From positions 96,740,048 to 96,804,047 of the forward strand of contig NC_083409.1 of assembly GCF_020745735.1 (NCBI RefSeq): 64,000 nucleotides of DNA, in the 5' to 3' direction. Made by a program: the position numbers and the translations under genes. This DNA is from Hemiscyllium ocellatum (taxonomy: Eukaryota). The notes beneath the pieces are model-generated. The model searched no databases. It was given only the letters and a program-made list of their open reading frames with translations, and was not told where the DNA came from. This document shows positions 1 to 64,000 of this stretch, piece by piece (positions within the stretch are counted from its first letter, which is position 1; the number at the start of each line of letters is the position of its first letter).

Positions 1-29
1 CATCAACCCTTACAGCAGATATTTGAATG

Positions 30-315
30 CACAACCTCTCAGGTGGATGCAAAAGATCGTGTGGGACTACAGGTATTTAGAAGAGCAGAGTTGTTACTAC
101 TGCCTGGTCCAATATTTGTCCACCAATTCCAAAACACAACAAAAACAGATTTTCTGGCACTATAATATTTTCGTTTGTGAGAGCTTGCTGTGCTCATCAG
201 ATTGGTTGCTCTATTTCTTATACCACCACAGTGACAAACCTCAAAAGTACTTGTTCATTGGTTTGTAGAGTGATTTGAAAACGCCTGCTGGTCGTGAAAG
301 GCGCTACATAAACGT
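30..315 (+). mobile_element. DeuSINE (SacSINE1/AmnSINE1-like) fragment
   Basis: Deu-domain-like ctctcaggtggatgcaaaagatc...gaagagcag...ccaatattt, followed by the tail gtcgtgaaaggcgctacataaa. Confidence 0.7.
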
Positions 316-741
316 GTGTTGTCACCTTTCGCAGCTGTTAAAATCTAATTTTAAATACGTACGAATATTCCTTGCGCTGACTCAAAACTCGTGGCAATAT
401 TACGTAATTGAAAAGGGGGTGGGGAGAAGATTTTTCGCTGCGCGTACACTTAGTTACATCGAAAAATTCCGTCGGCTAAATCCTGTCCGGCGGATTGGCC
501 GTTTTCCAGAAGCTGTTGCGCCTTTAACAGAAGCGGTTGGAGTCGCTTGGAAGCGCAAATGACGCCTTCAAACAAAACCGGGGTAAAGGGAGGAGGAGGA
601 GAGACGGAGGGACAAATGAAGTCTAAACCCTACAAGGTGTGGTCGCTGATGTGTGTGGGTTGGAGTCAGGCGGCTGTGAAGTGTTGGACGGTGTGAGCAA
701 AGGGAGAAAGAGACACGGGAGAGTGGATGCGCGCTATCACC

Positions 742-807
742 ATGGCGAGGGGATTGCTTTCCTGGGCCTCTTTGAGGAAGATCTGTGGCAGCCACTACTA
801 CATTCAG
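742..807 (+). CDS. DIPK1A: DIPK1A coding exon 1 (MARGLLSWASLRKICGSHYYIQ)
   Basis: Strong Kozak context caccATGG; donor CAG|GTAAGG; resembles the MARS...LRK.YYLQ N-terminus of FAM69A; lies in the CpG-rich region. Confidence 0.9.
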
Positions 808-1024
808 GTAAGGTTAGACCGACTTACATGAACACCATATCCCCGAGTTACGTGCTTAAATGGAAAGCGCAAGCTGAATCTGGGAAAGTGGAAGTCTTGG
901 GGGAAAAAAAACCTACCGGTCGTTTTATTTTTGAAAAATGTGAAAACGGTCAAGCGGCTCAATCACGTGACCTGCCTCTATCCCGCCGGCGGCTCGCGCT
1001 CTCCATGGAGACCCTTGGAGTCAG

Positions 1025-1049
1025 TGAATGAATGAATGAATGAACGAAC
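1025..1049 (+). repeat. (TGAA)n microsatellite
   Basis: tgaatgaatgaatgaatgaacgaac. Confidence 0.9.
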
Positions 1050-2079
1050 GGCTGTGGCGCAGTGGGAGGAGAGCAACCTTCACATACTCTCACCTTTTGC
1101 GATGGATTGACCGTATGTGTTCTTTGCACACTTGGTGTGTGCAGAGAAAATACCCTTGATGTGCGCGCTTCACCGCTGTGACCAGTTTCAAGTGTCCCCG
1201 TTTCCATTAATTTATCTATGAAAATCTTAGCTTTCTTTACACCTTTATCTTGACCTAAGAATTTTCTCTCACTATTAAAAGTCTGTGAATTTTCATTTTT
1301 CCTGCGGTAGGTATATAATGCATACACTGGGATGGATATGGATTTGTGCTGAAAATACTGTGGCTTGCGGTCTTTGCAGTTAGATTGCAGCACACTCCAT
1401 TTTATGGAGTCTACAGATGATCTGTGTGAAATGAACCTAGATTTTTCTGTTTTGCGACTTGTCTTTGATTTCCTTAAAATATACTTCGTTTCTTTAATTT
1501 CATTTGGTTATTAGCGAGTTCATTTGGTTATTTCTTTGAACTGGTTAGACGCCAGATTTCATTAAAATGCGATGTTTCCCCAAAAAGGGATTTGAATCAT
1601 TACGGCACAATGTTGTAAACCCTGAAGGGGTGACGCACTTCTAACTATGAAATGTTCTTAGCAAAGATAGGTCTCTGTTGCTATGCTGTGATTTTAATTT
1701 TTCTGTCAGTTCGTTTTGCAAAAAAAATTCAAACAGATTGTAGAATGATGATGATCCACATTGGCCTTGCCTTAAGCCAAAGGGGGGGGAAAAAGGGCTA
1801 GGATTGAACCTGAAATCTTGTTTGCCGTTCACAGTCCCCGCCTGTGGAGGAAACCTCCGATTTAGTTTGAGCCCCGGACCAAGCTTCAGGTACAATACCA
1901 GAAAAGTCGTGAATGGCTCTCTTTCAGTTAGATTCTTTTACTTGGATTCCTGCTGCTGATGAAGCATTACTGTTTTTTTTTGTTTGCAAATATATGCATT
2001 TACTGGTAAATTAGGCTCATCTGTGGGGTGAATAGAGTGGTAATATTTACAGTTACGCTGACCTATAAACAATGACCAA

Positions 2080-2610
2080 TAAATGTGTGGCGCTGGAAAA
2101 GCACAGCCAGTCAGGCAGATCCTATGAGCATGAGAGTCAAGTATCAGTAATGTGGGCAGGCCCGAGGGGGCTGAGAGATAAATGAGAGGGGAGTTGGGCT
2201 GGGAAAAGTTAGCTGGGAATGCAATAGGTAGCTTGAGGTGAGGGCTGATAAGGTGGAGGGGATAGATGGGCAGGAAAATGGACAGTTCAAGTGTGTGGTA
2301 CTGAGTTGGAGGATTGGATCTGGGATAAGGTGAGAAGAGATGAGGAAACAGGTGAAAATGACACTGATTTGTGTGGAGGGTCCCAAGGTGGAAGATGAGG
2401 CATTCTTCCTCCAGGTGCCGGGTGGCTAGAGTTTGATGTTGGAGGAGGCCAAAGACTTGCATGTCCTTGATGGAGGTGGGAGTTGAAGTGGTTAGCCACA
2501 GGACAGAGGTTGTTTAGTGCATGTGTCCTGGAGATGTTCTCTGAAAGTTGGCATTCAACACGTTGGTGTCCTGTCTCCTGAATGTCAAGGAGGCCACATC
2601 AAGAGCAATG
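2080..2610 (-). mobile_element. Penelope-like element family A, 3' fragment (end of GIY-YIG domain plus pLTR tail)
   Basis: Minus-strand ORF 1938..2462 begins MQVFGLLQHQTLATRHLEEECLIFHLGTL, homologous to the 37021 ORF; carries the tail gctgtgcttttccagc. Confidence 0.8.
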
Positions 2611-5379
2611 AGTAAATATTATTATTATTATTTTAAAAATTGGCTGCTGCATTACAACAGTTCAATGGTGGTTATGTTTCAAAAGTATTTTATTTGACTA
2701 TAAAGTGCCTTGGAACATCCTGAAGTGTATGAAAAATGCCATGTAAAAGCATTCTGTTACAATCTGAGGCCAATACCGTTTTTAAAAGTAAACTCAAATT
2801 TCCAGTTCATAGCTGAAAGGATAGCATGTCAATGTTCTATATGCTTACTGTAACCAAAAATGAAAAACACTATTGACTAAACACTGCCTTTGGAGACAAC
2901 TAACCAAAAGCTTTGAATACAGAATGCAACATCTGCCCACTCTGGCAGAACTAAAGACACTTCCCAGGTGTATGTTGCTCTGTACTTTACTTTAAGAGAC
3001 ATTGAATTGTCAATTCAGGCCAAAGTCATTGTTGGATCTCAAGAATTTATTTCTGTTCTTTCAATTTTCTCAACCTATTTCTAACTGTGTAAGTGTCTTG
3101 CACTCGGAGATTATTGCAGACTTTTCCTAATGCAAGCTAGCCAACTCTTCCAAGTTTATTCCAAATCCTCATAATTCTTGATATAAGGCAAGAGAAATGG
3201 AAGGTACAAAGTGAAAAGTTCATTTTCGAGAGTTGATGCAGACACAATGGGCTGAAGGGCTTCCTTTTACACAGTAGTAACTCTATGATTCTGTTTTTTT
3301 TTTCCTTCTCTCTCTGTTTAGCATTTGTCTTTACACTAATTCCAGTGCAGTGAGCTATAAGAGGCTTTTAGCCTCTGGTTGATCTTTTAATTTCAGTACC
3401 TTGGCAGACTAACATCTTTGAGTTTTCAGGGTTGTTCTCTTCCCCTCTTAAATTCAATTTCTGTAACTTTTTGTGTAGAGATTCTGTCTAGCTGTCTTTT
3501 GAAAATGCAATTATTTCAGCTTGTATCTAAATGGATTGTTTAAATCACAATCCAACGTTCTTAACACTTTCATTTGGTAGTTTGGAGTCTATGGTTATGT
3601 AGATGATTCAACTTTATTAATTTTTGTGGGCATTATTTTGAAATATTGTGACGATACCTGGCAGGGGGAGGGGGGAGAATTGAAACTTCTTTTTGAACAA
3701 TGTTTGCAGGCTTGTTGTTTTGTATTTGGATTTTTTTATTTAGAGAAAGCCTGCTATATTACAAGCTGCTTAGTTCACGCTTCTACTTCTGAAACATGTT
3801 TGCTTTAAGATCAGGTGCAATGTAATTGTTCCTTTGGAAGAGTTACTGAAAAAACTTTTCTCTAACTTGTACTTCTTGACTAGACTGTGGGTGTGCTAAG
3901 ATCCCAGAGATAACCATGCATGATTATTGACCTGGCCACATTTGTCTTTAAAAATAACCACGATTGGCCAGAAAGTATATGTTGAGAGACTTTAGGGCAG
4001 ATGCTTTTTATCCAAAATTGTTCCTCTTGTGAATTTAATGACACAATGGTAACGTCACTGGACTGTGTTTTAGGATATAGATCCAGATCCCACCAAGGCA
4101 GTTGATGAACTTAATAAATCTTGTCATGACTCACTAGCACCCTAGAAATCAATCCCCAGTGTTTCCAAAGCCATTATGAAAGTTAGTTTTTAAAAGAAAC
4201 ATACACAACACCCAAACTACGAGATTTTTCAGGCCCAGGTTTCTGTACTTTGCAGACCGATTGATGGTTCTTCTGGTCTGACCAGCTTCTCGCTGTCTTG
4301 CGTACAGTCCAATCTATTCAACTGCCTGACATTTAATCATGTAGTGATTGACAGGCAGAGGATCTTTGTCAATGAGAATTGCTTCCTCATCCTCAATCCA
4401 ATCAGCTTCACTCGTACACAAACACTCTGCTCTAGTTTGTCTGTGTAGCTGCAAGTTCCAGCAACGTGTACTCCATAGATATCAAATACTTCACGTTAAA
4501 AGCGTGCAGCCCTTAAGTTTCAAAACAGTTTGTCTTTATTTCTGTCTACAGTCCAAAATCACAAATAAAAGACACTATCTTTCATGTCTAGAATAGAAAG
4601 CTGACCTGGGGTGAATCTGTGATCATTGATTTGTGGTTTTTATAAAAAACCGTCTGGTTCATGAACATCCCCTTTTTTTGGGGGAAGGAATTGAACTATC
4701 CTTACCTCGTCTGGCCTACAAATGTTCCAGATGCACTGCAATTTATTTGGCTGTTAAACATTTTTGCTGAGCAAGTCATACATTTAAAAGATAATTAGAG
4801 ATAAGCAACAATCAGATCTTTATAAAATGCAACCTTTTTAAACTCATAATTTTAACTAAATATTTTCTTATAACCCAGTCATGAGATATCTATAATCTTG
4901 AGCTCTGTGACCTGCAGTTAAAGTTTATGGTAGTGAGGCATGATGGTTTGGGCGGCAATGTCAGAAAGTCCTATTGATAAGTATAGCAGCCACACCACAC
5001 CAGTAGTGGAGGAGTGGAATCTTAAGTGTGTCAATAGGATTTTCTTTCTTTATGTTGTTTGGCTGAATAGATGAGTTGCAATATAAAAAAAATGGAAGTC
5101 TAAATGTTTTCTAAGTCTATGTAATTGTGATTATGACATTAATGTATCTTTTGTGTGTCATTTTGTATTTTAACTGTTTGTGATTCACCAGATCATAACT
5201 AATAAAGAGTTGGAGGACAATCTAGCACAAAATCTGTTTTGGGGCAACATGCTGCAAAACATGGTGCTAAGGGATACTGAATGAAATTAATCAGTGCTAC
5301 AGGCTCCTTCGCATATTGAAAGGGCTGCTTGGAAACCCACTTCTGTCCCAGCATTCAAGCTGTTTGTATTTTCCAACAA

Positions 5380-7170
5380 ATACATTAAGGACAAAAGGGT
5401 AACGAAGGAGAGAATAGGGCCCCTCAAAGATCAGCAAGGTGGCCTTTGTGTGGTGCCGCAGAAAATGGGGCAGATACTAAATGAGTATTTTGCGTCAGTA
5501 TTTACTGTGGAAAAGGATATGGAAGATATAAAATGGAGGGAAATAGATGGTGACATCATGCAAAATGTCCAGATCAGAGGAGCAAGTGCTGGATCTCTTG
5601 AAACAGGTAAAGGTGGATAAATCCCCAGGACCTGATCAGTGTACCTGAGAACTCTGTGGGAAGCTAAAGAGGTGGTTGCTGGGCCTCTTGCTGAGATATT
5701 TGTGTCATCGATAGTCACAGGTGAGGTGCTGGAAGACTGGAGGTTGGCTAACGTGGTGCCACTGTTTAAGAAGGGCGGTAAGGACAGGACCGGGAATTAT
5801 AGACCAGTCAGCCTGACGTCAGTGGTGGGCAAGTTGTTGGAGGGAATCCTGAGGGACACGATGTACATGTATTTGGAAAGACAAGGACTGATTTAAAGAT
5901 AGTCAACATGGCTTTGTGCATGGAAAATCATGTCTCACAACCTTCATTGAGTTTTTTGAAGAAGCAACAAAGAAGATTGAAGGCAGAGCGGTAGGTTTGA
6001 TCTATATGGACTTCAGTAAGGTGTTTGACAAGGTTCCCCATGGGAGACTGATTAGCAAGGTTAGATCTCACGGAATACAGGGAGAACTAGCCATTTGGAT
6101 ACAGAACTGGCTCAAAGGTAGAAGACAGGGTGGTGGTAGAGGGTTGTTTTTTCAGACTAGAGGCCTGTGACCAGTGGAGTGCCATAAGGATCGGTGCTGG
6201 GTCCACTACTTTTTGTCATTTACACAAATTATTCGGATGTGAGCATAAGAAGTACAGTTAGTAAGTTTGCAGATGATACCAAAATTGGAGGTGTAATGGA
6301 CAGCGAAAGGAGTTACCTCAGATTGCAACAGGATCTGGACTAGATCAGCCAATGGGATGAAAAGTAGCAGATGGAGTTTACTTCAGATAAATGCGAGGTG
6401 CTGCATCTTGGGAAAGCAAATCTTAGCAGGGCTTATACACTTAATGGTAAGGTCCTAGGGAGTGTTGCTGAACAAGAGACCTTGGAGTGCAGGTTCATAG
6501 CTCCTTGAAAGTGGAGTCACGGGTAGATAGGATAGTGAAGGTGTTTGGTATGCTTCCCTTTATTGGTCCGAGTATTGAGTACAGGAGTTGGGAGGTCATG
6601 TTGCGGCCGTACAGGACATTGGTTAGACCACTGTTGGAATATTGCGTGCAGTTCTGGTCTCCTTCCTACTGGAAAGATGTTGAGAAACGTGAAAGGGTTC
6701 AGAAAAGATTTACAAGGATGTTGCCAGAGTTGGAGGATCTGAGCTACTGGGAGAGGCTGAACAGGCTAGGGCTGTATTCCCTAGAGCGTTGGAAGCTGAA
6801 GGGTGACCTTATAGAGGTTTACAAAATCATGAGCATGGACAGGATAAATAGGCAAAGTCTTTTCCCTGGGGTCGGGGAGTCCAGAACTAGAGGGCATAGG
6901 TTTAGGGTGAGAGGGGAAAGATATAAAAGCGACCTACGGGGCAACTTTTTCACACACAGGGTGGTACGTGTATGGAATGAGCTGCCAGAGGATGTGGTGG
7001 AGAGTGGTACAATTGCAACATTTGAGGCATTTGGATGGATGTATGAATAGGAAGGGTTTGGAGGGATATGGGCCGGATGCTGGCAGGTGAGACTAGATTG
7101 GATTGGGATATCTGGTCGGCATGAACAGGTTGAACAGAAGGGTCTATTTCCATGCTGTACATCTATGACT
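5380..7170 (+). mobile_element. CR1 LINE (HER1-like), 5'-truncated, degenerate ORF2 reverse transcriptase
   Basis: KSPGPD, NYRPVSLTSVVGKLLE, YMDFSKVFDKVPH, SKFADDTK, LEYCVQFWSP, RVVRVWNELP; contains frameshifts and stops. Confidence 0.93.
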
Positions 7171-7622
7171 TTAAGCGTGTGCATGTAAAACTTAAAAATG
7201 CACCAATTTGTTTATGTGCAAATAACCGTCTCAATTTTTCAAATTGTCTTATGAAGACATTGTGGGAAGTGAAGGAATAGATAGAAAGCAACTCTTGATA
7301 TTGGGAAGTAGGATAAAATTTAGAGTCCGACCTTTGAGCAGCAGAGTTAGAAAATATTTCTGGGTGCCTGTCTAATGGTAGAAACTCTTCAAATAGCAGT
7401 TTATAGTTGATTTGCTTGTAAATTTCAAATGAGATGTATGAACAAAAAGGTTTTGAGAGATATTGAGTTCAGTGTACATGGAGTCAGTCATTGACTAGCC
7501 AACATTTTAAGTGAATGTCAGAATAGGCTTTTGGGGCTAAATAGTCTACTTTGTTCCTAATGCACTGGGTCATTTAGCACTGGTCAAATTATCCTGAGTT
7601 TAATATTTGCTTATTCTTTCAC

Positions 7623-7812
7623 CTAGAGTTAAAAAATGTGGTGCTGGAAAAACACAGCAGGCCAGGCAGCATCCAATGAGCAGGAGAATCTTCAGGAAGG
7701 GCTTATACCCGAAACGTCAATTCTCCTGCTCCTCGGATGCTGCCTGGCCTGCTGTGTTTTTCCAGCACATTTTTCAACTCTGGTACTCCAACATCTGCAG
7801 TCCTCACTTTCT
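7623..7812. mobile_element. Family A fold-back PLE cassette with partial hammerhead core
   Basis: Arms ~7625-7689 and ~7720-7781 are reverse complements; apex holds gggcttatacccgaaacgtc; direct repeat TTCTTTCAC at 7614-7622 and 7809-7817. Confidence 0.8.
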
Positions 7813-8478
7813 TTCACTAACCGATCAGTGTCCAGTAAATCAGAAATCAGTCCGGTGAAAATGAAATGTCTGCCTTACCAGCACCTTTTTGTAATTGGTT
7901 CTGGTGCTCCTTTGGCTTTATGTATTGATCATTAAAGGATCTATCAGCATCTGCATTTTGGTTGCTTTTCACTTTCTTTTTTCATCAACCTCAATCATTT
8001 GGATGCAATTGTGAAACACTTAATTAAAATCTTTATTTGGGCTTGGAGGAACTAATAATATTTGTATTCAAGTCTTCAGTATTTTTATTTAAATTATGAC
8101 CACTGTCTTAGAATCTTTTGTACTAGAGCTTTTAACTAGAGCCTTTAAAATATCAATATTAATCAGTAGTATTGTTGCCTTTTCTATGGATTTGTTTTTG
8201 TAGTAACAAGGACAAATCTGAAAATAACAGGCTGCAATATAATTGTATTTTTTAATTTGTTCACAGCATGTGAACATCACTTGCTAGGCCAGCATTTATT
8301 GCCTATCCCTAATTGTCCAAAGGATAGATTAGGATACTTCAATAATATAAAGTTTATACTTGCTATCTGAAAAAAATGACACTTAGCTGATGTGCATGAT
8401 TATAAACTGGACTTAATTGCAATCATATCTTACATGTAACAAAACTAAGAGCAGCTGAAATGAAACAGATTGGAGATG

Positions 8479-8508
8479 CTGAAGAAGGGTCATTGGACCC
8501 AAAACGTT
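8479..8508 (+). ncRNA. Degenerate minimal hammerhead ribozyme (PLE solo unit)
   Basis: CTGAAGA-A-GGGTC-attg-GACCC-(G>A)AAA-CG-TT, followed by a PLE-type tail. Confidence 0.55.
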
Positions 8509-9007
8509 GATTCTGCTTTCCTGCAAATGCTGCCAGACCTGCTGAGTTTCTCTAGCATTTTGTTTTTGCTGTACTTTATTTGCTCTGACCTGGTTATTAA
8601 TTATCAATGAACCCAGTTTCTAATTGAGACTTCTACTTTCCATTCCATTTTACTTGCCTAGCAATTGCTATATCTTAAAAATAACTGGGCCGTGAAGTGA
8701 ATTTTGGGGTGTCTTCTGCACGCTGAGTTATTTTGTTCTCTAGCCAGTGTCCTTGCTCTTTTTATTTTGTTTCTCTCCTCATGATTGATGTAGACAGCAT
8801 CTGGGAGAATTTCAGTTTTGGTCAGGTATCTGTGACTGGGTAAGTCTTTTTCACCCATATCATTCCTCCATGGTATGCACCAGCACACAATACCAGAAAT
8901 CATTAACAATGCTGATGCTACCTGGAAAGAGGAAGTTAGTGTAAATAACTAAGCACTGCAATAAGGAGTATATTTAACTATATATCAAATCAAGTTTATT
9001 GTATCAT

Positions 9008-9282
9008 AAAATCCCTAGAGTATTGAAATAGGCCATTCAGCCCATTTGAGTCCACCCCTAGAGCATCCTACCCAGAGTCATTCACCCATCGCTCCCTCTC
9101 CCCTCCCCTTGTCTTTGTAATCCTGCACTTCCCATGGCTAATCCACCTAGCCTGCACATCTTTGGACTGTGGGAGGAAACTGAGCTCCTGGGGAATACCC
9201 GAACAGTTATTAGAGGATGGAATCGAACCCAGGTCCCTGGTGCTGTGAGACAGCAGTGCTAATTACTGAACCACCATGTCCC
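9008..9282 (-). mobile_element. HE1-type V-SINE
   Basis: Reverse complement has tRNA A/B boxes (ggttcagtaattagcact...ggttcgattcc) and the V-domain tttcctcccacagtccaaagatgtgcagg. Confidence 0.85.
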
Positions 9283-10844
9283 ATATATACCATACTTGGG
9301 AAGGATTGAATGCAGGTGAGATTCAAAAACGGGTCCAGGGATGATGAGCTTCACTTGTGACAATAGCTTGGAAGGCTGAGCATGTTTTTCTTGAGAGAAG
9401 AGAGCTGAGGGGAGGTTTTTTTTAATAGAAGATTTTAAAATCAATACAGGTATGGACACAATGGATTAAAGAAAGAGTTCCTGCTCAAAATAGAATCAAA
9501 AATCAAAGGACACGCTTTTAAAATCTTTGGCAACACATAGCAAATGTGAGAACTTTGACACCATATGGTTCAGGTTGGCAATGCACTACCTGGAATCGTG
9601 GTGGAACAAAGTTTGTTTTTATTGAAGCATTCATGAGGACATTGTGTCAATTTTAAGTAATCATCTTGTGCAGGATTATGAAGAAAGTCAGGAGTTTTGT
9701 ACTAGATCAAAATGCTCAAAAAAACCATGCAAAATGATGGACAGATGGTCTTCTGAACAGTAATAATCTAATTCTGAAATTTGTTCACAAATGAACAGTA
9801 TACATGTTTTATAGTAACTTCAGCTGATTTTAATAGATGCAGCTTTTTGAGAACTATTGTGACAATTTCTAGTTGGTCCTGGTAATATAGATTTGTAAAT
9901 TCTGTTTAAGTTGAGCCTTCTCTCAGACATCTGGTTTAAACTACAATAAAATTCCCTTCAGGATGAAGGATCATTTTGTTGATTGAATTATATGCCCAGA
10001 GGTTTTAAATAGCACCATTCAAGTTCATGTACAATCCTTGCCATGTTTCTCGGAGAACATGCAGTGCCTTGACTTGTATTACAATACATTCTTCCGTTTA
10101 GGACATGTACGTTTTGTTAAATAGGTTCAGACCAAAGCCTCGGCCTTCAACATTAGCCTATCTTTTTTGCTGTACATACGTTGTGTGACACATTTTTAGT
10201 AAATTCTGTTGTATGCTGTGAATCACTGTAGACTGAAAAGAAATGAATTGGAGTACAATAAGTTCGACAATTTACTATTCAGCCCAAGAAACCGGAGTGC
10301 TCTGGAAATTAAATAACAGGCAGTTGGTCACTGACAGCAAGTGAAAATAAGTGGTCCTGCTGCAATCTACAGCCACAATTCAAGTTGGGTTTGTCAGGCA
10401 AATGGGATTCCATCAGTTGGTTGTCAGACAGTGATATTGTCAGGGAATGACACATGCTTCACTAACTGACCAATTGTTTTTAATTAGATTTTGGTTCCAG
10501 TGTTAATCAACAGATTATTTATTGCTTTGTCCTTGCTGTATGCTTTGTATATTTGCAAAGTTCCAATCGTACTTCCAAGGAAGTAATAGTTATAAAATAC
10601 TTTTGAGGAAGTAATACACCACTTGTGTTTCCTTTGAAGTTGTGTACACACATCAAGCATCATGATTTCTACTTCCAGAAAATCCCAGCGCACAGGGATC
10701 TCATGAGTTTTGCACAGGATGAAAAAATATTCAAGTGGATGCTGCCATGCCCAGTGTATAGTACCTGATCAACAGAAGCCAATCTGGTGCCATGGAAAAA
10801 CTTGGCAACCACAGAAGTAATTTCCTATGTCTCCACACTTAATT

Positions 10845-11370
10845 CAATTTGTTCACAGGGTATGAGCATTTATTACCTGTCCCCAGTTGCCCAAAGGGCA
10901 GCTGAGAGTCAACCACATACAGTGAATCTGGAGTCATGTGTCAGCCAGACCAGGTAAGGATGTTAAGCTTGAAATCTATTGCTAGAAAAGCGCAGCAGGT
11001 CAGGCAGCATCCAAGGAGCAGGAGAATCGATGTTTCGAGCACGAGCCCTTCTCCTGCTCCTTGGATGCTGCCTGACTTGCTGCACTTTTCCAGCAACACA
11101 TTTTCAGCTCTAATCTCCAGCATCTGCAGTCCTCACTTTCTCCTAGAAGGATGTTAAGCTTTCTTCCTCTAAAGACAGTAGTGAACTGGGTGGGACTTTT
11201 TCCCCCCAACAAATCAACAACAGTTTTTTGTGGTCATTTGACTGTTTAATTCCAGCATTTTTTTTAAAAATTGAATTCCGATTCCACCATCTGCTGGAGG
11301 ATGATTTGAACCTGGGTTCCCAGAACATTACCTCGATTTCTGCGTTAATATTCTAGCAACAATATCACAA
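10845..11370 (-). mobile_element. tRNA-derived SINE with LINE-derived tail, interrupted by a PLE hairpin
   Basis: Minus-strand B-box ggttcaaatc and body ccttacctggtctggc...gtggttgactct; related copies at ~4610-4810, 35780-36000 and 51560-51800. Confidence 0.7.
10971..11146. mobile_element. Family A fold-back PLE cassette with 15-bp TSD
   Basis: Inverted arms ~10979-11025 and ~11049-11096 plus tail; exact direct repeat AAGGATGTTAAGCTT at 10956-10970 and 11147-11161. Confidence 0.88.
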
Positions 11371-11729
11371 GACCATCCCATTTGAAAGAAGCTAACAACA
11401 TCCTGGATTTTCCAGCAGCATAGATTTACAGGCCTACTTGCAGCCTCACCAGTAGCAAAATGACATCCCATACTATAAGGTGAAACGAGTGCAGGGTGAA
11501 ACTGCTTCCAGGCCCACATTTTAAACTCCTGATGGTTGCAAGTGCAGAATTTAAGTTTGAGTTCAACTGATGGTTAAAATTGTTTTTAAAAAAGAAAACA
11601 TTCCATTTGGTGGCTTACCATGTACAGTGCACATCTCTAACTGAACGTACGTTCACCGTTGTACCTAGTTGCTCAAATTATTATTTTTTGTGTTTTACGT
11701 GTTTTAAAAAAATACATCCCTGGCTAGCG

Positions 11730-13500
11730 ATTATTGAGTGGTGAATCTGGATCTTGTGTAAGAAACTGAAAATATGTTACTTCCACACAAAATGGGGAAA
11801 TTACTTTCTGTTCATAACTATAAAAATATTTGCCTTGTTTGTCACAAGAGTATTGATAAGTAAAAAGGGGAATTTGTAATGACACCACTCAAGAATAAAC
11901 AGTATATTCAGTGATTTGTTTTTCCTTTAACATGCAACTGATTTGTTGGCATGCTTTGCAGAAAAGTTTTGAGAAGCTGAAAGCTATTTTGAAAGCAGTT
12001 TTTTATTCAAACTAGCAAAAAAAGCAAGCCCTGCACATGACTATCACTTTTGCATTTGCTATCTCTGGAAAAGAACAAGAAATCACTCAGATGTTCGAGT
12101 AATTAAAGAATCAATGACTGTGGCCACTGTTTGTTCTAAAAATCTTCAAATCAATAAGAATAATAGCAATGAAAGTTTGTGACTTGATGCATCCACAATA
12201 ACAAAAATAGGATCACTGTCCAAAGATGTCTTCAAGTACAGTAGGACCTGAAAAGCTGAATGCTCCTCAGTGCAGCTTGATGAATCTGTTGACATGACTA
12301 TGCAGCCCTGCCGTGTTTTTGCTTTTCTTCATTTTCCTTTTTGCGCATGGTATTTAAGGACATTGACGACAACTAAAGTGGGTTTTCTCATTTTTTTGCT
12401 CGATAACAAACAAGAGGTGAGAATATTTACAATGAAATCAAAAGATATGTGCTCGAGAAAAAACTTCTAATCAAGAAACTGGTTTCCATCACAACTGATG
12501 GTGCACCACCCCACATTTAGTGCAAATTTGGGCTTTTGCAGGTATGGTCCTGATTTCCCTCCTCTGACCATAGTCCACCAGCAAGTATCAGCAAATGAAG
12601 TTATGGAATCTCTAATGTGTTGAAATTTCTCATTGGAAATGTAAGCTCAATTCAAGCAAGAACCTTACTTGTTTAAATCTTAACTTGGCAAACTTGATGC
12701 TACCTACGATAAACTAATCCTTTGTGCTGATATGAAGTTAAGTCAAGGGAAAATTCTGCGGAGACTTTTAAATCTTATTTCTGAAATGATCATTTTTATT
12801 GAATTTAAGGAATGAAGTATGCAGTGAACTATTCGGCAAAACATGGTTGCTCAACTTGGTAAGAGATCCATTGTCAAACATTTAACAGTAAAATACAGGG
12901 AAAGGATGAATTTAACATGTCTGATCAGTGCTGCGAATGTGTTCAAATTGAAATTGAAGTAGTCGTCTCATTCAAAACTAAAATGCTCCAACGCTTTGGT
13001 GTCTGGGAAAAAATTACAAGAAGAATCAAAGACCAAAATGCTCCCACCCAGATAACATCTGCACAAATCTGAGGAAGCTGACTGAGGAGTTCAGCAGGAA
13101 ATTTCAGAAATTTAAATCTGATAGAACAAATTATTGTGTTTGTCTCAAATCAAATTCTTACAATAGGTATTGGTGGGTTGACTATTAAATTCTATCAGGT
13201 GTTTGATTTACAAATTAATGGAGTTGATGGTAGTAATCTCTCTGCAAAATCATATTGAACTGAAAGCACAGCTATGGAACAGTGATTTTGGGAATACAAA
13301 CAGGAAAAGTAGCTACTTCTATCATCCTGTGCTTTTTAAACGCCTACCTGTGGGACAGTGAACTCCCAAATCCAAGTTATCCGTTCGAATTATCTCAAGC
13401 CTCTCAGAACCATTTGATTGGTCTATATACAACTAGTAGCCTCATACTAGATTCCAGACTTCAAGACACTGGCAGATAATATGCAGTCACTGGTATCCTA
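11730..13500 (+). mobile_element. Decayed hAT (Charlie/SPIN/GTF2IRD2-like) transposase
   Basis: BED-finger remnant ICLVCHKS..KKGNL (~11830-11880), QLDESVDMT (12273), KLVSITTDGAP (~12476-12508), LSQGKILRR (~12740); many stops; TIRs not identified. Confidence 0.8.
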
Positions 13501-14137
13501 CTGAGACTTGGATGGAGCTAAATGAATATTTGTACATTCTTTGGTTTTAGATTAATATAGCAGTGAAAATAAACTTTGTCTTAATTTTTCTTGTGAAGGT
13601 ATGTTTTAAGTTTCGAGAGAAGAGTTTTGATATCAATAATGTCCCCTTCATAGAGAAATCTCCCACATAACCTACAAAAGGATTAATAGCTGAAGAGGAA
13701 TGAAGAAGTTGACAAGAAGGTACAGCTCATGAGGTTTTGATTTAAGGTTTGGAATGTAAAGATTAAATGTAAGGTGAAGAAGCGGAGTTATAGGTTTGAG
13801 ATGTTTCAAGGCTCTGCCAACAATGTGAGATACTTAAAAGTAAAATAGAGGTGTGGAGTGTCTCTCTGGTGCATTCTCCCTGTGTGCATTTAAGAAAAGC
13901 ACTCTCCATCCTGCATTGACTGTCCCCTTTTTATCTGCTGTGACTGAAACTTAGACTCTTGACTTTTTCCATGCTCTGTCCTATTACTTGTTCTGGAAAC
14001 TTTAATAACCTCTGCTGAGCCATCCCTTACCTTTTTTCCATGAGTTTCTGTGCAACTGAACCAGTGTGAGATGTGAATATGACAGGAAAAAAGGCACAAA
14101 TTGGGGCCTTCCTGCATTGATACCAATAGTGGTATAA

Positions 14138-15200
14138 TGTCACAAAGTTGGTGCTTTTACTAAAAGCTGTTCCTTTATGCAAGGATACTGTGTCCTCTGG
14201 ATTTTTTCAGTGGGGTTGTCTTTTTTTAAAAAAAAGTCCAGGCTCCGAATGGACTGGTTTGGTATAGAGATGAAAAGGATATTAGGAGGGTTTTTTGTGT
14301 ATAGGTAAACTGATGAGACTTTAGGTCACAGCTTTCATGTTTTAGAAGTAACTTGTGTAATGAAAGGGGGGTGGTCAGTCCTGGAAGCTGAATTCTTGTT
14401 GAGTCAGTTCAGCAATAGTGGACTGTGGNNNNNNNNNNNNNNNNNNNNNNNNNNNNNNNNNNNNNNNNNNNNNNNNNNNNNNNNNNNNNNNNNNNNNNNN
14501 NNNNNNNNNNNNNNNNNNNNNNNNNNNNNNNNNNNNNNNNNNNNNNNNNNNNNNNNNNNNNNNNNNNNNNNNNNNNNNNNNNNNNNNNNNNNNNNNNNNN
14601 NNNNNNNNNNNNNNNNNNNNNNNNNNNNNNNNNNNNNNNNNNNNNNNNNNNNNNNNNNNNNNNNNNNNNNNNNNNNNNNNNNNNNNNNNNNNNNNNNNNN
14701 NNNNNNNNNNNNNNNNNNNNNNNNNNNNNNNNNNNNNNNNNNNNNNNNNNNNNNNNNNNNNNNNNNNNNNNNNNNNNNNNNNNNNNNNNNNNNNNNNNNN
14801 NNNNNNNNNNNNNNNNNNNNNNNNNNNNNNNNNNNNNNNNNNNNNNNNNNNNNNNNNNNNNNNNNNNNNNNNNNNNNNNNNNNNNNNNNNNNAGCCTTTT
14901 TGTTTTAAAACTCTGTTTGAGGGGTTTGTTTATTGGGACTGTTGTGTATTTTTCACTACAGCATAATTTAAAGTCTAGTTTTGGATTGACTGAGGTCTGT
15001 GGATATTCTATATTTTGCTCTTTGTGTTTGATTCTGTAATTTTGTGAATAAATTCTTGTCTGTTTTTAAACTTGGTAGTCAGCCTAGCTAATTTTCTCCA
15101 AGTAATTTTCATTGTACACTTACTGATACAAATTGCAAAATTATAGTCTGGGCTGCCTGCTTAAGAATGTTTGGAGTGGTCTGGCCTTATCCATATGGCA
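14138..15200 (+). mobile_element. Probable solo LTR spanning the assembly gap
   Basis: TGTCAC start; AATAAA ~15047; its 3' end is related to the reverse complement of the 31807 element terminus. Confidence 0.45.
14429..14892. other. Assembly gap (464 N)
   Basis: Run of N. Confidence 1.
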
Positions 15201-15764
15201 AGTTCAGGGAAATCAGCTAATTGGAAATACTGACAAAACCTTCTCACCAATCTTTCAAGTAAAAAATTAGGTATTTAGCTTGTGTTTGTCTCTGTAAATT
15301 TATTTCTATGCCAAAATCCACTGCTGTCAGGTACCTTGATCCAGCCATCACCTGGAGCTGTGCTGTCTCTGGGACCATATCGCCATTTGTTTGGTGCCAT
15401 CTTGCCTCCACCAACATCAATTGGTGTCATGAGTCCATGCTGGGCACATCTCAGCAATGCAATCACCGCTGAAACAGCTGGGTCCCAAACTGGGCACAAA
15501 CCTGACACTGGGCCCAGTTTCTGCTGCTGTCACCTCCCAGAAATGCTATTTCAGCAAAGAAACCTGTCACTGCCTGCCACCCTTGGGAAGGAACCGCTGC
15601 TGACACTCCAGGCGATCACTCCTGCTGCTGCCAACACTTCAGGAAGGGGATGTCTTGCTGCAAAAGAGGGAACAAAACAGCAGAAAGAAGTAACCAAGCC
15701 TCAAGATCAGGATCCAACTCAAACACTGCTACTCCACTGCAGTCATCTTGGAAGAAGATGGCCC

Positions 15765-17520
15765 ATATCCACTAAACCATTCCTATCCATGTACCTCTTC
15801 AAATGCCTTTTACATAGAACACAGAACATAGAAAAATACAGCACAGTACAGGCCCTTCGGCCCTCGATGTTGCACCGATCCAAGCCCACCTAACCTACAC
15901 TAGCCCACTATCCTCCATATGCCTATCGAATGCCCGTTTAAATGTCCATAAAGAGGGAGAGTCCACCACTGCTACTGGCAGGGCATTCCATGAACTCACG
16001 ACTCGCTGAGTAAAGCAACTCGCTGTTATAATTAAATCCCCACCCCACCCCCACTTCCTTTGGCATCTCATTCCATACATACACCACCATGTGTGAGAAA
16101 AGATTGTCCATCGGGTCTCATTTAAATCTTCACCTCTCACTTAAACCTATGTCCTCTCTAGTTTGGACTCCATACCTGGCTATTCACCTTTTTTTTTATT
16201 CGCCTTGTGAACTTACGAATCTCTTCAAGGTCACTCCTTGGCCTCCTACACTCTGGGGAGGGTGGGGGAGGTCCAGCCCCTCTTTATTACTCATACCTTC
16301 CTGTCTTGCTGTCATCCTTGTAAGTCATCCTTTCCAGTATAATAGCATCCCTCCTCTAGCAGGGTGACCAGAATTGTATCAAAACATGGCCTTACCAATG
16401 TCTTGTACAGCCGTGGCATGAAGTCCTGACTCCTATACTCAATGTTCTGACCTATTAAAGGCAAGTGTGCCAAATGCTGCCTGCACCACCCTATCTACCT
16501 TTGATGCTACTTTCAAAGCTGACTTTCCACTTCCCTCTGAAATGGCCGAGCAGGCCTTTCTATTCAAGGCTACTAGGAACTATGATACAGGAGCAGGTGC
16601 TCTGGTTTCCTCCCATAATCCAAAGATGTGCAGGTTAGGTGAATTGGCCATGCTAAATTGCCCATAGTGTTAGGTGGATTAGTCAGGAGTAAATATAGGG
16701 GAATGGGTTTGGGTGGATTGTTCTTCGGAGGGTTGGTGTGGATTTGTAGGGCCAAAGGGTTTGTTTCCACACTGTAGGTAATTTAATTTAATCTAATGAG
16801 GCCATTATGCGCATTGATTCTGCTCCACCATTTGATCATGATGATATGTTTCTCAACACCATTCTCCTATCTTCTCCCGATAAAACTTGATCCCCTTACT
16901 AATCAAAAACCTATCTATCTCTATCTTAAATGCACTCTGACCTGGTATCCACCGCCTTCTAGGCCAATGAGTTCCACAGATTAACTACCCTCTGGCTGAA
17001 GGAATTCCTCCTCATCTCCATTTTAAAGGGCCGTTTCTTCATTCTAAGACTGTGCCCCCAGGCTCTAGTGTCTGCAATTAGTGGAAACATTTCCATATCC
17101 ACTGTATCCAGGCCTCTCCCCATATTCTCTAAGCTTAAATCAGACCCCCAAACCCACCCTCACCTCAACAGTCTGGCTAAATTCCATTGAGTACAACCCA
17201 GAGTCCTCAACGGCACCTCATATGACAAGCCCTTCATCCGCAGGATCATTCTTGTAAACCTCCTTTTGGATACACTCCAACCCCAGCACATCCATTCTTC
17301 AGTGCAGAGCCCAAAATTGCTCTCCATATTCGAAATGCAATCTGACCAGATCCTTACACAGCCTCAGCAGTACATCTCTTCTGTTTGTATTCTAGTCCTC
17401 TAGAAATGAATGCCAATATTGCATTTGCTTTCATAACTGCCAACTAAACCTGTATGTTAATCTCGAGAAAATCCTGAATTAGTACTTCTGAGTCCATTTG
17501 CATTTCAGATTTCCAGTGCC
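15765..17520 (-). mobile_element. Cluster of nested CR1 3' fragments, with a partial + strand HE1 SINE (16595-16795)
   Basis: Minus-strand CFTQRVVSSWNALP and catagaac tails; V-domain and (AATCT)n tail of the SINE. Confidence 0.75.
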
Positions 17521-18044
17521 AATTGCCATTTCGAAAACAAATTTTGCCCCTATTCCTCCTACCAACACTTTTAACCTCCTACTTTCCTGTATTTGTATTC
17601 CATCTGTTGCTACTTTTGTCCACTTGCCTCTCTTCACTTCCTCAACACTACTTGCCTCGCCACCTCCTCTGTGCCATCCGCAAACATAACATCAATGCCC
17701 TCAGTTCCTTTTGTCCAGGGACAAGTAATAAATGCCGAAAAGCCAGCAATATCCTGTGAATTTAAAGAAAAATCATGGGGCTGAAATTTGCAAAATCCCC
17801 AGGACTGTATAGCTTTATATTCCAGAGTGTGGAGAAGGAAACGGCTATAAAGAGTCATTATATTAATGATTACTCAAATTCTACAGATTCTGGAATGACT
17901 CCTGAGTTAACAGGTAACAATTGTCATCCATTTTTTTTTAAAAAGGGAGCAAGCAAGAAGTCTGGGAACTACAGACGTTTAGCTTATGTCAGTATTGGAG
18001 AAAATGCTACCATCTTATTATAAAAAGATAGAATGAATCGACTG

Positions 18045-18410
18045 GGAGAAATAGTCAGGACTGCAGATACTGGAAAAGTCAGTTGATAAAATCTGGAGCT
18101 GGAAAAAACACAGCAGGTTAAGCAGCTTCAAAAGAGCGGGAGAGTTGACATTTCAGGTAGGACCCTTCATCAGGGCTAGGGAGGAGGAAGGGAGCTGAGA
18201 AATAATTGGGGGGGGGGGGTTGGGAGTGGTAGGTAGGAGGTGAATGAGATTAGTCAGTGGGAATAGTGGGGTGGATAGGTGGGAAGGAAGATAGGTCAGG
18301 TCAAGGGGGACAGGGTGGGGAGAGAGGGCTGAACCTGGGATGAGGTGGGGAGATTTGGAAGCTGGTGAATTCAATGTTGAGGCCATGTTGGCATCTGGTT
18401 GATTATTCCT
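18045..18410 (-). mobile_element. Family A PLE pLTR fragment
   Basis: Tail ggactgcagatactgg...cacagcagg, a hammerhead core, and a purine-rich spacer on the + strand. Confidence 0.75.
18147..18173 (-). ncRNA. Minimal hammerhead ribozyme (family A)
   Basis: Minus strand reads CTGATGA-A-GGGT-cct-ACCT-GAAA-TG-TC. Confidence 0.65.
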
Positions 18411-18535
18411 CTGACTGGGTATAGTTATCATGACTTTCATTTTAAATAAGAAAGCATGTCCCATTAAGTTTTAGAAGTCTTTTTTTTATTCTTTTGAAGA
18501 TGTTACAATAAAGGAGAGCTGATGAATGTAGCATA

Positions 18536-18693
18536 CCGAGGAACCTCAATTATCTGAACAGCATAAGTGGGGAGTATTTTGTCAGCTAAATGAATGCCAG
18601 ATAACCCTGATTAGCCAAGCATTGGGACCTTGCGATCTTGCTGGATAATCCGAAATTCAGATAATCAAATGCCAGATAATCGAGGTTCCTCTG
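18536..18693. mobile_element. Tc1/pogo (Tigger-like) MITE
   Basis: TIRs ccgaggaacctcaattatctg and cagataatcgaggttcctctg, flanked by TA on both sides. Confidence 0.85.
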
Positions 18694-18783
18694 TACTTAG
18701 ATTTTCGAAAGGTTCTTTAAGGAAGTCCCTTCACAGGTTAGAAAAAATAAAGCACATGGGGTAGGAGCTAATGCATTAGTATG

Positions 18784-19255
18784 TGTTTGCGAAAGTGTAT
18801 GAGCAGGTAGGGAAAGAGTGAAGTTTTGGGTTGTGTAACAAAGGCTCAACTAACATGACTTTGACCAGATAAGAACTTGCAGTAAATAATGAGGTGCTGC
18901 AGGCAAGGGTCATGGATTAACAAGGTGAAAAGCAACCATTATGTAATGCCAGTTAACAAGGTTAAGAACGTCCATTGTATAATGCCAGATGACTTAATCT
19001 TTACTGTTGATGCTCATTGATTGTAACAGTCACCCAATCAATATAGATGTTGCCTTATTTGGAAGCGGTTCCCTGTAAGTCTCTATATAATTCCTTAAGA
19101 ATCTACTATTCGAAAGAAGACCAAAAACTCTTGTCTCTGTGCAAATGGGCAATCATTCTCTCTCCCTCCAGAGCCCAGAATAAAGATGGAGGTAAAGCCA
19201 CTCTGTGTCTGAGTGTTTGCTTCGACTGGTATGGGGATAGGGAAATGGGACGACA
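18784..19255 (+). mobile_element. Solo LTR, copy 1
   Basis: TG...CA termini, TATATAA ~19085, AATAAA ~19178; interrupts a CR1; homologous copy at 39647-40197. Confidence 0.7.
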
Positions 19256-22029
19256 AGTTAATGGTTAACACACAAAGCAGTGAGTCGGAATAAATGGATC
19301 GTCCTCGTGATGGAAGGCTGTGACTAGTGATGCACTGCGAAGATCAATACTTGGGTTCCCATCTGTTCACAATATATACATACCAATGATTTGGAGTTGT
19401 GGACCAAATTTAATATTTCTAAGTCAGTGAATGATGCAAAACTAAATGGGAATGAGTGTTGCGAGGAAGATGTAAAACAGCTTCAGGTGGATTTGGACAA
19501 GCTTTGTGAATGGGCTGGATCATGGCAGGTGCAATATAATGTGGAAAAATGTGAAGTTTCCTACTTTTGGTAGGAAAAGCAAATGCAAACTATATCTGAA
19601 ATTGTAAAGTAAATGTCCAAAGGGACTGAGATGTCCTTGTTGATAAGTCACTGCAGGTGCAGTAAGTAATTAGGAAGGCTCTTATAATGCTAGTGTTTTA
19701 TTGCAAAAATATTTCAGAACAGGAGCTGTGAAGTCTTCAATTTACAAAATACTTGAAGGACAGTCATGGTAGGTGCAGGTAAGATGATTTCCCTGGTTGG
19801 GCAGTCTAGAACCAGTGGCCCAATTTAAAAATAAGGGGAAATCACACTTTGGTCCAAGATGGGCAGAAACATCTTTATGCAGATTGTGAATGTTCAGATT
19901 TCTGTCCCACAGAGGACTATGTAAGATCAGTCTTTTGAGTATGTTTCAGATAGAAATTGATAGGGTTAGGTGTACGGAGTGGGTAAGAGACATCAAACTG
20001 TTTGATCAGCCATAATCCTACTGAATTCTGAGCCAGGCTCGATGGGCTGTTGCTGTTCCTTTCCTATCTTCACAGCAGCGTCAGCTGACTAATGAGAACA
20101 CCTCCAGCTGCAAGTTCCCCTGCATCCCATGGCTCGCAGCAGTTCAAGAAAGCGGCTGACCACCCCTTTTATAAGAACAATATTGACAGGACAACAAAAA
20201 AGTGGCAATTGGTTACCTTTCTAGGAAAACACATAATTGAAGGAAATAGTTAAAAGAAATATTTGAACATTACCAAAGGACAGAGTTTTTCAGCACAAAG
20301 GCATTTTCCTTGGCCATCTTGTGCTACATAAAATCGGTTTGCTAAATTCTATGAAAGGATAGAATGGATAGCCTGAGTCTTTTTCCCTCGGGGCAGGAAT
20401 ATCAGTTGCTAGAGGACATTGCTGTTTGGGGAAAGGGTAAGTATAAAGGAAACATGACAGGTGGGATTTTTATACAGAAGTTGGTAAGTGCCTGGAATGT
20501 GCTACCAGTGCATGTGGTGGAGGCAGATACAATAGCAACATTTTAAGAGGCACCTGGTCAGTCTGTGAGTAGGCAGGGAATAGAGTGATACGCACAGCAT
20601 AGAGGCAAAAGGTTTTAGTTTAGACAGGCAGTATGTGTCGGTGCAGTCTTAGTGGGCCAAAGAGCCTGTACCTGTGCTGTATTGTTCTTTGTTCCTTTTT
20701 AACAATGCTGTGGAATGTAGTAAATCTCCTGGTTAGAATGTGACTGAAAAGGATTTGCTAGAAGGTCATTCATGAAGGTTGAATAGTGGAACTGGATGCA
20801 CTTGAATAGTAATTATTTTGTCCTAGTATATGTTTTTTTAAACATAATGACAAAGCTTGGTTCAGAATTTAGTTTTCATTTAATTGTAACATTAATGCAG
20901 ATATCTATTCTAATCATTCACAATTAGACCTTCTTCTAAAGAAGAGATCACCATGTGCTCTTGAGATCTCGAACAAAATCAACAAGAACCATACCAACTA
21001 AAAGATGTCTAAAAGCTGTGAACAATGTTCTGTTCACCTGATACCAAAACATAAATTGCAGCACAAACTCAGCAAATCTGGACCAAGACCAGAGGCCTGA
21101 CACTGTCTAAATGTTGCCCCTCATTCTCTTCTCTTCCCCCCCCAATCTACACCCCATCCTGACTTGACACTACATTTCCATTCCTTCACTATATTGCTGC
21201 TTCAAACCCAGTAACTCCCTACCTAACCGCACTGTGGGTGTACCTGTACCACAGTAGCTGTTCAAAAAGGCAGATCACTGTCACCACCATATCAAGGTCA
21301 CTTAAGGCTGGGCAACAAATTGATTCCCTCTTTACAATAAAATGTTGAAGAACACAGCATTTTTAAAAACTTCAAATGAAGTTGCAATAATTAAATTCTT
21401 CTTCAAAAATATGGTTCTTGTAGTGCTAGTTCAGGAGACAAATATGCAAATCAGAGTAGTATAAGATGTGAGGATGAATACGCATACTCTGACACTTTTC
21501 ATTGCCCTTGATGTTCAGATTAGAACTCTCTCTCTCAGGAAATTGTTTTTTCCTGTAAATGCTATGCAGTCAAAAGCTTCAGTGTTTTTCTCACATTCTG
21601 TGCTTCCTGCTGGAGTGTGCTGGTTTTACTTTTTATAATAGATGTAAGTGTAACTACTTCAAGATTGGCAAGTCACTATGATGTTAAAAATAGAACTCAC
21701 CAGATCACAGGATCTTCACTCCAAAATCTGTAACAGATGTTTTGCTTCAACTTCACTTGAATAGTTTTGTCATTTTGAACCCCAAGAATGTTCTGCAGTT
21801 TCACTTTTGTATGACTTGGACATATGTCATTCAGTGCAGTATTTAATAATGAATAAAATGCCCATGTAAATTTTCCCAAATGCTGTACAGATTCTGACAA
21901 TGATTTTGATAATCATCGAATCAGAATGTTAACAATGCAGAAGGAGCCGATTTTTGCCCTTTTGAATCGGTGCTGGCATGTAGAAAGAGCAATTCACCTG
22001 GTGCCACTCCTATGCCTCTTTTCCCATGG

Positions 22030-23177
22030 TTGAAAATCTCACACCACCAGATTATAGTCCAGGTCGACTGGTTTCAGCGGGCAAACACTCCACTAGTTAG
22101 TCATACCTGGCCCAAAGGAAGATGGTTATGGAGGGTCAGTCAGCTGCAGGATACCTCTGCAGAGGTCCCTCAGGGTAGTGTCCTTCGACCAACAATCTTC
22201 AACTGCTTCATTAGTGACCTTCACTCTGTCATCAGGTCATAAGTGGGGATATTCACCGATGATTGCACAGTGTTCAGCACCATTCGCGATGGTTCAGATA
22301 TTGAAGCAGTCTGTGTTCAAATGCAACAAGATCTGGACAATATTCAGGCTTGGGCCAACAAGTGACAGTAACATTACGCCACACAAATGACCGACAATGA
22401 CACCACCAATAAGAGGCACTCTAACCACTCGATATTCAATGGTATTACCATCACTAATTCCCACACTGAACATCCTTCTGGTTACCATTTACCAGAAACT
22501 CAACTGGACTCACCATGTAAACACTGGCTATAAAAGTAGATCAGAGACTAGGGATACTGCAGAGAGTAAGTCGCCTCCTGACTCCTGAAAGCCTGGCCAC
22601 CATTTAAGGCACAAGTCAGGAGTGTGATGGAATGCTTCTCACTTGCCTGGATGGGTGCAGCTCCAACAACACTCTAAGCTTTGACACCATCTTGATCAGC
22701 ACCACATCTACAAACATTCAATCCCTTCACCATCAGTGCTCAGTAGCAGCAGTGTGTACTACCTACAGGATGCACTGCAGAAATTCACCAAAGATCCTTG
22801 GACAGCACCTTCTAAACCCATGACCACTTCCATCTGGAAGGACAAGGGCAGCAGGTACTTGGAATGCCACCACCTGCAAGCCATTCACTGCCTTAACTTG
22901 GGAAATGCTGCTGTTCCTTCACAGTTGTTGGGTCAAAGTCCTTGAATTCCCTCCTTACCAGCATTGTGAGTCAACCCACAGCAAGTGGACTGCAGTAGTT
23001 CAAGAAAGCAGCTTGCCACTACTTTCTCAAGGGCAAATAGGGATAGACTATCAATGCTAACCAGCCAGTGACACCCAAGTCCCACAGATGAATTTAAAAA
23101 GTTTATATTTTAACCTGGTGCCATGTGATTTTCAACTTTGTCCACCCCAGTCCAACCGGCACCTCCATATCATTTTT
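22030..23177. mobile_element. Family B PLE fold-back termini enclosing a ~1 kb LINE 3' fragment
   Basis: Left arm gaaaatctcacaccaccagattatag; right arm taacctggtgccatgtgattttcaac plus tail; direct repeat TTTTCCCATGG at 22019-22029 and 23178-23188. Confidence 0.7.
22100..23095 (+). mobile_element. CR1/L2-superclade LINE 3' fragment (RT plus tail)
   Basis: VPQGSVLRPTIFNCFISDL and FTDDCT; tail gcagtagttcaagaaagcagc...caagggcaaataggg. Confidence 0.85.
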
Positions 23178-26100
23178 TTTTCCCATGGCCCTGCAAAATT
23201 GTTTTTCTTTCCAGCTAATGAACCAATTCTGCCTTGAAGATTTTGACCCTGACTTCCCCCACAGGCAATGCATTCAGATCCTAATCGCTCTCTGCGCTAA
23301 AGTCTTTTTTCCCCCTACTTTGCCATTTACCTTAAGTGTATGCCCTCTACTTCTCAATCCATTCACCTAATGTTTCTCCTTATCTATTTGTGTTCACATA
23401 CCTCCTTTTTTTTTCTTTTTCCTCCACACCCCTCTCCCATTTTGAATACCTCTATCAAATTTTCTCTCAGCCCTTTCCATGGAAAACAGTCCCAGCCTCT
23501 CCAGTCTCTCTTGTTATTACCAGGGATAAGGAATTTCATTCTTGAGACTGTTTTCTAAAGCCTGCCTGTTGATATCCTTCCCGAGGTGTAATGCCTAGAA
23601 CTGGATAAAATACTTCAGATGAGGCAGAACCAAAATTTTAAATGATTTTAATGTAACTTCTAAGCTTGAGTACTCTATAGTCCTATTGATTAAAGCCCAG
23701 GATGATGCATTCTTTCTTAATGACTCTATTAACTTGTCTTGCCATCTTCAATAATTTATACACAAGTACAATTTGGTCCCTCTGCTTCTGCATCCCCTTT
23801 TTAAGATTGTGCCCTCTATTTTGTATTGACTCTGCATTCTTCTTAACACCAAGTAACAACCTGTTAATGCCCTGTCCAAGCTCTCCATGGTTCTACTCCT
23901 CATTCTCTTGTTTCCATTATATTGTTTTGATGTTAAATTCTGAAACTGTGCACTGTACACAATGGCCTAGGTCATGAATGTAAATGGGAAAGAGTAGAGG
24001 TCGCCCGATCTGTAGGGATTTTCACTATAAATCATCCAGTCTAAAGACAACTGTTCATTCACCAACCTATTGTCAACCATGAATTGACTTCATGAGCAGC
24101 TATTCAGTCTCCCAGATGCAGCAGAAATGCTAAATTCTTCCCAGCTACGATCATTTGTGAAGAAGGGTCACTGGGGTGAAATCACTAACTCTGCTTTCTC
24201 CCAGCCTCCTCCCGTAGGAGTGTCCTGGCCTAGCATGGTGTGGTAGCCTCCCAGCCTGGCGTGGCGGCCTTCTGGCCTCCTGCAGTGGCCTGCTCCCATA
24301 TGGGCCTGCTGATATAGTGTGGAGTCAGAGCTTGGTACAGACCGTAAGCTAAATGCCAGCATGTATACTGTACTGTTTTCTGTGATGCTTGACATTTTAT
24401 TTCTCTAACAAGTCTTGTAACAAAAGCGGTACTTTTGTATCTGCATTGGCAGTGTAGAAACAGTACTCATTGAGTGTATGTGACAATAAAGACTAATCTA
24501 TTCTCTTCAGATGCTACCAGATCTCCTGAGTCTTTCCAGCATTTTCTGTTTTTGTTCCTGATTTCCAGCATCTGCAGTTTTTGTTCATTCATCACTGCTT
24601 TGTTTCCTGTCACAGTCAACTTCATATCCTAAAGGCTAGTTTGTTTTTTATTTTCTCTCTGGTCTTGAGTAGCATTTGATTGAATGGTTGAGAATGATGA
24701 TTTGTTTGTTTTTAAATGACTTGAGAGATTTTAATTATGCCATCAGCTGCAAGCTATTTGAATCTCCTCAGAGGGAGCTCATGGAAAGTTTATAATTAAG
24801 TCAAGAAAAGAAATGAAGCTTTGTAATAAGGAATTTAGTTCACGTGGTCCTTTTTTTTATAAAAATCCGTTAACTGAAGTTTTTAAAAATTGTTGAAGTT
24901 TTCAGGTGTCTTTTTGGATCCGCAAGAGAGATTAACTCAATGCTATTCAACCTGATGTGATCTTGCTTAGCATTGGACAATAAGCAGTTATCTTGTGCAA
25001 TTGATGATTCTGTCAACCATGTTACAGTGAGTCCTGGGTGAGAAGGTTGTGTGTTCAAGCCTGGTTTCAGGACTTCGGCCGTAATCCAGACTCTTTTTCT
25101 CTTCTGCTTTTAAAAGACCATTATTCTGTGCAATTTTAGCTTCCTTGCTTTTCTACTCTGTACTCTTACTGATAAAGCTCTGGGTAACGTGCTTTATTAG
25201 TGACTGTCTTAACCTGTCTTGCCACCTTCAATTGGAAGGTGCTGGAAATGTTAGAATGAGGCATTTAACTCAAGGTGGTCTCTGTCAAATGGACATGATA
25301 AATGTTTTGACCATTTTCATATTTAAAGAAGAGCAGTATAGTTTTGTTAGTGTAATGGTGATTAGTAATCCTTCAACTAATGCTCCTGGTCACTTATTTC
25401 ATAGCTATTTCTCTGCAGGTCACACGTTGTCTTGTGTTTTGTTACAGTGATGTGAGAAATGTGTAATTTACCTGTTGATTGTCAGTATAAAAGTTACTAC
25501 TACAGTATACCTGTATACTGTTTTTTTTTTGCTGTGTATCTTCACATCTGTCCACTTCCTTCACTTTCTTTATTCCAAAGACGTTTGCAATCTCCTCACA
25601 CTTGATCTATCTATCAACACCCAGTGCATAAACTGATGGTAGAATACGCGCTCGATTTGGAAAACGAGTGTAACCCTTTGAGGCAGCAAAAGCAAGTAAA
25701 GAAGAAGGAACAAGATAAATCTTGGGAACATCATTTTCAATTGTCAGCCTTGGGTAGTGGTCAAAATGCAAAAAAGTGGATGAAAAAATCAAGTAAAAGG
25801 TTGAAGTTGTCTTCGTAAAGAATTCAAGTTTTGATATTTTAGCCCAATTTGTTAGATTATTTTCAACCAATGCTTTTTGCTGGTTTGTTTTTTCAACAAA
25901 AGTGCTCATATCAATTTTCTGAAAGATGTGCACAAAAATGTAGGTACATGCATCACTGGTGAAATTCTAAGTCTGATCAGCATTATAGCTCATGAAATAT
26001 ATGTTTATAATGGCATTGAATAGATCATTGATTCCTATTTTCAATTGGGAGGGCTGTGTAGCAGCCTTACAGAGACGGTCTTTGACTTGGAACTAAATCT

Positions 26101-28994
26101 CATTTTCAAAAAAACAACAGGCTGGTTTTCTAACAGGTATGTGAACTTCAGCTGACCGATACTGCCCAGTAAAGTAGTAATTTAATCATCCTATTACTTT
26201 AAGGTTTAAATGTGAGCCCAGTTTTAAACTGTGATTTTAGGATATAAAGCATATATTAGGATCATTTTTATTTGCATGATTTGTTGTTGCAATGGGCACT
26301 TTAACCCCCATTATATATTTAGCTTGGTCAGTGTTTTCTACACCATGTTTAAAAGGGATGTCACGGATATATATTTACATTTTAGATTTGTAGAGATTTA
26401 CACTATTTTTATCAGGTTTTCTGCAGCTATTCCACTGACTGAACACTTGGATGTAAGTTTCCATTGGAACCTTGCATCATAATTATTTGCCCACATCTAA
26501 TATTAGATTAATTGATTTGATAGTTATTTGGTTTATCTTTCACTCCCTTCTTAAACAATGTTGTTATGTTGCTTTTTTTTTTGTCTTCCAACTGTGTGGT
26601 GTGCAAGACATGACATTTTGTATTCACATTTGCAGAACCATGTACAGATACTTTGTCACAAACAAAAAGCCAAAAGAAGACTGAGACAATTTAAGGAATT
26701 TTAAATGTCTATAATCTCCAACAACTTCAATCTGAAGGAATGACATTCCATGCATCTCTAATACCAAAAAACTTGATTTAAGATTCATAATGTTTCTACC
26801 ATGTCACTTGTACTATCATGGATAAGCCCACTTTTTGGACTATGTAGTGGGTATCTAGTAAGGATCCAATATACATTCCCTGTGTTGGTGCTGATTCTCT
26901 CAGCCGAATAATAAGATCGTAAGGCATAGGAGCAGAAATTTAGGCCATTCAGCCCATCGAGTTTGCTCTGCCACTCGATCATGGCTGATAACTTTCTCAG
27001 TCCTATTCTTCCGCTTTCTCCCCATATTCAAGATATTCAAGAACTTGTCTATCTCTGTCTTAAATATACTCACGACCTGGTCTCCACAGCCTTCTGTGGC
27101 AGTGAATTCCATATGTTCTCCACTCTCTGGCTGAAGAAGTTTCTCCATATCTACGTTCTAAAAGGTCTTCCTTGTACTCTAAGGCTGTGTGCTGACGGGT
27201 CCTAGTCTCTCCTCCCAACGGAAACATCTTCCCAATATCCACTCTGTCTAGGCCATTCAGTATGTTTCTTTAGATTTCACCGCCGCCCCCCCCCCCCCCC
27301 ATTCTTCTAAACTCCATAGAGTAAAAATAGCATCATGAATCTTCTAATGTGGGAGAGTAACTTTAGACAGCAAATTCATGATTTCAGTGTCCCTCGAATG
27401 TGCACTCACCAGAAGTTGATGTCTGATTTCCCAAGTTTTGCCTAAAGCAAAATTTAAAACTTATTCCTCCATAGTTATGAATGCTTTGCACAAATCATTC
27501 AAAATACAAATGTTAAATTGCTTCCATGTAACTTGCTCATGATCCAAATTTTCTTTGCAGATTGTTTACCTTGATTCTTTTTCACCTGGAATTTTAAATT
27601 TATTTTTTTCCAATCGTTGTCTAGAACAGTTTTTATCCACAAAGCATGACATGGTTTCAAATTTCAGTTTTGATTTAATTTTTCTCATTGTTTGATTAAA
27701 AATAATTAATGATCAATTTAGTTTCACATTAACTAGTGTGTTAATGTTGCAGTTTTGCTTTATTTACACTTTGATTTCAGCTCATGTGAAAAAACCCCAA
27801 TCTCGAGCGCTCGCACATACTCACGCGCGCACACATTGCATCCACATCTGTGGTTATGGTGATGTGGATAACTTTAAACAAGTGGAACACAAACTTCCAA
27901 TAACATCAATAGTTTTAAATGCCAGTAATGACTGGGCTTATAAAATGCAATTTCTTCTGCAGTCTTTAGTTTGTTAACACTGAGGGCAAGAACATTTTGA
28001 GCCATTTGTACTACACAGATGCTTTCAGAAATATTATCCCTTGTACATGAATGTTTGGTTTCTGACACTTATTTCACTGCAGTGAATTGTTCAGGGAATG
28101 TTCTAGGACCATACACCATTTAAATCAAGTTCTATACTTTGGCTATGCCATTTAAAAGAAAAATCAGCTAAGATGCCTGAATGACTACCACTTGGTGGCC
28201 CTGACTTCCATCATTATGAAATGCCTAGAGGGGTTAGTAATGGCACACACCGCCTCCAGCCTCCTGGTTTGCCTTGATCCATTAGAATTTGCCTACTATT
28301 GCAACTGGTCCATGGCGGACGACATCTCCCTGGCTCTCCACTCATCCCTGGAACACCTTATTAACAGAGAGACACTCCTTTTGATTGTGGACTTTAGCTC
28401 CGCCTTCATCCTAATTCCAGTCAAACTCCTCTCAACTCTGAGACCCAGGACTCTGCCTCTGCCTCTCCCTCAGAATCTGGGTCCTTTGATTTCCTGACCT
28501 GCAGGCGACAACTAGTAAGGACACCCCTTCGCAACAATCCTTTGATTCTGGTGCCCCTCAAGGCTGTGTACTCAGCCCCTCACTATACTCCTTTATACTC
28601 GCTCAATTGTGTGACTAAATTCAACTCCAATTCCATTTAATAAATTTCCTGATGACACCACCATAGTGATTTGGATCTCAAACAAACGACAAGACAGAGT
28701 ACAAGAAAGAGACAGCTCAGTGGTATGGTGTAAAGACATCAATCCCTCCCTCAATATCACTAAAATGAAAGAGCTGGTCATCTCCATCAGGACGTGGAGT
28801 GGACGACACTAGCCTATCTGTATCAGTGGTACTGAGGTGGTTGAGAGTTTGAGGACCCTAGAAGTAAATATCACCTACAATCTATTCTGATCCATCCACA
28901 TCAGCGCTTCATTCAAGAAAGCGCGCTTGTTTTACTGGCTCAGGAGGCTCAGGAAATTCAGCATGTCCACAATGACTCTTGGCATTTTCACCAA

Positions 28995-30660
28995 GGAGAA
29001 AGTGAGGACTGCAGATGTTGGAGATCAGAGTTGAAGAGTGTGGTGCTAGAAAAGCACAGTCAGGCAGCATCCAAGGAGTAGGAGAATTGATGTTTCAAAC
29101 TTAAACTCTTCAGCAATTAGGAAGTGGCCCAAGGGGGCTAAGAGAGAAATGGGAGAGCTGGGAATGCATTAGACAGGAAGGAAGATGGTCAGGTCAAGAG
29201 GATGGTGCTAGGTTGGAAGATTTGGATCTGGGTAAGGTGGGGGGGGGGGGGGGTGTGGAAAGAGAGGAAACTGGTGAAATCCACATTGATCTTGTGTGAT
29301 TGGAGTGTTCCAAGGTGGAAGATGAGGTGTTCTTCCTCCAGATGTCAGGTGGCTACGATTTGGTGGTGGAGACAGCCCAGGACCTGCATGTCCTTGGCAG
29401 AGTGTTGAGTCACAGGGCAGTGGGGTTGATTAGTACTTGTGTCCCAGAGACGTTCTCTGAAATGTTCTGCAAGTTGGCATCCTGTCTCTCAATGTAGAGG
29501 AGACCAATTGAGAGCAACGGACACAGTAGATGACGTGTGTGGAAGTACAGGTAAATCTGTCAGATGTGCAAGGAGAGGTAAAAATAATGACTGCAGATGC
29601 TGGAAACCAGAGTCTAGATTAGAGTGGTGCTGGAAAAGCACAGCAGTTCAGGCTGCATCCGAGGAGCAATAAAATCGATCTTTCGGGCAAAAGCCCTTCA
29701 GGTATCCCTGATGAAGGGCTTTTGCCCAAAACATCGATTTTACTGCTCCTCAGATGCTGCCTGAACTGCTGTGCTTTTTCAGCACCACTCTAATCTAGAC
29801 CCCAGATGTGGAAGGATCCTTTGTGGCTATGGACAAAGGTAAGGGCAGAGGTGTGGGTGCAGGTTTTGCACTTGTGACAGGGAAGGTGGATTGGTAGGGC
29901 GCATGGACCTAACCAGGGAGTCCCGGAGGGAATAGTCCATCTGGCACGCGCACATGGGTGAGAAGGGAAATATATCCCTGGTGGTGGGGTTTGTTTGGAG
30001 GTGGTGGAAGTGGCGGAGGATGATGCAATGTTTCTGGTGAGGTGGAAGGGGAGGACCAGAGGGCTTCTGCCCTTTGTTGAGATTGGAACACATGGGTTCC
30101 TTTCCCACATAGTCAACTATGCCCTCCAGTGCATCACCTCCACCCTTGAATCACCCCTCCAATCACCTTGGGGAGACAGGGCGCCAACTTGCAAAAAGTT
30201 TCAGACCACATTTCCGGGACACGCGTACTAAACCCCACTGCCCTGTGCCTGAGCACTTCAACTCTCTCTCCCACTCTGCCAAGGACGTGTAGGTCCTGGG
30301 CCTCTTCCACCACCAAATCCTAGCCACTCGACACCTGGAACAGCATCTCGTCTTCGCCTGGGGGCCTTCCAACCAGGCATCAATGTGGATTTTGCCAGTT
30401 TGCTCATATCCCCCACCCCCCACCAAACACACCAGATCCAAACTTACAACTTGGCACTGTCCTACCTGTTTATCTTCCTTCCCACCTATCTACTCCACCC
30501 TCCTCTCCAATCTATCACCTTCACCCCTACCGTAATCTACCTTGCACATTCCCAGCTACCTTTCTTTAGCCCCACCCCCTACCATTTATCTCTCAGCCCC
30601 CTTGGACCACCCCTCATTCCTGATGAAGAGCTTAAGCTCAAAATGTTGACTCTTCTGTTC
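28995..30660. mobile_element. Family A PLE with inverted structure (minus arm 28995-~30095, plus arm ~30095-30660)
   Basis: GIY-YIG remnants on both strands (CHKCKTCTHTS on minus; GETG/HFNS-like on plus); hammerhead remnant CTGATGA-A-GAGC-ttaa-GCTC at 30620-30647. Confidence 0.82.
29575..29802. mobile_element. Family A fold-back cassette nested in a PLE, 14-bp TSD
   Basis: Arms 29612-29700 and 29712-29800 are near-perfect reverse complements; CAGATGTG(C/G)AAGGA at 29561-29574 and 29803-29816. Confidence 0.9.
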
Positions 30661-31111
30661 CTATAAATGCACCATAGCCTGTATCAATTTCAGTTGCATC
30701 ACAGCTTGGTATGGCAACTGTTTTGGGAGAAAGTGAGGACTGCAGATGCTGGAGATTGGAGCCGAAAATGTGTTGCTGAAACTGATCTGCCCAAGACTGC
30801 AAGAAATTAGAGTTGTGAACACAGCCCAGCCCATCATCACAACCCAGCCCGTCATCACAACCCAGCCTTCCTTCCGTTGACTCTGTACTTTATCGCTGCG
30901 TTGGGAGAGCAGCCAACATAATCCAAGACCCCTCCCACCCTTCTCTTCCATCAGGCAGAAGTTGCAAAGTTTGAACACTATTCAAGAACCGCTTCTTCCC
31001 CACTGTTATCAGATTTTTGAATGGACTTGTCATAGGTTGTCTTTCTCTGCACCTTCTCGTAACACTACATTCTGCACTCTATTCCCCTGATGTACTTAAG
31101 AGTATGATTTA

Positions 31112-31385
31112 AAATCCCTATAGTGTGGAAGCAAGTCATTCAGCCCATCGGCTCCATAGTGACCCTCTGAAGAGCATCCCACAGATCCATTTCATCGCTG
31201 TAACCCTGCATTTCCCATACCTAACCACCTAGCCTGCACATCCCTGGATGCTATGGGCAATTTAGCATGACCAATCCACCTAACCTGTATATCTTTGGAT
31301 TGTGGGAGGAAACCGGAGCACCTGGAGAAAACTCTTGCAGACACCATGAGAATGTGTAAACTCCACACTTGCCTGAGGGTTGAAT
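31112..31385 (-). mobile_element. HE1-type V-SINE
   Basis: V-domain gtgggaggaaaccggagcacctggag...aaactccacac. Confidence 0.85.
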
Positions 31386-31806
31386 TTATTTGCTTAACAC
31401 AAAACAATACTTTTCACTGTATCACAGTGCATGTGACAATAATAAATCAAAACAGCATCCCAACAAAACAACATCTCCATTCCCAATAATGCATATTAGT
31501 AGAATGAGAAGCAGTTGATTTCTTCACCAAAAAAAACCTCTGTTCCAAATTCTAAACCATTTAGTTCCACTTCCTGTTTCTAAAAAGAGAACCTTTTCTC
31601 CTGTTTCCATGACATGAGTGAGATCATAGTGAACACTCACTGAAGTCCTTTTAAATTTGCAACATCCCTCTTTTAAGCACTCCTGTCACTCTATCCCCAC
31701 CCCCATCTCTTCCACTGTACCATTTTAAGAATGTTATTGTGTGGCTCTTTTTTTTTAATTCTCCTTCATAATCTTTCTAGCTATTTATCAGAAAATTTGT
31801 TGTCAT

Positions 31807-32443
31807 TGTTATGGACCAGACCAGACCAGACTCCCTCAAAATATTTTTTAGAAAGTCGCCTAAGTCCTAACTTTATTTTTAAAGGTAAATGTGAAGTGCC
31901 TGCTCGAGAAACAATGAGACTGGTCAAACTACTTCCTGTTAAGCAAAACAATTTATTTAAACACTGTGTAGTTAAAATACAACCAAAGAAAGACAAATCT
32001 GGAATAACTTAACTCTATTGGAAACCTAACAGTATAACAGATACAGTAACTATTACAAATGAACTGTTCCAATATAATAAACGTCCCATAAACATGCCCC
32101 TTGGCAAGAAGGAAAAGTCAGACACAGATTCTCACGTGCAGTTCTCCTGTCCTGGAAGGAAAAAAGCACAAAGAGAATATTCAGTGAGAGTAGCAGCCAG
32201 GAGATATTCACAGGAGGTTCCAACGCTGCGACATAAATAGTTTTTAAGGCTACTAACTAAAAGTCAAAACCCAAAAATCTAGATATGAGAGAGCTAGCCA
32301 CACCTAATCAGTCTGCATTGTTTTTTTAAAAAACGCAAGGCTGTTTATGTTACCCTAGACTGTTGCATACCTCTGCCTTCCAACCTCTCTTCAAAAGAAA
32401 ACAGAACAAAATGACCTTTAAAGCGACATGATGGTATGTCACA
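31807..32443 (-). mobile_element. Probable solo LTR
   Basis: TGTT...CACA termini; minus-strand AATAAA; terminus related to the 14138-15200 element. Confidence 0.5.
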
Positions 32444-33714
32444 CTTACCTGTATTGTGCCATCCTCTTGCATCTGTGGTAGGTTGTCTGAAAATATTTTG
32501 TAGTATGTCATGCATTTATGTGACCCCTCTTTCTGGTGCCTCCACTTTGTTCTCGAAGAGATCTCTGTCAATGTTTGTTTAGTCCTGGTCAAACAGATAA
32601 AATGTTAACAACAGTTACTTGGTAACACTTTTTACATGTGTTCCTACTCTTGCAAATGTGAGCACCTCTTTTTTTTTATGGTCTGCATTTGCAATTTGAA
32701 GCTCATACCTTAGCTAAAATAAAATGGTAATTTCAGCTCGAGCATTAATCTTGCATTTAAGCAGCCAAAAGTGGTCAACATAGTGGCACAAAACACAAGT
32801 CAGCTTCCCACAACACGTTCAGCTGTATTAGAACTTTGCAGCATTATCTGGAAAGAATTATGTTCAGGGTGCCTTGTTGTGTCTTTTGCCTTGGCTGGAA
32901 TTTGTTCACCATCACCATAATTTGCATTGGCTATTCAGATAATTGATCCTGATTTCCCTCAGCGTATATAAGTATAAGTAAGTTTGAAGCAAAGTACAAA
33001 ATACCATTTCCACGTTGTAGTATAAAAGTACCACTGTCATAAATATACGCAGGAGCTAGCCATTTTTCAAAGGTGAAGTGATTCACACTGCCAAAGATGA
33101 AAATTTGACATTAAATGCTAAGTCTACTATAACATGCATGAATTCGAAAATCTGCATATTGGCTTTACACTGGGCTTTCGTTTAGTGCGTTGGCATAATT
33201 CTGCCTTGTGTTCCCTGATCAGTGTTTAACCTACTCTGTCACGTATTTTGAGCAGCTAACCAAGTATATGAAACACCACTGGCTGACTAGTTTAGGCTGA
33301 AATATTATTGAAGAAAATAAATTCTCCTATTGGAACATTTTTGGATATTATGATCCAAGGTGATGTCAATGTAATCCCTTCTGAAAACAGCTTATGAGTC
33401 TTAGTTACAGAATTAAAAAGGACATGAGGGACAACTATTTTAGGCAGAATAAACTGCCAGAGGAAGTGGTGGATGCAGGTACAGTTCACATTTAAAAGAC
33501 ATTTGGATTGATATCTGAATAGGAAAGGCTTGGAGGGATATGGGCTGAACGCAGGCAGGTGGGAACATGGTCGCCATGGACTGGTTGAACCGAAGGGTCT
33601 GTTTCCATTCTGTATGAATATGATTGTATCTATTTTCCCCACTGACCTTTTAATTAAAGGATTGCATATGTAGGATATTCAGCACAGAAGCAGAATACTT
33701 TAGCCCAGCCAATC

Positions 33715-34520
33715 GAGTTGGGAGTCAAGTGTGCAGCTGGAAAAGCACAGCTGGTCAGGCAGCATCCGAGGAGTAGGAGAATCAACATTTGGACCATAAA
33801 CCGTTTTTTCAGGACTGGGGTTTGCAGGCCAAGGGGACTGAGAGATAAATGGGAGGGGGTAGGGAGCTGGGAATGCGATAGGTATATGAAGGTGGAGGTG
33901 AAGGGATAGGTCGGAGAGGATGGTGCAGTGGATAGATGGGAAGGGAGATAGACAGGTCACAAGGGCAGTGCTGAGTTGGAAGGTTGGATCTGGGTTTGGG
34001 GTTGGGGGGGGAAGAGGGAAAATGAGGAAACTGAAATCCACATTGATCCCTTGTGGTTGGAGAGTCCCAAGGCAGAAGATGAGGTGTCCCTCCTCCCAGG
34101 CATCAGGTGGTAAGAGTTTGGCGATGGAGGAGGCCCAGGGCCTGCATGTCTTTGGGAGAGTGAGAGGGGGCATTCAAGTGTTCAGCCACGGGGTGGTGAG
34201 GTTGTTTTGTGTGTTTTGTCCTGGATATATTCTCTGAAGTGCTTCGCAAGTAGGCGTCCTGCCTCTCCAATGTAGAGGAGACCACATCAGAAGCAACTGA
34301 TACTGTAAACAATGTGTGGAAGTGCAAATAAATCTCTGGTGGATGTGGAAGGCTCCTTTGGGGCCTTGGACAGAGGTAAAGGGGGAGGTGCGGGTACAGA
34401 TTTTGCAATTCTTGCATCGGCAGGAGATGGTGCCACGAGGGGAGGGTAGCCTGACCGGCTGTGCTTTTCCAGCACCACACTCCACTCTGATCAACAGCAT
34501 CTGCAGTTCTCACTTTCTCT
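33715..34520 (-). mobile_element. Family A PLE 3' part (GIY-YIG) with a short inverted terminal copy (34450-34520)
   Basis: Minus-strand SCRCKNCKICTRTS...FHIHQRFICTSTH, HPVAEHLN...KDMQALGLL, HLIFCLGTLQPQGINVDF. Confidence 0.88.
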
Positions 34521-36484
34521 CAACTGAGTCAACATTCCAGCCTCCTCCCCTGTTTACTTTTTCCCGTTCCACATTACTGCCATTACTTAGGTGAGGAAGT
34601 TTATAATGCTCTCCTGCAAAAGGCACCATTTTTTCTGTATCCTCTGGTACCATCATTGTAAATATTTTCTGCATCCTCTCTAGTATCTCTCGTAATATAA
34701 TTGCATGCAGCATTTTGTTCAGTCTATGGAAGGCTCTTTTGCAGGTTTAGAATTCTATCCCTAACTTTTAATTCTAATAGTTCTTGTTTCTAGTATTTTT
34801 CCCCTCCCTTTTTAGTAGGGAATTTCATTTTTAACCATCACTGAATTTATGCTGGCAGGTCTACATCTCATTGGATATGTACATGAGAAAAAAATGCCTT
34901 CCACAATTTCAGTTCTCTGTTTAAAAACCTTTTTATTTCCTGCTCTTAATTTGATGCCATATCTAAGTCCCTCATTCTAGAATGCTCAACCATTGGAACA
35001 GTGACCTATCTCTTCAGGATTCTAAATGCATATGGATATGGAGCACTTGGACTGCCAAAGGGCTTTGATAAGGTGACTTCTAAGTGGTTTATATCCAGGA
35101 TAAGGGCTCTGGAGTAGGAGTTGATATTGATGATTGATTAGCATGATTAATGATTTGGTTAATGAACAGGAAGCCAAGAGTTGGAATATTTATTTTCTAA
35201 TCAACCAGTTCAGCGACATTGTTACACACCTTAGGAGCAGGTGGGATTTGAACCAGGGAAGTATTCGCCCAACAACAGGGACACTGGCACTACCCTAGTA
35301 TACTATTGAGCTTTTTCAAGCTGTCAGGCTGTGACTATTGGAGTGCTACAAGAGCAAAGTTGGTGCCTCAGTTATTTATAATCTTGATTAATTGCGTAGA
35401 TGAAATAAAAAATACATATTCAAGTTTGCACATAATACAAAACTAGATGCGAATACAGTTCAGCAAGAGTTCATTAGATTGGTCCATGGGAGGAGAGTTG
35501 TTTTATGTTGCAAGGCTAAGTAAATTTGAGTTTGTATTATTTTGCCCTTAGAGAAATCAGTGGTGATATCATTCAAAAATTCAGGATTTTAATGGGACAT
35601 GACAGACTGGGCACTGAATGGTTGGGGAGTCCGGAACAAGGGACATAGGTTCAGGATAGCAGAAATTCTTTATTTCACAGGGCTGCAGATTATTTTTTAA
35701 AAATTTCCTGCTGTGTTGAATATAACTAAAGCTATGTTAGACACCTGTGTGAAAGGTCCAGTACAATGCTGTGGAAACACAACTTCAAATCCGACTGTGG
35801 TAGCTGGTGGAATTTAAATTCAACCAACAAATGTGGAGTTCAAATCAAATATTGTTATGGTGGCCATGAAACCATTTGTAGATTGTCATTCCCATCCAAT
35901 TCACTAATTCCTTTAGGAAAGGAAATCTGTTATTCGCACTTGGTCTGGCTTACAAGTGATTTGTGAGCAATGTAGTTGACTTTTAACTGCTTCTGCCTTC
36001 CTATGAATTAGGAGCAGAAGCGTGCCATTCTCCCCTTCAAGCCTATTCCACCATTGAATAAGTTTATGCTTGGTCTGTTTTGTGTCCCAAAGTTCACATT
36101 TCCATTTACCTTCCAGTTTAACCTTGAAATCCCTTAACTGAAAAGAACTCTCCTTTTAAAGCTATTTAATGGCCCTGCTTCTAATGCCTTGAGGCACAGC
36201 CTTTATGAGGGGAAAAATAGTACCTCTCATTTCAGTCTGAGAGTGAATCTTAATTTTTGAAACAATGCCACGTAGTTCTTTTAAAAGATAAAGGTAAGGT
36301 AAATTCACCATTATCTCACCAGACATTAGGGCTGCACACTGATTATGGAGAGAGGAGACTGCTGGTGGCTTATCCTGCAGGTCACCTTGCCTCAGGAGGG
36401 AAGAGGTTGAAAAGGATTGTCCTTAATCATAACCTCAGCTGGTGCGGGAATTGAACCCGTGCAGTTGGTATCATTCTACGTTGT

Positions 36485-37492
36485 AAGACCGCAATTTTCC
36501 CCCAGACGTGATCGACGATGCTCACCACCACATTTCCTCCGCCCTTGAGTCCCGCCCCTCCAATCATCACCAGGACAGAACCCCACTGGTCCTCACCTAC
36601 CACCCCACCAACCTCCATATACATCACATCCGTCGTCACTTCCGCCACCTCTAAACGGACCCCACCACCAGGGATATATTTCCCTCCCCTCCACTATCAG
36701 CGTTCCGAAAAGACCACTCCCTCCGTGACTCCCTTGTCAGGTCCACACCCCCCACCAAACCAACCTCCATTCCCGGCACCTTCCCCTGCAACCGCAAGAA
36801 ATGCAAAACTTGTGCTCACACCTCCCTCCTTACTTCCCTCCAAGGTCCCAAGGGATCCTTCCATATCTGCCTCAAATACACCTGCACCTCCACACACATC
36901 ATTTACTTCATCCGCTGCACCCGATGTGGCCTCCTCTATACTGGGGAGACAGGCCGCCTACTTGCAGAATGTTTCAGGGAACACCTCTGGGACACCTGGA
37001 CCAACCAACCCAACCACCCCATGGCTCAACACTTCAACTCCGCTGCCTCCCACTCCATCAAGGACATGCAGGTCCTTGGACTCCTCCATCGCCAGACCAT
37101 AGCAACACGACGGCTGGAGGAAGAGCACCTCATCTTCTGCCTAGGAACCCTCCAACCACAAGGGATGAACTCAGATTTCTCCAATTTCCTCATTTTCCCC
37201 CCACCCCCCCATCTTGTCTCAGTCCCAACCATCGAACTCAGCACAGCCTCCCTAACCTGCAATCTTCTTCCTGACCTCTCCGGCCTATCACCCTCATCTT
37301 AACCTCTTTCCACCTATCGCATTTCCAACTCCCCTTCCCCCCCCCCAAGTCCCTCCTCCCTACCTTTTTATCTTAACCTGCTCGGCACACTCTCTCCTCA
37401 TTCCTGAAGAAGGGCTCATGTCCGAAACGTCGATTCTCCTGCTCCTTGGATGCTGCCTGACCTGCTGCGCTTTTCCAGCAACACATTTTCAG
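36485..37492 (+). mobile_element. Family A (Neptune-like) Penelope element 3' end: Zn-knuckle linker, GIY-YIG endonuclease, pLTR with hammerhead
   Basis: One frame with a single internal stop: PLVLTYHP...FRKDHSLRDSLVRS...CNRKKCKTC...TCTSTHIIYFIRCTRCGLLYTGETGR...EHL...HFNS...EEEHLIFCLGTLQPQGMN. Confidence 0.92.
37404..37431 (+). ncRNA. Minimal type I hammerhead ribozyme, intact core (family A)
   Basis: CTGAAGA-A-GGGC-tcat-GTCC-GAAA-CG-TC; predicted cleavage after C37431; palindromic ACGT in place of helix III. Confidence 0.78.
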
Positions 37493-37877
37493 TCCAGCTA
37501 ACTGAGGTAGGTGACCCCAAATAATCTGTACATTCTGACAATAGATGACACCCTTTTCATGTCCGTTTTGTCAAGACCATTCAAGATCTTACACACTTCA
37601 GTCAAGTCAGCACTCTGTGTTCTCAGCTCTAAAAGAAACAAGCCCAATCTGTTCACACTTCACTCCTGCATTCTGAGTATGAATGCGGTAATCCTTGTCT
37701 CAACAATCTCCAATGAATTTACATTGTTCCTTAAAGAAAGGGAGCAAAACTGGTCCCCATACTCGAGATGTGACTTCATCAATTTCCTGTCTAAATTAAA
37801 ATTATTATCCTTACATTTTTGTTCAGTTACTCCATAATGAAGGATGACATTCCATTAGCCAGCTCAATCACTTGCTG

Positions 37878-38819
37878 TGTTGGGAAGTTGGATAGAGCAA
37901 TTGTAGATTGGGAGGCAGAAAGTTCGAATTTAGTGTTTGTAAAATGGGGAAAGCATTGCTTGGTCTCTTTAAAAGATGGTGTTCTTTTCTGTGCTTAGAG
38001 ATTAAAATGGATGTCTATGAGCAGCTTTGGGGGTTTGCAAGTGCACCGAGAACACAAACTGAAACATTTGTATCAAAAGGTACAGATAGCTGGCCAAATA
38101 ACAGTTTTTATCAAGACAAAAGGTTTTGAATTCAGCCAATCAATTTGAACCAAGCACTTAGATTCCAAAAATCTATTAAACTTAAATCTGGTTTTGACAA
38201 CATAGGACCAATCCTATGTAAGGAATATGGTTACATTGTCACGAGTATAAAAGAAGGGGGCAGTTGGACAAATAGCCCAGAGCTAATAGCGCTCCGTTCT
38301 CTCGAGAGAAGTTGACTCTCTCATTCATCTAGGTAAAATGTTACCTAAATAATAACGGTACCAACCTTGAAGAATCAGAGGAAAAGGTGTTTCTGACAGA
38401 AGAATCTGAGGAAGCGTTCCTCATAGAAGGACTCGATGGAGGAAGGCACAGAACATTCCAGAAGATATGTAACCTGGCTGGAATTTTGAGACACTAAATT
38501 CTTATTTTTGTTATAAGTGGGATTTTTATTCATTGAAACAACATACCATTAGAATCTTGTTTTATTTGGGAATAGTTAGTAATTAGAAAGGATTTATTTG
38601 GTTTGTTAATAGCTTAATTAATTTGTTCACTTAGCTAAATTGTAACTTGTTAATTTTAAGGTGAATGTCAGCAATTTATTTTATTTAACTACTAGAAGTT
38701 GCTGAAAAGCAGGTTACACAACTTTTCACATTCTCTTTACACATTGTAGGGCGAGGTGCTCCTCTTTTAAGTGTTTCAGTTTTAGGTCTCAGAGGGGAGT
38801 CAACCTCCACTTTATAACA
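37878..38819 (+). mobile_element. Probable solo LTR inserted in an antisense CR1
   Basis: TGTT...AACA termini; TATAAAA ~38245; CR1 sequence resumes on both sides. Confidence 0.6.
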
Positions 38820-39386
38820 CCAGCATACAAACATTTTGTAAATTATGCATTAAACATCTCGATCCCTCTGTATGTCAGAATTCTGCGGTTATTAATTAAT
38901 ATTCTGCTTTTATTTTCTTTCTGCCAAAGTAAATAACTTCAGATTTTCCCACGTTATACTGCACCTATATTAGTCTGCATCCTTGTACTGCTTTCTTCAC
39001 AAAATACTTAGCTATCTGTCTTGCCATCTGCACATTTGCTATCATGCCAATTACTTGGATGAGGCTATGAGAATGTACATCAATCTGAAGAAGACCCATT
39101 TATATGTATGCTGTGCTTTCTGCCAGCCAATCCATCTTCCATCCATGCTAATTTATTATCTCCTGCACCAAAGAATCCTACTTTGCAGCTTTTCATATGC
39201 TTTCTGGAAATTAAACACTGTACACCAATGAGCTCCCCTTTATCCACAGTCCATGTAATTCCTTGAAAACATTTGTAAAAATAATTAAACATAATTTTCC
39301 ATTTATCAAAGCTAGATTGACTTTTCCCAATTGTTTTTGAGATTTTCTTTGAGTCCAATTTATAACCGTCTGATTCTAATACCTTC

Positions 39387-39510
39387 CTGATGAAGGGCTT
39401 ATACTCGAAGCGATTCTCCTGCTCCTCGGATGCTGCCTGACCTGCTGTGCTCTTTCAGCACCACGCTCTCGACTCTGATCTCCATCATCTGCAGGCCTCA
39501 CTTTCTCCTG
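39387..39510 (+). mobile_element. Family A solo pLTR tail starting at the hammerhead core
   Basis: CTGATGAAGGGCTTATACTCGAAG followed by the tail; direct repeat ATACCTTCC at 39379-39387 and 39511-39519. Confidence 0.8.
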
Positions 39511-39646
39511 ATACCTTCCCCACAACAAATCAGTCCTAGCAACTTACTAAGTTTAAAGAGCACTTGGGGATGGAGAACAAATTCAAGTCTTGCTAGTGAT
39601 ACCCTCCCTTCAGGAGAAAATAAGTGAACAAGAAGCCGGTGCAACA

Positions 39647-40197
39647 TGTCATCCCATTCATGCCTCAGTCAAAGCAAAATGCTCAGACGCGGTATGGTTT
39701 TACCTCCTCCAACTTTATTCCTGTCTAGAGGGAGACTGAATGAATGCCGATGTGCACAGAAACATGAGTTCTCAGTCTTCTCTTGAACAGCAAATTCTTA
39801 ATGAAATTCATAGTCACCTTGCAGGGAGGAGCATCCAGATAAGGCAACAATGCGCATTGTTTGGATGACCGATACAATCAGCGAGTGTCAGTAGTAAAGA
39901 TTAAGCCTTCTGCTGTTACACAATAAATGTTTAACCTTGTTAACTGGCACTACATAATGAATACTTTTGACTTTGTTTACTGACTTTACATACTGAATGT
40001 TTCTTCATCTTGTTAACTGGCTTTACATAATGTTTTTCCACCTTGTTAACCCATTACCCTTGCCTCCAGCACCTCGTTGTTCACTGCAAATTCTTATCTG
40101 AACTGAGTCATGCTAGTTGAACCTTTTTTTTTGTTTCACAAAACTCAAAACTTAACTCTTTCCCTACCTGCTCAGACCCTATACACACTCTCAAATA
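39647..40197 (-). mobile_element. Solo LTR, copy 2 (same family as 18784-19255)
   Basis: Reverse complement aligns end to end with copy 1; internal ~37-bp tandem repeat at 39935-40057. Confidence 0.75.
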
Positions 40198-40377
40198 GTC
40201 AAAATGGTCATCATCATTTCCTATTTCTAGATTATTTTTTAATTTCTATTAGTCTGATATCTATTGAACTCCAAACCTGTGTTTGGATACCTGTGATACT
40301 GAATTAGGTTGTATGTTTTTAAAAGGAAATCTGTTTTAGGATGTTGAAGCATGCATAATTTGTTTTGAGGTTAATAA

Positions 40378-40563
<186 letters not shown>

Positions 40564-43500
40564 TAGCATCTGTTGTTTGGTTTAAATGTATTAACTGTAT
40601 CATGTTGTCACATCTAAAAGGTAAATTAATATTTTGTCCCTTTTTTAATGCTTTAATCATTGTGTATTAATTCAAATGCTAAATGAAAAATGTCTCCTAG
40701 TAATAGAAAAAAGTTTGCATAGAAAAAAGTGTCTAAGTAACATCTTCATTGTGAAACATAAAGATAGTGACATTTTTGTGTGAATTATGCAGTAGTTCTT
40801 TCTCTGCCTGTCATTAAATTTAAACAAGGTACACATGGATTTATGAAATAACTTTGTTTCTAAAATATGTTTCCAGTCTTGTAGAGTTAACAGCTACATC
40901 GTCCCTTACTGCTTTTCAGTTGTATGTTCATCAGTACATATAGATGTTTCAGGTCCATATAAACACACGGGCCCTACAAAAACCCATATTATAATATGGA
41001 CAGAACGCATTACTTGGAACAGCAAAAATTGTATGAAAATTACGTAGAGGTTTTGTTTAAGTAGGTGCTTTATCTGGAATTAGTTGAAGTGCTGAAATTA
41101 CTTCTATTACCATTGTTGCATCATGTTATTCACTGAATCTGAAGACTTCCTTTCTTGTCTTCCCCATGTTTCTGCATATAAACAATCAAGCCAACAAAGC
41201 CATTGTTGTAGCCTGAACAACAAAAAACTTTCAAATAGAATGCTGCATCAATTTCTTCAAATAAATTATGGTTTTTGAACTTTTGTGTATATTTATTGTT
41301 ATTAAAAGCCTCTGCAGCAATTTATATGTATACCTGTGCTGTGTGGTCAATCTGCTGAGTAGCAGACTTGACAACAGTGTGTGCTAAGTTACCAAGTTTC
41401 TGTTTCATTTGAGAAAAGGCTGTATCAAAGTTTTCTCTGGCGAAAGTATAACTTCAGTGAAGTGTAGACATCTGTTGGTGAGTGTTGTTTAACAATACCA
41501 GTTCAAAGAAGAGTAAGACAGACCACACCCCTCTCTCCCTGTGGAGAAAGTATGTGAGCACACACATTCCTCAGCATTTTTGAGAGTGCTCTTGAGTTCT
41601 CATTTCTATCTTCAGTGTCTTAGTCTGTTAGCGTTATAACATAATTTTATTTATAATTTTGTTTATTAAGGCTTCTCCATGTTTAGATTTTTTTTTCCTA
41701 TTTTCATTGGTTCTACATCAAATTTGGATGTATTATCCAGTTGTTCAGGTAAGTTTGTTACATTTTCTTTATCCCATTGCTTGCATGTTATTTCTTGAAA
41801 TTATTTTTTTTTAAAATGATTATGAGAGAACCTATTAATCAATGAGAAAACTTGCAATAATGTCCCAAGTTTCTTCCATTTTTCATTTAGCTATGCATTT
41901 TGATTCTGCACACGTGAACACAATAAATATTCTTTTATGTATGCTAGTTAGGTTATTAAAATATGAAATAATATCCTTGACTTTATTTTAAACAAGGAGT
42001 CTTGTATATTTATGTATATATTCTGTCTCTACCTCAAGGTTAATCAGCATGGTATTGCCACCACCTGGGAACCATCTGGAGTGATAAGGAAGTGCTATCT
42101 GCTTGATATTTGTCTTTGGGGTATGGATCAGCATGCATTTGCTGTGCACAATGGCATTTTTATTTAGAATTTGCCAGCACATGTCTGTAGATATCTCTCT
42201 GTGCAACAGGCCCTGCGTCAACCAGGTTTTATAAAGGAAGCACTGACGCTGAATGTAGCTTGCAGCAAGGACGAAGAGCCACAAATAGCACGGTTGGTGG
42301 TTTACCCACCAAAACATGCCCTGCAGTTGTTCATGTCTGTTTTGATGCAAAGCTACATGAGTACTTATGAAAGGAATCATCAGCCACAGCTGCTCAAATC
42401 TATTGAAAGTGGAAGACCTAAGGATGGTAGCACTGGATTGGTTACATGACCATCCAGGAAATGGAAACCATATTTTTGAAAGAAAAAGAAATTCCCCTGC
42501 ACTAAATTCCAGATCTTTAGCAAGACATCCCGTTTGCATGCTAACCATAATGTGTTAATTTACCTGACCCAAAATACCATTCATTATGCCCAAAGGGAAC
42601 TATATTTATGCATTTATTTTTATGTATGTATGCCACATATTACATAGGAGGCAGTGCAATCTGAGGTGGTCTATGGAAAGTGAGAGTAAGAAGTTCCCAT
42701 GCAGTCATGTAATGGGGCGAATTGTAGGAACATTGTGACAGATATGAAATAATGTTGCATTTAAATTCGAGTGATACTATGCTCAACTGACCGATATGTT
42801 GGTCAGCTACTCAAATGTTGCTGTTTAAGGTATATGTCTTTAGATCTCTGGCATGTGATACAAGGAAAGATGAACAAGTCTCTTTATGAACGCTATTGAT
42901 AGCATCCGAGCAAGAGTTATGTGCCTCTGTGTGCTGGTATTAAGTCTAAACAAAAAGCCACTGGCCTTATCACGAGATCCCCAGTCTCTTGTCCAGTTGT
43001 TTCCTAAAGGGAGCAGATTTGCCCTGAGGAGGGGTGAGGAAAAATTGAAGCTTTGGCTATAGATTGTTTCACCAACTAAATAGTGTACTTGCATGAGGCA
43101 GGAGAACAGTGGTTGCTGTTGAGTCCTTCCCTCCAAATGTGTCTTCAGTGGCCCTTCTGTTACTGAATAGAAGCAACTCAGCTTTCAAGAATTATTGGCC
43201 TGTCTCTGCTGGCAGTCCCTGAGGTTGTTTTTTCAGTGAAACCGTGCAGGAAAATTTCTAGTCACCACCTGCTCCACTGTCATTTTAGCTTGTAAGAAGT
43301 ATGCAGCAGATGACCATTGCTACCTTAGTCACCAAAAGTTAATCTCAAATGCACTCTAGTAATGAGCATTCAAGACGCTCTTGCCTGGAGAATGTCAAAT
43401 ATTCACAATGTTCTTGTGAAGAAATTTCTCCACCTGTCAGTCCTAAATGCCCCCTTATCCTAAAATGATGATCCCGATCTCTGGACTTGTTAGCTAGGAG

Positions 43501-46365
43501 AAATGACCTCCAAAGCAGTGTTAGTGTGTATTTTACTGGATCATGTAAACAAAACCTTGGAATGTGAATGTTCTTCATGCCAAATCCCTGCCCAGATCTT
43601 GTTTTAACCTATATCAGTGAATGAGGAAACATTAAGAAGATGGATATACAAGTTCAGACATGAGCTTGAATAGTGGAGCAGGCTCCATGAGCAACTGAAC
43701 AACTCCAGGTGTGTGCTGACGAAAAGCATCGAGAGAAAATAAAGAGGAACCGAGGACATCACACACCAGAACTTAACAACTAAGTGCTCTGTCAAAACAG
43801 TTATGCTGCTTGCTGCTAAGAAAATTAGGGAGGCCCACATTAATGTCATGCGCAATTCAAACCAGTCAATTTGTAGTGTTTGTACAACTTTGACACCGAT
43901 TTATGAATAAGTTGTCAAAGATACTGTCCGAGTGGAATATTTGTATTACGCATACTAAGCTAGATGCTGAAATGTTCTAATTATTTGATTGTATAGAAAT
44001 GGATTGATCATAAAGGAGGTAATAAAGGGAAAACTAATGTTTCTACCAACTTGAAGTCTGTTGATTCCATCTATTTGAAATGACCAAAAATAATTTGAAT
44101 TCACTGCAGACCATAAAAGTGCTGGAACTCCATAATTTCTTGTCACCAAAAAGTTTCAGATCTTTTTTCCTTCAGTTTTTACTTCTGTAAGTGATTCACA
44201 GCATCAAACAAGCATGCAGAGCTCTGGAAATCTTCTCTGCCCCTCCACTAGAACTGCAAGATAAAATCTAATGCTTGTACAGGATGTAAAAGTACACATT
44301 ATAGCTTTACATCAAGAATGTCTTGTACTTTTGAAACCCCATCGGCAACTACTTCTGTGGCAGTAGATACTGTGTTGCCTTCCTGGTGTCAGTCATGGGT
44401 GTGTAGAATTTTGTTGCACTGAAGGAAGTCAATTAGCCCTTCATGCCTGTACTGGCTCCCAAGGAGCTATCCAGCTTGTCCCATTCTTCAGCCCTATCTC
44501 CATAGCCCCCGTCAATTCATCACTTTCAAATGCTTCCCTAGTTCTCCTCTGAAATCTCCCAAGGAGTCCCCCTCCACTCTCCCAGGTAGCACATTCCAAA
44601 TCCTAACAACTGAGTAAAGAAATTTCTCCTCCACTTACTCCTAGCTCTCTCGTTGGCAAGCTTGAAATTGTGGTTCTTAGTTACTGACTTGCAAACTAGT
44701 GGAAACAAAATATCCTCTTTCACCCTGTCAGAATTGTTCATAACTCTTAAGATTACCTCTTATTCGTCTTAGAACACAGAAGATTAAGCTGAATTTCTCA
44801 CCTCTTTCCTTGTATTGAAAATCTGTAATTCCTGGTGTCATTCTAGTAAATCTCCTGTGAACCATCTCCAGGGATTCAACATTCTTCTTTTAAATAGGTG
44901 CTCAGAACTGAAAGCAATACTCTAAATGTTTTTTGACCAATGATTTGTGCAGGTGAGGCATCACTGCCTTGCTTTTATACTCTATCTCTATTCATAAACC
45001 CAAGGATCCTGTAAGCTGCCTTAACAACTGTTGCACCTTGCACGGTCACCTTGAGAGAATTATGCATGTGAACCCTAAGTGTCACTCTGCTCCTGTACTC
45101 CCCTTGAAGTTGTACCATTTGAGCCTGTATTGGTTTGTTTTTCAACCAAAATGCATCACCTCATATTTGTCTGCAATGAAGTTCATCTGTCAGATATCTG
45201 CCTATTTGACCAACTTGTCAATGTCCCTCTAGTTGCTTAGCATCATCCTCACAATTTGCTATTCCCCCTAGCTTTGTATCCTCTATACATTTAAGGGATT
45301 TTGCTCCCAACCTCCATCTCCAAATCATTTTATATAAATCAAAAATAAAGCAAGGGTGTCAACACCTATCCATTGGTACATCATTATCGATTCATTTCCA
45401 GTCTGAGAAATGCCCATCTATACCTTCCCTCATGTTGCCACCTTCGAATTCATGCTGCCAAGGACCCATTAATCCCAAACATTTCCAACTTGCAAATGAA
45501 CCTACCAGGCACTGTATCAAATGCTTTCTTAAAGTCCAAACCACAACAGTGCCATCATCCACTGCATGTGTCACCTCATCAAAGAACTCCATTAAAGTTG
45601 TCAAACATGACCTATCCTTGATAAAGCCATGTTGGCAGTCTAGTATTACTTTTATTGAAGTGTATGTTTATCTTATCCTATAGTATGGCCTCCATCGGTT
45701 TATGCACTGTTGGTGTCAAACTAATAGGTCTACAGTTTGTGAGCTATCCTTTTTCCTCTCTCTTAATCAATAGCATCAAATTTGCAATCCTCCAGTCCCC
45801 AGGGACTAATTCGGTGTTCAAAGAGACCTGGAGAATTTGTCAATGACTCCATAATTCACCTCCTTATCTCCGATAGGATCCTTTCCATCCAGGCCTGGTA
45901 ACTTCTACAACTAGAGTCTTGCCAGCCTTTTTAGCACCTCTTTATCTTTCATTATACTGTTCAGTTGCTCAATACCCATATTTTCTCATTTGGTTAAGAC
46001 AGGCAAAATATTCACTTCGTACCTCTGTCATGCCTTTGTTACAGTGAGCAGTTTACCCTGCTTGTTTCTTTGGGACCCACTCTATCCTTAGCTAATTTTT
46101 TACTATTAATTTGTTTGAAGAACATTGTAGAATTTGTTTTAGTGCAACCTTGCCATCCTTTCCTTGTGCTTCCTCTTAGTCTTCCTTTTTCCAGCCTTGG
46201 CGCCTCTCTTGCATTTGAGATACTCTTTCTGATTTATACTGCTAACATTATTATTTCAGTATGCATCATCTGTCTCCTTTTACTCATTTTCTCATCAATA
46301 TCATTTGTCATTCAGGATATTCTAGCTAAGGGTGCCCTGTATTTATTTTATGGGTATGTACTTAT

Positions 46366-46600
46366 TGTTGTGGTTCTGTTCACCGAGCTGGCAGTTTTTG
46401 TTGCAAACATTTCGTCCCCTTTCTAGGTGACATCCTCAGTGCTTGGGAGCCTCCTGTGAAGCGCTTCTGTCATGTTCACAGGAGGCTCCCAAGCACTGAG
46501 GATGTCACCTAGAAAGGGGGAAAACATTTGCAACAAAAACTCCCAGCTTGGCGAACAGAACCACAGTAATGACACCCGAGCTACAAATCTTCTCCCAAAC
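46366..46600. mobile_element. Family C (Poseidon-like) fold-back cassette with hammerheads on both strands
   Basis: Arms 46369-46460 and 46475-46565, 14-nt loop, tail acccgagctacaaatcttct; ~16-bp TSD TATGG(G)TAT(G/A)TACTTAT at 46349-46365 and 46601-46616. Confidence 0.9.
46406..46439 (-). ncRNA. Minimal hammerhead ribozyme (family C)
   Basis: Minus strand reads gca-CTGAGGA-T-GTCaCCT-agaa-AGGgGAC-GAAA-TG-TT-tgc, with a 3-bp helix I. Confidence 0.72.
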
Positions 46601-47877
46601 TATGGTATATACTTATCTTGGACCCTATTCATCTCTCACCTTTTGAAAGTCTCTCATTTTTCATCTACTTCATCCATCAAAATGCGTTTTGAATCAACTT
46701 ACTCCAGTTCAACTTTGACCCCTGTTTTCCAGTGGGGCTCTTAATCCTTGACTGATTTGATTCGTTTCCAACTTAATATTGAATTTTATTATTATTGCTA
46801 TTTCTGAAATGCTGATGTTCTCTGCTTGACCTGCCTGATTTTCTAGGGCAAGATCCAGTACAGCTTCTTCCCTGGTAGGGCAGAAATGCACTATTCCGTA
46901 AAGTTCTCCTGCCCACATTGCAGGAATTTCTTCTTTCCATGTCCCACTTTACCTTATTCCTAGTCTACCCTAGGGTAATTGAAATCACCAATTATCACAA
47001 CCTGACCTGTCCTGCAGGTTTCCATAATCTGCCTACAAATACTGTCGTCTTGTTCCCATTATTTGGAGGTCCGTAATAAATATCCAATAAAGTCACCACT
47101 CCCTTCCTGTACCTCTGACCATATAGTTTCTAATCCAGGAATTCTATCTTGATACCATGCTTTTTTCACTCCCCCTGTTTCTACTAAAAACCAGTATCCA
47201 GTCCTTTTCTGGCATGAGCCTGTTTCTGTCAATGCTATTTTGTCATATACGCATTGAGCAATTTCTGCTTCCAGTTCCCCAAGTTTGTTCTCCATGCATT
47301 TCAATACATAAGTTTAACCCTGCCCTTATCTATTTATTGCTCATTGGGAGTTGACCATTTCTTTGGTTCATTCTCAACACTTAAACCTTTCCTCATCCTT
47401 CTGTCCGCTCACCATCCCTCTTTTGCTCTCACTAGTACTTTGAAAACTAAGCCCAGTTATCAATGCACCCTCTACCTTACAAGTTCGTATCTATCCTCAC
47501 TATGCTGTTTACACACTCAACCAAGAGAATAGTTCTATTTAGGCTCCGATGAAGCCAGTCTCTTCCGAACAGCTTTCTCGTTTCTCGAAAGTGATTGCCA
47601 TGTCCCAAAAATCTGAAACCCTCCCCATATCATAAATCCGCTGTGTCCATGAAATCACGAATTGCAAATTCCTAGTTGCACCAAAAACTAACAAACGTCA
47701 GTATTCATAGGCAAAAATTAAGTTTCAATTATATTTTTAATCGTTTTAACTTATTTTTAATGCGCTCCATTCTTTGAATTTCATCCTACATGGGAGTTCT
47801 TAGGAATGGAAGGTTTATAGAAATGAAGAAATGAGTGTACATCATCCCTCAAGCCACACATTTCCCTTTGCCTGAAT

Positions 47878-48560
47878 GATGTGGAGATTCTGGTGTTGGA
47901 CTGGGGTGGACAAGGTCAAAACTCGCACGATATCAGGTTATAGTCCAGCAGGTTTATTTGTTTGAGACTAGTCTACTAGATTGAGGATGCTATCCTTGCT
48001 GATGGAGTTGGAGCTGTCAGGTGTTTGTGTCCTTGGCTCTTCTAGCAGTGAGGCCAGTGTTTCTTCTGCTAGGGTGATGCAAATAAGACCATCACATCGA
48101 AGGAAACTATGACCTTGTCTTCCTCTACCCTTGGTGTCTTTGATCAGGAATTCCTGGGTGGAGTGGATAAAGTTGCTTGAGTCTTCTACTAGGTATTTCA
48201 GTTTACGTTGCAGTTCCCTTGCTGTATGTCAGTGTACCGGGCAGTGAGACTGTGGGGTCTGAGAGGGGGGCCCGTTGTTTATGTAGCTTTGGTAATCCAT
48301 AGATGTTGGAACCTTCAGGTTTTGTTATTTGAGGGTCTGGCTTGTTAATTTCACCTGTCTTTTGAAGGTTCCTCAAGGGTTGCTGTAATACGGTTTTCTT
48401 GCTGTGGAGTCTGGTCCATCGCCACCTGTTGGTAGGTGTTAGTATCTATGAGTAGTGTGCTTTTTCAGTGTACTGTGTTCTGTTCAGGATGACGGTCATG
48501 TGCCCTTTGTCTGTTTGAGCGCATTGCACACGTAGAAGATTTGTAGCTCAGGTTGTGGGT
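47878..48560 (-). mobile_element. PLE composite: family B tail, Poseidon-like RT fragment, family C tail
   Basis: Minus-strand HSTQEFL, IVSFDV and PLRP remnants; ends in agaagatttgtagctcagg (reverse of the family C tail). Confidence 0.7.
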
Positions 48561-49686
48561 CAGTTTGTTACTTTGCTTCATGTTAATATGTGAATTGGAG
48601 TAACGGGGCAAGTTAAGTCTGAATCAAGATTACTGTGCATTTATATGAATGCATGGAGTGTGATTAATTAAGATTGAGAACTAACCGACACAGTTTGCCG
48701 TGTGGAAATATGATGCCATGGTAATAACAGAAGTCTGGTTCAAGGAATGTCTGGACTGAGTGTTAAATATTCTGCAGTACTCGGTGTTCAGAAAAGCAAA
48801 CAAAAGGAGGAAAGGAGAAGGGGTGACAGTATTAGTTAGGGACAGCATTGCACTACTGGAGAGAAAACATTTCCCAGTGGATTCATGACCAGAATCAATT
48901 CAGCTGAAGCTAAGGAACAAAAGACCATAAGACCTGGGAGTGGAAGTAAGGCCATTCGGCTCATCGACTCCACTCCACCATTCAATCATGACTGATGGGC
49001 ATTTCAACTCCACTTACCCGCATTCTCCCCATAGCCCTTAATTCCTCGAGACAACAAGAATCTATCAATCTCTGCCTTGAAGACATTTTCCTGAGGTGTG
49101 GGGACCAAAACTGGACACAGTACTCCAAATGGGGCCTAACCAGAGCACCATAGTGCAATGGAGTGCAATAATATTGTATAGTGTAGCCTATAGGCCACCA
49201 GTTGGTGGGAAGAATGAAGATCAAATCTTGAGGGAAATTAGAAGGAGATGCAAACATCATGAAATAGGGATAATTGACTTTAATTTTTTTCAGTGTTCAC
49301 TGGAATATTGATTTGTGTAAGGGGCAGAGACAGCAAGATTGTGTTCAGAAGAATTTCTGACAGCTGTATGTGTCTAGTTCAACAAAGAAAGATACACAGT
49401 TGGACCTGGATTTTGGAAATAAGTTGGACCAAGTAGATCAAGTATCGGTGGAAAATATTTAGGAGACAGTGATCATTATATCTAAAGGTTTGGGACAATG
49501 GTCAATCAGAGTGAGAAAAATCAACTGGTCAAGAGTGGACCTTCGATGAAACAAAACCAGCTGGGTTGGATAGACTGGAATGACAGGTTGGTGGGAATGG
49601 GTTACCTTTAAAGAGAAAATGGGTTTGAATACAATAGAAGTATGTGCCCTCATATGGGAAAGGCAGAAAAAAAAACAAATCTAGAG

Positions 49687-49740
49687 TTGTTTCTAGAACC
49701 AGAACCTCAAACTGAGCTACAAATCTTCTCAAAACATACT
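49687..49740 (+). mobile_element. 54-bp family C micro-cassette with 10-bp TSD
   Basis: Tail gagctacaaatcttctc; direct repeat AAATCTAGAG at 49677-49686 and 49741-49750. Confidence 0.7.
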
Positions 49741-50265
49741 AAATCTAGAGCTCTTTGAATGACGCAGAAGATAGAAATAAAGAGAAAAAAGAGCAAGTCT
49801 ACATCTGGGAAGCCAGGGAGGAGATTGCTGAGCCTTTGGCTTTGATCTTTGTCATCTTCATGTCGACAGGAATAATACCAGAATACTGGAGGATAGCAAA
49901 TGTTTCTCTCTCCAAGAAGAGGAGTAGAGACAACCCTGGTAATTATGGACCAGTGAGCCTTGCTTCAGTTGTGGGTGAAGTGTTGGCAAAGTTTATAAGA
50001 GAGAGGATTTATAATTATCTAGAAAAGAAAAAGTTGATTAGGGATAGTCAACACTGTTTTGTGAAAAGTAGGTCATGCCTCTCAAACCTTATTGAGTTCT
50101 TTGAGTTGTGGATAGGGAATAAGGATGTTGTAGGTTACAGAAGATTAGATAAGCTGCAGAGCTGGGCTGAGAGGTAGCAAATAGAATTTAATTCTGAAAA
50201 GTGTGAGGTGATTCACTTTGGAAGAAGTAACAGGAATGCAGAGTAAGATTCTTTGTGGTGTAGGT

Positions 50266-50457
50266 GCAAGTGAGGACTGCAACTGCTGGAGATCGAGTCT
50301 AGATTAGAGTGGTACTGGAAAAGCAAGTGGGTCAGGCAGCATCCAAGGAACAGGAAACTTGACGTTTCTGGTAGAAGTCCTTCATCAGGGCTGATGAAGG
50401 GCTTTTGCCAGAAGTGTCAATTTTTCCTGCTCCTTGGATGCTCCCTGACCATCTCCG
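50266..50457. mobile_element. Family A fold-back cassette with head-to-head hammerhead cores
   Basis: Minus core 50361-50388 and plus core 50391-50418, separated by a 2-nt apex; arms extend to ~50329 and ~50450. Confidence 0.85.
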
Positions 50458-51898
50458 GTAGTGTAGATAAGCAGAGAGATCTTTGTGTCCAGGTACATAG
50501 ATCCTTAAAAGTTGCCACCCAGGTTGATAGGGTTATTAAGAAGGCATATATGTCTTAGTTTTTGTTGGTAGAGGATGGAGTTTCAGAACAATGAGGTCAT
50601 GCAGCAGCTGTATAAAACTCTGCAGCCACATTTGGAGTATTACGTACAGTTCTGGTCACCGCATTATAGGAAGGACGTGGAAGCTTTGGAAAGGGTTCAG
50701 AGGAGATTTACTGGGATGTTGTCTGGTATGGAGGGAAGGTCTTATGATGAAAGGCTGAGGGACCTGGAGCTGTTTTTGTTAGAGAGAAGAAGGTTGAGAG
50801 GTGACTTAACTGAGGCATATAAGATAATCAGAGGGTTAGATATGTTGAACAGTGAGAGCCTTTTCTCCCAGATGGTGATGGCTAGTACAAGGGAACATAG
50901 CCTTAAATTGAGGAGTGATAGATATAGGATGGATGTCAGAGGTAGTTTGTTTACTCAGTAGTAAGGGCATGGAACGCACTGCCTGCAACTGTAGTAGACT
51001 CGCCAACTTTAAGGGCATTTAAATGGTCATTGGATAGGCACAATGAATAGTGAACTGGAATAGTGTAGGTTAGATGAGCTTCAGATTGGTTCCACAGGTC
51101 GGCGCAACATTGATGGCCAACAGGCCTGTACTACACTGTAACGTTCTGTATTCTATGACAGGTGTTAGGTAGGAAGTGCAACGGAGAACGAAGGAATATA
51201 GAAGGACCATAAAGGAGAAATTGTAAAAGATCAGCTGATCCTCAGCCATGTAAAGTTAATTATTAAAAAATTAAGATTACATAAAAGATGCACCTTGAAA
51301 TTTTATGATTATAGTATCGCAAAGTTCATTGTAACCAACTGAGTACATTTTAAAGTATAGTTATTTGATGTGGTAAAGATTATCAGAGAAAATGTCAATT
51401 ACAGATTGTTGAAATTTTAGCAGACCTGGTGTTAATATTTGTTATGGAGGGAGATGGTAGCTAGGGGGACAGCAGTAGTACAATTTTTGAATAATCAGAA
51501 ACAATGGAAGAAACATAATGTTTCCTAAAGCATGGTAAAAAGATGATATTAATAATAGTGTGATTATACACAGAATGATTTGCTGGAGAAAATGATTTTT
51601 CCTTGAGATCTGCAAACCCATCTGATTCACAAATGTGCCTGAGGGAAAGAAATCTGCAGTCTGGTCTGGCTAACCATGATTCTATTTAATGGCAGGTTTG
51701 AAAGGCAAATGTCCTATTTCTTACAGTCTTACGTGCTACACTCAGTATACATTAAGGTGGTTGACTCTAAAATAGCCCAGCAAAGGGAAATTAAGGCTGG
51801 TCTTGCCATTTTTTATCTAGTGTGTGTAAAATTGAGAATCTCCTTTTTTGTGAATACACTTCTGAAAGAATCTTAGTCTTCTGCTATTTCTCTTCTAG

Positions 51899-52042
<144 letters not shown>

Positions 52043-52696
52043 TAAAGATTGCATACTGCTAATTTTTTAAATATTTTAAGGAATGTATTGCAAATACAAC
52101 GTATTGGAGCAATAAGGTCATGTTAGTTGACTGCATCATGTTTTAGCATTATGGAAGATGGTTGTTTAACTGGGTGTCAAGACCTGGACTGTAGAACACT
52201 TTTTTTACATTTAATTTGTCTTTTACTTTATTATTATACACAATGACAATTTTACATGTACAACAAAAACATTAAAGCAAAAAGAGTCATTGCTATTGCT
52301 GTAATGTTTCAAATCACATGATTTTTCCTGTGAAATCTGAACTTTTAATTCATGATTTACTGTCAGATTCAGCAAACTGTACAGTATCATACAAACTTAA
52401 ACTCTAAGACATGGACTTTGAATGTTATCAAAAATTCACATCTTTGTTACTCTGTCACTAAACATGGCCATTTTAGCTCTTGGCTCTGCTTTAAATGCAA
52501 ACAAGTTTAAATTTGAATGTTGTTTTACTCACATTACTTAGATGTGCGAGCAATTCCAGCAGATCAGAAATATGATCAATTATTACCTAAACATTGCAAT
52601 CATTTTTCTTGTCTATTATGTTGTATTTAGTCTTGATTACTGAAGGGCAGGCTGTTGAAGAATGTGTACCTGTGTTAGAGAAAGTACTCCTCCGTC

Positions 52697-52810
52697 AGTT
52701 AAAAATCACACAACATCAGGTTATAGTCTAACAGGACTATTGAGCTATAACCTGGTGTTGAGAGATTTTTAACTTTGTCCACCCCAGTTCAACACTGGCA
52801 CCTCCATATC
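52697..52810. mobile_element. Family B short fold-back cassette
   Basis: agttaaaaatcacacaacatcaggttatag pairs with ctataacctggtgttgagagatttttaact; tail ttgtccaccccagttcaacactggcacctcc. Confidence 0.78.
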
Positions 52811-52846
52811 CTCCACTCAAGACAGCTGCTGACTTCTCAGGCTATA

Positions 52847-52977
52847 CAGTAAAAACCTTGATTATCTGAACAAGATCTCAAGGTCCCAATGCTTGAGTAA
52901 ACTGTGTTATCCGAACATTCGATTGTCTGAACAAAATATTGCTCGCCCGAGTCGATCGGACAATGGAGATTGCCCTG
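52847..52977. mobile_element. Tigger-like MITE (same family as 18536, opposite orientation)
   Basis: TA-CAG...CTG-TA termini; internal caagatctcaaggtcccaatgctt is the reverse complement of copy 1. Confidence 0.75.
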
Positions 52978-53542
52978 TATTGAGAATTCAGAGCTAGAGG
53001 TATGCCACAATGCCATCTGCTGGCCTTGTCGCTCCATGTATCAACCTGAACAGAACCATGATTTAGATCCTGGAGTTTGAAATTATTGGCTATTCATAGA
53101 TCAGGGAGATCATTGATCAAAAGTGCCAGTATTCCATGGAAGAAAGATTTTACAAAATGTGGTAATTTTGAAACCATGTTCTCTTCTATGTAGTTGGGTT
53201 ACTTTTGGTCCAAGGAATGGTTTTCAGTATACTGATCTCCAGTGGATTTTGGAAGCGACCTCAGGACATCTGCATTTGTTTGTGTCTGAATAAATGGTTG
53301 AGATTGTGGACTTTGCGTCAAGGAGTGCAGTAGTAAACTTACACACAGCTTTGTTGTTTGATTTTCTCCCCTCGCTGACTTTTAAAATATTGACCAGATT
53401 GTGATTTTATTTTGTTTCTAACTTAAATTTTCAACACTTCTACTTGGTGGGAAAATGCCTGTTAGGGATGGATTTTTTTTTTTATCGATTTTAGTGCATC
53501 ATGCATACCTCTTTTTGCATCATGGACACATTTGCATGCTAG

Positions 53543-53672
53543 GAGGAAGTGAGGACTGCAGATGCTAGAGATCAGAGTCAAAAAGTGTGGTGCTGGAAAA
53601 GCACAGCAGGTCAGGCAGCATCCGAGGAGCAGGAGAGTCTGTATTTCGAGCATCAACTCTTCGTCTGGAATG
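53543..53672 (-). mobile_element. Family A solo pLTR tail with degenerate hammerhead
   Basis: gtgaggactgcagatgct...gcacagcaggtcaggcagcatccgaggagcagg...tttcgagc. Confidence 0.8.
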
Positions 53673-53714
53673 TCACCAAATCTTCATCCACCTTTGCATA
53701 CGACTTTTACTTCA

Positions 53715-54053
53715 TCGAGTCCCCACTGTGTGGAGGCAGCCCATCGCATCCACACCAACCCTACAAAGAGCATCCCACCTAGAACCACCTCCCTACCCTA
53801 TCCCTGTAATCCTTCATTTCCCATGGTCAATCCACCTAATCTACACACCCCTGAACACTACAGACAATTTAGCATGGCCAACCCACCTGACCTGCACATC
53901 TTTGGACTGAGAGAGGAAACTGGAGCACCTGGAGGAAACCCACGCAGACACGGGATGTATGTGCAAATTCCACACAGACTGTCACCTGAGGGTGGAGCCG
54001 AACCAGTGTGTCTGGTTTTTGAGGCAGCAGTGCTAAGCCCTGAGCCACCATGC
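53715..54053 (-). mobile_element. HE1-type V-SINE
   Basis: Full V-domain and tRNA head on the minus strand. Confidence 0.88.
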
Positions 54054-54444
54054 CTTCTGCGTTTTAAATCCACTTGACTCTCTGAGGAGCCTATGTACAA
54101 GCAGAAAATAAGAGTAGGAGGGAGCAAAGGAGTGGGAAGGGAGTGAAGAGCTAAAGATAGACGCAAACACAATGGAGTGAGGAGGACAGAAGAGGGAAGC
54201 AGCAAGGGGGATAGAGTGTAAGAAACATTACATGGGATGGAGCGAGGGGTTTCAGAGAGCTGGTGAATGAGAAGCAACATGTGAGAGGTAAGTGATAAAC
54301 CAGATAGTTTCGAGGCAACCAATAAGTTTTTAATTTAAGAGGTTAAAGGCCAGGAACATTACTCTATGTGCACTGGAGGTGTTGGTATTCGACTGGGATG
54401 GACAAAGTTAAAAATAACACAACACCAGGTTTATTTGAAAGAAC

Positions 54445-54473
54445 AAGCTTTCGGAGTGCTGCTCCTTCGTCAG
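54445..54473 (-). ncRNA. Minimal hammerhead ribozyme (family B)
   Basis: Minus strand reads CTGACGA-A-GGAG-cagca-CTCC-GAAA-GC-TT. Confidence 0.75.
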
Positions 54474-54512
54474 TTAGTTAGTGGAGCTGGATCATTGAAC
54501 ACAGAATTTATA

Positions 54513-54809
54513 GGCACAGTGGCTCAGTGGTTAGCACTGCTACCTCACAGCGCTGGGAGCCTGGGTTCGATTCCAGCCTCTGGCAACTGTCTGCGTGGAG
54601 TTTGCGCATTCTCCCAGTGTCTGCATGGGTTTCCTCCGGATGCTCCGGTTTCCTCCCACAGTCCAATGCTAAATTACCCATAGTGATAGGTGCATTAGTA
54701 GGGAGTAGGGGAATGGGTCTGGGTGGGTTACTCTTTGGAGGGTCGGTGTGGAGTAGTTGGGCCAAAGGGCCTGTTTCCGCACTGTAGGGAATCTAATCTA
54801 ATCTAATCT
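54513..54809 (+). mobile_element. HE1-type V-SINE, full length
   Basis: A box tggctcagtgg, B box ggttcgattcc, V-domain, (AATCT)n tail. Confidence 0.92.
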
Positions 54810-55090
54810 AGCAAAAGGTCATAGTGTCATACAACTGATGCAATATATTGAACAAACCTAGATTGCTGTTAAGTCTTTCATCTTTTAGAATGGGTTGCAA
54901 GTTTTGATTCATTAATATGCAAGTCCCAGGACTTCTTTCAAGTCACATTCCTGAGATAACTTCAGGCTTTTTAAAAAAAAGTGACATTCCAGCTCCGACA
55001 AAGCAGACACTACAACAGTCGCCAAACAGGGATGTTCCCTCCCAGTCAGGGAACCCTTCAGTGGTCCAGGACATTTGGCCTCAGATTAGT

Positions 55091-55401
55091 GGGTGGCACA
55101 GTGGTTAGCACTGCTGCCTCACAGCGCCAGAGACCCGGGTTCAATTCCCGCCTCAGGCAACTGACTGTGTGGAGTTGGCACGTTCTCCCCGTGTCTGCGT
55201 GGGTTTCCTCCGGGTGCTCCGGTTTCCTCCCACTGTCCAAAGTCCAAAGATGTGCGGGTCAGGTGAATTGGCCATGCTAAATTGCCCGCAGTGTTAGGTA
55301 AGGGGTAAATGTAGGGGTATGGGTGGGTTGCGCTTCGGCGGGTCGGTGTGGACTTGTTGGGTCGAAGGGCCTGTTTCCATACTGTAACTAATCTAATCTA
55401 A
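55091..55401 (+). mobile_element. HE1-type V-SINE, young CpG-rich copy
   Basis: ggttcaattcc B box, gtctgcgtgggtttcctccgggtgctccggtttcctcccac, (AATCT)n tail. Confidence 0.92.
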
Positions 55402-55599
55402 ATCTTCAGGTGACTGTCCTCTAAGGTGGATTTTGGGTTATGCAATACCGCAGTGGATGAGCAGAGGCTGATAGTCAAGTTCGGTACCCATGGGGATGGC
55501 CTCAACTGGGACCTTGGGTTCATGTCGCACTACAGATGACCCCCCAATACACTGTAGACTCTTTCACATGCTCTTACATACTCATGCAGACTCCCTGAC

Positions 55600-55860
55600 G
55601 TGCTATCTCTCACTCTCTCATGCTGTCTTTCTCTCTGGCGCGCGCACTCACACACTCACACACTCTCTCTCTCTCTCACCCATGCGCACATCTTCTCTCA
55701 CGCATATACTCCATCACAATCTCACACACTCTATCACTCATGCACGCATGTGCACTCTCCCAACCCATCTCTGCCCCCTCACCCATCTTTCACTCTGTCT
55801 CTTCTCCACCCCCCCCCACCTCTTTTTACCCGCTCTCTTCTTCTCCCCCTCTCTCGACCT
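55600..55860 (+). repeat. (CA)/(CT) low-complexity tract within the PLE
   Basis: ctcacacactcacacactctctctctctctc and similar runs. Confidence 0.8.
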
Positions 55861-56104
55861 GTAGCTGTAGATACATTCTATTTTGTTCAAAAAGCACACA
55901 TTCTGTAGGCAATCCGTGTGGTACTTCATAAACTCCTTTGGAAATAGAACTAGTCTGACTCATGACTGGGATGGAGACAGACTGTAACCTCCCCTTTAAT
56001 GCAGTGTCTGAGCTGAGGTGTCACCATTTTTTAGTAAAACCTTAAGTTATCTCAAGAATGTGACTTGAAAGAAGTTCTGGGAGTTATGTATAAATTAATG
56101 AAAT

Positions 56105-56334
56105 GGGAGAAAGTGAGGACTGTAGGTGCTGGAGATAAGAGTCTAAAAGTGTGTTGCTGGAAAAGCACAGCCAGTCAGGCAGCATCTGAGGAGCAGGAGA
56201 GTTGACATTTAGAGTATAAGCTATTCCTCAGGAAGGTCATGATGAAGAGCTTATGCTCGAAATGTCAACTATCCTACTCCTCAGTTGCTGCCTGACTGGC
56301 TGTGCTTTTCCAGCAACACACTTTTGGACTCTGA
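56105..56334. mobile_element. Family A fold-back cassette nested in the family B arm
   Basis: Arms ~56138-56230 and ~56240-56332; plus core (A)TGATGA-A-GAGC-ttat-GCTC-GAAA-TG-TC. Confidence 0.87.
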
Positions 56335-56479
56335 CACGAATGAATCAAACCTGCAACCCAGTTTAAAAAATGAAAGACTTAACAGCAACATAGATTTATT
56401 CAATATATTGCATCAGATGTATGACTCTCTGATCTTTTGTTATAAATCCTGTGTCCTATGACACTGCCCCATTAGCTAC

Positions 56480-56508
56480 CTGATGAAGGAAAAGCACTCC
56501 GAAAGCTT
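56480..56508 (+). ncRNA. Minimal hammerhead ribozyme, intact core (family B)
   Basis: tac-CTGATGA-A-GGA-aaagcac-TCC-GAAA-GC-TT-gta; 3-bp helix I; AAGCTT palindrome. Confidence 0.75.
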
Positions 56509-56734
56509 GTACTTCCAAATAAACCTGTTGGACTATAACACCTGGTGTTGTGATTTTTATCTTCGTCCACTCTTAGCATGTGCTTTCTTGTAAGAGTTTC
56601 TTTTAAAGAACATGTTAGGAGCGCCAAACAAAGGATGATGCCAATCTCTAGTCATAATGACAAAAATTTGATAGAAATGGAAAATAGTTCAGATCAGTGA
56701 CAGTTAATTTACACATTGTGTATGTTTGAAGGTA

Positions 56735-56869
56735 CAAGTCATTCTGCTATAATGTGAACTTTCTACTGAACGGGTACAGCGATTTTCTAGCGTGAGTTTT
56801 CATAGTGCGATATTATTCAGCGTGAGATTGCAGAGGAACACAACTGTCGCGTTATAGCAGAACCACCCG
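56735..56869. mobile_element. Second Tc1/pogo-type MITE
   Basis: Inverted termini containing ttctgctataa and ttatagcagaa, with TA flanks. Confidence 0.65.
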
Positions 56870-57351
56870 TAAGATGATGGTCATGGGCACTCCTTTAAAA
56901 CAGATGAGGCAACAGTTTTCTGAGGGCGCTGAGCCTTTAGAATGCCCTTCCTTAAAAGGCAATGGAAGCAGAAACTTTAAATATTTTTAATGCAGAGATA
57001 AATAGGTCCTTGATTACCAAACAGATGAAAGAGATGCAGGAATGTAAAGTTGAAGTTGAAATCCAATTCACTCTGATCTTGTTGAAAGGTAGAGCAGGCT
57101 TGAAGAAGACCGTGGCGGCTTCTTGTTTCTTGCTCGTATGTTAGTTTTTATCAACAACATATTGATTGTATTGAGTAAGTTAATGAGCTATGATCCAATT
57201 AAGTCTATCGTATTCAGTTGTTCCTGCACATTTTTAAGTAATTGACAACACATTAGCACAAGTAGAAAAGCAAGTTCCCTTGTTCCTTTTATCTGGGAGG
57301 AAGAGCTTTTGCAAAAGGACATCTAAAAAATAGTGAAAATTAATTTCATTA

Positions 57352-57661
57352 AAGATACCCTACAGTGTGAAATCAGGCCCTTTGGCCCAACAAGCCCACA
57401 CCAACCCTCCGAAGAGTAACTCACCCAGATACATTTCCCTCTGACTAATGTACCTAACACTATGGGCAATTTAGCATAGCCAATTCACCTGACCTGCACA
57501 TCTTTGGACTGTTGGAGGAAACCAGAGCACCTGGAGGAAACCCATGCAGACACAGGGAGAATGTGCAAACTCCACACAGACAGTCACCCGAGGCTGGAAT
57601 CGAACCTGGGACCCTGGTGCTGTGAGGCAGCACTGCTAACCACTTAGCCATCATGCCGCCC
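57352..57661 (-). mobile_element. HE1-type V-SINE, full length
   Basis: V-domain, ggaatcgaacc (reverse B box), gcagcactgctaaccac. Confidence 0.9.
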
Positions 57662-57959
57662 AGAGGCGAAGTGATGGGCTGTCAGAATGTTTAGATCGCT
57701 GGCAGTGGTGGGATGTGCGATTATTTGCAAAACATTTAAAAAGTAGAAATCAAAAACTATTGTATGATATAATCAAAATTTTCTAATCCGTTCACTACTT
57801 AAATATTCTATATATAAGCCAGTTGTAATTTTGAATGTAAAATAAGTTCTAAATGATTTTCCAACATTCTGAAAAATCCTTATTTATGCCAAAATACTTT
57901 CGAAACTTTATTTTTGATGTTTTGTTTAGCAACTTTGACTTTTCTATTTTATTAATCTA

Positions 57960-60900
57960 GAAATATAGAGAATAGGAACAAGAATGGGCCATTTGACCCT
58001 TCCAGCCTGCTCTATCATTCGGTATGATTGTGGTTGATCACTTAACTCCGTCCCTGTTCCCACTTTCACCCCATAGCCCTAAAAATAAACCTAACTGCTT
58101 GAAGATATACAATGTTTTGGTCTCAACCATTTTTTTGTGGCAGAGAATTCTACAGGCTCACCAATCCCTGGGTGAAGACATTTTTCCTCATCTCCATTGT
58201 AAATCGCCTACCCTGTATCCTTGGACTATGACCCCTGGTTCTGGATTATTCATTCATTAGGAATGCCTCTCCTGCATTTACCTTGTCTAATCCTATTAGG
58301 ATTTCTGAGATCTCCTCTCATTCTTCTAACCTCTCGTGGATATAGCCCTAACTGATCCAGTCTCACTTCATATGTCAGTCTTGCTATCCCAGGAATCAGT
58401 CTGGTAAATCTTTCTTGCATTCCCATCACAGTCAGAAAATCCATCCATGGAAGACCGAAACTGCACACAGTACTCCAGGTCTGGTCTAACTAAGGCCCGT
58501 TCAATTTCAGCAGTGTCCATGCTTCTGTACCCAAATGCTCTTGTTAAGAAGGCCAACATACCATTTGTTGTCTTCACCACCTGCTGCATCTGCATGCTTA
58601 CTTTCAGTGACTGCTGTATAAGGACATCACTCTTTTTACACCTCCCCTTTCCCAAACTATCGCCATTCAGATAATAATCCACATTCTTCATTTTGCTCCC
58701 AAATTGGATAACCTCACATTTGCCATGCGTTTTCTTCCTCGCTCAACTTGTCCAAATCATACTGAAGCATATCTGCGTCCTCCACAGTTCACCCTCCCAC
58801 CTAGCTTTGTGTAGCCTGCAACCTTGAAAGTATAAAATTTAGTTCATTCATCTAAATCATGAATAAATATTGTGACTTGCTGGGATCCCTGCACTCCCCC
58901 ACTGATCATTGGCTGCCACTCGCAAGCTAACTTGTTTTATTTCTACTCTCTTTCCTGTCTGTTGGCCAGTTCTCTGTTCATGCCAGTACATTTCCCCCAA
59001 TCCCACATGCTTTAATTTTACATGTTCATTTATGTGGGGACCTTAACAAATGATTTCTGAAGGTCCAAGTATACATTATCCACTGTTTCCCTGTGATTAA
59101 CTCTACTAGTTACAATCTCTCAAAATTCCAATAGATCTGTCAAGCAGGATTTCCCTGCTGGTTCTGTCACTGTTTTCCAAATTGTCTGCTATCAAACCTT
59201 TTATGAAGGACTGCAGAATTTTCCCTACTATCAGTGTGTTGTACCTGCCACACAGTGTGTTTAAATTCTTAGAATCAGCAAATGAACTGTGAGTCAACTC
59301 TTATAAACAATAATATTTGTTTATTGAACACAATTAATTAGAACAATAAAGTATACTATGAAGTAACAAGAAACACTACAGACTATTTTATCCTTTAACT
59401 TCACTTTGTATGCTCATATACCACCACACTAGAACTTAGCCAAGCTCCACATAGTGATGTCATCTTCTTCCAATGGATTTGGACATGTCTTCTCTCTGTG
59501 TTATTATAGAGTTACTGCTCCAACCTGGGTTTTGCAACGATTCTTATCCGTACAAGTTTCCAAGTCTTCGCGCCCTTTGAGGATCTGCTAATGGTTCGAT
59601 TGCCCTGATCAATCAGACCTAACCACGTGTTGGCACATTGATGGCAGGTTGGCCCCTAGGTGTCCATTATGGTAGATTCTGGATGCACATAGCCTCCTCC
59701 TAAATAAGGGTGCTAGGCACCTTCGTGACAAGTGAAAGACTCTCTCTGCTCCCAAATGTCCCAAGGGCGACTTTCCATTGTCCCATTCATGTCCAACTTC
59801 AGGTGTGTTGCAGGGTTTGCAGCTGTCCAGTTTGTTGGCAAACAACTGTGGGAAGCTGCAGCTTGTCTGGATTCTGCAGCATTTGGATTGACACAGTCAC
59901 TTTGGTCAAGGCTGGGTTCTGCTTCCCAGCATGCTTTAATCATTGTCCATCTTTTGTAACTCCATGGTAAGTTTATTATTGTTCATCATAAGTACATTAT
60001 TTTGGATGACTGATCCGGCCACAAATGTAATTCCTTGTTTTCTCTCTACCTCCTTTTTGAAATAGTGGGGGTATGTTAGCTACCCTCCATTTTCATAGGA
60101 ACTGTTCCAAAATCTATAGAATTTTGAAACATGACCTCCAATACATCCACTATTTCTAGGGCCACTTCCTGAAGTACTTTGGGATGTGGATTATCAGGCC
60201 CTGGAAATTTGTCAGCCTTTAATACCATCAATTTCCTCTACTATTTCCCTACTGATGTCCTTCATTTCCCCTCTCACTAATCCATGTGAGACATCATTTG
60301 TGTGCTCCTTTGTGTAGACAGAACCAAAATATGTATTTAATTAAAATGCTATCTTTGTTCCCCATTGTAACTTCACCTATTTCTGATTGTAAGGACCTGT
60401 GTTTATCTTCATCAGTCTTCTCTTCACACACCCATAGACGCTTCCACAATCAGTTTGTATATTCTCTGCAAGCTCACTCTTGTTCTCTGTTTTTCCTTCC
60501 TTAAATAATCTCTGTCCTCCTTTGCTAGAATCTAACCTGCTCCGAATCCTTGAATTTGCTGCTATTTTCTGGCTGATTTGTATGCCCCATCCTTGATCTA
60601 ATACCATCCCTAATTTCCATTCTTAGCCATAATTGGGCCACCTTCTCCATTTTACCTCTGTGCCAGACAGGAATGAAAGATTGTTGCTGTTTCTCCATGC
60701 AACCTTTAAATGTTTGCCTTTGCTGATCCACGGTCACCTCCTCAAGGAACCTTCCCCAGTTTATCATTGCCAGTTCACATCTCATACTATCATAGTTTCC
60801 TTTATTTAGATTCAGGACCTTTGTCTCAGAATCAACTATGTCACTTTTTTTTATAATTCTGTCATAGAATACTAACTGTTCCCCAAGAAGCCTCCCATGA

Positions 60901-62085
60901 CTAGATTGCCAATTATTCCTTACTCTTTATATAATACCCCAGTCTAGGATGGCCTGGCCTCTAGTTGGTTTCTCAATAGAATAATCAGAAAGCCATCTTC
61001 ACACAATTTGGATTTGATTTGATCAATCTATATTCTGATTAAAGTTGCCCATAATTGCATCTGTGCCTTTATTGCTTGTGACTCTAATTTTGTGTTTAAT
61101 GCCTTCCCCCTACATCACCACTACAGTTTGGGCATCTTTATACAACATCCGCTATCATTTTCTGGTCCTTGGTGCCTCAGAGCTCTGCTCATTCCGCTTC
61201 ACTGGAGCTAATATCCATCCTCACAATTACATTGATGAGCTCTCTAACCAGCAAAGCTACCCCATCTCCTTTTCCTCTTTGTGTATCCTTCCTAAAAACT
61301 GAATACCCCTGGATTTTCAGCTTTCATTCTCAGTCATCCTGCAGCCAGGTCTCAGTAATGCCACTACCTTGCATCCATTTGTATCAATTTTCGTGACTAA
61401 TTCATCCACATTATTTCAAATTTTCTGCACATTAAGACCCAATGCCTTAAGCCTTCTCCATTTAACATTTTTAGCCCTGTTTGCATTACTGAGTATTGTT
61501 GCATGAATTTGCTACCCAATCAATTTTCTTAGTTCCAATTCTAGCTGTTCATTTTGTCCTTGTTTCCCTCTCAACTGTCTTCCCTCTTTAGGTTCCCATG
61601 TCCCCTGCCATTTAATTTAAACCCTCCCCAATTGCATTAACAAATAGTCTCCATAGGACATCAGTTCTGGTTCTGTCCAGGTGCAATCTGCCCAGTTTGT
61701 ACTGGCTCCCTTTTCACCAGAATCTGAAACCCTCTCCCTTGCACCATCTTCAGCCCACATTCATTTGATCTATCCTATTCTTTATACTGTAACACATGGC
61801 ATTGATAGCACATCTGAGATCACTATTTTTGAGGTCCTACTTTTAAATTTGCTTCCTAACTCCCTATGTTGTGCTTTCAAGATCTCCTTCCTTTCCTTAC
61901 CAATATTGTTGTTACCAATATGTACCAAGGTCATGGCTGTTCAGTCTCCCACTGAAATGTCATGTGGTCACTCCAAGACGTCCAACACCATAGCACCCAG
62001 GAGGCAGCATATCATCTTGTGGATTCACTTGTGGCCACAATCATTCATCTGTTCACCTTATAATTGGATCCCCATAATTAGCTCC
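57960..62085 (-). mobile_element. Long degenerate CR1 LINE (ORF1 esterase part, ORF2, 3' tail)
   Basis: Minus-strand CCLLGAMVLDV and LVHIGNNNIG (SGNH-esterase-like ORF1, ~61900-62010); LVRPDLEYCVQF; ERFTRLIPG. Confidence 0.85.
59237..60023 (-). mobile_element. Probable solo LTR inserted in the CR1
   Basis: TG...CA termini; imperfect 4-bp flanks AGTG/AATG; minus-strand AATAAA ~59320; CR1 resumes on both sides. Confidence 0.5.
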
Positions 62086-62107
62086 AAATCTCTTTACTAT
62101 TTTCAAG

Positions 62108-62284
62108 GTGTACAGGGGAATGTGGGATGAATCACAAGTCATCTTAAAATGCAGACTCGAAGAACCGTTCCACTTCGATTTGGATTCTAACATGGAGCCA
62201 AGAAAGGAGATGGTGTTATTTGACAAACCAACAAAAGGAACTTCAATGGAGGAATTTCGAGAAATGGTGTACAGCCTTTTAAAG
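62108..62284 (+). CDS. DIPK1A: DIPK1A coding exon 4 (kinase-like N-lobe, VILK; LFDKPTKGT motif)
   Basis: Acceptor tattttcaag, donor AAG|GTAGGT, 177 nt; encodes VYRGMWDESQVILKC...EPRKEMVLFDKPTKGTSMEEFREMVYSLLK. Confidence 0.95.
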
Positions 62285-62345
62285 GTAGGTCTTGGTTGAC
62301 ATTTTCAAATTGGTACAAACATTACTTTGAGAACATACGATATAA

Positions 62346-63173
<828 letters not shown>

Positions 63174-63770
63174 ACACTAAAGGAAAATTCACATCAATTG
63201 AAAATCATTTGGGAAGTATTTTTTTTCGCAGATTGTTCTAGTTGGTTCAATTTGACCATGTCGCACAGAACAGCATTATTAATAATATTTCTGTTTATTA
63301 CTGTTAAACAAAAAAAACCTAAAACCACTACAGAATTTTTTTGTTTTGTGGTTATTAATGTTGCTGCTTTTCTTTTTGATGGATTTAAAAAAAAACATTT
63401 ACACAGCATGAAAAGTTTTTAATGTCTTTTTTTAATCTATTGTTTGTAGCATGATTATTTATTTGCAGAAGAGATTGTTGGTTAAAATTGACAGTCTTTT
63501 TAGCTTAAATAAAATTACATATTAATATTGTAAACTGGAGAAAATCTAAATCAGGAAGAGATTGCCTTTACTTCTATTTTAGAATAGAAAGAATTTTGAA
63601 ATGTTTTAGAATTTCAACTATATAATTAGATTACAAAATCTGGTTTACAAAAATAATTGTAATTGAGCACTTTATATTCATTTCATTTCATTAATCCTGT
63701 TGACTGTACAGTATTTAAAAATACCATGCCAGTTTTTATGTCTGTAAATGGCTATTAAAATTCTTTCTGC
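63174..63770 (+). other. DIPK1A: AU-rich 3' UTR with ARE nonamer and candidate poly(A) signals
   Basis: TTATTTATT at 63455-63463; AATAAA at 63508-63513; ATTAAA at 63754-63759; CR1-like sequence begins just after. Confidence 0.6.
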
Positions 63771-64000
63771 TCCTTTGTCCAAAAGCTATTTGATAAAATA
63801 CCACATAAAAGATTACCACACAGAAGCTCATGAGGTTGAGGTAATATGTTTGTCTTGATAAAGGATTAGAGAACTAACAGGAAAGAAAGAGTCCGGACAA
63901 GTGGACCCGTTTTCAGGTTGGCTAACAAATGGAGTCGACTACTTTTAAAGTCCAGATCATTGACTTGGATGAAGGGACAAAATAAACTTGATGATGATGA

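Follow-up and report, generated by a model that had tools for sequence, protein, structure and literature searches.

In the 64,000-nt window of the Hemiscyllium ocellatum genome analyzed here, we confirmed seven short fold-backs, five belonging to a repeat family designated A, one to family B (at 52697) and one to family C (at 46364). Inverted repeats were located at 7641-7768, 10966-11109, 29612-29800, 46364-46570 and 56138-56332, and alignment detected two further ones at 50263-50457 and 52697-52810. Comparison of the three families revealed no common sequence, as a first-pass annotation of this DNA had claimed. The same annotation had counted at least eight inserts with a common architecture. 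Seven of them are the fold-backs, the family C copy at 49687 is a single arm, and the family B copy at 22030, which had been taken for a fold-back, is a tail-less fragment of 29-34 nt for which we looked for a second arm and found none. Across this single window we counted 24 arms of family A, 6 of family B and 3 of family C. The flanks of an assembly gap (14429-14892) carry no A, B or C copy, and none lies within 3 kb of it; the results are therefore independent of continuity across the gap.

Family A corresponds to the 3'-terminal ~130 nt of a Penelope-like element (PLE) that encodes a GIY-YIG domain, and is continuous with a GIY-YIG/CCHH ORF in a long 5'-truncated plus-strand copy (36430-37492). 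This copy comprises a C-terminal PLE ORF, the 3' UTR and an intact predicted minimal hammerhead (37404-37431), and it ends without a tail. Reading the ORF part from the sequence, we recognized a CX4CxxC linker and a GIY-YIG with CCHH at 36655-37299. The GIY-YIG domain suspected near 36485 was supported by a Pfam match of the ORF (E = 0.017), by its homologue P0002, which scored above the GIY-YIG cut-off, and by its top match, a Chiloscyllium punctatum protein with 75% identity. A second GIY-YIG region proposed at 55000-55540 did not hold up: it reads as tRNA-derived SINE copies and had no Pfam match. The window contains no RT domain of family A, so that its assignment to the PLEs is based on the endonuclease part and on the anatomy of the terminus; the ORF adjoining the family A terminus supports the link between the cassettes and PLEs that had been drawn before.

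Altogether, family A is present at about 17 loci in the window, its 24 arms being distributed over single arms, fold-backs and kb-long 5'-truncated copies. The five sites listed previously are all fold-backs, but they undercount the family. We give positions within family A in a q numbering, in which tail-bearing copies end at q1098-1099. The fold-back at 7623-7814 consists of a tail-less inverted arm (7623-7690, q1003-1071), which begins at the predicted hammerhead cleavage site (q1003), and a tail-bearing direct arm (7689-7814, q973-1099). At 10971-11145, a tail-less arm (10972-11052, q979-1059) and a tail-bearing arm (11049-11145, q1005-1099) meet at a junction with 3-4 nt of microhomology. 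In the remaining three the tail arm is in minus sense. The fold-back at 29577-29802 (listed as 29575; tail arm 29577-29705, tail-less arm 29704-29802) is nested inside the ORF of a family A copy older than itself, and both of its arms start at ~q971. The one at 50263-50457 (listed as 50266; tail arm 50263-50397, tail-less arm 50391-50457) sits inside a LINE RT ORF and has its apex between q974 and q975, and the one at 56106-56332 (listed as 56105; tail arm 56106-56234, tail-less arm 56237-56332) lies inside a repeat bearing family B, with its apex at q972/973.

Single family A arms with a tail are found at 39384-39508 (plus strand, q972/977-1099), which resembles a solo pseudo-LTR (pLTR) unit, and at 53542-53672 (minus strand, q970-1099, with about 16 extra nt at the 5' end), where a direct repeat, ATGCAAAGGTG/ATGCAAATGTG, was recognized by eye. 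Another tail-bearing copy lies at 18045-18229 (minus strand, q910-1099). An old copy with a tail (28995-30087, minus strand, q130-1099) is split by the 29577-29802 fold-back and stands head to head with a tail-less plus-strand copy (30169-30703); their terminal parts are only ~53% alike and they may thus be separate insertions. The same may apply, judging from the poor relatedness of its arms, to the second large head-to-head pair (33727-34519), in which a tail-less minus-strand copy (33727-34445, q335-1059) faces a tail-bearing plus-strand arm (34449-34519, q1026-1098) with an arm-arm identity of 0.74 and without a significant target-site duplication.

The family B fold-back (52697-52810) has a tail-less arm (52697-52741) and a tail-bearing arm (52737-52810) with a 37-nt tail, and lacks a hammerhead core. 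A long minus-strand copy with a tail (54374-54992) is split by a tRNA-derived SINE and carries an intact predicted minimal hammerhead at 54445-54473, while the plus-strand copy at 56340-56570, which has a hammerhead-like core at ~56481-56510 and ends within the tail, continues the repeat into which the 56106-56332 fold-back was inserted. Short single arms with a tail occur at 47878-47960 (minus strand), beginning a few nt 3' of the predicted cleavage site, and at 23111-23174 (plus strand). No coding part of family B was found in the window. The family C fold-back (46364-46606) comprises a tail-less arm (46364-46460), a 14-nt loop and a tail-bearing arm (46475-46606), with a hammerhead-like core, CUGAGGA-U-GUCACC..GGGGAC-GAAA-UG-U-U, on both arms. 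The micro-copy at 49687-49740 (plus strand) is a single arm of ~50 nt consisting of the 3' end and the tail. A family-C-like tail fragment (48534-48553) also precedes a decayed fragment of a PLE N-terminal/RT region on the minus strand (47971-48553). Here we recognized by eye DKG (48511), YGLPKLHK (48301) and SFDV (48104), which we take to be motifs of the PLE RT region. Database searches for an RT near 48000-48500 returned nothing, and the Poseidon-like RT annotated at ~48000-48300 thus has these motifs in its favor but no database support.

We compared the target-site duplication of each insert with 2000 random placements. Duplications exceeded the random placements at 10971 (15/16, at 10955-10970 and 11146-11161, p < 0.0005), 29575 (13/14), the family C copies 46364 (12/13, p = 0.0005) and 49687 (11/12, AAATCTAGAG.., p = 0.0035) and the single arm 39384 (11/12, p = 0.0015). 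The duplications are weaker for the fold-back at 7623, which is flanked by ATTCTTTCAC/TTTCTTTCAC (9/10, p = 0.02), and for 50266 (8/9, p = 0.06). Two inserts showed no significant duplication, namely B 52697, with about 10 bp including an indel, and 56105, where in this blind test nothing stood out and the 6-7 bp AATGAA is visible only against a paralog. The expectation of direct repeats at most copies was thus borne out, with a variable length of 6-16 bp and a combined Fisher p = 3e-9 over the eight listed inserts. Three inserts (56105, 29575 and 50266) split older repeats, as had been noted for several copies. The 56105 fold-back is a clean insertion relative to 54868-54992 (reverse complement), part of the family B copy at 54374-54992 that serves as the paralogous empty site, and AATGAA is duplicated. 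A clean paralogous empty site also exists for 29575 in the copy at 36790-36940; for 50266 the alignment yields only a rough one.

The Rfam hammerhead families (types I, II and III, HH9 and HH10) had no match in the window at the gathering threshold or at E <= 10, which is expected for motifs without helix III. A strict descriptor of minimal hammerheads matched only 37404-37431(+) and 54445-54473(-), and nothing in shuffled sequences. The consensi of A, B and C fit the published features of PLE minimal hammerheads, with a helix I of only 2-3 bp in all three and a helix II of only 4 bp in A and B, and from this fit we regard the pLTR motifs as predicted minimal hammerheads. Most copies are mutated, including the cores within fold-backs. 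The idea that the cassettes contain hammerhead cores therefore stands for the consensi, but not for the mutated copies or the family B fold-back. Likewise, an apex at or near the core describes family A, where the fold-backs turn either at the cleavage site or 0-9 nt upstream of CUGAUGA. The description is loose for family C (about 22 nt upstream of the core) and does not apply to B 52697, which has its apex ~20 nt downstream of the cleavage site and hence does not include the ribozyme.

All seven short fold-backs, from three families, pair a tail-bearing with a tail-less arm (p about 0.008). The tail of A measures 36 nt, that of B 37 nt and that of C about 30-34 nt, in agreement with the family-specific tail of 20-45 nt on one arm noted earlier. 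Some single copies have the tail and others lack it, and the tail-less arms of family A end at q1059-1071, the exact end point of tail-less single and long copies, which indicates a second priming event. Tabulation of breakpoints and arm identities, as had been suggested, showed that the fold-back junctions all differ, with none coinciding, and that the partner arms are mutual nearest relatives in 5/5 family A fold-backs. Hence, each family A hairpin appears to have formed anew at insertion; together with the tail on one arm, this supports the repeated independent formation that the first-pass annotation had favored.

The inner ends of family A arms are clustered, 10/24 lying at q966-983 (p < 1e-6). 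Depth in DNA contigs of this species climbs from about 2-3e4 at q942-959 to 7e5 at q969-977 and reaches 1e7 in the core, an excess over the adjacent 3' UTR of ~20-fold at this 5' boundary and 300-500-fold at the core; being based on assembler contigs of a repeat with a high copy number, these profiles are semi-quantitative only. Most contigs have random sequence upstream of the boundary (loose-end agreement about 0.36-0.4). Dividing by the depth of single-copy contigs gives a rough estimate of 1-1.6 million arms, which agrees with 24 arms per 64 kb.

The reading that we consider very probable is that the fold-back cassettes represent fossil insertions of the repeat module found at the 3' terminus, the pLTR, of three unrelated PLE families, and that each fold-back was made anew within one integration event. 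The module would hold a minimal hammerhead, the region in which reverse transcription starts and an optional tail. As in canonical endonuclease-positive PLEs (Evgen'ev & Arkhipova 2005; Arkhipova et al. 2013, PMC3846280; Craig et al. 2021, PMC8557442), a direct copy is adjoined by an inverted one with a truncated 5' end, only one end has a tail of 30-40 nt, the inverted repeat falls short by roughly the tail length, duplications are variable, and 5' truncation is strong. In published PLEs, an inverted pLTR is 37 bp shorter than the direct pLTRs, with a 31-bp tail on one inverted pLTR and a 9-bp duplication (PMC3846280); insertions include an inverted copy truncated at its 5' end and have a tail of 30-40 bp on one side (PMC8557442), and duplication length varies. 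The window contains inverted copies in the form of the seven short fold-backs and the two larger head-to-head pairs, along with one-end tails, variable duplications and, at the level of the consensi, putative pLTR hammerheads. Unlike canonical PLEs, the shark inserts usually consist of only two terminal modules (about 110-245 bp) without an ORF, the short forms vastly outnumber longer copies, and there is a sharp inner boundary beside the hammerhead. The predicted hammerheads share CUGANGA and GAAA boxes with PLE minimal dimeric hammerheads, which mostly occur as single dispersed motifs and in some cases as opposite-strand pairs (Cervera & de la Pena 2014, PMC4209133). The published opposite-strand pairs are 100-700 bp apart, whereas shark cores can be 1-30 nt apart; the shark motifs also differ in the 4-bp helix II of A and B and in being mostly mutated.

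In such an integration event, two staggered target DNA ends would each prime reverse transcription on PLE terminal RNA. A start at the distal site would give the arm with the 30-37 nt tail, and a start at the proximal site the tail-less arm. Both cDNAs would reach the 5' end of a short template, which we infer to be marked by the inner ends, and would be linked in head-to-head orientation, probably through a template jump from end to end; filling in of the staggered cuts would produce the duplications. Single arms, fold-backs, rare head-to-tail dimers and kb-long copies would be alternative outcomes of one process. The arrangement in the shark resembles that described for the PLE protein PAc (Anolis Poseidon), which cleaves and extends both target strands and for which reverse transcription has two internal start sites, one on either side of the tail, located about 60-100 nt downstream from where the hammerhead cuts (PMC11167929). 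In vitro, PAc uses the start sites without a strand difference (PMC11167929), whereas the two arms of the shark fold-backs always differ. The in vitro work also gave no evidence of ribozyme-cut RNA ends, whereas one or two shark arms begin at the predicted cut site.

A different route to the same structure, which we regard as unlikely but the best of the alternatives, is that a single cDNA folds at its 3' end, primes itself and is copied back, as inferred for rotifer Penelope elements from palindromes at inverted pLTR junctions (PMC3846280). The short loops (1-30 nt) and the microhomology at the 10971 junction are in line with such self-priming. However, a copied-back arm should be able to traverse the tail, yet in every case it terminates at q1059-1071, as do tail-less single copies. 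Moreover, the tail-less arm of 10971 reaches further inward (q979) than its tail arm (q1005) and the reverse holds for 7623, which fits two independent templates better, and extension of both target strands by a PLE protein has been demonstrated (PMC11167929). We therefore do not favor snap-back priming as the specific mechanism that had been offered. Somewhat less probable still, the short unit could be a dedicated SINE-like family with its own master copies, mobilized in trans by PLE proteins. The sharp 5' boundary immediately before the hammerhead, the depth excess and the estimated number of arms would suit such a family; in rotifers, pLTRs alone suffice for integration in trans (PMC3846280), and an origin from PLE pLTRs has been argued for animal retrozymes (bioRxiv 10.64898/2026.07.22.740005). 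Against it, the random sequence upstream of the boundary means that the inserted short copies have no conserved promoter region, the short copies share the subfamily structure of long copies, and the pattern recurs in three unrelated families.

It is improbable that the hairpin itself is a non-autonomous retrozyme-like or MITE-like element, moving as a fold-back unit by transcription or excision followed by re-insertion. In favor of this reading, the inserts are discrete and flanked by duplications, and in three family A fold-backs both arms start within q966-975, which could mimic a common breakpoint. However, the exact junction is unique in every copy, and single arms show the identical inner boundary, which therefore belongs to the template and not to the hairpin; the kinship of partner arms and the asymmetric outer ends also speak against a mobile hairpin, and an RNA folded into a perfect hairpin would serve poorly as a template. 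Cut-and-paste MITEs have symmetric TIRs, a fixed-length duplication and no retroelement 3' end, whereas the arms here are the 3' end of a GIY-YIG retroelement, recurring as single arms and kb-long copies near the GIY-YIG ORF, and the duplications span 6-16 bp; we thus rejected the MITE-like reading. Like animal non-LTR retrozymes and Schistosoma Sm-alpha, the shark units are short and non-coding, bear predicted hammerheads, and would derive from PLE pLTRs and depend on PLE proteins. Retrozymes, in contrast, are defined by tandem arrays and circular RNA, whereas the shark units are dispersed singles or inverted pairs: the window contains no tandem arrays of hammerhead units, and head-to-tail joints are rare in genomic contigs. 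Finally, although inverted PLE structures are known to trouble assemblies (PMC8557442), assembly artefacts or chance inverted repeats are a very improbable source of the fold-backs, given the divergence of 4-17% between arms, which indicates aging since formation, the flanking duplications and empty paralogous sites, and the abundance of family A sequence, at the level of the family and not of fold-back loci, in contigs from independent DNA runs of the species and from RNA libraries of at least two species labels.

Overall, the shark fold-backs are real, very abundant and ordinary in kind. The novelty implied by the first-pass annotation is not supported, since an inverted and a direct pLTR, a 30-40 nt tail at one end, variable duplications and a minimal hammerhead in the pLTR are already published PLE anatomy (PMC3846280, PMC8557442, PMC11167929, PMC4209133). 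Only the sharp 5' boundary beside the predicted ribozyme and the roughly million-copy abundance are aspects worth following.

An independent scan of the window, which is vertebrate DNA rich in repeats, returned inverted repeats at 7641-7768, 10966-11109, 29612-29800, 46364-46570, and 56138-56332, and alignment added two more at 50263-50457 and 52697-52810. They are fold-backs, in which an inverted and a direct arm of the terminal module (pseudo-LTR, pLTR) of a Penelope-like element (PLE) stand head to head, and they belong to three PLE families, A, B, and C. We searched the window with refA, a family A reference built from the long copy at 36430-37492 and a 36-nt tail taken from 11110-11145; in its coordinates (q) the CUGA of the hammerhead box starts at q975, cleavage is predicted after q1002, and the tail, an end of 30-37 nt carried by some arms, covers q1064-1099. 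The search gave ∼17 loci with 24 arms, showing that the five loci listed in the first-pass annotation were an undercount. Among them are five short fold-backs (named by start coordinate 7623, 10971, 29575, 50266, and 56105), single arms at 39384, 53542, 18045, and 8479, and kilobase-scale, 5'-truncated copies at 36430-37492, 28995-30087, 33727-34445, 30169-30703, and 2081-2600. Six pieces belong to family B and three to family C; the earlier listing of 22030 as a family B cassette was an error. Inter-family comparison found no sequence common to A, B, and C except chance matches of 7-8 nt. The sole assembly gap in the window (14429-14892) has no copy of these families within 3 kb or in its flanks, and the finding is therefore independent of continuity across the gap.

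The link to PLEs comes from the long family A copy, in which the terminal 130 nt lie 3' of an ORF reading ...FPCNRKKCKTC...IIYFIRCTRCGLLYTGET...REH...AQHF...LEEEHLIFCLGTLQPQGMN. Its CX2-5CxxC linker and CCHH motif are published marks of Neptune- and Nematis-type PLE endonucleases (PMC8557442), and from the linker motif family A is predicted to be Neptune-like. A search of 20 ORF pieces against Pfam yielded a weak GIY-YIG match of this ORF (E = 0.017) and nothing else, and a homologue 58% identical to it reaches the GIY-YIG gathering score. One ORF piece matched best to an uncharacterized protein of the bamboo shark Chiloscyllium punctatum (75% identity), and the endonuclease piece had only chance matches in the PDB. 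A fragment resembling the family C tail is followed immediately by a decayed ORF, whose motifs DKG, YGLPKLHK, and SFDV we take to be PLE N-terminal and RT-1 motifs. Searches of Pfam, PDB sequences, and the protein atlas and a homologue search all failed to support this putative reverse transcriptase (RT) fragment; its pieces are too short and decayed.

A second GIY-YIG domain, proposed at 55000-55540, was rejected because this stretch is tRNA-derived SINE sequence. Copies of the SINE lie on the minus strand at 54530-54810 and 55090-55400, with similar pieces near 9027-9245, 31271-31486, and 36430-36500; the head reads GGTGGCACAGTGGTTAGCACTGC..., the body contains the conserved ...GGTTTCCTCCGGGTGCTCCGG..., and the end is (TAGAT)n-like, and one copy interrupts a family B element. 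Decayed LINE RT ORF fragments with motifs such as NYRPVSL and FDKVPHGRL occur at 5636-7047(+), 49749-50958(+), and 58253-58742(-), the second of which hosts the 50266 fold-back. A 36-bp tandem repeat forms two short arrays (18917-18988 and 39930-40050) with mutually reverse complementary units (TTAACAAGGTGAAA... versus TTTCACCTTGTTAA...), which seem to represent a single family lying in opposite orientations. Within the complex family A nest at 28995-30840 is a tandem repeat of 18 bp (CACAACCCAGCCCATCAT, 2.7 copies, 30820-30867). The longest stop-free stretch of the window (275 aa, plus strand, 62346-63170) contains an EF-hand-like segment and could belong to a host exon or to a further repeat.

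We searched blindly for the best direct repeat flanking each insert and scored it against 2000 random placements of equal span. Target-site duplications were found at 10971 (15/16, p < 0.0005), 29575 (13/14, p < 0.0005), the family C inserts 46364 (12/13, p = 0.0005) and 49687 (11/12, p = 0.0035), the single arm 39384 (11/12, p = 0.0015), and 7623 (p = 0.02), with a borderline case at 50266 (p = 0.06) and no significant duplication at 56105 or at 52697 of family B. Fisher combination over the eight listed inserts gave p = 3e-9. The youngest inserts are 46364 of family C and 7623 of family A. Relative to its paralog at 54868-54992 (reverse complement), the 56105 fold-back is a clean insertion of ∼245 nt with AATGAA duplicated. 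The 29575 fold-back cleanly interrupts an older family A copy within its ORF, and the 14-bp target site of the fold-back occurs once in the uninterrupted paralog at 36790-36940. The 50266 insert lies inside the LINE RT ORF, where alignment to the paralog is poor. The fold-back inserts are true discrete insertions; the combined duplications and the clean empty sites of 56105 and 29575 bear out the first-pass description of discrete inserts with flanking direct repeats.

Rfam reported no hammerhead in the window, either at the gathering threshold or at E ≤ 10. Published PLE ribozymes are 'minimal' motifs that lack helix III and are presumed to work as dimers (PMC4209133), and the published features of minimal hammerheads are present in all three families. 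The consensus of 21 aligned family A arms is CUGAUGA-A-GGGC-UUAU-GCCC-GAAA-CG-U-C, with which the contig consensus agrees, and the motifs of families B and C are CUGAUGA-A-GGAG..CUCC-GAAA-GC-U-U and CUGAGGA-U-GUCACC..GGGGAC-GAAA-UG-U-U. Helix I has only 2-3 bp in each. A strict descriptor identified intact copies at 37404 and 54445 and none in 200 shuffles; in most copies, including the fold-backs, the hammerhead is mutated, often at CpG sites. The ribozyme call is a good match at the motif level and not evidence of activity. The proposal that the cassettes carry hammerheads held as a motif-level match in all three families and failed for the family B fold-back 52697, whose apex lies ∼20 nt 3' of the cleavage site, leaving it without a ribozyme. 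The apex of the family C fold-back is ∼22 nt 5' of the core.

Contigs assembled from public runs were matched to two stretches of the window, giving semi-quantitative profiles with a resolution coarser than a single base. Family A was matched by thousands of contigs in RNA libraries with four organism labels. In two same-species DNA runs, its summed depth was ∼2-3e4 at q942-959, 7e5 at q969-977, and 1e7 in the core. Dividing core depth by that of long unique-looking contigs gave ∼1-1.6 million arms, an order of magnitude only, as contig depth is not a copy number; the estimate is consistent with 24 arms per 64 kb. Roughly estimated, a few percent of this shark's genome may consist of these units. 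Sequence beyond the boundary at q∼968 is heterogeneous (loose-end agreement 0.36-0.4), indicating that most copies really end there. A splice acceptor was dropped as the cause of this boundary, since the consensus has no AG at q∼970. Rare contigs (runs X18, X21, X1, and X2; reference 37400-37492) join ∼q1055-1063 to q971-975, in some cases through 1-12 filler letters. The joints are head-to-tail dimers of a tail-less ∼85-nt unit and in this resemble retrozyme-like tandems.

The fold-back architecture is already published for PLEs. In rotifer Penelope, an inverted pLTR adjoins a direct pLTR and is 37 bp shorter, a 31-bp tail is present on one side only, a 9-bp duplication surrounds the whole insert, and pLTRs alone are able to move foreign DNA in trans (PMC3846280). 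Craig et al. count among general PLE features a strong tendency to truncation at the 5' end, the presence of an inverted copy that is itself 5'-truncated, and a tail of 30-40 bp at a single end; they trace variable duplication length to variable spacing of the two cuts (PMC8557442). Cervera and de la Pena described minimal hammerheads as mostly dispersed singles 'probably related to truncated PLEs', some of them paired on opposite strands (PMC4209133), and a 2026 preprint traces the origin of animal retrozymes to PLE pLTRs (bioRxiv 10.64898/2026.07.22.740005). Families A, B, and C are new families, from a shark, of an element type already known; the type itself is not new. The correct label is PLE pLTR fragments, not MITEs, SINEs, microRNA hairpins, or new ribozyme elements. 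Sub-threshold Rfam matches (E ≤ 10) to mir-2756, mir-4716, mir-873, and mir-3158, located at 7651-7760, 10989-11088, 46423-46512, and 29646-29766, arise purely from the long hairpin shape and could lead to spurious microRNA annotation.

A tail-bearing arm is paired with a tail-less arm in 7/7 short fold-backs (five of family A, one each of B and C; p ∼0.008 under arm independence). At the outer end, facing the target, every tail-bearing family A arm finishes with ...CACTTTCTCC (q1099), and tail-less arms stop at q1059-1071, a zone common to tail-less single and long copies. Each cassette is probably one PLE integration event that copied the terminal module only, was dual-primed, and was joined head to head. 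The two target strands would prime separately, one at a distal and one at a proximal start site, each cDNA would extend until it reached the 5' terminus of a short template, the two would then be joined, and staggered target cuts would yield the duplication. In vitro, a lizard PLE protein in purified form cuts and extends both strands of the target, and its reverse transcription begins at two internal sites bracketing the tail (PMC11167929). Snap-back of a single cDNA could also make a fold-back, and self-priming was suggested by palindromic junctions in rotifer Penelope (PMC3846280), but we regard it as unlikely here: tail-less outer ends coincide with tail-less solo ends, and either arm may reach further inward (7623 and 10971 are opposite in this respect; see also 33727/34449), both of which favour dual priming. 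The short template may be the part of autonomous PLE RNA that holds the 5' pLTR or, less probably, may come from dedicated non-autonomous masters. That the hairpin transposes as a unit is very improbable, given the coincidence of outer ends and the reversible arm asymmetry. No junctions coincide among the fold-backs, and the nearest relative of an arm among 21 arms is its own partner in 5/5 family A fold-backs. A further model, in which the cDNA primes itself at hammerhead helix II to form the hairpin, was rejected, as no apex falls at the helix II loop. Two large head-to-head pairs were rejected as single-event fold-backs because their arms are poorly related.

The inner ends, at the apex, lie at q966-983, the 5' edge of the ribozyme, in 10/24 family A arms (p < 1e-6). 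The first base of the 7623 inverted arm is exactly G1003, after GUC, as in the predicted cleavage product, and the 10971 direct arm starts at q1005-1009. Tentatively, the two classes (q966-983 and q1003-1009) might record 5' ends of template RNA in vivo; the first, just upstream of CUGAUGA, would reflect a transcription start inside the pLTR, and the second hammerhead self-cleavage.

Overall, the strict pairing of tail-bearing and tail-less arms lends genomic support to the PLE priming on both strands at two start sites seen in vitro, and further support comes from tail-less arms ending where solo tail-less copies end. The sharp inner boundary beside the ribozyme, the possible second class at the cleavage site, and the very large copy number are possibly worth genome-wide tabulation. 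If the classes are enriched genome-wide, the ∼1 million copies in this shark would show, as a fossil record, that the minimal PLE hammerhead cleaves in vivo and that reverse transcription with priming in the 5' pLTR of PLE RNA, or on solo pLTR transcripts, yields a SINE-like burst amounting to a few percent of the genome.
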